A DNA stretch of 64,000 nucleotides, from NCBI GenBank assembly GCA_044237845.1, contig JBIIEL010000002.1, positions 6,550-70,549 of the forward strand, written 5' to 3'. The notes beneath the pieces were generated by a model. It saw only the letters and a list, made by a program, of their open reading frames with translations, did not search any database and was not told where the DNA came from. Positions within the stretch are counted from its first letter, which is position 1, and the number at the start of each line of letters is the position of its first letter. Positions 1 to 64,000 of this stretch are shown piece by piece. The stretch comes from Rickettsiales bacterium (GTDB lineage Bacteria; Pseudomonadota; Alphaproteobacteria; Rickettsiales; UBA3002). The translations under genes and the position numbers were made by a program.

Positions 1-858
1 TGTGCAGCCATAGTTGTCGGAATAAAACCGTACCAAACTGGCAAGGGTGTTCCAAAACAAACTAAGGACATCGTTGAGCATAAACCCTTCACGACAAATA
101 GCCAAATCGACCCGTCATTCAAGCTATGCGTAATAGGATCAAATTTTCACCGCTATGGAATTATTGATCCGCCGCGCATGTGGCTTAAATATGGCGAATG
201 GTTGGCTGAGCCAAGAAATGATGCTCCATTCTTTGATAAAGAAAAAATCATCATTCGGCAGACTGCTGATAAAATTATCGCGCACTTGGATGATACCAAA
301 TCGGTCAATCTGAATAACGTTTACAATGTAGGCCATCCCCGTAAAGGGCTGCACATAAAATTCATACTCGCTATTTTGAATTCCAATCTCATGAAAATGG
401 CTTACAGGGCTATTTCGCAAGAGAAGGGAAAGTTGTTTGCCGAGGTTAAGAAAGTGTATCTGGAGAAACTTCCCCTAAAAATTATTTCGGAAGAACAGCA
501 GCGCCCATTCATCGAAAAAGCGGAAATCATGCTCGCCAAGAACAAAGAGCTGCATGACGCATCATCCAAATTTCTTGCCTTGCTGAAATCTGAATTCGGG
601 CTTGATAAGCCAGGCGGCAAGCTGGAGCAATGGTACACACTCGATTTTGCAGCGTTCGTGGCGGAACTCACGAAAAAGAAAATTCCCCTGACGCTCGCGC
701 AAAAAGCGGAGTGGATGGAGCATTTCGAGAAACAAAAAGCCATCGCCGCCGCCCTCAAATCCACCATCGACACCACCGACCGCGAAATCGACCAGATGGT
801 CTACACCCTCTACGGCCTCACCCCCGACGAAATAGCCATTGTGGAGGGTGTGGCATGA
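1..858 (+). CDS. C-terminal part of a type IIG/Eco57I-like restriction-modification N6-adenine methyltransferase (TaqI_C-like specificity domain); 5' end outside window
   Basis: Frame open from base 1; WLAEPR...FDKEKIIIRQT, FILAILNS and DREIDQMVYTLYGLTPDEIAIVE motifs typical of these enzymes. Confidence 0.8.
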   Translation, partial: CAAIVVGIKPYQTGKGVPKQTKDIVEHKPFTTNSQIDPSFKLCVIGSNFHRYGIIDPPRMWLKYGEWLAEPRNDAPFFDKEKIIIRQTADKIIAHLDDTKSVNLNNVYNVGHPRKGLHIKFILAILNSNLMKMAYRAISQEKGKLFAEVKKVYLEKLPLKIISEEQQRPFIEKAEIMLAKNKELHDASSKFLALLKSEFGLDKPGGKLEQWYTLDFAAFVAELTKKKIPLTLAQKAEWMEHFEKQKAIAAALKSTIDTTDREIDQMVYTLYGLTPDEIAIVEGVA

Positions 859-1136
859 AGCAAAAAATTCCTGCGGCAACTATAGGTCTGCTCTCGCAGA
901 TCTTACCAGAGTATTATACCCATGACGGTCTTAATGGCCTTTTCTTGACTGCATCTGCGCCAGACCGAATTCCAGAGTGCAGCAAGCCCAGTAAAGTGAC
1001 CACTTGGCTGAGAAGCATTAATGGGGAATGTGATGATCCGATCTCAGTTCTCGGCTCCGTCATTGAGGATTTCATGGATAAAGAACCATATGTTTCCGAT
1101 CCGTTTGATAACTCCATCAGGAGCAATGGCAGCTAA
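855..1136 (+). pseudogene. Truncated N-terminus of a putative abortive-infection family protein
   Basis: ATG overlaps upstream TGA; MKQKIPAATIG...THDGLNGLFLTASAP...WLRSIN...PISVLGSVIEDFM resembles Abi-family N-termini (recalled similarity); ends after 93 aa at a composition shift. Confidence 0.45.
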
Positions 1137-1479
1137 TATGTTGCACTTGTCTACTCAGTTGCCATCAAAACCAGTGTTTTTGAGTAACAGAACTGCGCGA
1201 GTTTTTTCTTATGGAAAAAGAATTATAACAATTAAGAAAACAGGGGTTACTATCTCGAGCAAATTATCTTATAAAATGAATTTGCTAATACAGGCTTTGA
1301 ATTATCTAGGAAAAGGTGGAGTAGATAAAACAACGATCTTAAGATGCTCTGATATTATCTCTGATGATGATTTTAAAAGCCTGAAGAAAAACATGAATTC
1401 TTTGCCAAGCTGGCTTTGCGATGTAATTCATAAAATTGATGACGTAAAATATGGTAGAGTTCATAAAATTGCCCAATGA
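1110..1479 (+). pseudogene. C-terminal remnant of a type IV TA antitoxin (DUF6088/AbiEi-like)
   Basis: TPSGAMAANMLHLSTQLP motif; N-terminal HTH missing; lies directly upstream of an AbiEii-like gene. Confidence 0.65.
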
Positions 1480-1780
1480 AGATAAGCTCGCAGCATACAG
1501 CAGTGCTGCAGATCAGGTTGGTGTTGAGCCGCATATAGTAGAAAAAGATTTTTGGGTATGTTGGACTTTAAAGCAAATTTTTGAATCTGAAGTTCTGAAT
1601 AAGTATCTGACCTTTAAAGGCGGCACCTCGCTTTCTAAGGCATACGGCATTATCAATAGATTTTCTGAGGATATTGACCTAGCAATTAGCAAATCAGCTC
1701 CTTTGTTAAGTAATTTGGAGCAGCTTTTTACAACTAGCTCCAGCAAGTTGCGGTTGGTTACGAAAAACATCACCTTCTGA
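1451..1780 (+). pseudogene. Truncated AbiEii/AbiGii nucleotidyltransferase toxin
   Basis: VEKDFWV, FKGGTSLSKAYGIINRFSEDIDL motifs; only 109 aa. Confidence 0.8.
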
Positions 1781-1848
1781 AAGCCGCGCTGGACTTAGAC
1801 TCAAACCGCATATTTGGCATTCAAACCAAAATCATGCAAAAAACCTGC

Positions 1849-1868
1849 TGTGGGACAGTTGTGGGACA
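1849..1868 (+). repeat. TGTGGGACA direct repeat, possible integrase arm-type sites
   Basis: tgtgggacagttgtgggaca about 130 bp from a tRNA att fragment. Confidence 0.4.
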
Positions 1869-1995
1869 CTTCGCGCCAAGTAATCACAAAACGCCACAAT
1901 TCAGCATGAAAGACCGATAAGGTTAGGTTGTTGATTTTGTTATTGTCTTTAACCGCGATGCGTTGTAAAATACTGTATTATATAGGGATTTTTCC

Positions 1996-2054
1996 TCTTG
2001 AAAACTGCCGAGGTGGCAACGCCTCCGTGAGTTCGAATCTCACCTCTTCCGCCA
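1996..2054 (+). mobile_element. att site: 3' half of tRNA-Ser(TGA) marking the right end of a genomic island
   Basis: Anticodon loop CTTGAAA, long variable arm, GTTCGAATC, acceptor strand and CCA present; 5' half absent; AT-rich defence remnants to its left. Confidence 0.85.
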
Positions 2055-2057
2055 AAT

Positions 2058-2942
2058 CTAAAAATGGCTCTCGGCGAGTTTCTGCGTGATGAAGTTGCGG
2101 AAAACCGCGAGGCGCTTGGAGTTGCGTAGCTCGACCGGGTAGGTATACCAGGCTTGGGTGACGGGGCCGGCCAGCTCCGGCAGCACGCGGGTGAGGCGAC
2201 GGCTTTTCACCACCAGATATTCCGGCAGCACGGCGATGCCCATGCCCTGCTTCACCGCGGTGCGCAGCGCCAGCAGCGAGTTCGCGCGAAAATAGGGCGT
2301 GAATCCCGCCCCGCCGCCCTCGAACAACCAGTTCAGCTCCGGCGAGGGGAAATCGTTGAGCGACGTATCGTAGGCGAGCAGGCGATGCTGCGCGAGGTCG
2401 GCCACTTTGGCGGGCGTGCCGTGCGCGTGCAAATAATCGACACTGGCATAAAGCCCGTTGCGCATGGTGAAGAGCGGCACCTGCACCAGATCGGGATGCT
2501 CGGTGCGGTAAAAACGAATCGCCGCATCCGCCTCGCGCCGGGTGAGGTTCAGCTCGGTATCGCCCGCGAGCAGGGTGAGCTCGATCTCGGGGTAGAGGTC
2601 GCAGAATTCCTTGAGCTGCGCCGCAAGCCACATGCTGCCGAACGTCGCCGATACGGTGAGTTTGAACGGCCCGCGTGGCCGCGCGCTTGATTCAGCGAGG
2701 GAGATCTGCGTCGCCTCGAACCGCGCCACCATCTCCGACACGGTTTTGAGCAGGATCTCGCCCTGCTCGGTGAGCACCAGCCCGCGCGCATGGCGGTGAA
2801 AAAGCGGCACGCCGAGCCCCTCTTCGAGTCCGGAAATCTGGCGGCTGACGGCAGACTGGCTTAAATGCAGCACCTCGCCCGCCCGCGTGAGGCTTTTGGC
2901 CAGCGCTACCTGATGAAACGTGCGGAGTTTATCCCAATCCAT
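2058..2942 (-). CDS. LysR-family regulator, LsrB/VtlR-like
   Basis: MDWDKLRTFH...LSQSAVSRQISGLE...LFHRHARGLVLTEQG; near trxB as in other alphaproteobacteria. Confidence 0.9.
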   Translation of the reverse strand: MDWDKLRTFHQVALAKSLTRAGEVLHLSQSAVSRQISGLEEGLGVPLFHRHARGLVLTEQGEILLKTVSEMVARFEATQISLAESSARPRGPFKLTVSATFGSMWLAAQLKEFCDLYPEIELTLLAGDTELNLTRREADAAIRFYRTEHPDLVQVPLFTMRNGLYASVDYLHAHGTPAKVADLAQHRLLAYDTSLNDFPSPELNWLFEGGGAGFTPYFRANSLLALRTAVKQGMGIAVLPEYLVVKSRRLTRVLPELAGPVTQAWYTYPVELRNSKRLAVFRNFITQKLAESHF

Positions 2943-3114
2943 GCTGCGTTGACCGTTATCCGTTGACCGTAGGGGTGAGGTTTGTATCGCGTGGTGTTAT
3001 GTGTTTTTAGCAATTCACTGCCATTTTATTGCTATTAAATTAGCCGAGCCATGCAATAAACGCAAGATGAAAATGGACGGCCTATACGCGTATTTCGTCC
3101 ATGCCGCCTCGGCA

Positions 3115-3134
3115 ATCTTCATAAAACTGTCACA
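3115..3134 (+). promoter_or_regulatory. Direct-repeat box copy 1
   Basis: ATCTTCATAAAACTGTCACA; TAAATC 21 nt downstream. Confidence 0.7.
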
Positions 3135-3173
3135 CAAAAGATAGACATTTCATGATAAATCTGTCAGGGTAAA

Positions 3174-3188
3174 TTAATAATTAGTTAA
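3174..3188 (+). promoter_or_regulatory. CtrA-type box TTAA-N7-TTAA
   Basis: TTAA TAATTAG TTAA just upstream of the ORF at 3203. Confidence 0.45.
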
Positions 3189-3202
3189 AAAGGTAAGCAA
3201 TT

Positions 3203-3505
3203 ATGGTCGAGATGTTACTCGGAGAAGTGACCGTTGAAATTCCCGCTTCCGGCACCGGCGAGAACGTGAAACTGAACCGCATGGTCGAGCTGTATAAAGG
3301 CTATATCAAGCTGCAGCAGCTCGCGGAATCTACCGCGCGCATTGTGCCGCGCCTGAAGAGCGAACTTGACGACTGCATGGCCGATATCTGGCGCGACGAG
3401 CAGAAACAGCGCCCGAAAGGCACCTGCGTGGAAGATATCCTCGCTATTTGCGAAGACCCGGCGCTGGTGAAGCTGGTGCGCGACAAGATTGCCGATCAGA
3501 GCTAG
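3203..3505 (+). CDS. Hypothetical protein (orphan)
   Basis: 100-aa ORF, AAGG RBS, coding-like codon usage. Confidence 0.7.
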   Translation: MVEMLLGEVTVEIPASGTGENVKLNRMVELYKGYIKLQQLAESTARIVPRLKSELDDCMADIWRDEQKQRPKGTCVEDILAICEDPALVKLVRDKIADQS

Positions 3506-3534
3506 CGTGTAACGAAGAAATACAAGGCCGGCAT

Positions 3535-4185
3535 ATGACACAATATTCCAGCGATCACCTTTTTTCTGCCCTTGAATCTTATAAAGAAGCCTCTAAAGAC
3601 TCAGCGTGCGACGAGCAGTCGGTGGCAGAGCTTCGCCAAGCAGCAGCGGACCAGCTTCTGTATGCAGCTTTTTTGGAAGGATTGAGCCATCAGGATGGAC
3701 GCACATGGCTTCCTCGCCGGCTCGCTTTTTTGGGGCTGGACAAGGACGAAAATCTTTATGGCTGTTACGAAAACCTGCGCATCGCCGCCAATTTTCTGCC
3801 TACGCGTGCGGCGGAGCCTCCGTTAGAACCGTTAGCAGCAGTCGATGCGGCACAAAAATCCTACTTCACGGCAACAAGCAATAATAGGGACGAGCTTTCG
3901 CTTCTTATTTATCGGGCGGATTTAGCAGAAAAAATGGCGGCAGCGGCGCTTTCTTATGAAAATGGCCTTGATCTGGTGCAGGCAACCTTAGAAAGTGGAT
4001 GGCTTGGAAAAGATGAGCAATTCATGGAACTATATCAGGTGATGCTCAAAAAAATGGGATACGAAGAAGCACAGATTAATACGCCAGTGCCCGTAGTGAG
4101 TGCCAACAAGTTAACGCTACGCGAAAAGCTTGCTCAAGCGACGCCGATTCAAAACGACTATAACCGGTTCGGGTTAGGCAAATAA
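3535..4185 (+). CDS. Hypothetical helical protein (orphan)
   Basis: Long lower-GC ORF; likely start MTQYSS. Confidence 0.7.
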   Translation: MTQYSSDHLFSALESYKEASKDSACDEQSVAELRQAAADQLLYAAFLEGLSHQDGRTWLPRRLAFLGLDKDENLYGCYENLRIAANFLPTRAAEPPLEPLAAVDAAQKSYFTATSNNRDELSLLIYRADLAEKMAAAALSYENGLDLVQATLESGWLGKDEQFMELYQVMLKKMGYEEAQINTPVPVVSANKLTLREKLAQATPIQNDYNRFGLGK

Positions 4186-4188
4186 CCC

Positions 4189-5133
4189 CTACGCTCCGTG
4201 ATGCTCCAAAAATTTCTGCGCTTCGAGCGCGGCCATGCAGCCCGTGCCTGCCGCAGTAATGGCCTGACGGTAGATTTTATCCTGCACATCCCCGGCCGCG
4301 AATACACCCGCCACGTTGGTTTGCGTGGTGCCCGGTTTCACCAGCAGGTATTTGCCCTCATCCATCGCCAGCTGGCCTTCGAACAGCCAGGTGTTGGGGC
4401 TGTGACCAATGGCCACAAACGCGCCATGCACGGGGACGACCGACACCTCGCCGGTTTTGCTGTTTTTAATGCGCACGCCGGTGAGGTTCGGCGGGTTGTC
4501 GTCGCCCACGAATTCCTCGACCACGGAATCCCAGATCACGTTGATGTTGGGGGTCTTAAATAAGCGTTCTTGTCCAATCTTCTCCGCACGAAGTGCGTCG
4601 CGGCGGTGAATGAGGGTAACGGAGTTACAGATTTTACTTAAGAAAAGCGCTTCCTCCACCGCCGAATTGCCGCCGCCAAGCACCGCCACGTCTTTCTTAC
4701 GGAAGAAAAATCCGTCGCAGGTCGCACAGGCAGACACGCCGAAATTCTGGAACTTCTTCTCGCTCTCAAGCCCCAGCCATTTGGCCGAAGCGCCGGTAGC
4801 GATGACGAGCGTTTCGGCGATGTAGCTGTCGCCGGAATCACCCTTGGCGACGAACGGGCGCTTGGATAAATCGACGCTCACGATGGTGTCCGAAATAATC
4901 TCGGTGCCGACATGTTTGGCCTGTGCCTCCATCTGCTCCATCAGCCAGGGGCCTTGGATAGCCTCGGCAAACCCGGGGTAATTCTCGACCTCGGTGGTGA
5001 TGGTGAGCTGACCGCCCGGCTGCATGCCGCGCACAAGAATGGGTTTCAGCGCCGCGCGTGCGGCGTAGATGGCGGCGGTGCAGCCTGCTGCGCCGGAGCC
5101 GATGATGAGGACGGGGGTTTTATGTTCGGTCAT
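4189..5133 (-). CDS. trxB: Thioredoxin-disulfide reductase
   Basis: GSGAAG, GGQLTITTEVENYPGF, CATCDG motifs. Confidence 0.98.
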   Translation of the reverse strand: MTEHKTPVLIIGSGAAGCTAAIYAARAALKPILVRGMQPGGQLTITTEVENYPGFAEAIQGPWLMEQMEAQAKHVGTEIISDTIVSVDLSKRPFVAKGDSGDSYIAETLVIATGASAKWLGLESEKKFQNFGVSACATCDGFFFRKKDVAVLGGGNSAVEEALFLSKICNSVTLIHRRDALRAEKIGQERLFKTPNINVIWDSVVEEFVGDDNPPNLTGVRIKNSKTGEVSVVPVHGAFVAIGHSPNTWLFEGQLAMDEGKYLLVKPGTTQTNVAGVFAAGDVQDKIYRQAITAAGTGCMAALEAQKFLEHHGA

Positions 5134-5241
5134 GGGAAATCCTTGAGAGTAACGCCCACATGAAGCGAGCCAGGCGAGCCAGCCATGAGCCCGCGAGAGT
5201 GGTGCAGGGGCCTGATTAGAAGGCCAAGCCCCTGCATCAGA

Positions 5242-5844
5242 TTAAAGTGCCTTTGCTTTGTCCTTGAGGTAGGAAGCCACGCCGTCAGCAGTCGCTTTCA
5301 TGCCTTTTTCGCCCTTCTTCCAGTTTGCCGGGCAGACTTCGCCATGCTCTTCGTGGAAGTTCAGCGCATCGACCATGCGGATCGCTTCATCGACATTGCG
5401 GCCGAGCGGCAGATCGTTCACGATCTGGTGACGCACGATGCCCTTTTTGTCGATCATGAAGGTACCGCGGAATGCCACCGCATCGCCGGTCAGCACATCG
5501 TAGCTGCGGGCGATGGACTTCGTCAGATCAGCCACCAGCGGGAAGCGGATGTTGCCGATACCGCCTTTTTCGACTGGCGTGTTTTTCCACGCGTAATGGC
5601 TGTATTGCGAATCGACCGACACGCCGATGATTTCCGCGCCACGCTTCTTGAACTCATCGACGCGGTTGTCGAACGCGATGATTTCGCTGGGGCAGACGAA
5701 GGTGAAATCGAGCGGGTAGAAGAATACGATGCCGATTTTGCCTTTAATGTGGGATTTCAGGTTGAAATCCGCCTTGATGGAATTGTCCGCCATCACTGCC
5801 TGCGCAGTGAAATCCGGTGCTTCGCGGCCGACGAGTACGCTCAT
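5242..5844 (-). CDS. ahpC: 2-Cys peroxiredoxin
   Basis: FFYPLDFTFVCPSE and GEVCPANW; start MSVLVG. Confidence 0.96.
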   Translation of the reverse strand: MSVLVGREAPDFTAQAVMADNSIKADFNLKSHIKGKIGIVFFYPLDFTFVCPSEIIAFDNRVDEFKKRGAEIIGVSVDSQYSHYAWKNTPVEKGGIGNIRFPLVADLTKSIARSYDVLTGDAVAFRGTFMIDKKGIVRHQIVNDLPLGRNVDEAIRMVDALNFHEEHGEVCPANWKKGEKGMKATADGVASYLKDKAKAL

Positions 5845-6015
5845 AAGAATCTCCGTAAATGGTGAGTAGTGAAACAGGTTATTGCGCCACACATATAGTC
5901 CGTTCATCCGCCGATGCAACTGCTTGCTTGCCGCGCGACGTGCCTTATGGAGGGCTTGCATTCATCTCTAGGCCTATGCACATCATCTGTATAATCTATT
6001 GTTTTGATGATAATG

Positions 6016-6030
6016 ATAGACTATATCTAT
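6016..6030. promoter_or_regulatory. OxyR-type site ATAG-N7-CTAT
   Basis: ATAGACTATATCTAT between divergent ahpC and oxyR. Confidence 0.65.
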
Positions 6031-6121
6031 GATTGCGCTGGGTTGGTCTGCTGATTAACCCGGCGCGCCGCTTCGCGCGCTCATGGCTGGCTCGCCCGGC
6101 TCGCACATCAAAAGGAATGGC

Positions 6122-7003
6122 ATGAACCTGCGCGATTTACAGTATCTGGTAACCCTGCGTGAGACGCGCCATTTCGGACGGGCGGCGCGGGCGGCGCATG
6201 TCAGCCAGCCCACCTTGTCGATGCAGATCAAGAAACTCGAAGATACCCTCGGCATTCAGCTGCTGGAGCGCACCAACAAACAGGTGATGCTGACCGCGAT
6301 TGGCGAGGACATCACTCGCCGCGCCGAACGCGTGCTGGCCGAGGTGAGCGCGTTGAAAGAAGCCGCGCGCGCCGCGCGCGACCCAGCGGCGGGCACGCTG
6401 CGGCTGGGGCTGTTTCCCACGCTCGCGCCCTATCTGCTGCCGCGGATGATGCCCGCGCTCAAGCACGCATTCCCACGCCTCTCGCTGGTGCTGGTGGAGG
6501 AAAAAACCCCGGTGCTGATGGAGCAACTCGCTAGCGGCGGGCTTGATGCGGCGCTGCTCGCCATGCCTGTATCTGCCCGCGAATTGGACAGCCGCACGTT
6601 GTTCACCGAACCATTTCTGCTCGCCTGCGCGCGCGGACACCGGCTGGCCACGCGCAAACGCATCGCGCTCACCGAACTCACCCGCGAAACGATATTGCTG
6701 CTGGAGGACGGCCACTGCCTGCGCGATCAGGCGCTCGACGTGTGCCAACGCATCGGTGCGGGCGAAAGTGGCAGCTTCCGCGCTACCAGCCTCGAAACAC
6801 TGCGCCATATGGTGGCAACCAGCGATGCGGTGACGCTGATGCCCAAGCTGGCGACGGAAGAAAAGAGTGGGCAATTATGCTATCTTCCCTTTACCGGTAA
6901 TGCACCTTCGCGTATGATCGGTTTATACTGGCGTAATACGAGTGCAAAAACAGCACTATTCGATGCCATCGCGAAAAATATCACGCTGAATTACAAGAAA
7001 TAA
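6122..7003 (+). CDS. oxyR: Hydrogen-peroxide-inducible activator OxyR
   Basis: MNLRDLQYL HTH; LLEDGHCLRDQALDVC redox cysteines; RATSLETLR. Confidence 0.95.
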   Translation: MNLRDLQYLVTLRETRHFGRAARAAHVSQPTLSMQIKKLEDTLGIQLLERTNKQVMLTAIGEDITRRAERVLAEVSALKEAARAARDPAAGTLRLGLFPTLAPYLLPRMMPALKHAFPRLSLVLVEEKTPVLMEQLASGGLDAALLAMPVSARELDSRTLFTEPFLLACARGHRLATRKRIALTELTRETILLLEDGHCLRDQALDVCQRIGAGESGSFRATSLETLRHMVATSDAVTLMPKLATEEKSGQLCYLPFTGNAPSRMIGLYWRNTSAKTALFDAIAKNITLNYKK

Positions 7004-7048
7004 GACGAATTTATTTCATGCGCATAAAAAATGCGTAAAAGTAAACGC

Positions 7049-7312
7049 ATGAAGAATACGCATAAATCATCCGCACGAAATAGGCGCAAACCACTCAATG
7101 TTAGCGTATTGGAATCGCTGGTGGAGGAGGCCAAGGCATTCGACCTCAACCTCTCCCGCGTCGCGGAGGAGGCGATTGCTGCAGCCGTGCGTGCCGAGCA
7201 GGAGCGGCGCTATCTCGCGCAATCCGCCAAGGCGGTGGAAGCGCATAACCGCTGGGTGGCTGAGCGCGGTGTGCTGCTTACGCCCTATTGGATGACGCCG
7301 GAGGGGTCGTGA
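7049..7312 (+). CDS. ccdA: CcdA-family antitoxin
   Basis: RKPLNVSV...LVEEAKAFDLNLSR...AVEAHNRWV; stop overlaps the ccdB start. Confidence 0.85.
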   Translation: MKNTHKSSARNRRKPLNVSVLESLVEEAKAFDLNLSRVAEEAIAAAVRAEQERRYLAQSAKAVEAHNRWVAERGVLLTPYWMTPEGS

Positions 7313-7611
7313 TGGCGCGGTTTGATGTGTACCCCGGCAGCGGCCGTGTGAATTATTTTGTCGACCTGCAGGCCGAGCTGCACAGCGCCCTCAACACGCG
7401 CCTTGTGGCTCCCGTGCTCGCGGCGCGAAAGGTGACCCACCCGGCGCGCGGCCTGCATGTGAAGGTGATGGTCGAGGACGCGCCGCATTACGTGGTGCTG
7501 CCCATGGCCGCCGCCATGCCGCTTGCTGAACTGGGCACCGCGATCGGCTCCCTCGCGGGCGATGCAGCGGTGCTTGATGAAGCTGCGGATTTTCTGCTGC
7601 GCGGGTATTAA
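7312..7611 (+). CDS. ccdB: CcdB-family toxin
   Basis: MARFDVY...YFVDLQAE...LNTRLVAP...DFLLRGY. Confidence 0.85.
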   Translation: MARFDVYPGSGRVNYFVDLQAELHSALNTRLVAPVLAARKVTHPARGLHVKVMVEDAPHYVVLPMAAAMPLAELGTAIGSLAGDAAVLDEAADFLLRGY

Positions 7612-7672
7612 TTATAATAATCAGCCTATTAAGGATTTACGCGCAGTGTTTTTGACGCGACTTCTCGTTTTA

Positions 7673-7692
7673 ATCTTCACAAAACTGTCACA
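7673..7692 (+). promoter_or_regulatory. Direct-repeat box copy 2
   Basis: ATCTTCACAAAACTGTCACA; TAGATT 21 nt downstream. Confidence 0.75.
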
Positions 7693-7851
7693 CACCGTGT
7701 GCATGGCGCGTGCTAGATTAAATGCGGTCTTAGTGTTTTGTTTGTGTTCACTTTTCGTGCGCAACAAAATGCTTCTCACGGGAGCGATTTCTTGTGGTGG
7801 TTATATTTTCTCGTCGACAAGACAAAACGAGAATAAAAACACGTTTTTCAT

Positions 7852-8184
7852 ATGAAAAGGAGAGGATTTTTCTATGTAGCATTTGGTGCTTTATGTTTTT
7901 TCATGATGGTATGGTCAGGCAACAAAATGCGTGACCATCGACTGCAATTCTTGGAAACAGCCCACAAAAACGGATGCCTTATTGCCAAAATGGCAAATGG
8001 AGATTCGGTAATGTGTGATGATGACGTTGTAATTCTTAACTGCCTTAAAGCAAAACAGGATTACCAGACGGCAACCCAAGAAATAACTTGTGGCAAAAAC
8101 TGGAACATTGCGATGAGCATTTGTATGCTTGCTCTATTGCTGTCCTTTTTTGGCATTCTTGCCAACATAAAACGCCAGACATAG
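7852..8184 (+). CDS. Orphan small membrane protein (2 TM, Cys-rich loop)
   Basis: Low-GC 110-aa ORF with hydrophobic ends. Confidence 0.65.
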   Translation: MKRRGFFYVAFGALCFFMMVWSGNKMRDHRLQFLETAHKNGCLIAKMANGDSVMCDDDVVILNCLKAKQDYQTATQEITCGKNWNIAMSICMLALLLSFFGILANIKRQT

Positions 8185-8334
8185 AAAACAAATTGAAGCC
8201 GTTCGCACGCAAGTGTGGGCGGCTTTCTTTTTGGAGACGTGGTTCGAACGAAACCGCCTCTGCATAAGGGCAGGGGCGCACTTGACAGAAGCCGCGCGGC
8301 TGCTTAGAAGTCGGGCGTTTGCCCTGATGGCTGC

Positions 8335-8393
8335 GTCATCCTCGCACGGGTTGCGAGGATCCATGGAGGCTCGTGACAGGCACGAGCATGACG
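8335..8393. repeat. REP/RPE-like palindromic element (GTCA...TGAC family)
   Basis: gtcatcctcgca-cgggt-tgcgaggatcc...gctcgtg-acagg-cacgagcatgac. Confidence 0.7.
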
Positions 8394-8423
8394 CGTGATC
8401 GGGGATGTGCTGAGGGAACCGTA

Positions 8424-9611
8424 ATGAAACCATCGCTGAAACCTGCCCCGAATGCCGCACTGGTGCTGGCGGATGGGACGGTGTTTTTGGGCTATGGCAT
8501 CGGCGCGGCGGGCACGACGGCGGGCGAGCTGTGCTTCAACACCGCGATGACCGGCTATCAGGAAATCCTCACCGATCCGTCTTACTCCGGCCAGATCATT
8601 ACCTTCACCGCACCGCATATCGGCAATGTGGGCTGTAACGACGACGACCATGAATCGCCGCTGCCCGGTGCCGCGGGGCTGATCCTGCGCGAGGCAATTA
8701 CCGCGCCGTCGAGCTTCCGCAGCACCAGCTCGCTCGATGCGTGGCTGGCGGCGCGTGGCATCACCGGCATTTCCGGCATCGATACGCGGGCGCTGACGCG
8801 CCATATCCGCCTGCATGGCGCGCAGAATTGTGCGATTATGGCTGCCAGTCGGCAGTCGCCCATGACCAGTGACATGCTGGTGGAGAAAGCGCGTGCGGCG
8901 CTGGAGGCGGCACCGGATATGAACGGTCTGGAACTCGCCGCCCATGCGACGACCAAAGAAATCTATGAGTGGAAACAGCCGCGTTGGAGCCTTGCTGCGG
9001 AGAGCGCGAGTGCGCGTAGCGTTAGCGAGCCGTTTGCTGTCGTTGCCATCGACTATGGCCTGAAGCATAACATCCTGCGTTCGTTGGTGAGTGCGGGCTG
9101 CCGCGTGACGGTGGTGCCGGCGACCGCGACGGCGGAAGAGATACTTGCACTCAACCCCGAAGGGGTTTTTCTGAGCAACGGCCCGGGTGACCCGGCGGCC
9201 ACCGCCAATTACGCCGTGCCTACTATAAAAAAGTTAATCGCAACGAAGTTGCCGATCTTTGGTATTTGTCTCGGCCACCAGATGCTGGGGATTGCGCTTG
9301 GCTGCCGCACCGAGAAAATGAAACAGGGCCATCGCGGCGCCAACCATCCGGTGAAGGATCTCACTACCGGAAAGGTGGAAATCACCAGCCAGAACCACGG
9401 GTTCGCGATTGCGGATGCGGGGCTCTCGGCGGAGGTGGAAGTGACGCACCGCTCGCTGTTTGATGGCACGATTCAGGGCATCCGCCACAAAGCCCTGCCG
9501 ATTTTCAGCGTGCAGGGGCACCCCGAAGCCAGCCCCGGCCCGCATGATTCGCAGTATCTGTTCACACGGTTCACCGACATGATGCAGCAACACACTAAGG
9601 AGGCCGCATGA
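8424..9611 (+). CDS. carA: Carbamoyl-phosphate synthase small subunit
   Basis: FNTAMTGYQE, LSNGPGDP, GICLGHQ, HPEASPGPHD. Confidence 0.98.
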   Translation: MKPSLKPAPNAALVLADGTVFLGYGIGAAGTTAGELCFNTAMTGYQEILTDPSYSGQIITFTAPHIGNVGCNDDDHESPLPGAAGLILREAITAPSSFRSTSSLDAWLAARGITGISGIDTRALTRHIRLHGAQNCAIMAASRQSPMTSDMLVEKARAALEAAPDMNGLELAAHATTKEIYEWKQPRWSLAAESASARSVSEPFAVVAIDYGLKHNILRSLVSAGCRVTVVPATATAEEILALNPEGVFLSNGPGDPAATANYAVPTIKKLIATKLPIFGICLGHQMLGIALGCRTEKMKQGHRGANHPVKDLTTGKVEITSQNHGFAIADAGLSAEVEVTHRSLFDGTIQGIRHKALPIFSVQGHPEASPGPHDSQYLFTRFTDMMQQHTKEAA

Positions 9612-9901
9612 AACACATTTCGCTGATGATTCTTCTCGCCACGCTGATCGCGACGCCGGCGCTGGCGCGCAAATATATGCCGGATTGTATTCCCTCGCCG
9701 AGCCAGGATGCGCCGCCATGCGATATTAAAAACGAGCCCGGCGCGCTGCCGAGCCTAATCAAAGACACGCCTGTTGCTGCGCCGGACGTGGAAGCGGTGA
9801 AGCAAGCGCCTGCACCTGTTGCGACACCTGCACCACCGCCCGTTCCGAAGCCTGTCCGCGCCCGCAAAGCCCGCGCGCACAAAAAACAGAAAGCGCACTA
9901 A
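9608..9901 (+). CDS. Small exported Pro/Ala-rich protein
   Basis: Signal peptide; overlaps both the carA stop and the carB start. Confidence 0.7.
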
Positions 9902-12900
9902 TGCCTAAACGTACTGACATTAAATCCATCCTTATCATCGGCGCGGGGCCGATTGTTATCGGGCAGGCGTGTGAGTTTGATTACTCCGGCACGCAGGCGG
10001 TGAAAACGCTGAAGGCCGAAGGCTTCCGTGTGATTCTCGTCAACAGTAACCCGGCGACGATTATGACCGACCCGGAGCTGGCGGACGCGACCTATATCGA
10101 GCCGATCACGCCGGAGTTCGTGGAGAAGATCATCGCGCGCGAACGGCCAGATGCGCTGCTGCCGACCATGGGTGGCCAAACGGCGCTCAACTGCGCGAAG
10201 GCGCTGGCCGAGAGCGGCGTATTGAAGAAGTACAATGTAGAGCTGATCGGCGCGCAGCTTGAGAGCATCAACAAAGCGGAAGACCGTTTGCTGTTTGGTC
10301 AGGCGATGGCGAAAATCGGCCTCGCGGTGCCGAAGAACGTGGTGGTGAAAACGCTCGACGAAGCGCGCGAGGCGATGAAAGAAATCGGCCTGCCTGCCAT
10401 CATCCGCCCCAGCTTCACGATGGGTGGTTCCGGCGGCGGCATCGCCTATAACCACGAGGAGTTTGAAGCGATTGTCGCGAGCGGGCTTGATGCTTCACCC
10501 GTCGGTGAGGTGATGATCGACGAGAGCGTGCTCGGCTGGAAAGAATACGAAATGGAAGTGGTGCGCGATAAGGCAGATAACTGCATTATCGTGTGCAGCA
10601 TTGAAAATATCGACCCGATGGGCGTACATACCGGCGACAGCATTACCGTTGCCCCGGCGCTGACGCTGACGGATAAAGAATACCAAATCATGCGCGATGC
10701 GAGCATCGCCGTGCTGCGCGAGATCGGCGTGGATACGGGCGGTTCCAACGTGCAGTTCGCGGTGAACCCCGAGAACGGACGCATGGTGGTGATCGAGATG
10801 AACCCGCGCGTGAGCCGGAGTTCCGCGCTGGCGTCGAAAGCGACGGGGTTCCCGATTGCGAAAGTCGCGGCGAAGCTGGCGGTGGGCTATACGCTCGATG
10901 AAATTCTCAATGACGTGACGAAGGCGACTCCGGCGAGCTTCGAGCCGACCATCGATTATATCGTGACGAAAGTGCCGCGCTTCACGTTCGAGAAATTCCC
11001 CGGTGCGGAAGCGACGCTGACCACGGCGATGAAATCAGTCGGCGAGAGCATGGCGATGGGGCGCAATTTCTGCGAGTCGCTGCAAAAGGCACTGCGCTCG
11101 CTGGAGACCGGCCTGACGGGGCTCGATGCGATTACGGTGGAAGGCGAGAACGCACTCGACAGCGTGCGCAGCCGCTTGTCCATCGCCGCGCCGGATCGTT
11201 TGCTCGTGATTGGTCAGGCGCTCCGCCTCGGCATGAGCCACGAGGAAATTCACCGCATCACCAAATATGACCCGTGGTTCCTCGCGCAGCTGCAACAGAT
11301 TGTGGACGCAGAGAATTGGGTGAAGGCAAACGGTTTGCCGGAGGCGGCGGAGGATCTGCATCACCTCAAATCGCTCGGCTTCTCGGACAAGCAATTGGCG
11401 AAGTTAGTCGTCAGTCGTCAGTCGTCAGTCGTCAGCGAAAACGATGTACGCGCGCTGCGGCATAAGCTCGGGGTGCGCCCGGTGTTCAAACGGGTGGATA
11501 CCTGCGCGGCGGAATTCGCCTCGCTCACGCCGTATATGTATTCGACGTACGAAGTCGTCAGTCGTCAGTCGTCAGTCGTCAGTGTAGAGAGCTGCGAAGC
11601 AGCGCCGACGGATCGTAAAAAGATCGTGATTCTGGGTGGTGGGCCAAACCGGATTGGTCAAGGGATTGAGTTCGATTATTGCTGTGTGCATGCTTCGTAT
11701 GCACTGCGCGCACCACTCGACTCTCGACTCTCGACTCTCGACTCTCCTGCCTTCGAAACCATCATGATCAACTGCAACCCGGAAACGGTGTCGACGGATT
11801 ATGATACCTCCGACCGCCTCTATTTCGAGCCGCTGACGGCGGAGGACGTGATCGAGATTATCGAACGCGAAAAACAGAATGGCGAAGTGGTCGGCGCGAT
11901 TGTGCAGTTCGGCGGGCAAACACCGCTGAAACTCGCCCATGCGCTGGAGACAGCGGGCGTGCCGATCATTGGCACTTCGGTTGATTCGATTGATCTGGCC
12001 GAAGACCGCGAGCGTTTCCAGCAGTTGCTGATTTCGCTCAGCCTCAAGCAACCGAAGAACGCAATTTGCAAACATATCGACGAGGTGCTGCCTGCGGCGG
12101 CGGCGATTGGCTACCCCGTGGTGGTGCGCCCGTCATACGTGCTCGGTGGCCGCGCGATGCGCATTATTCACGATGCTGAAACGCTGGCGAGCTACATCAA
12201 AGAACTGCTCAGCCTGTTTGGCGACGGGCCGATTCTGCTCGACTCCTACCTTCAGGACGCGATCGAGCTGGATGTGGATTGCCTCTCCGACGGCACGGAG
12301 TGTTTTGTCGCCGGCATTATGGAACATATCGAGGAAGCGGGCATTCACTCCGGCGATTCGGCCTGCTCGCTGCCGCCTTATTCGCTGCCGGATGCGGTGG
12401 TGGATGAGGTGCGTACGCAAACGATTGCGCTCGCCAAAGCACTGAAAGTGCGCGGGCTGATGAACGTGCAGTTCGCGGTGAAAGAAGGCGATATCTATAT
12501 CATTGAGGTAAATCCGCGCGCGAGCCGCACCACGCCGTTCGTGGCGAAGGCAACCGGGATTCCGATTGCGAAAATCGCGGCGCGGTTGATGGCGGGTTCG
12601 TCGCTCGCGGAGTTCAACTTGCCGGATGACCGCGCGCATATGAAAGCCCTCGGCCATGTGGCGGTGAAAGAGGTGGTGTTTCCCTTCGCGCGCTTTGCCG
12701 GGGTGGATGTGATTCTGGGGCCGGAGATGAAATCGACCGGCGAGACGATGGGGCTCGACCGCAGCTTCGCCGCTGCGTTCGGCAAAGGGTTCGTCGCGGC
12801 GGGGTCCAGTTTGCCAAAGACGGGAACCGTGTTTTTATCCGTGAAAGACCGTGACAAAGGGGCCGCGAAATCCCTCGCGCGGGATCTGATGGCGCTGGGG

Positions 12901-13248
12901 TTTACGGTGGTCTGCACGCGCGGCACGGGGGAGTATTTGCAAGGCCAAGGCATCGCGGTGGGCATCGTCAACAAGGTGCGCGAAGGGCGGCCACATATTG
13001 TCGACATTATGAAGGACGGCGGCATTCAGCTGGTGCTCAACACCACCGAGGGCGCGAAGGCGATTGCCGATTCCGCTGCGATTCGCCGCACGGCGCTGTT
13101 TGGCAAAATTCCGTATTCGACCACGCTTTCCGGCGCGCGGGCAATGGTGCAGGCGATGGCCGCACTGACGTCACTGCCCGGCGGGTTTGATGTTGCGCCG
13201 CTGCAGAGTTATTTCGCCAAAGGGGTAGGCAAAAAGGACGCGGCTTAG
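9901..13248 (+). CDS. carB: Carbamoyl-phosphate synthase large subunit
   Basis: [30 protein letters not shown]; two ATP-grasp halves. Confidence 0.99.
11406..11435 (+). repeat. (AGTCGTC)x4 heptamer tract inside carB
   Basis: Read directly; encodes [10 protein letters not shown]. Confidence 0.95.
11553..11583 (+). repeat. (AGTCGTC)x4 heptamer tract inside carB
   Basis: Read directly; encodes [10 protein letters not shown]. Confidence 0.95.
11716..11746 (+). repeat. (CTCGACT)x4 heptamer tract inside carB
   Basis: Read directly; encodes [10 protein letters not shown]. Confidence 0.95.
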
Positions 13249-13378
13249 TATATCCTTGAAGAGGGCTCTTTGCCCCCTACGTTACGCACGATAATCGCAT
13301 AGGTGTGTGTACTAACATGCTTGCCTCGTGCGCGGGGGATGGCGTATAAGTGATGTTCTCACTGAAGGACGAAGACCA

Positions 13379-13852
13379 ATGGAAAAAATACCGATGACGG
13401 CCGTGGGATATGAGCGGCTGGAAAAAGAATTGAAGCAGCTCAAAAGCGTGGAACGCCCGGCGGTGATCGAGGCGATCAGCGAAGCGCGCGCGCACGGTGA
13501 TTTGAAAGAGAATGCGGAATATCACGCGGCGAAAGAGAAGCAGAGCTTCATCGAGGGGCGGATTATGGAGCTAGAGGCCATCATCAGCCGCGCGGAGGTG
13601 ATTGATGTGGCAGCCATGAGCGGCGAGCATATCAAGTTCGGCGCGACGGTGACGGTCATCGACGAAGAAAGCGAAGAGAAGCTGACCTATCAGCTGGTCT
13701 CGGATTCAGAAGCGGATATCAAGCGCGGGCTGATTTCGATTTCGGCACCGATTGGCCGGGCGCTCATCGGCAAGAAAAAAGGCACCAGCGTGGAAGTGGC
13801 GACGCCCAAAGGCGCACGTTTCTACGAAGTGCTGCATGTGGAGTTTAAGTAA
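13379..13852 (+). CDS. greA: Transcription elongation factor GreA
   Basis: [19 protein letters not shown]; [13 protein letters not shown]. Confidence 0.98.
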
Positions 13853-13957
13853 TGGGTTTGCTCCCGGCTATTTCTTATGAAGTCACCATGGAGCACCCTT
13901 CGCGGGCTGATGGCTCGCGAGGTCTACTGACCTCGCACGAGGTAACACAGAGGTAAC

Positions 13958-14929
13958 ATGACGACCATCTGGGGACTGATTGACGACCGCACCGGCCATA
14001 CGGGGCAGGTGCTCGGTGTGATAGGTAAGCTCGGCGTGCCCTATGTGCTAAAGCGGCTCGAATATAATGCGCTCGGCAACCTGTTGCCACCGTCGCTGCT
14101 GGGTGCGACCATGATGCAACTGAACAAAGAAATGAGCGCGCCGCTTGAGCCGCCTTATCCGCCGCTTGTCATCGCCTCGGGCAGACGCACATTGCCGGTG
14201 CTGCGCGCGATTAAAAAAGCATCCCCCACCACCAAAACCATCTACCTGATGTGGCCAGAAGTGCAGCGCGATGTCGATCTTATCGTGGTGCCAGAGCATG
14301 ACCATGCACCGGATGGTGAGAACATTGTGAAAACACTGGCACCGCTGCATGCGGTGACGCCCGAAGCCCTTACCATCGCCCGTGCCGAATGGGAGCCACA
14401 GCTTGCACATCTGCCGCGGCCGTTTATCGGGCTGGTGATTGGCGGCAAAACAAAGCTGGGTGATTATAGTGCCGCAGAATGGCATCAACTCATCAGCCGC
14501 GCGAGTAGTTTGGTGGGCGAGGGCACCTTGCTGATTACGACCAGTAGGCGCACGCCGCCTGAGGCGCTCGAGATTTTTCTACCGTTGCTGCATACGCCTT
14601 ATCTGCTACATCGCTGGGATCGCGATAAGGATAATCCCTATCTCGGCATTCTCGCGCTCGCCGATGCGATTGTGGTGACGGGCGATTCGCTCTCGATGTG
14701 TGCGGAGGCCTGCGTGCCAGGTGTGCCGGTGTTCATTTATGCCAGCCGCCATGTTGCGCCACCAAAACATCTGGCGCTGCACAAGGCACTCTATCAGCGC
14801 GGTCTCGCGCATCCGCTCGATGCCAATGCCATGCTAGACTGGAAACCTACCGCTGTCGTGAGCGATGCAGAAAATGTTGCAAACGCAATCCGCACACGCT
14901 TTCCGGAGGCGTTTTTAGAAAATGTCTAG
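13958..14929 (+). CDS. ELM1/GtrOC1 (DUF1022) family protein
   Basis: GHTGQVLG, DLIVVPEHD, TSRRTP, NPYLGILA...VTGDSLSM; follows greA as in other alphaproteobacteria. Confidence 0.85.
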   Translation: MTTIWGLIDDRTGHTGQVLGVIGKLGVPYVLKRLEYNALGNLLPPSLLGATMMQLNKEMSAPLEPPYPPLVIASGRRTLPVLRAIKKASPTTKTIYLMWPEVQRDVDLIVVPEHDHAPDGENIVKTLAPLHAVTPEALTIARAEWEPQLAHLPRPFIGLVIGGKTKLGDYSAAEWHQLISRASSLVGEGTLLITTSRRTPPEALEIFLPLLHTPYLLHRWDRDKDNPYLGILALADAIVVTGDSLSMCAEACVPGVPVFIYASRHVAPPKHLALHKALYQRGLAHPLDANAMLDWKPTAVVSDAENVANAIRTRFPEAFLENV

Positions 14930-15702
14930 AGCCCCATCAGGAAACTTTGGTGGCAGACCTGCTCCGTGTTGCTGATGACATAACCGCTCACTGGGCTCGA
15001 AACACAATTGTAGCTCTCGTAATCTATATGATAGCCAATGATATTGCCGGTATACGCGCTGCCATCGTCGGCTTTGGTATCGATATATTGCGCATCCTCA
15101 GGCGTATAACCGCCACCCATACCCTCGTCTCCCTCTTGCTCAGTACCGTCCGCAAGGCCAAGGGTGAGCGCGTTGGCGCCGACTGTGAACCAATTGACTG
15201 ACCAGCTTGCGGGCGTTAGCCGTGATGCGGGAACATTCACGCCGGGCGCAAACATCGTCGGCCCCAAGGTCTGCAGCCCCGTATAAAATCCCTCAATCAG
15301 CCCTGCGTTGGATAAATGTTGCCAGAAGCGCACGCGTTCTTTCTCAGAGGCCACGGTGTTCTCACCGAGCCTCCCGTTACCGTCGCCGTTGCAGGTGAGT
15401 TGGCCATCGTAAAGCGTTGCTGCCAGACATGACGCATCCACCCCATCGGCCGTGCCGCCGCTCAAAGGTCCCCAGTAGCGAACGGCATTGCGCATATCGC
15501 CGGGCAAGGCGCGGTATTGATCTTTGAAAGCAACCGTGGCAGCGCGGTATTTCTGTGATTCCGTAATAGCGTGGTTCAGCTTAGTCGTGTGGATTAGCGC
15601 GCGCCCCACCAACACACCACCGACCAATAAGCCGATAATGACCAGTACAATGGCAATTTCAACAAGGGTGAAGCCGTGACGATATGTACTGTTCTGTTTC
15701 AT
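14926..15702 (-). CDS. Prepilin-type N-terminal cleavage/methylation protein (pilin-like)
   Basis: HG/FTLVEIAIVLVIIGLLVGGVLVG; ALPGDM; IDTKADDG. Confidence 0.9.
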   Translation of the reverse strand: MKQNSTYRHGFTLVEIAIVLVIIGLLVGGVLVGRALIHTTKLNHAITESQKYRAATVAFKDQYRALPGDMRNAVRYWGPLSGGTADGVDASCLAATLYDGQLTCNGDGNGRLGENTVASEKERVRFWQHLSNAGLIEGFYTGLQTLGPTMFAPGVNVPASRLTPASWSVNWFTVGANALTLGLADGTEQEGDEGMGGGYTPEDAQYIDTKADDGSAYTGNIIGYHIDYESYNCVSSPVSGYVISNTEQVCHQSFLMGL

Positions 15703-16514
15703 TAGTACCCCGTAAGGAAGAAGAGATGACAAGCTACTTGGGCATTGGCACTATCATAGATAAAATCAAATCCGGTGGTGCCAGGAAGGACGCAGTCCGG
15801 GTAGTCCCAAGAGTTTGAAGTGACAATCGTGCCAGAACTGGGCACCCCATCGTCTGTCTTCACATCAATATTATAGGCATCCAAACCCGTTAGAACGCCG
15901 CCCCATCCTGGTGTAGGCATTGAAGTAGGGTCAACACCTGACCCGAAGGCCAAGTAATTATTCCACACGGCCTCAAATTCAATCATAGTTAGTGTGGTAG
16001 GTGGACGCCAATTTATGGACCAGCCAGCGGTTGGCAATTTAGAAACCGGAACATTGGTACCGGGAACAATGACATCGGTTGCATCGGCTATGCCGGAAAA
16101 ACGACCTCCAATCAACTCTGCATTGGCGAGATGCTGCCAGAAGCGGTAGTTTTCCGGATCGTCCCCGGTTGTTATATCAATGCCTACCTGCCCATTACCA
16201 TTTCCGTTGCATGTGGCAGTTGTGGTGCTGGGGGTGGTGAGGGCCTGGCATGTGGCATCAACCCCTTCAGTAGTGCTGCCTGCGGCGGCACCCCAGAAGC
16301 TGACGGCGTTGGCCATATCGCCGGGGAGTGCATAATATTTATCGCGAAAGGTACCCATGGCGGCGGTATATTTTGCTGCCTCACGCGGCACCGCTTGCAA
16401 ATGTGACGCATGAATGAGGTCTTTTCCAACCAGCACGCCGCCGACCAGCAGACCGATGATTACCAGCACAACGGCTGCCTCAATCAGCGTAAAACCGTGA
16501 CGCGCGCGCGGCAT
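15702..16514 (-). CDS. Prepilin-type N-terminal cleavage/methylation protein (paralog of the adjacent gene)
   Basis: HG/FTLIEAAVVLVIIGLLVGGVLVG; ALPGDM; IDVKTDDG. Confidence 0.9.
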   Translation of the reverse strand: MPRARHGFTLIEAAVVLVIIGLLVGGVLVGKDLIHASHLQAVPREAAKYTAAMGTFRDKYYALPGDMANAVSFWGAAAGSTTEGVDATCQALTTPSTTTATCNGNGNGQVGIDITTGDDPENYRFWQHLANAELIGGRFSGIADATDVIVPGTNVPVSKLPTAGWSINWRPPTTLTMIEFEAVWNNYLAFGSGVDPTSMPTPGWGGVLTGLDAYNIDVKTDDGVPSSGTIVTSNSWDYPDCVLPGTTGFDFIYDSANAQVACHLFFLTGY

Positions 16515-16549
16515 AGAGCCCCCCCTTACATGATGCAAGAGAGTATACC

Positions 16550-17797
16550 CTAGTCGTGCTTTTGAATCCAGTCGGTAATGACGGGACGCACCTGCTCGCG
16601 CCATTTGCGACCGTTGAAGATGCCATAATGCCCCACTCCGGCAGCGAGGTGGTATTTTTTCTTGGCGGCGGCAAGGTTGGTCGCGATCTCGAGCGCGGCT
16701 TTGGTCTGGCCGATGCCGGAGATATCATCCAGTTCGCCCTCGATGGTGAGGATGGCGGTTTTGGTAATCGCATCCGGCCGCACGCGCTGCTCATAATGGT
16801 AAAAATGCCCATCCGGCAGCGAGTGTTTGTGGAACACTTCCTCGATCGTCTGCAGGTAATATTCCGCCGGCAAATCCGCCACGGCGAGATATTCGTTATA
16901 GAAGTCGCGGTGCGCTTTGGCCTTCTCGCCATCGCCGACGACGAGATGGTTGAACAGCTCCACATGCGCGTCTTTATGGCGCTCGAAATTCATGCTCATG
17001 AAGCCCGCAAGCTGCAGGAATCCAGGGTACACCCGGCGCATAAAGCCCGGATGGTTGAGCGGCACGCGGCTGATCACGTTGCTCTCGAACCACTCGATGG
17101 AGTGTTCTTTGCTGAACTGATTCACTTTGGTCGGCGCTTTGCGCGTATCGACCGGCCCGCCCATCAGCGTCATGGTGAGGGGGGTGCAGGGGTCTTTGAT
17201 GTCGTTCATGATGGCGACCGCCGCGAGCAGCGGCACCGAAGGCTGGCACACCGCCAGCGTATGCGCGCCGGGGCCAATGAAACGCAGGAATTCGAGCACG
17301 TAGTCAACATAGGTATCGAGGTTGAACTCGCCCTTATAGAGCGGCACGTCGCGCCCGTTCGCCCAGTCGGTGATATAGACATCGTGATGCGGCAGGAACG
17401 CCTCGACCGTGCCGCGCAGCAGTGTGGCGTAGTGGCCGGACATCGGCGCCACGATCAGCAGTTTCTGGCTGTGTTTGGGGTGTTTGCCGGAGCGCTTGAA
17501 CTGGCGCAGGTTACAGAAGGCTTTCTCGAGCACCACTTCGTCCCACACATCCACATGGTGGTGGCCGATATTGGTATAGGTGAGGTTGAAAGCGGGTTTC
17601 GGATATTCCTGCGTGATGCGCTCCACCAGCTCACCGGCGGCGGCAATTTTGCGCCCGGCATCCGTATAGGCCAGCGGGTTCATCGGGTTGTTGAACAGAT
17701 GCTTGGTGGCATTCGCCATCATCCGCGTCGGCGCGAGGCTCGCTTGCGACATTTCCTTGAGGCTATAAAGACCAGCATTTTCAAAAATTGAAGTCAT
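16550..17797 (-). CDS. phaZ: Intracellular polyhydroxyalkanoate depolymerase
   Basis: VAPMSGHYATLLRGTV, AVCQPSVP, GELDDISGIGQT, GVGHYGIF; start uncertain. Confidence 0.95.
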   Translation of the reverse strand: MTSIFENAGLYSLKEMSQASLAPTRMMANATKHLFNNPMNPLAYTDAGRKIAAAGELVERITQEYPKPAFNLTYTNIGHHHVDVWDEVVLEKAFCNLRQFKRSGKHPKHSQKLLIVAPMSGHYATLLRGTVEAFLPHHDVYITDWANGRDVPLYKGEFNLDTYVDYVLEFLRFIGPGAHTLAVCQPSVPLLAAVAIMNDIKDPCTPLTMTLMGGPVDTRKAPTKVNQFSKEHSIEWFESNVISRVPLNHPGFMRRVYPGFLQLAGFMSMNFERHKDAHVELFNHLVVGDGEKAKAHRDFYNEYLAVADLPAEYYLQTIEEVFHKHSLPDGHFYHYEQRVRPDAITKTAILTIEGELDDISGIGQTKAALEIATNLAAAKKKYHLAAGVGHYGIFNGRKWREQVRPVITDWIQKHD

Positions 17798-18031
17798 GGG
17801 GCTTACCTTGGTTGTCTGTTTTGGCGGTTTCATGGTGCGATCACTCACCGCTCATCTTCAGAATAACAGAGAAGGATAAACAAACCGTTAATGCCCATCA
17901 TTATTCTGAAACCCCTGTATCTGGTAGTATGCAGTGCAACATACCACAACCCATAGCAGGATTGAAAGTTGTGATGTGGGGAAGGGCTACTCGCGCGGAG
18001 GTGGTGGTTAGTGCGGTGGCGTTTTGGGGAA

Positions 18032-18150
18032 TGGCGCACCCGAGACGATTGACTCGGGTCTCCTGACCCTCGCCCTACGGGTTCCTCGCACTGCTCGGAA
18101 TCCAAAACGCCTCCTGGCGTTTTGTCGAACGCCGTTCTCATCGTTCGGTC
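18032..18150 (-). repeat. tRNA-linked repeat ending in a 19-bp duplicate of the tRNA-Arg 3' end
   Basis: AATCGTCTCGGGTGCGCCA repeated at 18032-18050, preceded by a GTTCGA-containing hairpin-rich spacer. Confidence 0.7.
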
Positions 18151-18193
18151 GCAGAGGCCAATGGATAAGGGGAGAAAGAACCCCCTTATCCAT

Positions 18194-18270
18194 TGGCGCA
18201 CCCGAGACGATTCGAACGTCCGACCTTTGCCTTCGGAGGGCAACGCTCTATCCAGCTGAGCTACGGGTGC
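18194..18270 (-). tRNA. tRNA-Arg(CCG)
   Basis: GCACCCGTAGCTCAGCTGGATAGAGC...CTCCGAA...GTTCGAATC...GGGTGCGCCA. Confidence 0.97.
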
Positions 18271-18324
18271 GTGCGGGCTACATACTAAGTACTGCGCGGG
18301 CAAACAAGCTATTTTCTGACGGAG

Positions 18325-18434
18325 CGACCTTTGCGTTGGCTCGCGATGCTCGCCCCCTTACTAAGCTCACTGCGTTCGCTAAGCGTCGGGTCGGAGGGCA
18401 ACGCTCTATCCAGCTGAGCTACGGGTGCGTGCGG
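18325..18434 (-). pseudogene. Interrupted duplicate of the tRNA-Arg 5' half
   Basis: 18391-18434 identical to 18233-18276; after a ~55-nt insert it resumes with GCAAAGGTCG, then breaks off. Confidence 0.75.
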
Positions 18435-18517
18435 CCTTCATAGCCGTTCAGGGCGGCGCTGCAAATGTTTTTGTGCCCCACCGTTGACGGGGGCGTGTGC
18501 TGCTCTATGCTCACCGT

Positions 18518-19255
18518 ATGAAAAAACCCACCACATTGATTACTGGCGCCGGGGTGCGCATCGGGGCGGAGATTGCGCGGCACCTTGCGGCGCACGGGCA
18601 TGATTTGGTGCTGCATTACCATAATTCCAAGGCCGAGGCCGAAGCGCTCGCCGCCGATTTACGGGCGGCGCATGGGGCGACGGTAACGTTGGTGATGGCC
18701 GACCTAGAGGACAGCGAGGCGCTCGCGCAGTTCTGGGATGGGCTGCCCAAGGTCACGACGCTGATTCATAACGCGGCGCGGTTCATGCGTGATGATATGG
18801 CGAGTGCGACGGCGCGCGGCTTGCGTAGCCATCTTGCGGTCAACCTCGAAGCGCCGTTGCTGCTCGCGCAGGGGTTTCTTGCGCAGCTGCCAGCGGGTGA
18901 GGTGGGCGACATTATTATCCTTGGTGATGGCAGCAAAGGCTGGAGCATCGCGCCGGAATTTTTCACCTATGCCGTGAGCAAACTGGCGTGGGAATCCGTC
19001 ATCGACCTGCTCGCCGCTGCGGTGGCACCGCGCGCGCGGGCGAACGTGATCGCCCTCGCCCCGACGCTGCCGAATGCGCGCGAAACAGAGGCGATGTATG
19101 CGCGCCTCGCGAGCCACGCGCCGCTTAAACGCAACAGCTCCACACAGGAAGTCTGCTCGGCGATTGATTTCCTGCGCGCCAGCCCCGGCGTGACGGGGCA
19201 GACCATCTCGCTCGCGGCGGGCTTCGGCCTCGCCACCAAGCGGCCTGCCGTATGA
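18518..19255 (+). CDS. SDR oxidoreductase, pteridine reductase/FolM-like
   Basis: TGAGVRIG, HYHNS, YAVSK; upstream of uvrC. Confidence 0.85.
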   Translation: MKKPTTLITGAGVRIGAEIARHLAAHGHDLVLHYHNSKAEAEALAADLRAAHGATVTLVMADLEDSEALAQFWDGLPKVTTLIHNAARFMRDDMASATARGLRSHLAVNLEAPLLLAQGFLAQLPAGEVGDIIILGDGSKGWSIAPEFFTYAVSKLAWESVIDLLAAAVAPRARANVIALAPTLPNARETEAMYARLASHAPLKRNSSTQEVCSAIDFLRASPGVTGQTISLAAGFGLATKRPAV

Positions 19256-21096
19256 ATACGCCGATCCTCGGCGCTGAGGCCATTCGCGCGGCGCTCCTCG
19301 ACATGCCGCGTGCGCCGGGTGTCTATCGCATGATCGGCGAGGGTGGCCGTGTGCTCTATATCGGCAAGGCGAAGGATCTGCGCGCGCGCATCACCAGCTA
19401 CGCCACCGCGCGCGACCTCACCACCCGCATCCTGCGGATGATTGCACAAGTAAGCGCCGTCGAGCACGTTGTTACCCAAAGCGAGGCCGAGGCGCTGCTG
19501 GTTGAGGCCAATTTCATCCGCCGCTATCGCCCGCATTACAATATTCTGCTGAAGGACGATAAGTCGTTCCCCTATCTGCGCATCACGGGCGACCATGATT
19601 TCCCGCGCATCGAGAAGCACCGCGGCGCGCAAAATAAAGCGGGTGAGTATTTCGGCCCCTTCGCGAGTGTTGGTGCGCTGAACGATACGCTGGCGCTGCT
19701 GCAGAAAATTTTCCTGCTGCGCCCCTGCTCGGATAGCTATTTCAAGAACCGCACACGCCCCTGCCTGCAATACCAGATCAAGCGCTGCTCGGCACCTTGC
19801 GTGGGGAAAATCAGCGTGAGCGATTATGGCGAGCAGCTCGCCCGCGCGCGAGATTTTCTGCGTGGCCGCGGCCGCGACGTGCAGGACATGCTGACGGCGG
19901 AAATGGATGCGGCGAGCGCGGCGATGGAGTATGAGCGCGCGGCGCAACTGCGCGACCGCATCCGCGCGCTGACGCAGGTGCAGCAGGAGCAAGGACTGCG
20001 CACGGCGGGGCTTACGGATGCCGATGCGATTGCGCTGGCACGCCGTGGCGACCGCAGTGTGGTGCTGGTCTCGTTCTACCGCAATGGCGGGCATTTCGGG
20101 CAGCAGCGCTTCACCCCGCGCCACGAGGCCGAGGCGACCGACGCCGAAGTGATGGCCGCCTTCCTCGCGCAGTTCTACCAGTCGCACACCCCGCCGCCGG
20201 AGATTCTGGTGAGCCACGCGCCCGACGAGGCCGCTCTGCTCGCTGAAGCGTTGCAGCTGCATACCCGCTACGCCGTCGACATCCGCACCCCTGAGCGTGG
20301 CGACAAACGCCGCTTGATGGAACAGTTGAGCGCCAGCGCCGAGACGCTCCTCGCGCAGGTGATGATGGAGCGCGCAAGCGTGGCGAGTCATTTGGAGGCG
20401 CTGAAAAACCTGTTCGGGTTACGCGCGCCGCCTGCGCGGATTGAGGTGTACGACAACAGCCACACCATGGGCACCAACGCCATCGGCGCGTTTATTGTGG
20501 CGACGCCGGACGGGTTCGACAAACGCAGCTATCGCAGCTTCACCATCAAAGACGCAGCGGGTGATGATGACTACGGCATGATGCGCGAGGTGATGAGAAG
20601 GCGGTTTAAGAATAGCGCTACGCAGGATAATCCCGAAGGCCGCGATCCCACCCTCCCCGATCTCCTCCTCATCGATGGCGGGCTGGGGCAGTTGCATGCG
20701 GTGGAAGAGGAGCTAAAAATTCTTGGGATCCAACGCCCCGCGCTCGTGGCGATTGCAAAGGGAGTCGATCGCAATGCCGGGCGCGAATGGTTTTTCATGC
20801 CGGGGTGTGAGCCGTTTCAGTTGCCGGTGAATGACCCGCTGCTCCATTACCTCGAACGGCTACGCGACGAGGCGCATCGGTTCGCGATTGGCAAGCATCG
20901 CAACAAACGCTCGGCGGCGATGACCGTCTCCGCGCTCGATGATATTCCGGGCATCGGCGCCAGCCGGAAACGGGCGCTGTTGCTGCATTTCGGTGCGCGC
21001 GATGCAATTGAAACCGCGAGCCTCGCGGAGCTGGAAAACGTTGCAGGCATCTCGAAAAAAACGGCGAAAGCGATTTATGATTATTTTCATGGGTGA
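19252..21096 (+). CDS. uvrC: Excinuclease ABC subunit C
   Basis: GIY-YIG (PGVYRM...LYIGKAK), RIEVYDNSH, LIDGG, RDEAHRFAI, HhH. Confidence 0.98.
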   Translation: MNTPILGAEAIRAALLDMPRAPGVYRMIGEGGRVLYIGKAKDLRARITSYATARDLTTRILRMIAQVSAVEHVVTQSEAEALLVEANFIRRYRPHYNILLKDDKSFPYLRITGDHDFPRIEKHRGAQNKAGEYFGPFASVGALNDTLALLQKIFLLRPCSDSYFKNRTRPCLQYQIKRCSAPCVGKISVSDYGEQLARARDFLRGRGRDVQDMLTAEMDAASAAMEYERAAQLRDRIRALTQVQQEQGLRTAGLTDADAIALARRGDRSVVLVSFYRNGGHFGQQRFTPRHEAEATDAEVMAAFLAQFYQSHTPPPEILVSHAPDEAALLAEALQLHTRYAVDIRTPERGDKRRLMEQLSASAETLLAQVMMERASVASHLEALKNLFGLRAPPARIEVYDNSHTMGTNAIGAFIVATPDGFDKRSYRSFTIKDAAGDDDYGMMREVMRRRFKNSATQDNPEGRDPTLPDLLLIDGGLGQLHAVEEELKILGIQRPALVAIAKGVDRNAGREWFFMPGCEPFQLPVNDPLLHYLERLRDEAHRFAIGKHRNKRSAAMTVSALDDIPGIGASRKRALLLHFGARDAIETASLAELENVAGISKKTAKAIYDYFHG

Positions 21097-21102
21097 GGCA
21101 GT

Positions 21103-21939
21103 ATGATGAAACAGACCATTACCATTCTGGGCGGCGGCAATATGGGCGGCGCGATGGCGCGGCGCTGGCGGCAAGCGGGGCATGACGTGCAGGTGATTGA
21201 GCGGAATGCGGCGCGTGCTGAGCTGTTGCGGGCGGCGGGGATTGCGATTTATTCGGATATCGAAGCATGTCATGCCGCACGCGTTGCGGCATCCGCGCAG
21301 ACCCCGCAACAGGTGCGGGGTGACAGTTCTGGGGCAATACTCGTCCTCGCGATCAAACCGCAGCAATTCCCTGAGATGAAAGAAACACTGAAAAATTTCG
21401 CCTCCACGCGCCGCGTGGTTTCGGTGATGGCGGGGGTGAACCTTGCGACGTTGGCAGAGCTGTCGCCGCGTGTGGTGCGGGTGATGCCGAACCTCGCGGC
21501 GAGTATGGGTGAGAGCATGAGTGTCTGCGTGGCAGCACCGGCGGTGAGCGCAGCGGAACGGGCGCATGTGACGGCGCTGATGGAAGCGATTGGCCGCGTG
21601 CAGTGGCTCGCCGATGAGGGCGAGATGCATGCCGCCACCGCGCTGGCGGGCTGCGGACCCGGATACCTGTTCGCGTTTATGGAGGCGATAGAAAACGCGG
21701 GCATGGCGCAGGGATTGTCGCCCGAACTGACGCGCGCGCTGGTGCGGCAAACGATGCGCGGGGCGGCGCTGCTGGCGGATGGTGCCGCCGAATCTCCCGC
21801 GCAGCTCGCGAAAAATGTCGCCAGCCCGGGCGGAGTAACACAAGCCGCGCTCGATGTGTTTACCGCCGGTGGGTTTTCGCAACTGGTGGCGGATGCGGTG
21901 GATGCGGCGGTGAAGCGTTCGCGGGAGTTGGCAGAATAG
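21103..21939 (+). CDS. proC: Pyrroline-5-carboxylate reductase
   Basis: GGGNMG, LAIKPQ, RVMPN, VASPGGVT. Confidence 0.95.
   Translation: MMKQTITILGGGNMGGAMARRWRQAGHDVQVIERNAARAELLRAAGIAIYSDIEACHAARVAASAQTPQQVRGDSSGAILVLAIKPQQFPEMKETLKNFASTRRVVSVMAGVNLATLAELSPRVVRVMPNLAASMGESMSVCVAAPAVSAAERAHVTALMEAIGRVQWLADEGEMHAATALAGCGPGYLFAFMEAIENAGMAQGLSPELTRALVRQTMRGAALLADGAAESPAQLAKNVASPGGVTQAALDVFTAGGFSQLVADAVDAAVKRSRELAE
21268..21325. repeat. Palindromic element inserted in frame in proC
   Basis: TGTCAtgccgca-cgcgt-tgcggcatcc...accccgca-acagg-tgcggggTGACA. Confidence 0.85.
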
Positions 21940-21940
21940 G

Positions 21941-22010
21941 CTGAAGGGGGCATCGCCCCCTACGCTACGCTGACCCCCTCCCTTCGGGCTCGCCATGGAA
22001 GGCTACGCAC
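21941..22010 (+). repeat. Family A palindromic element (intergenic)
   Basis: ctgaagggggcatcgccccct...gctgaccccctc...ggctcgccatggaaggctacgca. Confidence 0.9.
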
Positions 22011-22038
22011 GCCTAGAATTCTTACAAAACAACTATTT

Positions 22039-22098
22039 ATTGCACTGCACAAAAGCCCTTGACAAGGTGCGAGCGGCGCATTATATTGCACTGCATCA
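22039..22098 (+). promoter_or_regulatory. Phasin promoter with two TTGCACTGCA (PhaR-type) sites flanking TTGACA
   Basis: attgcactgcac...ttgaca...tatattgcactgcatc. Confidence 0.65.
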
Positions 22099-22173
22099 AA
22101 TCGGCCGATGGGGTCGAGAGAGACAATCACCGCCGCCGTTGCGGCGGTAACATAAAAACTTGAGGAGACCGCT

Positions 22174-22644
22174 ATGCAAAACCCGTTCGCAGATATGATG
22201 AAACAATTCTCGAGCTTCACCGCACCGACCATGCCGACGATGCCCAACATGCCGAACTTCGACATGAGCAAAGTGATGAACGCGGGCCGCCGCAACGCGG
22301 AAGCCTGCTCGGCAGCGACCCAAGCGATGGCAGAAAGCGCACAAGCAATCAGCCGCCGCCAGGCCGAACTCGCCCGCGCGCAAGTTGAAAAAGTATTGAA
22401 AACCACGAAAGACATGCTGGTGAACGGTTCGCCCGAAATCAACACCACCAAGCAAGTGGAATTCGCAAAAACGATGTTCGAAACGTCGCTCAACAACCTC
22501 CGCGAAGTCGGTGAGTTGGTGACCAAGTCGGGCTTTGAGGTGTTCGATGTACTGAACCGCCGCGCCTCGGAATCCATCGAAGAGATGACCGGTGCCGCTG
22601 CGAAGACGACCACCAGCAGCAACAGCAAGCGCAAAGCTGCTTAG
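22174..22644 (+). CDS. Phasin family protein
   Basis: RRNAEA...AISRRQAELAR...FDVLNRRASESIEE; GAGGAG RBS. Confidence 0.9.
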   Translation: MQNPFADMMKQFSSFTAPTMPTMPNMPNFDMSKVMNAGRRNAEACSAATQAMAESAQAISRRQAELARAQVEKVLKTTKDMLVNGSPEINTTKQVEFAKTMFETSLNNLREVGELVTKSGFEVFDVLNRRASESIEEMTGAAAKTTTSSNSKRKAA

Positions 22645-22689
22645 TTCGGTCTGCCGCCCCGCGTTAAAGGCGGCAGGACACATATAAAG

Positions 22690-22722
22690 AACGCCGGGGG
22701 AGCAATTCTCCGGCGTTTTTTT
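22690..22722 (+). terminator. Rho-independent terminator
   Basis: aacgccggggag-caat-tctccggcgtt followed by a T run. Confidence 0.85.
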
Positions 22723-22743
22723 ATGTGTTTCAAGTGATTATCA

Positions 22744-22763
22744 ATCTTCATACAAATGTCACA
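22744..22763 (+). promoter_or_regulatory. Direct-repeat box copy 3
   Basis: ATCTTCATACAAATGTCACA; TAGAGT 21 nt downstream. Confidence 0.75.
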
Positions 22764-22815
22764 CATAGCCTGAATGCTTTAAGCTAGAGTTCATAATGAA
22801 TTCTAGGAGCATGTT

Positions 22816-23331
22816 ATGAGCGAAGAAAAAAAGCCGAAAATACTGATCGTAGAAGACGAATACGCTTGTCGAGATCTGTGCCACAAGGGCCTTAAGGAAG
22901 CTCTCGGCGAAGACGGATATATTGGCCTAGAGGCCACTACTCACGGGCAAGCGGAAGAGATATTTACGCAGAACCCGGATATTTCGGTGATTATCATGGA
23001 TGCCTGCCTTGATGGTGACGCTCAGGATACACTCGGTCTTGTCAAAAAATTCCGAGAAACCTTTAAGGGGCCGATGATTGCAGCTTCTCGTCTAGCAGAC
23101 TATAACACGCTACTATGCAATGCAGGATGCGATTTCAGGGTGAAAAAGAGTCCTAACTTTAACAATAACATCTGGAGCGTTGTGACGACTCAGATACTCC
23201 CCCACCTTCAGCAGATGCAGCAACTAGAGCCACCACAACAACCCTCCGGTGATGGCAAGGTAGTGGAAGGCACACTCGGCACAGAACCGGGATGGATGCA
23301 GGGTAAAACGGAAGGCGGCGGCAACAGTTAA
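22816..23331 (+). CDS. Stand-alone receiver (REC) domain protein with low-complexity tail
   Basis: KILIVEDE...VIIMD...PMIAAS; AGGAG RBS. Confidence 0.75.
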   Translation: MSEEKKPKILIVEDEYACRDLCHKGLKEALGEDGYIGLEATTHGQAEEIFTQNPDISVIIMDACLDGDAQDTLGLVKKFRETFKGPMIAASRLADYNTLLCNAGCDFRVKKSPNFNNNIWSVVTTQILPHLQQMQQLEPPQQPSGDGKVVEGTLGTEPGWMQGKTEGGGNS

Positions 23332-24692
23332 CCCAGCCCCTGCACTTCGCGGGGGAGACGGAGGGTAACCTCTAAGCCCTCAATCTTGCCATCAGCGGCG
23401 CGGCGGTTTTCGAGGGTGACCTCGCCGCCATGGCTTTGGGCGATGGCGCGGGCGATGGAAAGGCCAAGGCCGACACCGCCGGTTTCGCTGTTGCGTGATG
23501 GCTCCAGCCGCGTGAAGGGCTTGAACACGGTTTCAAATTCGGCTTCGGGAATGCCGGGCCCATGATCGGTGATTTTAATGCGGGCAAAGGTGAGGCTGGT
23601 CTCGAGCGCCACCTCGGCACGGCCACCGCCATAACGCAGCGCATTGTCGATGAGGTTGGTGAGCGCTCGGCGCATGGCCATCGGCCGCAGCATGAGGGTG
23701 AGTGGTGCGGCAGCGGCGAGGGTGACTTTTCGTTTACCGCGCGTGTAGCCGCTCACGATGTCGGTGACGAGCAGTGCGAGGTCAATCGGCTCCGGTAGCT
23801 CCCCCGCATCCCCACGCGCGAAATCGAGATACTCGTCGATCATCTGCTTCATCTCGTCGATCTCGGTGGCGAGCGCGCCACGCGTGGCATCATCCACCTT
23901 GCCCATTTCAAGTTCGAGTTTCATGCGGGTGAGTGGGGTGCGCAGGTCGTGGCTGATGCCGGCGAGCATCTCGGTGCGGCTCTGCACATGGCGGCGTGTG
24001 CGCTCGGCCATCATCAGAAAGGCGCGGCCTGCACGGCGTACTTCGCTCGCGCCACGGGGGCTGAATCCATCGACCTCCTGCCCCAGACCGAATTGCTCGG
24101 CGGCGCGGGCGAGCTGCACAATCGGCCGCACCTGATTGCGCAAAAACAGAATGGCGATGATGGTGAGCAGCAGCGCCGACCCCACCATCCAGGCGATGAA
24201 AATAAAGGTGGTGGAACTGGCGAGCCGCTTGCGCGGAAAGCTGAAATCGAGCACGCCGTCTACGGCGTTGACACGGATCGTAACCTCCTCCGGCCCACCG
24301 GAGAGGATCTCAACCGGGGAGGTGATGAGCGTGTTTAAATTGTCGTAGAAGGCAGGGAATTTGCGCCGCCCGCGCCCCTCTTTCAGCATCAGTGAGGGTT
24401 CGTCATGGTAGGTGACGGTGATGCTGAGGCGCTTGCCGCGGCCGATGGTTTGCTCCAGCGCCTCGCGCGTTCCAAATTCATGCTTGAGGCTGCGGTACTC
24501 GTTGGCAAGCATGGCGATATCGGCCGCCGTGGTGGAAGACATATTGCGTACCACACTGTCCCAGTGGCGGTCGTAAAAAATATGCGCGACCAGCAATTGC
24601 AACAGCACCACCGGTACCAGCAAAATCAGCAGCGCCCGTGCAAACAGGCTGCCTGGCGCAAAGCGTTTGAGGCGTTTAAAGCGGATCCGCAT
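23328..24692 (-). CDS. EnvZ-like sensor histidine kinase
   Basis: 2 TM, HAMP, ISHDLRTPLTR, NLIDNALRY, DHGPGIP, GVGLGL. Confidence 0.95.
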   Translation of the reverse strand: MRIRFKRLKRFAPGSLFARALLILLVPVVLLQLLVAHIFYDRHWDSVVRNMSSTTAADIAMLANEYRSLKHEFGTREALEQTIGRGKRLSITVTYHDEPSLMLKEGRGRRKFPAFYDNLNTLITSPVEILSGGPEEVTIRVNAVDGVLDFSFPRKRLASSTTFIFIAWMVGSALLLTIIAILFLRNQVRPIVQLARAAEQFGLGQEVDGFSPRGASEVRRAGRAFLMMAERTRRHVQSRTEMLAGISHDLRTPLTRMKLELEMGKVDDATRGALATEIDEMKQMIDEYLDFARGDAGELPEPIDLALLVTDIVSGYTRGKRKVTLAAAAPLTLMLRPMAMRRALTNLIDNALRYGGGRAEVALETSLTFARIKITDHGPGIPEAEFETVFKPFTRLEPSRNSETGGVGLGLSIARAIAQSHGGEVTLENRRAADGKIEGLEVTLRLPREVQGLG

Positions 24693-25374
24693 AGAGCACA
24701 TAGCCTGCGTGGCGCACCGTTTGCAGATAGATCGGCTTGCCGGGTTGAGGTTCAATTTTCTTGCGCAGGCGATTGATCTGCACATCCACCGAGCGCAGAT
24801 TCTGGACATCGCCAAGTTGCTCGGCGATGGATTCGCGGCTGACCGCCACCCCAGCTGTGCGCGCGAGAATTTTTAAGCAATCGCTCTCACCGCTCGTGAG
24901 GTAAATCACCCGCTCGCCCTGCGTGAGGCGGCCTTGGATGAGGTCGAACCGGTAGTCACCAAACGCGATTGCATCGCGGGGCGCGGGGGTAGGATTCTGA
25001 CGCGCGAGCATGTTCTGAAGCCGCAGTACCAGCTCGCGCGGGGCGAAGGGCTTGGCGAGGTAATCCGCCGCGCCGGATTCAAGCCCGGCGATGCGGTCAT
25101 CCGCCTCCGCGCGGGCGGTGAGCAGCAGAATCGGCGGCGCATCGCCCTTCTTGCTGAGGCGTGCGGCATAGGCGAGGCCGGTCTCGCCCGGCATCATCAC
25201 GTCGAGCACGAGTGCATCCGCACCGAAGGTCGCGAGCAGCGCATCGGCCTCCGAGGTGCCGTTCGCGGTCGAGACGAAAAACCCATGCTCGCTGAGATAT
25301 TGCTTGAGCAGTGCGCGCAGGCGCTCGTCGTCGTCGACGACCAGGATGTGGGGGGTGTTAGCGGTGAGGCTCAT
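24676..25374 (-). CDS. OmpR-family response regulator
   Basis: HILVVDDD, LDVMMPG, KPF, winged helix RSVDVQINRLRKKIE. Confidence 0.95.
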   Translation of the reverse strand: MSLTANTPHILVVDDDERLRALLKQYLSEHGFFVSTANGTSEADALLATFGADALVLDVMMPGETGLAYAARLSKKGDAPPILLLTARAEADDRIAGLESGAADYLAKPFAPRELVLRLQNMLARQNPTPAPRDAIAFGDYRFDLIQGRLTQGERVIYLTSGESDCLKILARTAGVAVSRESIAEQLGDVQNLRSVDVQINRLRKKIEPQPGKPIYLQTVRHAGYVLYADPL

Positions 25375-25400
25375 GCGGGTGAGTATAGTTGCACGTCCGT

Positions 25401-26162
25401 CTATTGCAACGTAATCACGCTCACTTGGCGGCCATAATCCGGCTCGCCGCGGAGCGTGGTGCGGCGGTAGCTGAAGAAATCGGCCTCGCGCACGCATGTA
25501 TCCATAGCAAGGTTACTGACCTTTGCCAAGCCCGCTGCCGCAAGGCGTGTGGTGATATAGGCGGGCAGGTCGAAATAATGATGCCTCGCACGCGTGCTGC
25601 GTGTGAAGAAATTTTCCTGTTCCAGCGTGCTGAAGCGATCAAAAAATTCCGCGCCGACCTCATAGCTCGCTTGCGCGATGGTGGGCCCGAGCACGGCGTG
25701 GATGTTTTCCGTGCGTGCACCTAAACTTTGCATCGAGCGCAGTGTCGCTTCGAGGACGCCGCCGACGGCACCTTTCCACCCCGCATGCGCGGCGCCGATG
25801 ACGCGGGCGACCGGGTCGGCAAACAGCACAGGCCCGCAATCGGCCGTAAGGATGCCGAGTGCAATGCCAGGCGTGGCAGTGACCATGGCGTCTGCCTGTG
25901 GTTTGTTCGCGGGGTCAACGGGCGCGGTGAGGGTCACCACCTCCGCCGAATGGATTTGATAGAGCGTTGAAAGTTGTGATGCGGGAAGCGCAAAATGCGC
26001 AGCGACGCGGCGGCGGTTTTCGGCGATATGCGCGGCATCATCGCGGCTGCCGACGCCGCAATTGAGCCCCGCATAGATGCCCTCGCTCACGCCGCCCTCG
26101 CGGCCGAAGAAGCCGTGGCCAATGCCGGGCAGGGTGAGGGTGGGGTGGGTGAAGGGGGTCAT
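25401..26162 (-). CDS. pgeF: Peptidoglycan editing factor PgeF (YfiH)
   Basis: QIHSA, TADCGPVL, AHAGWKG, FFSYRR. Confidence 0.92.
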   Translation of the reverse strand: MTPFTHPTLTLPGIGHGFFGREGGVSEGIYAGLNCGVGSRDDAAHIAENRRRVAAHFALPASQLSTLYQIHSAEVVTLTAPVDPANKPQADAMVTATPGIALGILTADCGPVLFADPVARVIGAAHAGWKGAVGGVLEATLRSMQSLGARTENIHAVLGPTIAQASYEVGAEFFDRFSTLEQENFFTRSTRARHHYFDLPAYITTRLAAAGLAKVSNLAMDTCVREADFFSYRRTTLRGEPDYGRQVSVITLQ

Positions 26163-26165
26163 GCG

Positions 26166-27236
26166 TTACTCTCCAAACCCGGGCACATCGCGTGCGTCGG
26201 CGGTAATGGCGATGACTTTGAACAGCTCACCCATCGCCTGCGGGGAGATGAGGCGCTCGAGGCCGTTTATGAGATGTGGTTTTTGTTCCGGCGTGGCCTG
26301 ACGCAGCAGCATTTCAAGTCGCAGTTCCGCCCCCATGCGGCGCAAAAATTCACCTTGCGTGATGAGCCCATGCACGCGCGTGCCCGCATCCCCCGCGATG
26401 CGCATGAGGGTCTGAAAATCGACATGCGCGGTGATGTCGGCATCGCCGGGCGCTTCGAGCACGGGGTGAAATACGTGGGATTTGACTGCCTGCAGCGTGT
26501 CGCTATGCGCCTCGCCGAGATAGCCGTAATCGATGATGAGCGAGCCGCCGCCATGCTGGGCAATCTGCTGCGAAATCTGCCGCATGATGCTGCGCGAGGC
26601 GGGGGATTGCTCCATCACCGTGCCGGGCGCAATGACGCTGCCGCTCTTGGCCAGCGCCAGCCCCGGCTCGCCGAGAGTGAAGATGAATTTCTGCGTTTCT
26701 TCGTCCCACCCCACGCGGCGCTCGCGCACGCCTTCTGCGGTCATCACCTGCTGCTTGATCGGCAGCGCATCGAAAAATTCGTTGGCAATGAGGAGTGTTT
26801 TGTTCTGCGGCAGCTCGTCGATGCTGTCGAGCCATTCGATGCGCGGATGCTCGTGGCGCAGGCGCATATATTGCGCGTTGGCGAGCACCGGGCTGGTCTC
26901 GACCATGTGGATGGTGACGGCGTCGTGAAACCCGGCGGTCGATTTGGTGGCGCGCAGCACATCTGCCATCAGCGTGCCGCGTCCGGGTCCGAGCTCCACA
27001 AGGCTCACCGCGCCGCCGCCCGTTTGTTTCCATACTGTGGCGCACCAGACGCCGATCATCTCGCCGAAGATTTGCGAGATTTCCGGTGCGGTGATGAAGT
27101 CGCCCCGCGTGCCGAACGGGTCGTGCTTGCGGTAATAACCATGCTCCGGATGGCCGAGCGCGAGCGCCATATAGTCGGCGATGCTGATGCTCCCCTCGGC
27201 GAGGATGCGGTCACGGGTGAGCGTATAATCGTCCAG
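26166..27236 (-). CDS. SAM-dependent methyltransferase, MidA/NDUFAF7 family (start uncertain)
   Basis: GDFITAPEISQIFGE, VELGPGRGTL, ANEFFDALP, ADITAHVDF. Confidence 0.9.
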   Translation of the reverse strand: MDDYTLTRDRILAEGSISIADYMALALGHPEHGYYRKHDPFGTRGDFITAPEISQIFGEMIGVWCATVWKQTGGGAVSLVELGPGRGTLMADVLRATKSTAGFHDAVTIHMVETSPVLANAQYMRLRHEHPRIEWLDSIDELPQNKTLLIANEFFDALPIKQQVMTAEGVRERRVGWDEETQKFIFTLGEPGLALAKSGSVIAPGTVMEQSPASRSIMRQISQQIAQHGGGSLIIDYGYLGEAHSDTLQAVKSHVFHPVLEAPGDADITAHVDFQTLMRIAGDAGTRVHGLITQGEFLRRMGAELRLEMLLRQATPEQKPHLINGLERLISPQAMGELFKVIAITADARDVPGFGE

Positions 27237-27318
27237 TGCTAGCCGCTAGTGCTAGTCGCTAGTCATACACAACGGAGGACGATGTTCTGCCTTCAGGCCG
27301 CTTTCTCCGATCTGTTAA

Positions 27319-27716
27319 CATAAAAAACGCTCCTGAACATCCTTATATAAAACAAGGAACGTTCAGAAGCGTTAATTTACAAACATCTTCAAAGATGTTT
27401 GTCACGGCAACAACTCCTGATTATTATATCAGCAGTTAATGCTAGCGCCACGATAGCGGGGGCTAGAAGAGTAAGACAGAACAGCCATATAGGTGTATTT
27501 TCTGAACTTACGCCGTCTGTAAATAATAAAACTAATAAGTTGTTCATACCTACGAGTTTATGCCTTGCCTTAGGAGCGTACAGCAAAGCGATTTATAATC
27601 TGCCCCTGATCAAGTTGCCTTTGTGCTTTCATGAAATGAAAAACAGAAAGACAGACAAGAACAGAACCATCTTACCCGAATTTTGGCATAAGAAATGTGA
27701 CAGTTTTGTGAAGATT
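27319..27716 (-). repeat. ~396-bp duplicated cassette, copy 1 (box copy 4 at 27696-27715, leader, small ORF, terminator)
   Basis: Reverse complement aligns end to end with 32509-32904. Confidence 0.95.
27389..27547 (-). CDS. Small hydrophobic membrane peptide (52 aa)
   Basis: MNNLLVLLF...IWLFCLTLLAPAIVALALTADIIIRSCCRDKHL; frame conserved in the second copy. Confidence 0.6.
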   Translation of the reverse strand: MNNLLVLLFTDGVSSENTPIWLFCLTLLAPAIVALALTADIIIRSCCRDKHL

Positions 27717-27721
27717 GATGG

Positions 27722-28501
27722 TTAAGCGCTTTTTGCCGTTATCACTGCCCACAGCCCCACCGCGATCATCGGCAGGCAGAGAAGCTGCCCCATGGTGAGG
27801 CCGAAGGTGAGGAAGCCGAGCTGTGCATCGGGCTCGCGGAAGAACTCCACCGTGAAGCGCGACAGCGCATAGCCGATGAGAAACAACCCGCCGAGCATAC
27901 CGCGCCGCGCCAGCGCATTCGTGCGGGTGGCGAGGGTGAAGAGCAGCGCGAAGAGGAGGATGCCTTCGAGCGCGGCTTCGTAAAGCTGGCTGGGGTGCCT
28001 TGGCAGCGCGCCGCCGTTTGGAAAAATAATGCCCCACGACGCATCCGTCACGCGGCCATACAGCTCGCCGTTGATGAAGTTGGCGCAGCGCCCAAGGAAC
28101 AGGCCGATGGGTGCCGCGACGGCGAAACGATCCATCAGCGCCAACCAGGAGATGTGGTAGCGACGCGCGAAGAGGTAGAACGCTGCGAGCACGCCGATAA
28201 GCCCGCCATGGAATGACATGCCGCCCTGCCACACCGCAAAAATATCTGTCGGATGCGAAAGGAAGTGGGGAAAATTATAAAACAGTACATAGCCCACGCG
28301 CCCGCCGAGGATGATACCGAGCACAGCGTAGAGAATCACATCGTCGCGCGCTTTGGCGGTGAGGAGGGGGGCGCGCCGATCATCCAGCCACGTCACCATT
28401 TTGTACGCGATGAGTATGCCGACCACATAGGCCAGCGCATACCAGCGGATGACCAGTGGGCCGATTTCAAGCGCGATGGGGGAGATGTCGGGGAAATTCA
28501 T
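27722..28501 (-). CDS. lgt: Prolipoprotein diacylglyceryl transferase
   Basis: IRWYALAY, GGMSFHGG, NFINGELYGR, HPSQLYEA, EFFREPD. Confidence 0.98.
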   Translation of the reverse strand: MNFPDISPIALEIGPLVIRWYALAYVVGILIAYKMVTWLDDRRAPLLTAKARDDVILYAVLGIILGGRVGYVLFYNFPHFLSHPTDIFAVWQGGMSFHGGLIGVLAAFYLFARRYHISWLALMDRFAVAAPIGLFLGRCANFINGELYGRVTDASWGIIFPNGGALPRHPSQLYEAALEGILLFALLFTLATRTNALARRGMLGGLFLIGYALSRFTVEFFREPDAQLGFLTFGLTMGQLLCLPMIAVGLWAVITAKSA

Positions 28502-28521
28502 GGGTTGCTCCCGGCTCGGTC

Positions 28522-28584
28522 TGCTGAACTCGCCATGGAGCGCCGCTTCGCGGGCTCATGGCTGACTCGCGCTCCTGCGCTCGC
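28522..28584. repeat. Family B palindromic element (related copies near 5163-5196, 6063-6104, 13885-13936, 39177-39191)
   Basis: Shared ccatggagc...cttcgcgggctcatggct...ctcgc core. Confidence 0.7.
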
Positions 28585-28594
28585 AGTTTCGTGC

Positions 28595-29584
28595 CTAAAA
28601 ATACTGATCGCCCTTCATCAGGTAGTTCTGGATGTAGTCTTTCACCCCGTCTTCGAGGGAATAGAACGCGTCCTTATAGCCAGCCGCGCGCAGGCGATCC
28701 ATTTTCGCTTCGGTGAGGTACTGGTATTTGCTGCGCAGTTCCTCCGGCATGTCGATGAAGGTGATGGCGGGCGCTTTGCCAACAGCGGTGAAGGTCGCGG
28801 TTGCCAAATCCTTGAAGCTGCGCGCCTTGCCGGTGCCGAGGTTGAACAGGCCGTTCACACCCGGATTGGCCAGCAACCAGGCGACGACTTTGACGCAGTC
28901 TTTCACATAGAGGAAATCGCGCAGTTGTTCGCCGTCCTTATAGTCGTCGCGGTAGCTGTGGAACAGCTTGACCGGGCGGCCATGGGTGGCGTGCGGGAAA
29001 ATCTGGTTCACGACCGACCGCTGGTCCTCCTTATGGTATTCGTTCGCGCCATAGACGTTGAAGAATTTGAGCCCTGCCCATTGCGGCGGCGTGGCCTCTT
29101 TCGCTCTCGCTAGCGAGACGAACTGGTCGAACAGATGTTTGCTCCAGCCATAGGCGTTGAGCGGTTTGAGCTTGATGAGCGCGTCGATGCTGTTGTCGTC
29201 ATCGAACCCGGCATCACCATTGCCGTAGGTCGCGGCGGAGGAAGCGTAGATGAAGCGTTTTTTGTTTTTCGTCGCCCAGTTCCACAGCAGCTTGGAGAGG
29301 GTGAAGTTGGTGGCCAAAATCAGGTCGACATCCGTCTCTGTCGTCGACGATACCGCGCCCATATGCACGATGGCTTCGAGCTCGTTTTTGTTGAGCTCCA
29401 GCCAGTCGAAAATCTGCGCCGGGGCAATGACCTCGAAAATGCGGTGCTTGGCGAGGTTGCGCCATTTGTCGGTGCTGCCGAATTCATCCGCCACAATCAC
29501 GCGGTAGTCGGTATGATCCGCCAATGTGCCCGCGATGTTGCTGCCGATAAATCCGCCGCCGCCGGTGACCAGAATCCGTTTCAT
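28595..29584 (-). CDS. hldD: ADP-L-glycero-D-manno-heptose 6-epimerase
   Basis: TGGGGFIGSN, YASSAATYG, PLNAYGWSK, FFNVYG, YQYLTEA. Confidence 0.93.
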   Translation of the reverse strand: MKRILVTGGGGFIGSNIAGTLADHTDYRVIVADEFGSTDKWRNLAKHRIFEVIAPAQIFDWLELNKNELEAIVHMGAVSSTTETDVDLILATNFTLSKLLWNWATKNKKRFIYASSAATYGNGDAGFDDDNSIDALIKLKPLNAYGWSKHLFDQFVSLARAKEATPPQWAGLKFFNVYGANEYHKEDQRSVVNQIFPHATHGRPVKLFHSYRDDYKDGEQLRDFLYVKDCVKVVAWLLANPGVNGLFNLGTGKARSFKDLATATFTAVGKAPAITFIDMPEELRSKYQYLTEAKMDRLRAAGYKDAFYSLEDGVKDYIQNYLMKGDQYF

Positions 29585-29632
29585 AGATGCCTCAATGCAA
29601 GTTGCTGGGGCAAGTGTAGTGAGTCCGGGGGG

Positions 29633-29680
29633 CAGAGTCCAGAGTTCAGAGCCGAGAGTTCAGGGTTCAGGGTTCAGAGT
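29633..29680 (+). repeat. Degenerate CAGRGTT heptamer tract
   Basis: cagagtccagagttcagagccgagagttcagggttcagggttcagagt. Confidence 0.8.
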
Positions 29681-29756
29681 GCGCCGCGCTGTTGCCGAGA
29701 AAGCATGGCTGCAGATTCCCTATTCACAACGCAGCGTTCGCTGCTATAGTCCGGCC

Positions 29757-29993
29757 ATGCTCAAAGACAAACATCTGGTCGATGACCTTGCCAAAATGTT
29801 CTCCGGCGCGGCCGGGGCAGCGATGGATATGCGCCGCGAACTCGAAGCCCTCGTCGCCGATAAAATCGAGCGCGTGTTCGCCCGCGGGCATTATGTGACG
29901 CGCGAGGAATTCGAGGTCGTGCGCGACATGGCCGCCAAGGCGCGGGCTGAGAATGAGCGCCTCAGCGCTGAGTTAGCGAAGTTGAGGAAGTAG
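29757..29993 (+). CDS. Accessory factor UbiK family protein
   Basis: DDLAKM...VTREEFEVVRDMAAKARAENERL. Confidence 0.85.
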   Translation: MLKDKHLVDDLAKMFSGAAGAAMDMRRELEALVADKIERVFARGHYVTREEFEVVRDMAAKARAENERLSAELAKLRK

Positions 29994-30080
29994 GTTTAAC
30001 CGGATTTCCAGAACATGTCACCCCGTGGTAAACACAGGGTGACAGCCCTATTTTGGTTGGGTACGAGCGCAGAACCCCCA

Positions 30081-30100
30081 ATCTTCACAAAACTGTCACA
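30081..30100 (+). promoter_or_regulatory. Direct-repeat box copy 5
   Basis: ATCTTCACAAAACTGTCACA; TGC-TATTTT with the hexamer 21 nt downstream. Confidence 0.75.
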
Positions 30101-30256
30101 TTCAGGGGCGGCGTAATATGCTATTTTACCCTTAGTCTTTCGTTATTTGTGCCCTTTTGATTTTCAAAAACACGCATAACGCTAAGGACTATTCTGAAGC
30201 AGCCGCTTTGGGATTACAGTCCGCAAGGACTCAACTATGTAAATTTTAACTATGAT

Positions 30257-30484
30257 ATGAATATACAACCAATAAAGGAGAATTGGGGCAGCTTTTTGCT
30301 TACCTTCGTACTCCTTGTTTTGGGAGCAGGTTTCTTTTTATTTTCCAAACCCTGTTTGGCAAACTCAATCTTCAGCCTAGGGCTGGTGATTGGAGGTATA
30401 ATCTACGCCATAAAAATGGCGCAGATTTTATACAAAAAAGAAGCAGCTTCTGAAACGAACCGCTCGGAGACTAGCAATGACTAG
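30257..30484 (+). CDS. Orphan small 2-TM membrane protein
   Basis: Low-GC 75-aa ORF with two hydrophobic segments. Confidence 0.6.
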   Translation: MNIQPIKENWGSFLLTFVLLVLGAGFFLFSKPCLANSIFSLGLVIGGIIYAIKMAQILYKKEAASETNRSETSND

Positions 30485-30724
30485 TCTCCAAACATCTGCT
30501 CTGCATGAAGGCTTTATGCCCGATTGTATCAGATGTTTTTTTTACCCCCACTTCGCCGCCCACCACCATCCCTAGCGGCGCGATGCACAGACCCCACTAT
30601 ATTTTGATGGATTTTTATTTCCGCCTGTGTTTCACTCATTTTGTGCCGCACCTGCGAGAGCACGTGAAGAGCATGGACAGACTACCCGGCAAGTAACCCT
30701 GGGTCATTTTAATGAGGAGCACTC

Positions 30725-31231
30725 ATGTCCACAGTTCATTCCGTCGACGTTGCCGTTACTGCCCAAAACCCCCTCGATATCGCCGAACAACTGGTCGATG
30801 GCCGCGACTGGCTGTTTGACCGGCCAGACGAGGCCGAGCTGGTCGCCGAAGTCACCGGCAACTGGTGCAATTACCGTATCTGGTTTGCCTGGCAGCCCGA
30901 CCTCGGCGCGATGATGTTCACCTGCGCGTTCGACAGCAAAATCCCCGCCGCCTCGCGCAGCAAAATGTACCCCATGCTCGCCGCGGTGAACGAGAAAATG
31001 TGGCTCGGCCATTTCGACATGGGCACCGAAGACGGGGTGGTCATGTTCCGCCACGCGATGCTGCTTTCCGGCAACGGCGCCGCCTCGCCCGAGCAGCTCG
31101 AAGACCTGATGGACATCGCCATCGCCGAGTGCAACCGCTTCTACCCCGCGTTCCAATCGGTGCTGTGGGGCGGCAACTCGGTCGAAGAGGCGCTCAACAT
31201 CGCGCTGCTGGATACGGTGGGCGAGGCGTAG
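30725..31231 (+). CDS. YbjN-domain protein
   Basis: NPLDIAEQ...G.WC.Y...NEKMWLGHFD...FYPAFQ; GAGGAG RBS. Confidence 0.88.
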   Translation: MSTVHSVDVAVTAQNPLDIAEQLVDGRDWLFDRPDEAELVAEVTGNWCNYRIWFAWQPDLGAMMFTCAFDSKIPAASRSKMYPMLAAVNEKMWLGHFDMGTEDGVVMFRHAMLLSGNGAASPEQLEDLMDIAIAECNRFYPAFQSVLWGGNSVEEALNIALLDTVGEA

Positions 31232-31246
31232 GGGCTTCGCCGCGTT

Positions 31247-32428
31247 TTAAAGCGTCACCACCACCGCATCGGCGGCTTCGTTCGCTTTGCGGCGGGCGTT
31301 GGTGATGTCCTCGCCCAGCGCGAGGGCGACGCCCATGCGGCGATGGCCTGTGACCTCCGGTTTGCCGAACAAACGTAGTTGTGTATCCGGCGCGGCGAGG
31401 GCGGCGGTGAGGTTGGAAAATTGCACCTGCTTGGAATGGCCATCGACGAGGATGACGCGCGAGGCCGCTGCGCCATGCTGACGAATCGCCGGAATCGGCA
31501 GGCCGAGAATCGCCCGCGCATGCAGCGCAAACTCCGACAGATCCTGCGAGATGAGCGTGACCAGCCCCGTATCATGCGGCCGTGGCGAGACCTCGCTGAA
31601 GATGACGTCGTCGCCCTTCACGAAAAGCTCCACGCCGAATAATCCGTAGCCGCCGAGTGCGTCGGTGACTTTTTTCGCGATCTCTTCTGCAGCCTCGCGC
31701 GCAGCGCGCGACATAGGCTGAGGCTGCCAGGATTCCTGATAATCCCCGCCTTCCTGCCGGTGACCGATGGGCGCGCAGAAGCTTGTGCCGCCGACATGAC
31801 GCACGGTGAGGAGCGTGATTTCGTAGTCGAAATCGATGAAGCCCTCGACGATGACGTGCGTGCCGCCGGTGCGCGATTCTTCGCAAGCAATCTTCCAGGA
31901 ATCTGCGATTCCATGCGAATTTTTTATCACACTCTGTCCCTTGCCCGAGGAGCTCATGATGGGTTTCACCACGCAGGGAATGCCGATGGCGGCGACGGCG
32001 GCGCGGAACTCGGCTTCGTTGGTGGCGAAGCGGTAGGGCGAGGTGGGCAGGCCCAGCTCCTCGGCGGCGAGGCGGCGGATACCCTCGCGGTTCATGGTGA
32101 GCTGGGTGGCGCGTGCCGTCGGTACTACGCTAAATCCTTCGTCCTCCAAGGCACGAAGTGCCCCGGTGGCGATGGCTTCGATTTCGGGGACGATGAGATG
32201 GGGCTTTTCGGCGAGGATGATCTCCCGGAGTTTTTCGCCGTCGAGCATGGAGAGCACGTAGCTGCGGTGCGCGACCTGCATGGCCGGGGCGTTTTCGTAG
32301 CGGTCGAGCGCGATGATCTCCACCCCGTAGCCCGCGAGCGCGATGGCGACTTCCTTGCCCAGCTCGCCGGAGCCAAGCAGCATGACTTTTTTTGCAGTGG
32401 GGGAGAGCGGTGTGCCGATGCGGGTCAT
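31247..32428 (-). CDS. purT: Formate-dependent phosphoribosylglycinamide formyltransferase
   Basis: [29 protein letters not shown]. Confidence 0.97.
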
Positions 32429-32678
32429 GGGAGGCCTTGAGGTTAGTGATTATGGCTAAGGGGTTAGCAGGGCGGTAGCTTTTTGTCATCCATCCCGCGA
32501 GGGTTATAAATCTTCATAAAACTGTCACATTTCTTATGCTCGGATTCGGGTAAGATTAGTTCTGTTCATGCTGTATTTCTGTTTTTCATTCCTATGAAAA
32601 CGCAAAGACAACTTGATCAGGGGCAGATTATAAATCGCTTTGCTGTACGCTCCTAAGGCAAGGCATAAACTAAGGGTT

Positions 32679-32834
32679 GTGAACAACTTATTAGTTCTTT
32701 TATTTACAGACGGCGTAAGTTCAGAAAATGCACCTATATGGCTGTTCTGTCTTACTCTTCTAGCCCCCGCTATCGTGGCGCTAGTATTAACTGCTGATAT
32801 AATAATCAGGAGTTGCCGTGACAAACATCTTTAA
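32679..32834 (+). CDS. Small hydrophobic membrane peptide (51 aa, GTG start)
   Basis: Paralog of 27389-27547. Confidence 0.55.
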   Translation: MNNLLVLLFTDGVSSENAPIWLFCLTLLAPAIVALVLTADIIIRSCRDKHL

Positions 32835-32848
32835 GATGTTTGTAAATT

Positions 32849-32901
32849 AACGCTTCTGAATATTCCTTAGTTTTATACAAGGATGTTCAGGAGCGTTTTT
32901 T
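32849..32901 (+). terminator. Long-stem intrinsic terminator of the cassette
   Basis: aacgcttctgaatattcctt...aaggatgttcaggagcgtt followed by a T run. Confidence 0.75.
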
Positions 32902-32912
32902 ATGCGCACCAC

Positions 32913-35117
32913 TCACATAAAATAATACGGGTTCACATCGATTTTGATGCGTACGCCGGTGAATTTCTGGCCGTCGAGCCAGGCACGCAGGGTGCGCTGC
33001 AAATGAATGCCCGGCTTGGCTTTGACGAGGATGCGGTAGCGGAACTGGCCGCGCAGTTTCGACAGGGGCGCGGGCGCGGGGCCGAGCACGGTGAGGCGCG
33101 GATCGACCGGTGCGGATTGGGCGAGGATTTGCCCGGTGCGGCGGACTTTTGCTTCATCCACCCCATCCAGCAAAATCGCGGCGAGGCTTCCAAACGGCGG
33201 CCAGCCTCCGGCGCGGCGCTCCTTGGCTTCGAGCGCCATCAGTCGCGCGCGATCATGCGCGGCGAGGGATTGCATGACCGGGTGCTGCGGCTCATAGGTT
33301 TGCACCAGCACGCGGCCAGCCAGTTCGCCGCGCCCGGCGCGTCCACCGAGCTGGTGGAGGAGTTGATAGCTGCGCTCGCCCGCGCGCAGGTCGGCACCGC
33401 TGAGGCCGACATCCGCATCAACCACGACGACCAATGTGAGGCGCGGGAAATGGTGCCCCTTGGCCACCATCTGCGTGCCGACGATGATATCGACCTCGCC
33501 GCGCTCAATCGCCTCCCATGTCCCGGCGGCGATGGCTTCGTCGGAGGAGAGGATGGCGAGGGAGGGAGGTTTTTCGCCCTCTTGCGCATGGGCGAACATC
33601 GCCCGCGCTTCTTCGGCGATGCGCTCGACGCCGGGGCCGCAGGGGGCGAGCATCGCCGCGTCGGCATTGCAGCTGGGGCATTTTTTCGGCATCGGTTCGC
33701 GGTGGTCGCAGTGATGGCAATGGAGGCGGCTGTTGCTGTGCACGGTGAGCCACGCGCTGCAATCCGCGCATTGGAAACGATGGCCGCAATGGCGGCAGAG
33801 CAGCAGCGGCGCATAGCCGCGGCGGTTCAAAAACAGCAGCACCTGCTCGCCGCGCGCGAGGGTTTCGAGCATTTCTTTTTTGACGAGCGGTGAGAGGAAA
33901 TCGCCCCGCTCCGGCGGGTGAATGCGCATGTCGATGAGTTCGACGGCGGGCAGCCCCGCAGCGCCAAAACGCTCCGGCAAAGTGAGGGCGCGGTACTTGC
34001 CCTCGCGCACGTTCTCGAGCGTTTCAAGCGACGGCGTGGCGGAGGCGAGGATGATGGGAATGCCCTCGAAGCGGGCGCGGGCGACGGCCATGTCGCGCGC
34101 GTGGTAGAGCACGCCGTCTTCCTGCTTGTAGCTGGGGTCGTGCTCCTCATCGACGATGATGAGCGAGAGGTTGGCGAACGGTAAAAATAGCGCCGAGCGT
34201 GCGCCGACCACGACCTGCGCCTCGCCGCGCGCGATGGCCTGCCAGGCGCGGGATTTTTGCACCGGCGTCATCCGCGAATGCCAGACGATGGGTGCCGCGC
34301 CGAAGGTTTTTTCAAACCGCGCGAGCCATTGGTGGGTCAGTGCAATTTCGGGGAGGAGGATGAGGAGTTGTTTATTGGAAGGGGGCGTTCCGCCGCCGTT
34401 GGCTCGCAAACTCGCCCTTTCCGCTTCGCTCCAAGACGCTTCGCTGACCCCCTCGCTTCGCTTCGCTCGCGGCTCGCCATGGGAGGCTACGCACGGCTCA
34501 CTACTGGCACTGTTCTGTAACATCGCCGCGATGGCGTGGAAATAGACCTCCGTTTTGCCGGAGCCGGTGACGCCGTCGAGCAGGATGGGTTTTTCCGGCG
34601 CGGTGAGCAATGCCTCGGCCACCTGCTGCTGCGCGGGGGTGAGGGTGGGGAGGGTGATATTCCACGGCGCGGGCGCATAGGGTTTCTTTGGTGCCTTCGC
34701 CGCGTGGGCGAGGCCGCACAGCGACAGCACCGCACCCTTCGGGGCGAGCGTAAACTCTGCTACCCAGTCGAGCCACTGGCGATAGGAAAGCGGCAGCGGC
34801 GGCAAGTTCTCGATGACGCGGGTGATGGGTTTGAGTTGGAATTTTTTCCCTGAAGGGGGCATCGCCCCCTTCGCTTCGCTGACCCCCTCCGCACGCGGCT
34901 CGCGCCGTAAAGCGCTACGCAGGCCTGAAGCAGCGCTACTATTGCCTTCCGGCGCAGCCTGCCACACCACCCCCACGAGCTTTCGCCCGGCCAGCGTCGC
35001 CTCGACCACGGCGCCTTCTGGCGTGCCGATGGGTACGAGATAGTCGAACGGCGCCGGCACCAGCGCGGGCATCAGCACCGGGGCGGAAGAGGAGGGTTGC
35101 ACTGATGGCGCGTCCAT
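32913..35117 (-). CDS. priA: Primosomal protein N' (helicase) with two repeat-derived insertions
   Basis: [21 protein letters not shown], Zn-finger CxxC cluster, [11 protein letters not shown]. Confidence 0.97.
34378..34493 (+). repeat. Family A element (extended) in frame in priA
   Basis: Encodes [39 protein letters not shown]. Confidence 0.9.
34850..34921 (+). repeat. Family A element in frame in priA
   Basis: Encodes [24 protein letters not shown]. Confidence 0.9.
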
Positions 35118-35168
35118 TCTATGGGTTTCCTAGCATTCGTATGGCATTCATATTTAGGAGCAAGAGAC

Positions 35169-35819
35169 ATGAAGTTCTTCGTTGATACCGCAGACATCGC
35201 CGAAATCAAAGACCTCGCTGCAACCGGGTTGCTCGATGGCGTGACCACCAACCCCAGTCTCATTAAAAAAGCCGGGCGCGACTTCAAGGAAGTCATCGCC
35301 GAAATCTGCGCGGTGACGGATGGCCCGGTGAGCGCCGAAGTCGTGGCCATGGAGTTCGACGGCATGGTGAAGCAAGGCGAAGACCTCGCCAAAATCGCGA
35401 AAAACGTGACGATTAAAGTGCCGCTGACCATCGACGGACTCAAGGCCTGCCGCCATTTTCGCGATCAGGGGATTATGGTGAACGTGACGCTGTGCTTCTC
35501 GGCGGCGCAGGCGCTGCTCGCCGCCAAAGCGGGCGCGAGCTTCATCTCGCCGTTCGTCGGGCGGCTCGATGATGTCGGCAGCGATGGGTTGACGCTGATC
35601 CACGACATCGTGACGATTTACAATAATTATGATTTCGAGACCGAGGTGCTGGTCGCCTCCGTGCGCAACCCGATCCATATTGTCGAATCCGCGAAAATGG
35701 GCGCCCATGTGGTGACGGCTCCGGCCAGCGTGCTCAAAGCGCTGGTGAACCACCCGCTGACAGACCGTGGCCTCGAGATTTTCATGAAGGATTGGGCCGC
35801 GACCGGGCAGAAGCTTTAG
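35169..35819 (+). CDS. fsa: Transaldolase / fructose-6-phosphate aldolase family
   Basis: [26 protein letters not shown]. Confidence 0.93.
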
Positions 35820-36598
35820 AAACCCAAAGTCAATCTATTAGGGGTAGGTATGGTTTTAGTAAACGACAGGGGTGTGATAGAAGGAAGCGTTTGAGTTTCT
35901 AAATTGAGTGGCATGATGCCGCGTTCTTGATTGTAGTGCACAAGCACCCCAGAGTTGACCATCTCTTTTATGAAGGCAAGAATAGAAACCGTCGGATCAC
36001 TTTCATAAGGCGCCAGCTTTTTGCGCATTGCCTCGAACCCTGGCTGTGAAATGGCATTCCATCGCTCTTTAGTAATACCATCTGCAAGGAAGAAGAACTG
36101 CACACCTTTTTCCATTGCTTCATCCATAGATGTCAGATGCGCCGTCACACAGCGTGCAATATCGACGGGTGATTTGCTGACCCATTCTCCCATGGGGTTG
36201 CCGTCTTTGTCGTGTACTTGCTGAAATGCGTTATTAGCAGGAATCTTGTAAATCGTCGGCGAAGAATGTTTTAAACGTTCGAAGAATGCGGGGCGATCGG
36301 CAATAATCGAAAGTGGAACAGAGGAACCATCTTTCAAATTATGTACGCCGGTGCTGCACATGAAACAATATGGTTTGGCTCCCTCCATCCTATTCGGATT
36401 GAGAAGTTTGAATGCATAAGCATAGGCTGCGCCTTGGTTCGTACCGGCGAAGAGTAGCGGACCCTCATGCTCACTTTGCTTAGATGTTCCCTCAAATTGA
36501 TAATGAACACAGGTCTTTTGCCCTTGCGGATTGGGCATTAACTGATCGCCTTCAATCCGGTTTGGTGTGGAGTGATAAAGAATGGGCTTTTTGTTCAT
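35816..36598 (-). CDS. Hypothetical protein (orphan), probably leaderless
   Basis: Long low-GC ORF; ATG 5 nt after the putative -10. Confidence 0.75.
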
Positions 36599-36630
36599 CC
36601 CCGACACTATCATTTATACTTGGTTCGTTG

Positions 36631-36650
36631 TGTGACAATTTGATGACATT
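36631..36650 (-). promoter_or_regulatory. Direct-repeat box copy 7
   Basis: AATGTCATCAAATTGTCACA on the minus strand; TAGTGT 21 nt downstream. Confidence 0.7.
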
Positions 36651-36770
36651 TTGAGGGTGGCAACCCCGCATCACTTGCCCAAAAAACGGCGAGAACCCTT
36701 AAAAATGCCTGTTCTACCGTGAGTGTTGCCGGTTTTTCTGCTAGGGTGAAGCCTCAATGAGCGAGGATTC

Positions 36771-37523
36771 ATGAGCAATACCCTGCCCCAACCGGATGTG
36801 CTCGGTGCCGAGATGACCAAAAAACTGGTGATCGAGTATCTGAAGACCAACCCGCAATTTCTGGCCGAGCACCCGGATTTGTTCGAGGTGCTGACCCCGC
36901 CGGAGCAGCAGCATGGGCGCGGGGTGATCGATTTCCAATATTACGCGATTGATAATTTGCGCCGCACCAACCGCAAAATCAAAGACCGCATGGGCAGCCT
37001 CGTCACCAGCGCGCGTGAAAATATGTCGGTGCAGCAGCAGGTGCAGCGGGCGGTCGTCTCCACCATCCGCGCCCGCAATCTCGAAGAGTTGCTTGAGGTG
37101 CTGACCACCGACCTCATGACCTGGTTCGACATCGACATCGTACGGCTTGCCATGGAGTCCGACATGGCAGGGCTTTATGACACGTATTACCATGAGGATA
37201 ATTACTCCGGCATCTGCTTCGTGCCGAATGGAACGGCCAACGCCGTGTTACTCGGCGAGAAAGTGCGGCTGATTGCCGATACGCAGGTGGAGCCGCCGAT
37301 CGGTTTTGAAATGGTATTCGCCGAATGTTCGAGCCTGGTGCGCTCGAGCGCGCTGGTGCGGCTCGACCTGCCGACCATCAAGCGTCCGGCGATTCTCGCT
37401 TTCGGCGTGCGCCACGAAAACCGCTTCCACCCGCATCAGGGTGGGGAGCTGCTCGGTTTCCTTGGGGAAGTGATGAGCATTGTGCTTGACCGCTGCCTGA
37501 CCGAGAGCGATTTTACGGGGTAG
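36771..37523 (+). CDS. DUF484 family protein
   Basis: V.EYL..NPQFL.EHPDL...GVIDFQ; RFHPHQGGELLGFL; upstream of xerC. Confidence 0.85.
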   Translation: MSNTLPQPDVLGAEMTKKLVIEYLKTNPQFLAEHPDLFEVLTPPEQQHGRGVIDFQYYAIDNLRRTNRKIKDRMGSLVTSARENMSVQQQVQRAVVSTIRARNLEELLEVLTTDLMTWFDIDIVRLAMESDMAGLYDTYYHEDNYSGICFVPNGTANAVLLGEKVRLIADTQVEPPIGFEMVFAECSSLVRSSALVRLDLPTIKRPAILAFGVRHENRFHPHQGGELLGFLGEVMSIVLDRCLTESDFTG

Positions 37524-37535
37524 AGGTTTGTTGCT

Positions 37536-37612
37536 TGAAGGGGGTATCGCCCCCTTCGCAGCGCTGCTGCTGACCCCCTCCGCTTCGCGGCTCGCGCCGA
37601 AAAGCGCTACGC
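37536..37612 (+). repeat. Family A palindromic element (intergenic)
   Basis: tgaagggggtatcgcccccttcgc...gctgaccccctcc...ggctcgcgccgaaaagcgctacgc. Confidence 0.9.
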
Positions 37613-37637
37613 GAAACATTCTTTAACGTGGATTCTG

Positions 37638-38594
37638 ATGACAAAAACCGCCACCGCACCACCACCAATCGCTGCTGAAGTGAGTGCGCATTTGCGCGCG
37701 TGGCTCAAAGAAATGGCGGGGGTGCGCCGCGCGAGCATGCATTCGGTGACGGCCTATATGCACGACGTATCGGGCTTCCTTGCGTTTTTATTTCAACATT
37801 ACGGCAAGGCGCTGTCGCTTGCGGAGCTTGAGAAAACCGAGGAGCGCGATATCCGCGCCTGGCTCGCCTACCGCGCGCAGAAAGGCTATGCGAAATCCAG
37901 CAACGCGCGGGCACTTTCTGCGGTGCGCACCTTCTTCAAACATCTGAATACCCATGCCGGCATCCGTAACCTCGCGGCGCTGCAAACAGCGACCCCCAAG
38001 CGCGACAAGCCACTGCCCAAAGCACCGAGTGAGGCACAGGCACGCGCCGCGCTCGAGCGTTTTTCGGAGCGTAACCCTGAGCCGTGGATCGCTGCGCGTG
38101 ACCACGCGATCGCGCTACTGCTCTATGGCTGCGGCCTACGCATCAGCGAGGCGATGAACCTTACTCTTGCGGATGTGGCACATAGCGGCAGCAGCTTGCG
38201 CATCCTCGGCAAAGGGAACAAGGAACGGCAGGTGCCGCTGCTCACCCTCGTGCGCAAAGCAATTGAGGAGTACCTCGCGCAGTCGCCATACCATTGGCAT
38301 CAGAACGCAGGCTATCCGCTGTTCGTGGGCGCGCGGGGGAAGAAATTACAACCCGCCGTATTCACTCGCTGCTTGCAGCAATTGCGCCGCGAGATGGGGC
38401 TGCCCGAAAGCCTGACGCCGCATGCGCTGCGCCATGGATTTGCAACCCATCTGCTTTCGCGTGGGGCAGAGCTGCGCGACATTCAGGAGCTGCTCGGTCA
38501 TGTGAGCCTTTCGACCACGCAGCGTTATACGCATGTTGATTCTGCACGGCTGATGGAGGCGTATAATGCCGCACATCCGAGTGCTGTGGAGTAG
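37638..38594 (+). CDS. xerC: Tyrosine recombinase XerC
   Basis: LYGCGLRISE, GKGNKER, TPHALRHGFATHLL, LLGH..LSTTQRY; DUF484 synteny. Confidence 0.92.
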   Translation: MTKTATAPPPIAAEVSAHLRAWLKEMAGVRRASMHSVTAYMHDVSGFLAFLFQHYGKALSLAELEKTEERDIRAWLAYRAQKGYAKSSNARALSAVRTFFKHLNTHAGIRNLAALQTATPKRDKPLPKAPSEAQARAALERFSERNPEPWIAARDHAIALLLYGCGLRISEAMNLTLADVAHSGSSLRILGKGNKERQVPLLTLVRKAIEEYLAQSPYHWHQNAGYPLFVGARGKKLQPAVFTRCLQQLRREMGLPESLTPHALRHGFATHLLSRGAELRDIQELLGHVSLSTTQRYTHVDSARLMEAYNAAHPSAVE

Positions 38595-38602
38595 TTATTT
38601 TC

Positions 38603-38680
38603 CTGAAGTGGGCATCGCCCCCTACGCGGCTAAAGCCGCTGACCCCCTCCGCAAGCGGCTCGCCATGGAAGGCTACGCAC
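38603..38680 (+). repeat. Family A palindromic element (intergenic)
   Basis: ctgaagtgggcatcgccccct...gctgaccccctcc...ggctcgccatggaaggctacgcac. Confidence 0.9.
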
Positions 38681-38892
38681 GATAATCACGAATGTTATTA
38701 CTACGACCCGCTTCTCCTGCTGCAATATAGGGCATGCTGCGACGCAGTATAAATGACATCTATTTCAAATGCATTTCACTTGCTGCAGCGCATGACTATG
38801 GTGCAGCGCCGCATGCAATTGCCATGATTTATGCTGCAGTTTGTGCTATAAAGAAAGTGAGGATAAACCTCAGAAAGTGTAAGGGTAGATTT

Positions 38893-39087
38893 ATGAAACT
38901 GATTCATGTGATTTCGTTGCTTCTTATCGTTATTGGCGGCCTGCATTTCGCACTCTCCGCAATCGGGATGAATATTATGGGGACGCTGTTTGGCTCCATC
39001 AATATGAACATCGTGAACCTGTTGGTTGGTATTGCTATCATCCATCATGTGCTTCCGAGCGTGAAAGCTGTGATTGGGGCTAAATAG
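38893..39087 (+). CDS. Small membrane protein, DUF378-like
   Basis: LLLIVIGGLHFAL...LFG...IVNLLVGIA. Confidence 0.65.
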   Translation: MKLIHVISLLLIVIGGLHFALSAIGMNIMGTLFGSINMNIVNLLVGIAIIHHVLPSVKAVIGAK

Positions 39088-39133
39088 TTCCCACTAGCAA
39101 CGCCGGCGCGGATAACCGCTGCCGAGTGAATCA

Positions 39134-39164
39134 AGACCCCGTCGGAGACATCCGGCGGGGTTTT
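39134..39164 (+). terminator. Rho-independent terminator
   Basis: agaccccgtcgga-gaca-tccggcggggtttt. Confidence 0.8.
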
Positions 39165-39227
39165 GTGTTTTTGGGTGGCTCGCCCGGCTCGCTGGCATCC
39201 GTTCTGTGAATGTGATAGTCGATAGCC

Positions 39228-49763: not shown

Positions 49764-50651
49764 CTAGCCTATCCACTCCGTCTGCGCAATGCCCATGGCG
49801 TAGAGCAGGCTGGTGAGGTCGGTGTGGCGTAGCGCGGCATGGGCGCCGGCGGCGACAACGGGTTTGGCGTGATAGGCCACGCCGAGCCCGGCGGTTTGTA
49901 GCATGGGTAGGTCGTTCGCGCCATCCCCCACCGCGAGTGTGGCCGAAAGCGGAATGCGCTGCTGTGCGGCTGTTGCCATCAGCGTTTGGCGTTTGGAATT
50001 TTTGTCGAGAATGGGCTGTGCGACTTCGCCGGTTAACGCGCCGTTTTCCAGCAGTAATTCATTGGCCTGCTGCCCATCGAACCCGAGCGCGGCGGCGACG
50101 CGGCTTGTGAAAAACGTGAAGCCACCGGAGACCAGCAGCGTTTTCACACCGCGATGGCGCAGGGTGGAAAGCAGCGTTTTCGCGCCCGGCATCAGGCGGA
50201 TGCGCGTGTCATACACATGTTGCAGTTCGGCGACGGGCAGGCCCTTCAGCAGCGCCACCCGCTCGGTCAGCGCGGCAGCGAAATCGAGCTCCCCACGCAT
50301 TGCGCGCTCGGTGATCGCGGCGACGTGCGAACGCAGCCCCACGGATTCGGCGAGTTCATCAATACATTCCTGTTCGATCATGGTTGAATCCATGTCGGAA
50401 ATGAACAGGCGCTTGTCACGCGTGGCCACTTTCTGCAGCACGAAATCAATGGCTTGTTGGTCGGCGAGCCTGTGTATAACGTCGAGCGCCTCGCCCGCTG
50501 GGGGGTGTTCGAGCAGCAGGTCGCAGGCGTCCTCCGACAGCCAGACGGTGCGAAGCGGGTTGAGCTTGGCGCGCAACTGGCCTAGAAGTTCGGCACGCGC
50601 GCGCAATTTTACGGCAGTCGGCGGCGCAATAAGGGTCAACACATGGTGCAT
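49764..50651 (-). CDS. serB: Phosphoserine phosphatase
   Basis: DMDSTMIEQECIDE, VSGGF, GDGANDLPML. Confidence 0.95.
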   Translation of the reverse strand: MHHVLTLIAPPTAVKLRARAELLGQLRAKLNPLRTVWLSEDACDLLLEHPPAGEALDVIHRLADQQAIDFVLQKVATRDKRLFISDMDSTMIEQECIDELAESVGLRSHVAAITERAMRGELDFAAALTERVALLKGLPVAELQHVYDTRIRLMPGAKTLLSTLRHRGVKTLLVSGGFTFFTSRVAAALGFDGQQANELLLENGALTGEVAQPILDKNSKRQTLMATAAQQRIPLSATLAVGDGANDLPMLQTAGLGVAYHAKPVVAAGAHAALRHTDLTSLLYAMGIAQTEWIG

Positions 50652-51530
50652 AGAATCGCAGTCCTGATGGGGCCAACCGGCTCGGGCAAGTCGGCCATGG
50701 CTTTGGCGATAGCACGCACGCGCCCCACTGTCATCATCAATGCCGATGCGATGCAGATGGTGCGTGCGCTGCGGGTGCTGAGCGCGAGGCCGAGCGAGGA
50801 CGAGGAGGCGGCGGCCGAACACGCGCTTTATGGCGTGCTGGCAGCCGATGCGCCGACTTCTGTAGCGTTATGGCTCAAGCTGGTGGAGCCGGTGATTGCC
50901 CGCGCGTGGGCGGAGGGAAAGCTGCCGCTGCTCGTGGGCGGAACGGGCATGTATGTGAAGGCGCTGATGGAGGGGTTGGCCACTGTGCCGCCGATTCCGC
51001 CGGAGGTGCGGGCGCGGGTGCGGGCGGTGGCGCGCGAGGAACTGCACAGCCTGCTTGCCGCCAAAGACCCGGGGATGGCGGCGCAGCTGAAACCCGGGGA
51101 CACGCAACGGCTGCTGCGCGCGCTGGAGGTGGTGGAGGCCACCGGCATCAGCCTCGCCATTTGGCAAAAACAAGCCTCAAAGCCGACATTTCCAGATGCG
51201 GAATTCACGAGCTTTTTTGTCGATATGCCCCGCGATACGGTCTACGCGAACATCAACCAACGTTTTGAAAAGATGATGGAAAATGGCGCCGTGGCGGAGG
51301 TAGAAGCACTACTGGCGCAAAACCTACCCGCAGACACCCCCATTCTGCGTGCCCACGGGGTGCCGGAAATTGCCGCGATGCTCGCCGGAACCATGACGCC
51401 TGCGGAGGCCATCACCCGCGCCCAGCAATATACCCGCAACTACGCCAAACGGCAGATGACCTGGATACGCAACCAGATGCCAGACGCGATTCCCGTGAAG
51501 GCGGGCAGCATACCTCCTGAAATGTCATGA
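50643..51530 (+). CDS. miaA: tRNA dimethylallyltransferase
   Basis: GPTGSGKS, INADAMQ, VGGTGMY, TRNYAKRQMTW. Confidence 0.95.
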   Translation: MVHRIAVLMGPTGSGKSAMALAIARTRPTVIINADAMQMVRALRVLSARPSEDEEAAAEHALYGVLAADAPTSVALWLKLVEPVIARAWAEGKLPLLVGGTGMYVKALMEGLATVPPIPPEVRARVRAVAREELHSLLAAKDPGMAAQLKPGDTQRLLRALEVVEATGISLAIWQKQASKPTFPDAEFTSFFVDMPRDTVYANINQRFEKMMENGAVAEVEALLAQNLPADTPILRAHGVPEIAAMLAGTMTPAEAITRAQQYTRNYAKRQMTWIRNQMPDAIPVKAGSIPPEMS

Positions 51531-51540
51531 AATTGTCACA
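51521..51540 (+). promoter_or_regulatory. Direct-repeat box copy 9 (overlaps the miaA stop)
   Basis: AATGTCATGAAATTGTCACA; TATAGT 21 nt downstream. Confidence 0.75.
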
Positions 51541-51573
51541 TTCCTAGGGTGTTGGGTGGGGTATAGTGGGGGT

Positions 51574-52473
51574 ATGGATGATTACGAGAAACAGGATGAT
51601 AGCACACCAGAAAGCGGCAGTCCCGCACTTCATGAAGTGCTGAGATGGGCGCGCGCGGGTTATCGCTGCAAAGATGAGCCGGATATTCTCTATTTGGTGT
51701 TTGATAATGAGGAAGATGCCGCAGAAGCACTTCCGGTGTTGAGCGATTATATCCCGCCTGAAACAGAAATAGAGCAGGATACATTTGATGTGTTGTTGGA
51801 TGAAGCCAGGAAAGAAATAGAGACCTATCATCTGCTGCGCTGCCCATTGCAATCTGCACCCAAGGAGCTGCAGGAGGAAGGAGTGGCTGATTTTGAGAGT
51901 GGGGAGCCTGACCCTATTCTGCTGGCGGCGGGGGAATTGAATATGAAAATCATCGAGGTGCAGAGCCAACAAGAGGCGCATGACAAGGTGGCTGAGTGGT
52001 TGCAGGACAATAATCTGCAGATGCTGATGTACCCCTACCGGCCTATGGCCTGCTATATCATGGAAAATGATCCTGAAGTTTTAGGGTTGATTTATTCTGC
52101 GACGGATCGTGAGCGGATGCAATTCGCCATGCGTGAATTTCAAGAAAAATATAAGCTTGATAGGCCGCTCGAAGAAATTCCGTTTGAAGGGAATCTTTGT
52201 GGGTTTTGTTTGCCGCTGACGATTGAGGACATCGAAAATGGAGAGAAGTTTGTACCCGAAGAAGTGGATATTCTGTTGGAGGAAGGGCGCGAAGGATTGA
52301 TTCCGCTGGTCGAGCATGTGAAAGATGCCAAGGATCTGATTAAAAAATTGGGGCGTGCGGAATTGGCCTCCGGCAAGGCGAATGACCGAATGGCCCCGGA
52401 GTTTGTTGTGAAATCCATCATAAAACAGGGCGGAATCCTTGACCCGGATGGCCTTGGATTTTCCTATAACTAA
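51574..52473 (+). CDS. Acidic hypothetical protein (orphan), probably leaderless
   Basis: ~299-aa D/E-rich ORF; ATG 6 nt after TATAGT. Confidence 0.75.
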   Translation: MDDYEKQDDSTPESGSPALHEVLRWARAGYRCKDEPDILYLVFDNEEDAAEALPVLSDYIPPETEIEQDTFDVLLDEARKEIETYHLLRCPLQSAPKELQEEGVADFESGEPDPILLAAGELNMKIIEVQSQQEAHDKVAEWLQDNNLQMLMYPYRPMACYIMENDPEVLGLIYSATDRERMQFAMREFQEKYKLDRPLEEIPFEGNLCGFCLPLTIEDIENGEKFVPEEVDILLEEGREGLIPLVEHVKDAKDLIKKLGRAELASGKANDRMAPEFVVKSIIKQGGILDPDGLGFSYN

Positions 52474-52583
52474 CCACCTAAACGAAAATCGTGCGTGCAA
52501 AAGATGGCCAGCCCCCTGTAGCCATGGCGGAAGTCTGCCGCACCAGGGTGGCGAATGTGAGCAGGGGGAAGCGGGGATTTCGT

Positions 52584-52775
52584 TTATACGATCATGCCAG
52601 CCGCTTTCAGGGCGACCAGAGTGCCGCGCGCTGCTGCTTTCTCGGTGGAGATAATATTCAGAGGGCGCTCTGCATACTCGTCGCCACCTTGGTTATCAGC
52701 GCGGTTACGCTCGTTAATCATCCGGTTCACATTACCGAGCATAGTGTTGAAATCTTTTTTCTGCATTGTCCCCAT
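52584..52775 (-). CDS. Small hypothetical protein
   Basis: 63-aa ORF with AAAGGAG nearby; downstream of box copy 10. Confidence 0.5.
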   Translation of the reverse strand: MGTMQKKDFNTMLGNVNRMINERNRADNQGGDEYAERPLNIISTEKAAARGTLVALKAAGMIV

Positions 52776-52825
52776 CTCCTTTGTGTCTAGCCATCAATTC
52801 CATACCCCATCCCACCCCACTTGTT

Positions 52826-52845
52826 TGTGACAGTTTTGTGACAAT
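52826..52845 (-). promoter_or_regulatory. Direct-repeat box copy 10
   Basis: ATTGTCACAAAACTGTCACA on the minus strand; TATGGA 21 nt downstream. Confidence 0.7.
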
Positions 52846-52990
52846 TGCATTTCGCTTGACAAATCAAATGACTAATGGCCAACCCTAGGGAAACTGCGGG
52901 GCGGCGGGCAACAAAAAACGCTTGCAATGAGCAGTCGCTTATGCTACGAGTGATTTATATAAGTATTTTGTGCATGTAGCACGAGGGTTT

Positions 52991-53356
52991 ATGCAGGTAG
53001 TCAACAGCACCGCGTTTGCGGAAAGCGCCTATGGCGCAAAAAAGCCGCCCCAGCAGAAAAGATCTGTGGGTGCCGCCGCTGCTTATGTTGCCAATTCCAG
53101 CAAACTCTCCGCCGCCGAAAAAAACAGTTTCATACGCCAGCTTAGTAGCGTTGGCGGTGGTGATATGAAAATCATCGCGACCATTATGGCCTCGGTGCAG
53201 CTCACCGAATCCACCCGTGAAGAGGGTAGCTACCCTATCAACAACGTCAAAACGACCGGCGAAAAAGACCGCAAGCCGCTGCCGTTTGACCAGCCGAAAT
53301 TCGAGGACGATAAACCCCGTTGCGACTCCGAATGCGGCGTCGATATTCTGGCGTAG
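52991..53356 (+). CDS. Hypothetical protein
   Basis: 121-aa ORF with GAGG RBS, ends GVDILA. Confidence 0.65.
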   Translation: MQVVNSTAFAESAYGAKKPPQQKRSVGAAAAYVANSSKLSAAEKNSFIRQLSSVGGGDMKIIATIMASVQLTESTREEGSYPINNVKTTGEKDRKPLPFDQPKFEDDKPRCDSECGVDILA

Positions 53357-53425
53357 GCTCTCCTAATAACTTGGCAGAAAGCCGTGTTTCGCGTATGAAG
53401 CAAGACTGCTTCATACGGAGTACTT

Positions 53426-54430
53426 ATGCCGTCTTCATCCCCTATCTACCATGAAAAGGACTGTGATCGCGCGCTGATTCAGGCGAAGCGTGTTGCGATT
53501 GTCGGCTATGGCAGCCAGGGCCATGCGCATGCGCTGAATTTGCGCGACTCCGGCGTGAAGGACGTGCGCGTGGCGCTGCACCCGGATTCTAAGACCGCTG
53601 AAAAGGCCAAAGCCGCAGGCTTCAAGGTAATGACGCCCGCCGCTGCCGCGCAATGGGCGGATGTGGTGGTGATCCTCACGCCGGATGAATGCCAGGCGGA
53701 ACTCTATGCCAAAGAACTCGCGGAGAATTTGCAGCAGGGCGCGAGCCTCGCCTTCGCGCATGGGCTCAACGTGCATTTCGGCTTGCTGACGCCACGCGCC
53801 GACCTCGATGTGTGGATGGTCGCGCCCAAGGAGATCGGCCCGGCGGTGCGCGCGTTGTATGTGCAGGGCAGCGGCGCGCCATGCCTCGTCGCAGTAGCGC
53901 AGGATGTGAGCGGTGGTGCTAAATCGCTGGCGCTGAGCTATGCCGCCGCGCTGGGTGGCGCAAAAGCGGGGATCCTCGAGACGAGTTTCGCTGCGGAGTG
54001 CGAGGTCGATCTGTTCGGCGAGCAGGCGGTGCTGTTTGGCGGGCTGCCGCCGTTGATGCGCGCGGCTTTCGACACGCTGGTGGAGGCGGGCTATAACCCG
54101 CAGATGGCGTATTTCAAGTGCGTGCAGCAGGTGAAACTGGTGGCGGATGCGATCGTGGCGCGCGGCATCAGCGGCATGAACGAGATGATCTCGAACACGG
54201 CCGAATATGGCGGCTATGTGGCCGGGCCACGGCTGGTGACCGAGCAGACGCGCGCGGAAATGAAGCGGATTCTGGCCGATATCCAGGCTGGCAAATTCAC
54301 GAAAGAATTCATGGCCGACCGCACGCCGCAGGGCGCACATAACCTCGAAAAATGGCGCGAAGCGAGTAAAGCGCTGCCGATCGAGCAGACCGGCGCTGCA
54401 CTGCGCGGGAAGATGCCGGGTAAGAAATAA
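53426..54430 (+). CDS. ilvC: Ketol-acid reductoisomerase homolog with altered active-site residues
   Basis: [36 protein letters not shown]. Confidence 0.88.
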
Positions 54431-54521
54431 GCGTTTTTTTGAGGCGCAGACCCCGGCATGAAGCCGGGGTAACAGCTCAGTGTGTGTGCAACCCATTGAT
54501 ATTACCTGCGGCGCGGGGGCA

Positions 54522-54541
54522 ATTGTCACAGAATCTTCACA
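54522..54541 (+). promoter_or_regulatory. Direct-repeat box copy 11 (half-sites in swapped order)
   Basis: ATTGTCACAGAATCTTCACA; TAGGAT 21 nt downstream. Confidence 0.7.
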
Positions 54542-54585
54542 AAACTCGGCGGGAAGTTGGGGTAGGATGGCGGTATACCCTAACC

Positions 54586-55566
54586 ATGGTACAAACTATG
54601 TTCAACCGCGATGCCCCCAAAGTACTGATTGTCGATTCTGACTGGCGTTATCTCGAGCGTCGTCAGCAGATAGCTGTGCCCAGTACGGCCAACATCCATA
54701 CGCGATATTGTTTTTTTGAACAGCCAGGCGACGCTGAAGAGCGGGCAATACCCAAATACATCAAGCGATTTACGAGTAAGAATGATATTCTGGATTACGT
54801 TCGCGAAAACAAAATCGATGCGATTCTCGCCTGTGATTGTGCTACTGGCAAAGCATTATTGGACACTATTGGAGATGAGATTCCAGTGATTCTGCATGAC
54901 CGCGTGGTGCCGGTAAATCCTCCTATTATTGTGGAGCAGCCCTTTGAGGAAGGGGAAGAAAAGAAAGAACCGCATGTGATTACGACGCGCGAAGTCCTGA
55001 CCCATCACATCACCGCGCTTTCGCCCGCAGCAGAGGCGCTGGCTAACACGAAACGCGTCGCCGCTACCATTGGTGCGGAATCTATTCCAGCACTCTATAA
55101 GCTGGTTGCACCTGCGACGCAGGTAACAAAAGTGGCGCGCCCAAAGACGATCGTGGTGAACTTGCGTACCGATGGTCTGGAAGCAGCGCCCGGTACGTTA
55201 TTGAACGTAGCAGTAGGAGGGAACCCAACGAAAAGTGACGTAACCATTGCGGATTGGCAGGCATTGAAAAACTATATTGTAACGCATGCGAACGATGTTG
55301 GAAATGTGGTGGTTAATGTCAGTAATTTGCAGCACAACGAGATTCGTAAGATTGCACTCATGATCAGTCCTCTGGCACTTGAGCGCCCCGTGACCTTCGT
55401 TACGAATGCGGGGCAGAATGAAGAAATGTCAGAGCTTTTTAAAGAGCTTGGCATTCAGACGGTTTCTGATAAGGACGCGTTGCGCTCGCATATGGTCGCG
55501 TTCGAGAACGAAGCGTCCCAAAGAGTGCAGGCGATTGTTGACCGACTTAAGCACTTAAAATTATAA
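54586..55566 (+). CDS. Hypothetical protein with a receiver-like N-terminus
   Basis: PKVLIVDSD...IDAILACD...PVILHD pattern. Confidence 0.7.
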   Translation: MVQTMFNRDAPKVLIVDSDWRYLERRQQIAVPSTANIHTRYCFFEQPGDAEERAIPKYIKRFTSKNDILDYVRENKIDAILACDCATGKALLDTIGDEIPVILHDRVVPVNPPIIVEQPFEEGEEKKEPHVITTREVLTHHITALSPAAEALANTKRVAATIGAESIPALYKLVAPATQVTKVARPKTIVVNLRTDGLEAAPGTLLNVAVGGNPTKSDVTIADWQALKNYIVTHANDVGNVVVNVSNLQHNEIRKIALMISPLALERPVTFVTNAGQNEEMSELFKELGIQTVSDKDALRSHMVAFENEASQRVQAIVDRLKHLKL

Positions 55567-55574
55567 TCGGATTT

Positions 55575-56318
55575 ATGGCAAAACCCGTACAGCAGATCAA
55601 CGATATAAACAATCATGGCAAAATGCAGCGGCCACCGCGCGTGCTGGTGGTGAGTGCTAATGGTGCGCTGCTGAATTTGTTTGCACAGCTGGTGAAGAAT
55701 GGCGAATTTATGGGGGTGGAGCCGGTGTTTGTGCCGTTTGGCCCGCAGCCTCAACCATTTATCTGCGAAGATCATGTGTTGCAGCCGATGGGTGTGAGTG
55801 AAATTGCGAGCTATGTGCTTGACCCTACCAATGGCATAGACGCGGTGGTGACGGATTTATACGAGAGCCTCGGCGAATTGCCGTCGCTGGCGGAGGGGAA
55901 GCGTGCCGAATTGAGAGACCCGGATGATGAGGATGTTTCGCTGGGAGAGGTGCCGCTGTTTGATGAGGATTTATTTGAAGAGCACCCCGAACTGCTTAAG
56001 GAGTTCGATGTCACGGAAGAGCTTCGGCGCAAGGAACTTGAGCAGCAGGATATCTATCGTAACCGCGCAGAGTTCGGGCGCGGGTTAGTCTCGTTTTTAA
56101 AAGGCTGTGGCTTTGAAGGGGCAATGGCGATTTATACGACTGACACGCGCGATGACCCGCGGCTCGCGCAGAAGAGAGAAAAGGCAAAAAAAGCCGGCGC
56201 GCTCGACCTATTCGATGCGAGCGATTTTAAATCCAAAAGCCCGAAACTCTCCGCTTTCGCGGCGGTGATTGAGGCGATCAATAACAAGGGACAAACGCAG
56301 CAGTGGGATGTCGCCTAG
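55575..56318 (+). CDS. Hypothetical protein, degenerate receiver-like with an acidic insert
   Basis: RVLVVS...IDAVVTD...MAIYTT...AKKAGA. Confidence 0.7.
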   Translation: MAKPVQQINDINNHGKMQRPPRVLVVSANGALLNLFAQLVKNGEFMGVEPVFVPFGPQPQPFICEDHVLQPMGVSEIASYVLDPTNGIDAVVTDLYESLGELPSLAEGKRAELRDPDDEDVSLGEVPLFDEDLFEEHPELLKEFDVTEELRRKELEQQDIYRNRAEFGRGLVSFLKGCGFEGAMAIYTTDTRDDPRLAQKREKAKKAGALDLFDASDFKSKSPKLSAFAAVIEAINNKGQTQQWDVA

Positions 56319-56324
56319 CGCCCG

Positions 56325-57239
56325 CTACACCGGGTCGGGGTGGATAATCACATCCGCACCGGGGAAGGCGGTTTCGATAGATTTTTCCAGCGCATCTGCA
56401 ATCGCGTGCGCCTCGCGGAAATTGAGCGACGCGTCGATCTCCGCATGCATCTGGATGAAGGGCTTCACCCCCGAATAACGCGTTTTCAGGTGATGGTGGC
56501 CGCGAATGCCTTCCGCCGCAGCGATGATGGCGATGAGCCGCGACTTCTCGGCCTCGTCCATCTCTTTATCCATGAGATTGTTGAATGCCCGCATCGCGAG
56601 TGGTCTGATGCTCCATAACACTACCACCGCAATGAGAATGGCCATAATGGGATCGGCCGAAGTGATGCCGACATAGGCGCTGAGCACATAGGCCGCGAGC
56701 ACGCCGATATTGAACAGAATATCGCCAAGATAATGCATGCGATCCGCCGCCACAATGAGCGAGCCGCTACGCTTGGCGACATAGGTTTGAAACAGCACCA
56801 GTGCCGTCGTCGCCACCATGCCCAGAATACTGACGCCGATGCCGAGTTCGGGATCGGTGAGCGCCATATGCGGGTTGCTGAGCCGCTCGAAGGATTGCAG
56901 CAGAATCAGCGTCATGCTGGCGACGATGAAGGCGCATTGGGCGAGGCCCGCAATGTCCTCGATGCTGGTATGGCCGAAGCTGTGGTCGTCATCCGCTGGC
57001 TTGAGCGCGTAACGCAGCGCCAGCATGTTGACCACCGACATCAGCACATCGAACGCTGAATCGGTGAGCGAGGAAAGCATCGCGAGCGAATCGGTTTTCC
57101 ACCAGGCGATGAGTTTGGCGATGAGTAGCACGCTCGCCACCGCCACCGAGGCATAACCGGCCAGACGCATCAGCCGCGCCGCTTCGTGCGAGGCGTGGTG
57201 GTCGAGCTCGGGATGGTGATGTGCGTGCGCGTGTGCCAT
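56325..57239 (-). CDS. fieF: Cation diffusion facilitator (FieF-like)
   Basis: His-rich N-terminus, SLTDSAFD, PADDDHSFGH, ADRMHYLGD, IIHPDP. Confidence 0.9.
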   Translation of the reverse strand: MAHAHAHHHPELDHHASHEAARLMRLAGYASVAVASVLLIAKLIAWWKTDSLAMLSSLTDSAFDVLMSVVNMLALRYALKPADDDHSFGHTSIEDIAGLAQCAFIVASMTLILLQSFERLSNPHMALTDPELGIGVSILGMVATTALVLFQTYVAKRSGSLIVAADRMHYLGDILFNIGVLAAYVLSAYVGITSADPIMAILIAVVVLWSIRPLAMRAFNNLMDKEMDEAEKSRLIAIIAAAEGIRGHHHLKTRYSGVKPFIQMHAEIDASLNFREAHAIADALEKSIETAFPGADVIIHPDPV

Positions 57240-57320
57240 GGGTGGTGTGTAGCGGTTCGCAGGGGAGAGGTAAAGGATGGGATTGCGCGTCCGTAATTTC
57301 TTCGCTATCACAGCCCGCAT

Positions 57321-57394
57321 GCGGGTGTAGCTTAATGGTAAAGCTCCAGCCTTCCAAGCTGGCTACGAGGGTTCGATTCCCTTCACCCGCTCCA
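57321..57394 (+). tRNA. tRNA-Gly(TCC)
   Basis: GCGGGTGTAGCTTAATGGTAAAGC...CTTCCAA...GTTCGATTCC...CCCGCTCCA. Confidence 0.97.
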
Positions 57395-57491
57395 CGCTTC
57401 GCCCCGATGGGGCTACGCGTGGCGCAGCCACCGGAGCACCATCGACTTGGGCGAAGTAGTGTCCGGCATAGCCCGAAGGGCGACGACGGAC
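57395..57491 (+). repeat. Hairpin-rich element directly after tRNA-Gly
   Basis: cttcgccccgatggggctacg...gtccggcatagcccgaagggcgacgacggac. Confidence 0.5.
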
Positions 57492-57517
57492 TGAAACGCG
57501 AAACTAAGGAAACACAC

Positions 57518-58519
57518 ATGATTCCCAGCACACGGATACAATGGGTAACTTTTGCCATCACGTGTATCGGCTTACTGCTGATCCTTAAATTCGGGCTGTT
57601 AGCGGCACTCATCAGCGGCTTGCTGGTGTATCACCTCGTCGAAATCGGCGCGGCCGTGCTGGGGCGCGTGGGCATTATTCCGGCGACGGGCAAGGTGATT
57701 CTGCTGGTGATGGTGGTGCTGGCAACCGTGGCGTTGATTACGTTTGGTGTGCTGGGCATTGAATCGCAGCTCGCCAACGGGACGGATAGCATCGCCGCGT
57801 TGCTGCAAAAAATGGCCGATGTGGTGGAATCCGGTCGCGTCTATCTGCCGGATTGGGTACAGGGCTATCTGCCCGCCAACATCGAGGAATGGCAGGTGAT
57901 GATTGCCGAGTGGTTGCGTCATAATGCCGGGCATTTCAGCGTGCTCGGCAAAGAGGCGGGCAAGGCGCTGGTGCATATTATTGTGGGGATGGTGATCGGC
58001 GGCATGGTGGCGCTGGATAACCGCCCGGCCTCGCGCGCGCCGCTCGCCGCCGCGCTGGGCGAGCGCATGGTGTTTCTCGCCCGCGCCTTTGGCCGCATCG
58101 TGTTCTCGCAGGTGCGGATATCGGCGCTTAACACCGCGCTCACCGCCGTGTTTCTGCTCGCGGTGCTGCCCGCACTCGGCACGCCGCTGCCGTTCGCTAA
58201 AACGCTGGTGGTGGTGACGTTTGTGGTGGGGCTGCTGCCGATCATCGGCAACCTGATTTCGAACACGGTGATTTTCCTCATCGCGCTCAGCGTCTCGGCA
58301 CTCACGGCGCTGCTCGCACTCAGCTATCTCATCGTGATTCATAAGCTGGAATATTTCATCAACGCCCGCATCATCGGCGGGCAGATCAACGCGCGGGCGT
58401 GGGAGATCCTCCTCGCGCTGGTGACGATGGAAGCCATGTTCGGCCTCCCCGGCGTCGTCGCCGCACCGATTTACTACGCCTACCTCAAGGATGAGCTGGC
58501 CGCACGGAAGCTGGTTTAG
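57518..58519 (+). CDS. AI-2E family transporter
   Basis: Multi-TM; QVRISALNT, GLLPIIGNLISN, IHKLEYFINARIIG. Confidence 0.85.
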   Translation: MIPSTRIQWVTFAITCIGLLLILKFGLLAALISGLLVYHLVEIGAAVLGRVGIIPATGKVILLVMVVLATVALITFGVLGIESQLANGTDSIAALLQKMADVVESGRVYLPDWVQGYLPANIEEWQVMIAEWLRHNAGHFSVLGKEAGKALVHIIVGMVIGGMVALDNRPASRAPLAAALGERMVFLARAFGRIVFSQVRISALNTALTAVFLLAVLPALGTPLPFAKTLVVVTFVVGLLPIIGNLISNTVIFLIALSVSALTALLALSYLIVIHKLEYFINARIIGGQINARAWEILLALVTMEAMFGLPGVVAAPIYYAYLKDELAARKLV

Positions 58520-58605
58520 TTTTCTATTGCAGCGCACGGTTAACTGCGCTAAACGCAGGCTCGCATTACGCAACCTTATTTCACTAAACCTAAAACGAGG
58601 ACATC

Positions 58606-59796
58606 ATGGCTAAGGAGAAATTCAACCGGTCGAAACCGCATTGCAACATTGGTACGATTGGGCACGTGGATCACGGGAAGACGTCGCTGACGGCGGCGAT
58701 TACGAAAGTACTGGCGAAGACGGGCGGCGCGACGTTCCGCGACTATGGCTCGATCGATGCGGCACCGGAAGAGAAAGCACGCGGGATCACCATCGCGACG
58801 GCGCATGTGGAATATGAAACCGCGAACCGCCACTACGCACACGTCGATTGCCCCGGCCACGCGGATTATGTGAAGAACATGATCACCGGCGCGGCGCAGA
58901 TGGACGGCGCGATTCTGGTGGTATCGGCGGCGGACGGCCCTATGCCACAAACCCGCGAGCACATCCTGCTGGCACGCCAAGTGGGCGTTCCAAGCATCGT
59001 GGTGTTCCTGAACAAATGCGACATGGTGGAAGACAAAGAACTGCTGGAACTCGTAGAAATGGAAGTGCGCGAGCTGCTCAGCAAATACGATTTCCCGGGC
59101 GACACGATCCCGATCATCCATGGCTCGGCGCTCAGCGCGCTCGAAGGCAAGTCGGATGGCTTCGGCGAAGAAGCGATTCTGAAGCTGATGGAAGCGGTAG
59201 ATGCCAGCATTCCTCAGCCAGAGCGCGCGATGGACAAGCCGTTCCTGATGCCGGTTGAGGACGTGTTCTCGATCTCGGGTCGTGGTACGGTTGTGACCGG
59301 CCGTGTGGAACGTGGCATGATTAAAGTGGGCGAAGAACTGGAAGTGGTTGGCCTGCGTGATACGCAGAAAACGACCTGCACCGGGATCGAGATGTTCCGC
59401 AAACTGCTCGACGAAGCCACCGCAGGCGACAACGCTGGCGTACTGCTGCGCGGTCTGAAGCGTGAAGATGTGGAGCGTGGTCAGGTACTGGCGAAGCCGG
59501 GCACGATTACGCCGCACACGAAGTTCGAAGCGGAAGCGTATATCCTGACGAAGGATGAAGGTGGCCGTCACACGCCGTTCTTCACCTCATACCGCCCACA
59601 GTTCTACTTCCGCACGACCGACGTGACGGGCGTAGTGACGCTGCCAGCGGGTATCGAGATGGTGATGCCAGGCGACAACGTGAAGATGGAAGTTGAGCTG
59701 ATCGCACCGATCGCGATGGATCAAGGTCTGCGCTTTGCAATCCGCGAAGGTGGCCGCACGGTTGGTGCGGGTGTTGTTGCGAAGGTGATTGCGTAA
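58606..59796 (+). CDS. tuf: Elongation factor Tu
   Basis: [27 protein letters not shown]. Confidence 0.99.
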
Positions 59797-59829
59797 CTAG
59801 GTAACATAATAGCAAGGTTAGAGGGCAGT

Positions 59830-60159
59830 ATGGCCACGATGATGAACCAAAAAATCCGCATTCGCCTGCAGGCGTATGACCACGCGGTGCTCGATCACTC
59901 TGCAAAAGAGATCGTGCACACCGCGAAGCGTACGGGCGCGCAAGTGCTGGGCCCAGTGCCGCTGCCGCGCCGCATTGAGCGTTTTACTGTTAACCGTTCG
60001 CCGCACATCGATAAGAAGTCGCGCGAGCAGTTCGAGATCCGTACGCATAAGCGTCTGATCGATATTGTTGAGCCAACCCCACAAACCGTGGACGCGCTCG
60101 GCAAACTCGATCTCGCTTCGGGTGTGGAAGTCGAAATCACCGTGCTGAACGCAGCGTAG
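59830..60159 (+). CDS. rpsJ: 30S ribosomal protein S10
   Basis: [31 protein letters not shown]. Confidence 0.99.
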
Positions 60160-60169
60160 GGAGAGCATC

Positions 60170-64000: not shown

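Follow-up and report, generated by a model that had tools for sequence, protein, structure and literature searches.

A direct-repeat box at a fixed distance from the -10 hexamer marks a large set of oriented promoters in the 2.0-Mb MAG of an uncultured lake alphaproteobacterium. These promoters point preferentially into orphan genes and are expanded in a single genus. An OmpR/PhoB-family activator probably drives them as a lineage-specific regulon; binding by a response regulator, activation and the regulator's identity are all our reading of sequence features. It looks as if one response regulator has been taken over for a large lineage-specific gene programme.

Promoters and target ORFs in the window

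The initial annotation of the window (the whole 64,000-nt stretch of DNA analysed here) had listed 11 twenty-mers, each followed by a TA-hexamer. Positions and strands were correct for 11 of 11, and in all 11 the hexamer began exactly 21 nt past the box. The reported fit to TAnnnT likewise held for nine, the misfits being TAAATC (20-mer at 3115, + strand) and TATGGA (52826, - strand). The pattern TCAYNNAANYKTCACA matched 11 times in the window against 0.01 expected, and 0 of 100 shuffles attained 11. A matrix scan of the window found no strong sites beyond these 11, so the list is complete; the sole extra match was a weak TGTCCCA repeat (15.2 bits, 1851-1871, - strand). All +1 positions given below are predictions from the box/-10 sequence, and genes were called with a home-made caller.

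3114..3161 (+): class A promoter; box AATCTTCATAAAACTGTCACA, 21-nt spacer, -10 TAAATC, predicted +1 3168
7672..7719 (+): class A promoter; box, 21 nt, TAGATT, predicted +1 7726
22743..22790 (+): class A promoter; box, 21 nt, TAGAGT, predicted +1 22797
27669..27716 (-): class A promoter; box, 21 nt, TAAGAT, predicted +1 27662; paralogous to the 32509 promoter
30080..30127 (+): class A promoter; box, 21 nt, TATTTT, predicted +1 30134
32509..32556 (+): class A promoter; box, 21 nt, TAAGAT, predicted +1 32563; between purT and priA, antisense to both
36604..36651 (-): class A promoter; box AAATGTCATCAAATTGTCACA, 21 nt, TAGTGT, predicted +1 36597
45275..45322 (-): class A promoter; box, 21 nt, TAGGAT, predicted +1 45268
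51520..51567 (+): class A promoter; box AAATGTCATGAAATTGTCACA, 21 nt, TATAGT, predicted +1 51574
52799..52846 (-): class A promoter; box AATTGTCACAAAACTGTCACA, 21 nt, TATGGA, predicted +1 52792
54521..54568 (+): class A promoter; box AATTGTCACAGAATCTTCACA, 21 nt, TAGGAT, predicted +1 54575

The features downstream of these promoters are as follows.

3203..3505 (+): target ORF, 100 aa, no Pfam family
7852..8184 (+): target ORF, 110 aa, GC 0.40, no Pfam family
8195..8226 (+): hairpin of 14 pairs with a T-run, terminator-like, closing the cassette ahead of carA
22816..23331 (+): target ORF, 171 aa; receiver-domain match below threshold (20.9 bits; cut-off 30.2)
27389..27586 (-): possible ORF for a small hydrophobic protein (65 aa, TTG start) with a low coding score; paralogous to 32640-32834; true product uncertain and could be an RNA
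30257..30484 (+): ORF for a small hydrophobic protein of 75 aa, GC 0.41, no Pfam family
32640..32834 (+): possible small ORF of 64 aa starting with TTG; paralogous to 27389-27586
35816..36598 (-): leaderless target ORF, 260 aa, start codon 1 nt ahead of the predicted +1, no Pfam family
44961..45158 (-): target ORF, 65 aa, hydrophobic, no Pfam family
44905..44945 (-; approximate, by eye): hairpin, then T-run, between the 65-aa ORF and ppk
51574..52473 (+): leaderless target ORF, 299 aa, ATG at the predicted +1, no Pfam family
52584..52775 (-): target ORF, 63 aa, no Pfam family
54586..55566 (+): target ORF, 326 aa; sub-threshold DUF6130 match only, low-confidence Atlas model

The targets had been described as orphans, and indeed 0 of 10 target ORFs in the window reached the Pfam cut-off. 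For the 299-aa ORF, no homologue other than itself was found among 5.8 billion proteins. Housekeeping genes (CarA, PurT, PriA, Ppk, IlvC, MiaA and others) flank the sites. The statement that none of them is a target, ppk included, stands: the box at 45302 (-) faces ppk, yet its own 65-aa ORF and the hairpin/T-run intervene, and in the closest relative, G013, this 532-nt cassette (45275 promoter) is replaced by 24 nt while ppk remains.

The genome-wide promoter set

Scanning the genome with a 21-nt matrix at >=14 bits gave 172 matches; the reversed genome gave 5. Intergenic positions account for 148 of the 172, in a genome whose non-coding share is 12%. The matches define ~145 oriented promoters, in line with the proposal of a large gene set. 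The annotated density of one site per 6 kb was not sustained genome-wide, where it is ~1 per 12 kb (172 matches in 2.0 Mb). Among the 7-mers of 1001 upstream regions, TGTCACA was the most enriched (68 observed, 7.1 expected).

Measured at 169 sites, the distance from box to TAnnnT was 21 nt in 65, 20 nt in 26, 9 nt in 24 and 10 nt in 7; the other offsets mostly held at most 7 sites each, apart from a minor peak at 16 nt (12 sites). We call the sites with 20-21 nt class A (91/169) and those with 9-10 nt, which is the canonical PhoB geometry, class B (31/169). Class A lies 11-12 bp farther upstream than the canonical Pho arrangement; the displacement by about one helical turn noted in the window therefore holds for most copies. 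The two classes also differ significantly in flank and half-site make-up. One CTTCA and one TGTCA half-site, in either order, were combined in 67 of 80 class A sites and 5 of 18 class B sites, and a 5' AAT is near-invariant in class A, unlike class B. They could represent one protein in two registers, or two proteins.

The orientation seen in the window extends to the genome: 133 of 164 sites had an ORF start no more than 100 nt from the predicted +1, compared with 70 of 164 in mirror orientation, and 25 sites, compared with 4, had one at -1 to +1 of it. About 29 promoters are leaderless, with the start codon on the predicted +1; in 22 of 145 the match is exact. The -10 is of the ordinary sigma-70 type and often extended, with a G two nt upstream in 64/88 and a weaker preceding T in 39/88. 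A -35 is absent; at least four of six TTGACA positions matched in 4/95 class A promoters, against ~10% at random positions. Across sites, no sequence conservation was seen beyond the box, the next four nt and the -10. The position and register of the box, together with the missing -35, are a signature of activator dependence.

We propose that the site would be bound head-to-tail as two 11-bp units, with the consensus AAT-(CT/TG)TCAYA-AAA-C(TG/CT)TCACA. The 18-bp core of class A would lie at about -52 to -35, placing the promoter-proximal protomer on the -35 position. In canonical Pho promoters (class B, about -40 to -23), it is the upstream protomer that sits at -35, where sigma region 4 is contacted. 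The proximal protomer of class A would thus take the place of the canonical upstream protomer, as if the canonical arrangement had been shifted by one half-site. Such a regulon of ~145 promoters would amount to roughly 7-8% of genes.

Targets and their turnover

The preference for orphans over domain-bearing genes was borne out: a Pfam domain was present in 2 of 40 sampled targets and in 15 of 20 box-less controls (p = 3e-8). The two domain-bearing targets were a malonyl-CoA decarboxylase-like protein and an M23 peptidase; the other 38 had no known domain, and by Pfam no phosphate-related gene was seen among the 40. Targets are also lower in GC, as the window had suggested (0.515 versus 0.566, p = 7e-25, n = 123 versus 1731 genome-wide). 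Just 9 of 123 targets fall in paralogue clusters, which indicates that the sites are independent and do not derive from one copied gene family. One target is an ankyrin-repeat gene. The genome encodes three VirB4 (type IV secretion ATPase) genes, and a search of the T4SS clusters found no strong box. A host- or prey-interaction role may be considered from the three VirB4 genes, the one ankyrin-repeat target and the effector-like turnover of targets.

The set had been called lineage-specific, and its distribution agrees. The class A pattern occurs 16-80 times per genome in 19 of 19 genomes of the genus and is near-absent (0-6) in 12 other, sister families, where class B numbers 0-12. Compared with G013, the box was retained at 33 of 47 syntenic loci, and 10 of the 14 losses were cassette-sized indels; between close relatives, promoter+ORF(+terminator) cassettes are gained and lost. 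Over 22 class A pairs with G013, identity was 0.93 in the four nt past the box and 0.83 in the -10 region, against 0.64 in the upstream flank and 0.72 in the spacer; the box value of 0.96 is inflated, because pairs were picked by having a box in both genomes.

The window illustrates both outcomes. The 36604 promoter has an identical copy in G013, and at 54521 box and spacer are conserved. At 3114 the box, -10 and RBS/ATG are conserved and the flanks are not; the ORF at 3203..3505 has 69% nucleotide identity, versus 83-94% for adjoining genes. At 51520, G013 retains the box, -10 and first three codons, with a diverged spacer and a different gene downstream. Half-site 1 of the 52799 promoter is TGTCA here and CTTCA at the orthologous site, a double change. 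The 7672 promoter lies within an 830-nt cassette where G013 has 96 nt, and the 22743 promoter in a 613-nt cassette against 5 nt. Unrelated sequence replaces the 27669 promoter region, and the 30080 locus is rearranged. In the proposed regulon, self-contained cassettes come and go between housekeeping genes, carrying targets that are almost wholly lineage-specific, lower in GC, without known domains and in many cases leaderless.

Candidate regulators and alternative explanations

The genome encodes six Trans_reg_C winged-helix proteins, one of them in the window.

24676..25497 (-): OmpR-like response regulator, one of the six; candidate binder
23328..24815 (-): histidine kinase (HisKA + HATPase_c), pairing with the OmpR-like regulator

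Another is a PhoB equivalog (TIGR02154, 325.7 bits, cut-off 296.2). Of the 14 residues in its recognition helix RTVDVHVRRLRKAL, 13 are those of E. coli PhoB (1GXP/3T72), which makes PhoB the leading candidate. Given an activator, we put the PhoB orthologue at somewhat under an even chance; with the uncertainty of the activator itself multiplied in, the assignment is tentative. If PhoB is the regulator, phosphate signalling would have been taken over to run an orphan-gene programme. No genus-specific change explaining the new geometry was found in its DNA-binding domain. Against PhoB as the binder stand the box-less pst/pho loci, the sequence difference between classes A and B, and the OmpR-like position of the box.

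The same three points favour another OmpR-family protein reading class A, with PhoB reading the canonical class B only, which we consider possible though rather unlikely. Its candidates are the OmpR-like regulator of the window, a QseB/PmrA-like protein (C17:6521-7177) and a receiver-less winged-helix protein (C53:28523-29071). The receiver-less protein retains several helix residues that PhoB also has. Its full-length orthologues occur in 17 of the 18 other genomes of the genus, and outside the genus its winged-helix matches are only partial; class A boxes lie directly downstream of the gene for this protein and of the QseB-like operon. However, the box adjoins the receiver-less gene at just 2 of 11 loci of relatives, and G001 (95% complete) carries 42 class A sites yet no full-length orthologue. 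None of the candidates has the PhoB recognition helix, whereas the box is the textbook PhoB sequence with PhoB's 11-bp period, and OmpR-family regulators also occur in families without the class A expansion.

We see only a slim chance that the box is a general promoter element of the lineage, read by RNA polymerase itself through a variant sigma region 4, an alternative sigma or the alpha-CTD. Such an element would account for the most enriched upstream 7-mer, the fixed distance and the lack of a -35. A tandem 11-bp repeat with a 20-21 nt gap to the -10 is nevertheless unlike sigma-70 or ECF recognition and misfits the geometry of their promoters, while the -10 is ordinary. Two discrete registers one turn apart fit an activator that depends on the DNA face, and housekeeping genes lack the box, both among the window neighbours and by the Pfam contrast between targets and controls.

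A repressor or silencer of foreign low-GC genes is comparably improbable. The lower-GC, quickly turning-over targets do resemble silenced foreign genes, but silencers bind AT-rich tracts without fixed phasing, and here the box stands upstream of and beside the -35, in a single orientation and exact register, at promoters without a -35 of their own.

That the sites are simply the canonical phosphate-starvation regulon is very hard to maintain. The genome does have the box sequence together with PhoB, a PhoR-like kinase, pstCAB, a PstS-like gene and phoU, and class B has the canonical spacing. Yet no box was found upstream of the phoR-pstCAB cluster, the PstS-like gene, phoU or phoB, even at 2-4 bits, which upholds the initial annotation in setting the sites apart from the Pho regulon. 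Both pstS and pstCAB-phoUB count among the major PhoB targets of Caulobacter in the cited part of bioRxiv 10.1101/741363. The target list contradicts a Pho regulon as well, and ~145 promoters per 2-Mb genome far exceed a nutrient-scavenging regulon. Least credible of all are relics of a repeated or mobile element without regulatory role: one 21-mer does recur identically 22 times in the genome and cassettes are gained and lost, but conservation is confined to the box, next four nt and -10, few targets are paralogous, orientation toward start codons is strong, and boxes are kept where flanks diverged.

Comparison with known systems

Bacillus and Streptomyces PhoP recognise PHO boxes of the types TT(A/T/C)ACA and GTTCACC. 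The CTTCACA unit described here resembles such TTCAC-type units, although phylum and protein are different.

OmpR sites at ompF/ompC pair dissimilar half-sites, with a repeat period of 10 bp and a GTTACA-like half-site. The period here is 11 bp and the half-site TGTCA/CTTCA. OmpR binds tandem sites wholly upstream of the -35 and uses the alpha-CTD, as described in the cited part of PMC10570014; class A boxes have the same placement, which counts against PhoB as the binder, and activation by polymerase contact would be a further likeness.

The likeness to the Pho box, remarked on from the outset, extends to the E. coli PhoB ChIP sites in the cited part of PMC10294691 and the Caulobacter motif YGTCAYR-N4-YGTCAYR in that of bioRxiv 10.1101/741363: the 7-bp TGTCAY unit occurs twice, at a period of 11 bp, with an A-rich linker of 4 bp in between. 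As in those systems, the box stands in place of a -35 and a PhoB orthologue is present. The E. coli pstS Pho box lies at -41 to -25 in the cited part of PMC10570014, a canonical position that class B reproduces. Unlike in the PhoB systems, the dominant class A is shifted upstream and pairs CTTCA with TGTCA, and the targets are orphans rather than pst/pho/phn/ugp genes.

The PmrA and CpxR systems of Legionella and Coxiella are similar in the kind of gene set controlled. PmrA, too, has a tandem repeat whose spacing from the -10 is fixed. About 40 effector genes are under PmrAB and about 30 under CpxRA, according to the cited part of PMC6989116; there as here, dozens of scattered, fast-evolving genes answer to a winged-helix response regulator, which in our case is the proposed one, and type IV secretion ATPase is encoded. 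The motif and the regulator family member are different, the T4SS clusters here have no strong box, and the organism is an uncultured alphaproteobacterium. Its set is also relatively larger, with ~145 promoters in 2 Mb.

Genome-wide occurrence of the box

The initial annotation had described 11 promoters in the window that carry a Pho-box-like tandem repeat, here called the box. All 11 box 20-mers were recovered at their positions, each built from two (TG/CT)TCAY units with an 11-bp step and followed after exactly 21 nt by a hexamer beginning with TA, and nine of the 11 hexamers fit TAnnnT. The pattern TCAYNNAANYKTCACA had 11 matches in the window, compared with 0.01 expected from 100 shuffles, and a matrix scan of the window found no strong site beyond these 11. 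In the whole genome under study (G000), the strict pattern had 91 matches. A genome-wide scan with a 21-nt matrix (consensus AATYKTCAYAAAACYKTCACA, threshold of at least 14 bits) returned 172 matches vs. 5 in the reversed genome, and 167 vs. 0 at 16 bits or more. According to the gene calls from our own crude caller (1842 genes, 88% coding), 148 of the 172 matches are intergenic. Across 1001 upstream regions, the top-enriched 7-mer was TGTCACA.

In the profile of 88 sites, two TGTCAY-type 7-mers are repeated directly at an 11-bp period and separated by an A/T-rich linker of 4 bp. The sequence upstream of the box is unconserved, four semi-conserved positions (WWCT) follow it, and the variable spacer leads to an extended -10, G-n-TA-n-A-n-T, whose G is preceded by a weaker T. 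The resemblance to the Pho box claimed for the window sites holds: the box is of the same repeat type as the E. coli and Caulobacter PhoB sites and equals them, as far as these are described in the excerpts of PMC10294691 and bioRxiv 10.1101/741363. The sites form a tandem repeat in one orientation and in a fixed helical register with the -10, as is general for activator promoters of the OmpR/PhoB family. An origin of the boxes from a repeat or mobile element was rejected, because nothing is conserved outside the box region and the -10, and merely 9 of the 123 targets (the ORFs behind the boxes) fall into paralogue clusters.

Several other repeats were noticed. TGTCCCA-N4-TGTCCCA, followed by a T-run, occurs at window 1851-1871 (-) and near 7826 (+) on contig C6, where it is kept in the closest relative, G013; another response regulator may bind to this repeat. 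In addition, C14, C31, C40 and C34 and the end of C42 (contig position 125857) carry a box variant (CATTGTCACAAAAACTTCACA) with TTAAC-N6-TTAAC and a G run behind it. Since this variant is recurrent and often lies at contig ends, it may represent a repetitive element at which the assembly breaks. REP/MITE-like stretches of 40-80 nt (window about 5160-5205, 6033-6105, 18049-18125 and 21941-22020) match dozens of places in G013. A weak TTTAAC-N5-CTTTAAC tandem (C2 near 1876, +), with 11.2 bits on the box matrix, lies upstream of a VirB4-containing operon; it resembles PmrA-type boxes more closely, and the QseB/PmrA-like regulator could be its binder.

Two promoter geometries

The distance between box and TAnnnT, measured for 169 sites, was 21 nt in 65, 20 nt in 26, 9 nt in 24 and 10 nt in 7; the remaining offsets mostly held at most 7 sites each, with a minor peak of 12 sites at 16 nt. 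A spacer of 20-21 nt (class A) was found in 91 of the 169 sites, including all 11 in the window, while the canonical PhoB placement of 9-10 nt (class B) accounted for only 31, which bears out the claimed shift relative to classical Pho promoters. With +1 positions predicted from the -10, the 18-bp core lies at about -40 to -23 in class B, in agreement with the PhoB site of E. coli pstS (-41 to -25; excerpts of PMC10570014), and at about -52 to -35 in class A. Class A thus lacks the canonical Pho arrangement, in which the box stands about 10 bp before the -10 and replaces the -35 (about -41 to -25).

The two classes also differ in sequence when compared under one identical core pattern. Pairing of the half-sites in class A is far from independent (Fisher p = 4e-13).

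Sequence of class A (n = 80) and class B (n = 18) boxes
5' flank: class A, AAT, nearly invariant; class B, looser
Linker: class A, AAAA; class B, less uniform
CTTCA + TGTCA pairing: class A, 67/80 (43 and 24 in the two orders); class B, 5/18
TGTCA + TGTCA pairing: class A, 8/80; class B, 9/18
CTTCA + CTTCA pairing: class A, 0/80; class B, 0/18

Arrays of three to four tandem half-sites at 11-bp steps occur at C25:28176-28198, C47:3014-3036 and C20:7535-7557, and resemble the multi-box Pho promoters of E. coli.

The boxes point into genes. At 133 of 164 sites, a coding ORF begins no more than 100 nt from the predicted +1, vs. 70 of 164 in the mirror orientation. The predicted +1 coincides with the start codon in 22 of the 145 distinct promoters and is at most one nt away from it in 29; an ORF start at -1 to +1 was found at 25 sites vs. 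4 in the mirror test. Therefore, many of the transcripts should be leaderless. Class A promoters are without a -35 element: at least four of six matches to TTGACA were present in just 4 of 95, compared with about 10% of random positions. A terminator-like hairpin closes two of the window cassettes, i.e. units of promoter and ORF, with or without a terminator, that are gained or lost between relatives.

Target genes

We surveyed 40 of the 123 targets with Pfam, namely 10 in the window and 30 drawn at random outside it. None of the 10 window ORFs reached the Pfam cut-off, as expected from the description of these targets as orphans, and only two of the other 30 carried a domain (malonyl-CoA decarboxylase and Peptidase_M23). 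Altogether a Pfam domain was found in 2 of 40 targets vs. 15 of 20 random non-target controls (Fisher p = 3e-8), so that orphans are enriched behind the boxes. The lower GC reported for the window targets is a general property as well (0.515 vs. 0.566), and 90% of the targets lie below the median of other genes. The target proteins are hydrophilic and enriched in K, N, Q, E and D, and membrane-like proteins are rarer among them (23% vs. 35%). For a 299-aa window target, no homologue except itself was found among 5.8 billion proteins, and an Atlas search with another target gave no usable match. One target is an ankyrin-repeat protein, and another has a sub-threshold EF-hand match. The window flanks of the cassettes are housekeeping genes, encoding CarA, PurT, PriA, Ppk, IlvC, MiaA, a TrxB-like protein, YbjN and a histidine kinase.

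One paralogue family has five members in G000, all of them behind class A boxes:
C48:8382-9431
C17:8656
C19:55105
C47:17742
C52:13723
The family is lineage-restricted, with 38 unnamed homologues and no Pfam family. Its AlphaFold model is all-helical and confident (pLDDT 82.4), and a search of the PDB with it gave no match (best E = 0.33, TM <0.2).

Degenerate receiver-like starts (KILIVEDE-type N-termini, with Response_reg below threshold) were seen at window 22816-23331 and 54586-55566 and on C47 near 3095. Such N-termini in several targets hint at regulatory proteins inside the regulon.

Distribution across relatives and site turnover

The window lies on contig C42 of an assembly that comprises 2.0 Mb in 59 contigs, with a GC content of 56% and a completeness rating of 97.9%. 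It encodes CtrA (NF045991, 413.9 bits) and PhoB (TIGR02154, 325.7 bits; cut-off 296.2), and is therefore that of an alphaproteobacterium. Its nearest public relatives are metagenome-assembled genomes titled 'Rickettsiales bacterium', 'uncultured Azospirillum sp.' or 'Alphaproteobacteria bacterium UBA...'. The sequencing runs containing the stretch (queried with window 50501-56500) are DNA only and labelled lake water or wastewater metagenome, with no RNA run among them.

Each of 18 further genus members has 12-82 matches to the strict pattern, compared with 0-6 in 12 genomes from other families of the order, one per family; controls gave 0-2. Class A sites including the -10 number 16-80 per genome in all 19 genus genomes and 0-6 elsewhere. 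Class B counts range from 3 to 22 in genus members and from 0 to 12 in the other families, five of which reach about 9-12. These counts suggest that the canonical geometry is widespread at low number and that class A is a genus-level expansion.

Comparison with G013 revealed considerable turnover among the window sites:
Box kept at the orthologous place (5/11): 3115, 36631, 51521, 52826, 54522
Whole cassette absent from G013 (3/11): 7673 (830 nt vs. 96), 22744 (613 vs. 5), 45302 (532 vs. 24)
Replaced or rearranged (3/11): 27696, 30081, 32510
At least three cassettes are present in G013 but not in G000. G013 retains the box, the -10 and the RBS/ATG of site 3115, although the flanks cannot be aligned. 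Site 51521 retains its box, its -10 and the first three codons, but has a diverged spacer and a different gene behind it. In one half-site of 52826, TGTCA in G000 corresponds to CTTCA in G013, which is a double change.

A synteny survey covering 857 kb of G013 (about 41%) yielded 47 syntenic promoter loci, with the box kept in 33 and missing in 14, of which 10 are cassette-sized indels. Box identity in the 22 class A pairs was 0.96, a value inflated by the choice of pairs with a box in both genomes.

Identity outside the box in 22 class A pairs (G000/G013)
Upstream flank: 0.64
Four nt after the box: 0.93
Spacer: 0.72
-10 region: 0.83
Downstream: 0.64

The block at window 30560-32497 (YbjN, PurT) is differently placed among its neighbours in G013 (C9:16925-19430), and the breakpoints fall together with box cassettes. 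In some pairs (e.g. G000 C11:47337, C25:47190 and C37:21419) the box is kept and the sequence after the box or the -10 is unrelated; from these alignments it looks as if genes were exchanged downstream of a resident box.

Phosphate genes and candidate regulators

G000 has a PhoR-like kinase gene adjoining pstC, pstA and pstB, plus a PstS-like gene, phoU and phoB. The regions preceding the phoR-pstCAB cluster, the PstS-like gene, phoU and phoB contain no box of at least 2-4 bits and no relaxed half-site pair. With no box at any pst/pho locus, the canonical Pho regulon was rejected, and the earlier statement that no target looks phosphate-related is sustained by the 40 sampled targets. This differs from Caulobacter, where pstS and pstCAB-phoUB are major PhoB targets according to the excerpts of bioRxiv 10.1101/741363. 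In five sister families (G023, G024, G025, G027 and G028), none of the strict or class B matches listed lay near PstS-like genes, and the ORFs behind 16 sister-family boxes encode hypothetical-looking proteins. An ORF of ~305 aa and lower GC is inserted between the phoR-like gene and pstC (C11:26894-27812, +).

Six Trans_reg_C proteins are encoded in G000:
PhoB
QseB/PmrA-like regulator, with its kinase
KdpE/MtrA-like regulator
CtrA
OmpR-like regulator, window 24676-25497 (-), with its kinase
Receiver-less winged-helix protein, C53:28523-29071, 182 aa
None of the six genes has a box upstream, so autoregulation was rejected.

PhoB is the leading candidate regulator, because 13 of the 14 residues of its recognition helix (RTVDVHVRRLRKAL) are those of E. 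coli PhoB (1GXP/3T72) and the box equals the E. coli and Caulobacter sites. G013 PhoB is 98% identical to it. Four observations count against PhoB as the binder: the box-free pst/pho loci, the sequence difference between class A and class B, the OmpR-like position of class A upstream of the -35 (as such positions are described in the excerpts of PMC10570014), and the lack of a genus-specific change in PhoB. Its recognition helix and activation loop showed no such change, and sister families share WG.DIYVELRTVDVH.

Full-length orthologues of the receiver-less protein were found in 17 of the 18 other genus genomes, and outside the genus the matches were only partial. G001 has 42 class A sites, yet no full-length orthologue of it. 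Conserved adjacency of a box to its gene was rejected, being seen at only 2 of 11 relatives' loci. An extra genus-specific PhoB paralogue was also rejected, because the second high-scoring regulator of many relatives has another helix (NVIDVHISRLR) and is absent from G000 and G013, the genomes richest in class A sites.

Returning to PhoB, the excerpts of PMC4660055 describe a PhoB-sigma4-DNA complex in which sigma region 4 touches both the -35 element and the PhoB domain bound to half-site 1. Half-site 1 of class B would lie at about -39 to -33 and the promoter-proximal half-site of class A at about -40 to -34, so both classes would keep a protomer on the -35 position. The second protomer would then lie downstream of it in class B promoters, and upstream of it in those of class A. 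Through the protomer on the -35 position, one protein could serve both registers.

Discussion

The observation made in the initial annotation is real, and the main inference drawn there holds in outline: a putative Pho-box-type activator site in a non-canonical register defines a large genus-specific regulon of orphan-gene cassettes. As a tentative and, taken as a whole, rather doubtful joint reading, PhoB may have been uncoupled from the phosphate uptake genes throughout the genus. From a new register, shifted upstream by one half-site and with the proximal protomer occupying the -35, it would act as the master activator of over 100 orphan cassettes that are often leaderless and swapped between species. 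The cassettes would form an effector-like host/prey programme switched by phosphate status, and the CTTCA/TGTCA pairing would be the code separating class A from canonical sites. Our literature searches found no paper on this motif class or lineage.

If an activator reads the boxes, one motif predicts the transcription start, expression partner and co-regulation of about 7-8% of the genes in this uncultured lineage. Almost all of these are unannotated, and the motif would give a handle for studying hundreds of 'dark' proteins. It would also be a clear case of natural regulon rewiring, in which a textbook nutrient-response site keeps its sequence and acquires a new register and a whole new target set. 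Comparing class A with class B offers a direct test of how strict the PhoB-RNA polymerase spacing rule is, and gain and loss of cassettes with a ready-made promoter illustrates how new genes can join an existing control circuit.

G000 has three VirB4-type ATPases, whose clusters are without a strong box. Indirect hints that the targets may be translocated effectors are their hydrophilic character, orphan status and fast turnover, together with the ankyrin-repeat target and the sub-threshold EF-hand match. A host- or prey-interaction programme is kept here as a hypothesis, because the T4SS clusters lack a strong box and a single target is an ankyrin-repeat protein. Such a programme would resemble the effector regulons of Legionella, for which the excerpts of PMC6989116 give about 40 genes under PmrA and about 30 under CpxR.

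Follow-up and report, generated by a model that had tools for sequence, protein, structure and literature searches.

A box-to-terminator unit duplicated in inverted orientation around a housekeeping-gene block in an uncultured Rickettsiales bacterium

In an uncultured member of the Rickettsiales, a unit of about 400 nt, bounded by a promoter box at one end and an intrinsic terminator at the other, is present twice, in inverted orientation. The unit lies in a 64,000-nt stretch of contig JBIIEL010000002.1 (assembly GCA_044237845.1), referred to here as the window, in which copy A occupies positions 27319-27719 on the minus strand and copy B positions 32506-32904 on the plus strand. The best overall explanation, which we hold to be fairly probable, is a self-contained, box-driven unit with a predicted RNA of about 340 nt that includes an open reading frame (ORF); the unit is specific to this lineage and was copied once in inverted orientation. 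This small lineage-specific gene is a clean example of a regulon member copied with exactly its own promoter and terminator, and such copying to a further site between genes illustrates how a regulon made of orphan genes can expand. Of wider interest is the box itself, a near-invariant, PhoB-like element of 21 nt found before dozens of unknown genes throughout a whole uncultured family; one regulator and one motif provide a testable handle on the genes that these bacteria switch on together.

The duplicated DNA corresponds to exactly one promoter-to-terminator unit with sharp ends. Global alignment of the two copies gives 372 identical columns of 406 (22 mismatches, 12 gap columns), with longest identical blocks of 63 and 54 nt, and an inverted-repeat search recovers five collinear pieces that jointly cover 27319-27719 and 32506-32904. 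When copy A is compared with the whole 2.0-Mb genome by blastn, copy B is matched at 92% over query positions 2-402 (E 3e-159), and the other 27 matches listed are at most 31 nt long and include the box only; there is no third copy. The local alignment begins 3 nt 5' of AATCTTCA in the box and stops at TTTTTTATG, 3 nt past the terminator T-run. The first-pass annotation had drawn the ends of homology at the box and just past the T-run. Outside the aligned ends the flanks are unrelated (the lgt 3' end versus the purT upstream region, and the methyltransferase upstream region versus the priA stop codon). The sole indel within the ORF is the in-frame, 3-nt difference described earlier and amounts to one Cys codon; all other indels are of 1-2 nt and lie outside the ORF. 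The duplication is real, yet it is a fairly ordinary lineage-specific gene duplication.

Each component named in the first-pass annotation (the TAAGAT hexamer, a leader of about 120 nt, an ORF of 51-52 codons, a hairpin over the stop codon, and a terminator) is present, the leader measuring closer to 115 nt. The copy A box (27696-27716, minus strand; AATCTTCACAAAACTGTCACA) is an exact 21-nt match that starts 5 nt past the lgt stop codon and contains the direct repeats TTCACA and GTCACA, 11 nt apart. The -10 hexamer TAAGAT follows 21 nt after the box (27669-27674), and transcription is predicted to start about 7 nt past it, near 27662. On the basis of this predicted start, the leader spans about 115 nt (27548-27662); it holds a 20-codon upstream ORF (27632-27570) and an 8-bp hairpin with CUCCU in its loop (27589-27562), and the segment 27617-27555 is 100% identical to copy B. 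The ORF (27389-27547, minus strand; MNNLLVLLFTDGVSSENTPIWLFCLTLLAPAIVALALTADIIIRSCCRDKHL) consists of 52 codons from an ATG followed by TGA, with one predicted membrane helix and a basic C-terminus. An 11-bp perfect hairpin covers the stop codon (27379-27402), and beyond it the intrinsic terminator (27322-27373) has a 19-bp stem with one bulge, a 9-nt loop, and T6. Similarity between the copies runs out on this side at 27319.

Copy B repeats this layout on the plus strand, where similarity begins at 32506. Its box (32509-32529) differs from that of copy A at position 9, with T in place of C, and TAAGAT again lies 21 nt after the box (32551-32556). The leader of about 116 nt (32563-32678) includes an upstream ORF at 32594-32656 and leads to an ORF of 51 codons that starts with GTG and ends with TAA (32679-32834). 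Relative to copy A, this ORF lacks one Cys codon, has two conservative replacements (T to A and A to V), and has a Leu codon changed at two bases that remains synonymous. The stop-codon hairpin (32821-32843) has a loop 1 nt shorter than that of copy A and retains the stop, and the terminator (32849-32901) ends 8 nt before the stop codon of the convergent priA gene (32913-32915). In both copies a G+C-containing stem of 19 bp is followed by T6, as in intrinsic terminators; a simple terminator scan did not list either one.

The 4.8-kb block between the copies (27722-32428) contains, by Pfam, lgt (minus), an NAD-dependent epimerase gene (minus), a BMFP/UbiK-like gene (plus), a YbjN-like gene (plus), and purT (minus). 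A third box (30080-30100) lies within the block between the UbiK-like and YbjN-like genes, and behind it is an ORF of 75 aa with two helices (30257-30484, plus strand). Inversion of the block is possible in principle, as inverted 400-nt arms with 92% identity and identical runs of 63 and 54 nt are long enough for homologous recombination. That the copies serve mainly as substrates for a reversible lgt-purT switch is nevertheless highly improbable. Copies that often exchanged sequence would not be expected to differ by 8%, and the ancestral gene order and orientation (methyltransferase-lgt-epimerase-UbiK-YbjN-(purT)-priA) are the same in G007 and G006, two other species of the genus, which have no repeats. 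Moreover, both units transcribe outward from the block, as judged by their orientation, and inversion would therefore change nothing for them. No strand-changing joint occurs in four DNA runs, which is a weak test because the short unitigs cannot span the 400-nt repeat; the four unit/flank junctions match the window in run X1 and partly in X2 and X3. One joint, from 27720 to 30074 (side 28), lies at box copies and was discounted as an artefact of repeated sequence.

The box is a conserved promoter element and not a mobile repeat. The genome has 60 copies with at most three mismatches, 21 of them exact, and the box pattern occurs 55 times compared to 0 times for a reversed-pattern control. By a simple hexamer test applied to 80 sites, a TAnnnT hexamer follows at 21 nt in 38 and at 20 nt in 15 (together 53 of 80); of the other boxes, seven have a TAnnnT at a different distance and 20 lack one. 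For about half of the boxes, a start codon with a Shine-Dalgarno sequence follows 67-95 nt after the first nucleotide of the box. The box is found in all 36 family genomes, with 2-66 per genome and control hits of zero except in one genome; genomes from 24 other families in the order have 0-5 boxes each. Conservation is confined to the 21 nt and the spacer to the -10 varies freely, which is the signature of a protein-binding site rather than of a transposed element. The box promoters lack a -35 hexamer and have the -10 at a fixed distance. The genes behind boxes are mostly low in GC, and 18 of 20 have no Pfam family.

The box would lie at about -54 to -34, with its two direct repeats one helical turn apart, and a response regulator of the OmpR/PhoB type is the most likely protein to bind this putative site and recruit RNA polymerase to TAAGAT; six OmpR-type regulators are encoded in the genome. 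The box core CTTCACAAAACTGTCACA closely resembles PhoB sites of E. coli, such as the pstS and metH sites listed in PMC10294691, and like them forms an 18-nt tandem direct repeat. With its two repeats 11 nt apart, the box shares the tandem-direct-repeat design of the pho boxes at OmpR/PhoB-family activator promoters of E. coli; in contrast to those boxes, its sites number about 60-100 in a genome of 2 Mb, mostly with low-GC orphans downstream. A Pho regulon is unsupported, since no box above 12 bits occurs within several kb of the single PBP_like_2 gene (C29:14132, pstS-like) or the single PhoU gene (C33:8352). A literature search with the box string returned unrelated, primer-type matches only.

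In the PmrA regulons of Legionella and Coxiella, bacteria with type IV secretion systems, a response regulator controls effector genes. By analogy only, the box regulon resembles them in placing a tandem-repeat box, at a set distance upstream of the -10, before many lineage-specific genes of unknown function. The genome encodes three VirB4-type ATPases, and the uncultured alphaproteobacterial family has several type IV secretion systems. A more far-reaching reading appears unlikely to us: that the box marks a response-regulator-driven regulon of about 60-100 rapidly replaced, low-GC orphans, possibly host- or prey-interaction factors, in which the unit is a new toxin-like or dual-function RNA/peptide module spreading into housekeeping-gene gaps by precise promoter-to-terminator copying.

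The transcript of the unit would be about 340 nt long and highly structured, closed by the stop-codon hairpin and the strong intrinsic terminator, and its product could be either the 51-52-codon peptide or the RNA itself. Both ORFs (52 aa from ATG, 51 aa from GTG) end in RSC(C)RDKHL, and their maximum 19-residue hydropathy (2.35-2.47) is the highest among small box-driven ORFs; if translated, the product may be a small single-pass membrane peptide. We put the odds of translation at about even. In favor of coding, the sole ORF indel is of 3 nt, the two-base change in the Leu codon is synonymous, and a 1-nt indel leaves the stop intact. In both copies the weak Shine-Dalgarno sequence lies too near the start codon. 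Scored against other box-driven genes, the ORFs have codon-usage log-odds of -8.8 and -5.2, below 99.7% of in-frame 52-codon pieces and above 97% of out-of-frame pieces, and a sense ORF of at least 52 codons arises in 18% of dinucleotide shuffles of the transcript.

Such statistically unremarkable ORFs, with atypical codon usage and a weak Shine-Dalgarno sequence, would suit a non-coding or dual-function RNA that acts by base pairing, for example through the exposed CUCCU loop, and in which the ORF is incidental or secondary. This reading is possible, if somewhat doubtful. The leader is the best conserved part of the unit (63 nt identical, where the first 100 nt reach about 85% identity), and the ORF is less well conserved than the leader core, a pattern pointing to a function at the RNA level. 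The 8-bp hairpin, with its CUCCU in a 12-nt loop, is predicted in both copies, and the overall fold is strong (z-scores of -7.7 and -6.0). The seven substitutions that fall in predicted stems, two of them in the terminator stem (columns 303/327 and 304/326), all leave a standard pair in place; this support is partly circular because the consensus fold was picked to fit both of only two sequences. However, the indels preserve the reading frame, windows of 40 nt across the ORF region show 95-100% identity, and bacterial small RNAs are usually shorter than about 340 nt. Neither an Rfam search to E 10 (best match E 0.58, with a score far under the gathering threshold) nor a leader covariance model run on 39 family genomes (best E 0.0097, in one genome) identified a family or relative.

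Two other assignments were rejected. The antisense ORF of 108 aa in copy A (27399-27725, plus strand) and 96 aa in copy B (32534-32824, minus strand) begins at a TTG within the stop-codon hairpin, has no promoter, and would be translated across the box; a frameshift separates the C-termini of its two versions, and almost every difference between them is non-synonymous. A role as an attenuator or leader for downstream genes was ruled out, as copy B has no downstream gene on the same strand and priA is convergent.

The peptide has also been likened to type I toxins, in which a membrane-damaging peptide is encoded by an mRNA silenced by a folded leader together with an antisense or trans-acting small RNA. 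Like the type I loci hok/sok, fst, and tisB, the unit is compact and stands alone, is duplicated in the chromosome, and combines a small hydrophobic peptide with a long, structured leader. The product would have 51-52 aa, one hydrophobic helix, and a charged C-terminus, within the <60-aa range of type I membrane-helix peptides only if the ORF is translated, which is itself doubtful. The leader is long in comparison with the 12-40 nt typical of this regulon, the weak Shine-Dalgarno sequence sits in a stem, and the whole fits the general definition of such modules as given in PMC2887945 and PMC8309996. Unlike hok/sok, fst, and tisB, the unit has no sequence relationship to a toxin family (no hits in Pfam at E 0.01 or better or in NCBIfam, and no relative in protein searches), no conserved antisense promoter, and no detected partner RNA. 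Crude promoter scans find a sole sigma-70-like antisense promoter in copy A (27399-27427, plus strand), the spacer of which is cut to 14 nt in copy B by the 3-nt indel, and the terminator lacks a T-run on the opposite strand. There is no exact complementarity of at least 17 nt elsewhere in the genome, and the three complementary matches of 14-16 nt are close to the number estimated to arise by chance. These scans and searches yielded no RNA antitoxin, whether antisense or trans-encoded, that would have its own promoter, and we consider a type I module unlikely.

The first-pass annotation took the duplication as direct evidence that box cassettes move. The copying of the unit as a module, with exact ends, stands; the generalization is overstated because copies A and B are the only pair among 82 box regions with similarity extending past the promoter of about 45-65 nt. 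A mobile promoter-to-terminator cassette, with the box edge and terminator hairpin serving as recombination or transposition ends between intergenic sites, would account for duplicated DNA that ends within 3 nt of the functional unit. TTAAC is found on both flanks of copy A, and differing low-GC inserts of about 0.5-1.4 kb occupy the lgt|methyltransferase junction in G013, G023, G020, and G003, the G023 insert being driven by a box variant; the small ORF behind the third box is likewise at a gene junction. However, the G013 insert has no box, conservation of the box ends at 21 nt with a free spacer, copy B has no flank repeat, and the chance probability of the TTAAC at copy A is estimated at a few percent. 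Further, the two ends of the unit are unrelated and form no terminal inverted repeats, only two copies exist, and no recombinase domain is found in the ORFs scanned around and between them. The unit thus lacks the terminal inverted repeats, per-copy target-site duplications, high copy number, and recombinase of transposable elements, MITEs, and integron cassettes, and a mobile cassette is quite unlikely.

A single copying event within one lineage remains the preferred reading. The unit would have arisen or been acquired in the lineage of this species as a member of the family-wide box regulon, mostly of fast-turnover, low-GC orphan genes, and later been copied once, promoter to terminator and inverted, so that the copies occupy narrow gaps between genes, one at lgt|methyltransferase and the other at purT|priA. 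The closest species, G013, has flanking genes that are 89-96% identical, and neither copy is found there; both copies are therefore specific to this lineage. The lgt and methyltransferase genes of G001 overlap (ATGA), leaving no unit at that junction, and the purT-priA spacer of G007 is 259 nt long, GC-rich, and without the unit. No convincing relatives of the unit were found by blastn in 40 relatives or against plasmids and phages, or by exact 31-mers in metagenome and viral contigs. The peptide has no convincing tblastn match in 39 family genomes, no homologue in a word search over 5.8 billion proteins or a phmmer search of 1.84 billion representative proteins, and a best score of 0.86 in the ESM Atlas, under the useful range. 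Both sets of junctions recur as exact unitigs in two further lake-water runs from other studies. The runs that hold DNA of the window are labelled as lake water and wastewater metagenomes.

The inverted duplication is confirmed, and the interpretation first given to it is supported in part. The duplicated unit belongs to a family-wide regulon controlled by the box and is specific to this lineage; roles as toxin, mobile cassette, or switch for inversion are less likely readings. Copy A occupies 27319-27719 on the reverse strand and copy B 32506-32904 on the forward strand, and a repeat search covered both intervals with five collinear inverted pieces, exactly where the first-pass annotation had placed an inverted duplication. 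A blastn search with copy A against the whole genome that holds the window (2,002,022 bases in 59 contigs) likewise returned only copy A itself and copy B as full units (92% identity, query positions 2-402, E = 3e-159); the other 27 matches listed are at most 31 nt long, and all lie on query positions 1-31, which are the box. Global alignment of the two copies gives 406 columns (372 identical, 22 mismatched, and 12 with gaps); the two longest stretches without a difference measure 63 nt (27617-27555) and 54 nt. The local alignment starts 3 nt upstream of AATCTTCA and ends at TTTTTTATG, beyond which the flanks of the two copies are unrelated genes. The G+C content of the unit is about 38%, versus 55.9% for the genome.

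Both copies carry all of the parts originally described. On the transcribed strand, each has a 21-nt box, a 21-nt spacer, the -10 hexamer TAAGAT, a leader that runs for about 115 nt from the predicted start, an open reading frame (ORF) of 52 codons from ATG or 51 codons from GTG, a perfect 11-bp hairpin that spans the stop codon, and a terminator with a 19-bp stem and a T6 tail. The copies diverge unevenly: about 85% of positions agree over the first 100 nt, 100% in a core of the leader, about 80% immediately ahead of the start codon, 95-100% within the ORF, and about 90% across the terminator.

By its sequence context, the box is a promoter element rather than a mobile repeat. This genome has 60 occurrences at up to three mismatches (21 are exact), with a count of 55 versus 0 for a reversed-pattern control, and a weight matrix finds 97 sites above 20 bits. 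Conservation does not reach past the box into the spacer, which varies freely. Among 80 sites, a -10 of the form G.TAnnnT lies 21 nt downstream in 38 and 20 nt downstream in 15; seven have another spacing, and 20 have no -10 by the same simple test. Downstream of about half of the boxes, at 67-95 nt from where the box begins, lies a start codon that has a Shine-Dalgarno sequence. A degenerate box pattern is present in all 36 family genomes (2-66 per genome, with 66 in this genome and 60 in G013, the closest relative) versus only 0-5 per genome in members of 24 further families within the order; the control for this pattern was 0 in all genomes but one. There are about 60-100 box promoters per genome.

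The box consists of two direct repeats 11 nt apart, and its core closely resembles Escherichia coli PhoB sites given in PMC10294691. Yet no box lies near the single pstS-like gene or the single phoU gene of the genome, and we therefore call the box a putative site of an OmpR/PhoB-type activator. Six regulators of this type are encoded in the genome, one of them inside the window (24676-25497). The genes behind boxes have a low G+C fraction (mostly 0.34-0.53), and 18 of the 20 tested have no Pfam family, whereas all nine adjoining housekeeping genes have one. The box regulon is a more interesting lead than the duplicated unit itself. Boxes in the window lie at 3114, 7672, 27716 (reverse strand), 30080, and 32509, with weaker ones near 22743, 45322 (reverse strand), and 52846 (reverse strand). 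The box at 30080 precedes an ORF of 75 aa, which has two hydrophobic segments, and then a 15-bp palindrome (30080-30500), so that three small hydrophobic box-driven ORFs lie within 5.6 kb; the 75-aa ORF has no relative in 39 family genomes, where the best match (E = 0.003) holds stop codons. Elsewhere (contig C53, 44134-44189), two exact boxes stand back to back, divergent and 14 nt apart, and look like a bidirectional promoter.

The unit is probably a small box-driven gene whose product is uncertain, and the odds that its ORF is translated into a peptide are roughly even. The frame is kept between the copies, as had been claimed: the only indel inside the ORF is 3 nt long and every 1-2-nt indel lies outside (chance about 0.05 by our estimate), one leucine codon that differs at two bases remains synonymous, and the stop codon is retained despite a 1-nt indel. 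The sequence also has a clear pattern of a membrane helix plus a basic tail. Against a peptide, the codon-usage log-odds (-8.8 and -5.2) are lower than those of 99.7% of in-frame pieces taken from other genes behind boxes, though higher than those of 97% of out-of-frame pieces; the Shine-Dalgarno match is weak, a sense ORF of at least 52 codons arises in 18% of shuffles, and the peptide has no relative in the family genomes, protein collections, or the ESM Atlas. Moreover, the stretch best conserved between the copies lies not in the ORF but in the leader, where there are an upstream ORF of 20 codons and a hairpin whose loop contains CUCCU. Shuffled sequences fold much less well than the predicted RNAs (z = -7.7 and -6.0), and in the consensus fold all seven substitutions that fall in stems preserve standard pairing, a comparison of two sequences only that is partly circular. 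That the unit is mainly a regulatory RNA is a tentative alternative to the small gene. Less likely still is a type I toxin module, to which the layout had been compared: the shape of the peptide fits, but the ORF matches no known family in Pfam or NCBIfam, the spacing of the one candidate antisense promoter (27399-27427) is broken in copy B, and no complementarity of at least 17 nt to an antitoxin partner was found elsewhere in the genome. These likelihoods belong to overlapping readings.

The duplication had also been taken as direct evidence that box cassettes move, for which its support is weak. The duplicated stretch begins and ends strikingly close (within 3 nt) to the functional ends of the unit; however, of the 82 box regions in this genome (excluding overlapping windows of neighboring boxes and the contig-end overlap of C27 and C45), only copies A and B are similar beyond the 45-65-nt promoter. 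At the protein level, box-driven ORFs form only two weak paralogue groups. No terminal inverted repeats were found at the ends of the unit, and TTAAC flanks copy A on both sides, but not copy B (chance a few percent by our estimate). Most simply read, one member of the regulon was duplicated once, and the new copy would have persisted because it fitted between genes and brought its own promoter and terminator.

Neither copy is present in G013, the closest species among the relatives compared, whose flanking genes are 89-96% identical. Upstream of purT, G013 matches the window to about 10 nt short of the copy B box and then diverges, and its UbiK-like gene lies 25 nt from the priA stop codon. 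Its gap between lgt and the methyltransferase gene holds a different AT-rich ORF on the opposite strand (locus L146, about 7000-7100), with a TATGAT hexamer and TTAA-N7-TTAA, which we take to resemble a CtrA site, upstream instead of a box. In the same species (L146, G013 contig C9, 16000-29000, compared with window 25400-35200), pgeF has the YbjN-purT pair upstream of it, and the breakpoints fall at box-cassette positions of this genome.

In G001 (L149), the lgt and methyltransferase genes overlap at ATGA and are translationally coupled, which is probably the ancestral state, and in G007 the purT-priA spacer is 259 nt, GC-rich, and without the unit. Spacing between lgt and the methyltransferase gene is 60-250 nt in most species. 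It reaches about 0.6-1.45 kb in five, with low-GC inserts of about 0.5-1.4 kb (this genome, window 27171-27318 and 27722; G013, L146; G023, L147; G003, L240; G020, L241). Since the contents of these inserts are unrelated, the junction is a recurrent insertion spot; in the G023 insert, a variant of the box precedes an ORF of 156 aa. In the adjoining Methyltransf_28 gene (27170-27230, reverse strand), the conserved N-terminus (…RDRILAEGSISIADY…) is in frame, with no ATG, GTG, or TTG before it, and the first canonical start, at 27170, lies downstream of conserved N-terminal residues; either the start is non-canonical, or the 5' end was remodeled when the unit was inserted.

The two copies had been proposed to invert the 4.8-kb block between them. 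Gene order and orientation (methyltransferase, lgt, epimerase, UbiK-like, YbjN-like, purT where present, and priA) are the same in the window, G007, and G006. It follows that the block has kept the orientation typical of the genus and that G013 is the genome that was rearranged. Unitigs from the probable source run match all four junctions between unit and flank. Two additional lake-water runs, which belong to different studies, gave exact unitigs that span the outer end of copy A (27252-27438), the inner end of copy B (32378-32530), and portions of both units. Among the unitigs, which cannot span a 400-nt repeat, no joint with a change of strand was listed. Within the block, purT (31247-32428) has its best PurT matches in the species collection in Pseudomonas (71-73% identity), and among the genus matches listed its DNA is confined to G013 and G007; the gene may thus have been acquired horizontally.

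The 2-Mb genome gave no match to TssC/VipB (type VI) and contains three genes for VirB4-type (type IV secretion) ATPases (C31:1207-1800, C26:41254-41862, and C2:4331-4918). Together with the orphan-gene regulon, the VirB4 genes suggest a host- or prey-associated lifestyle.
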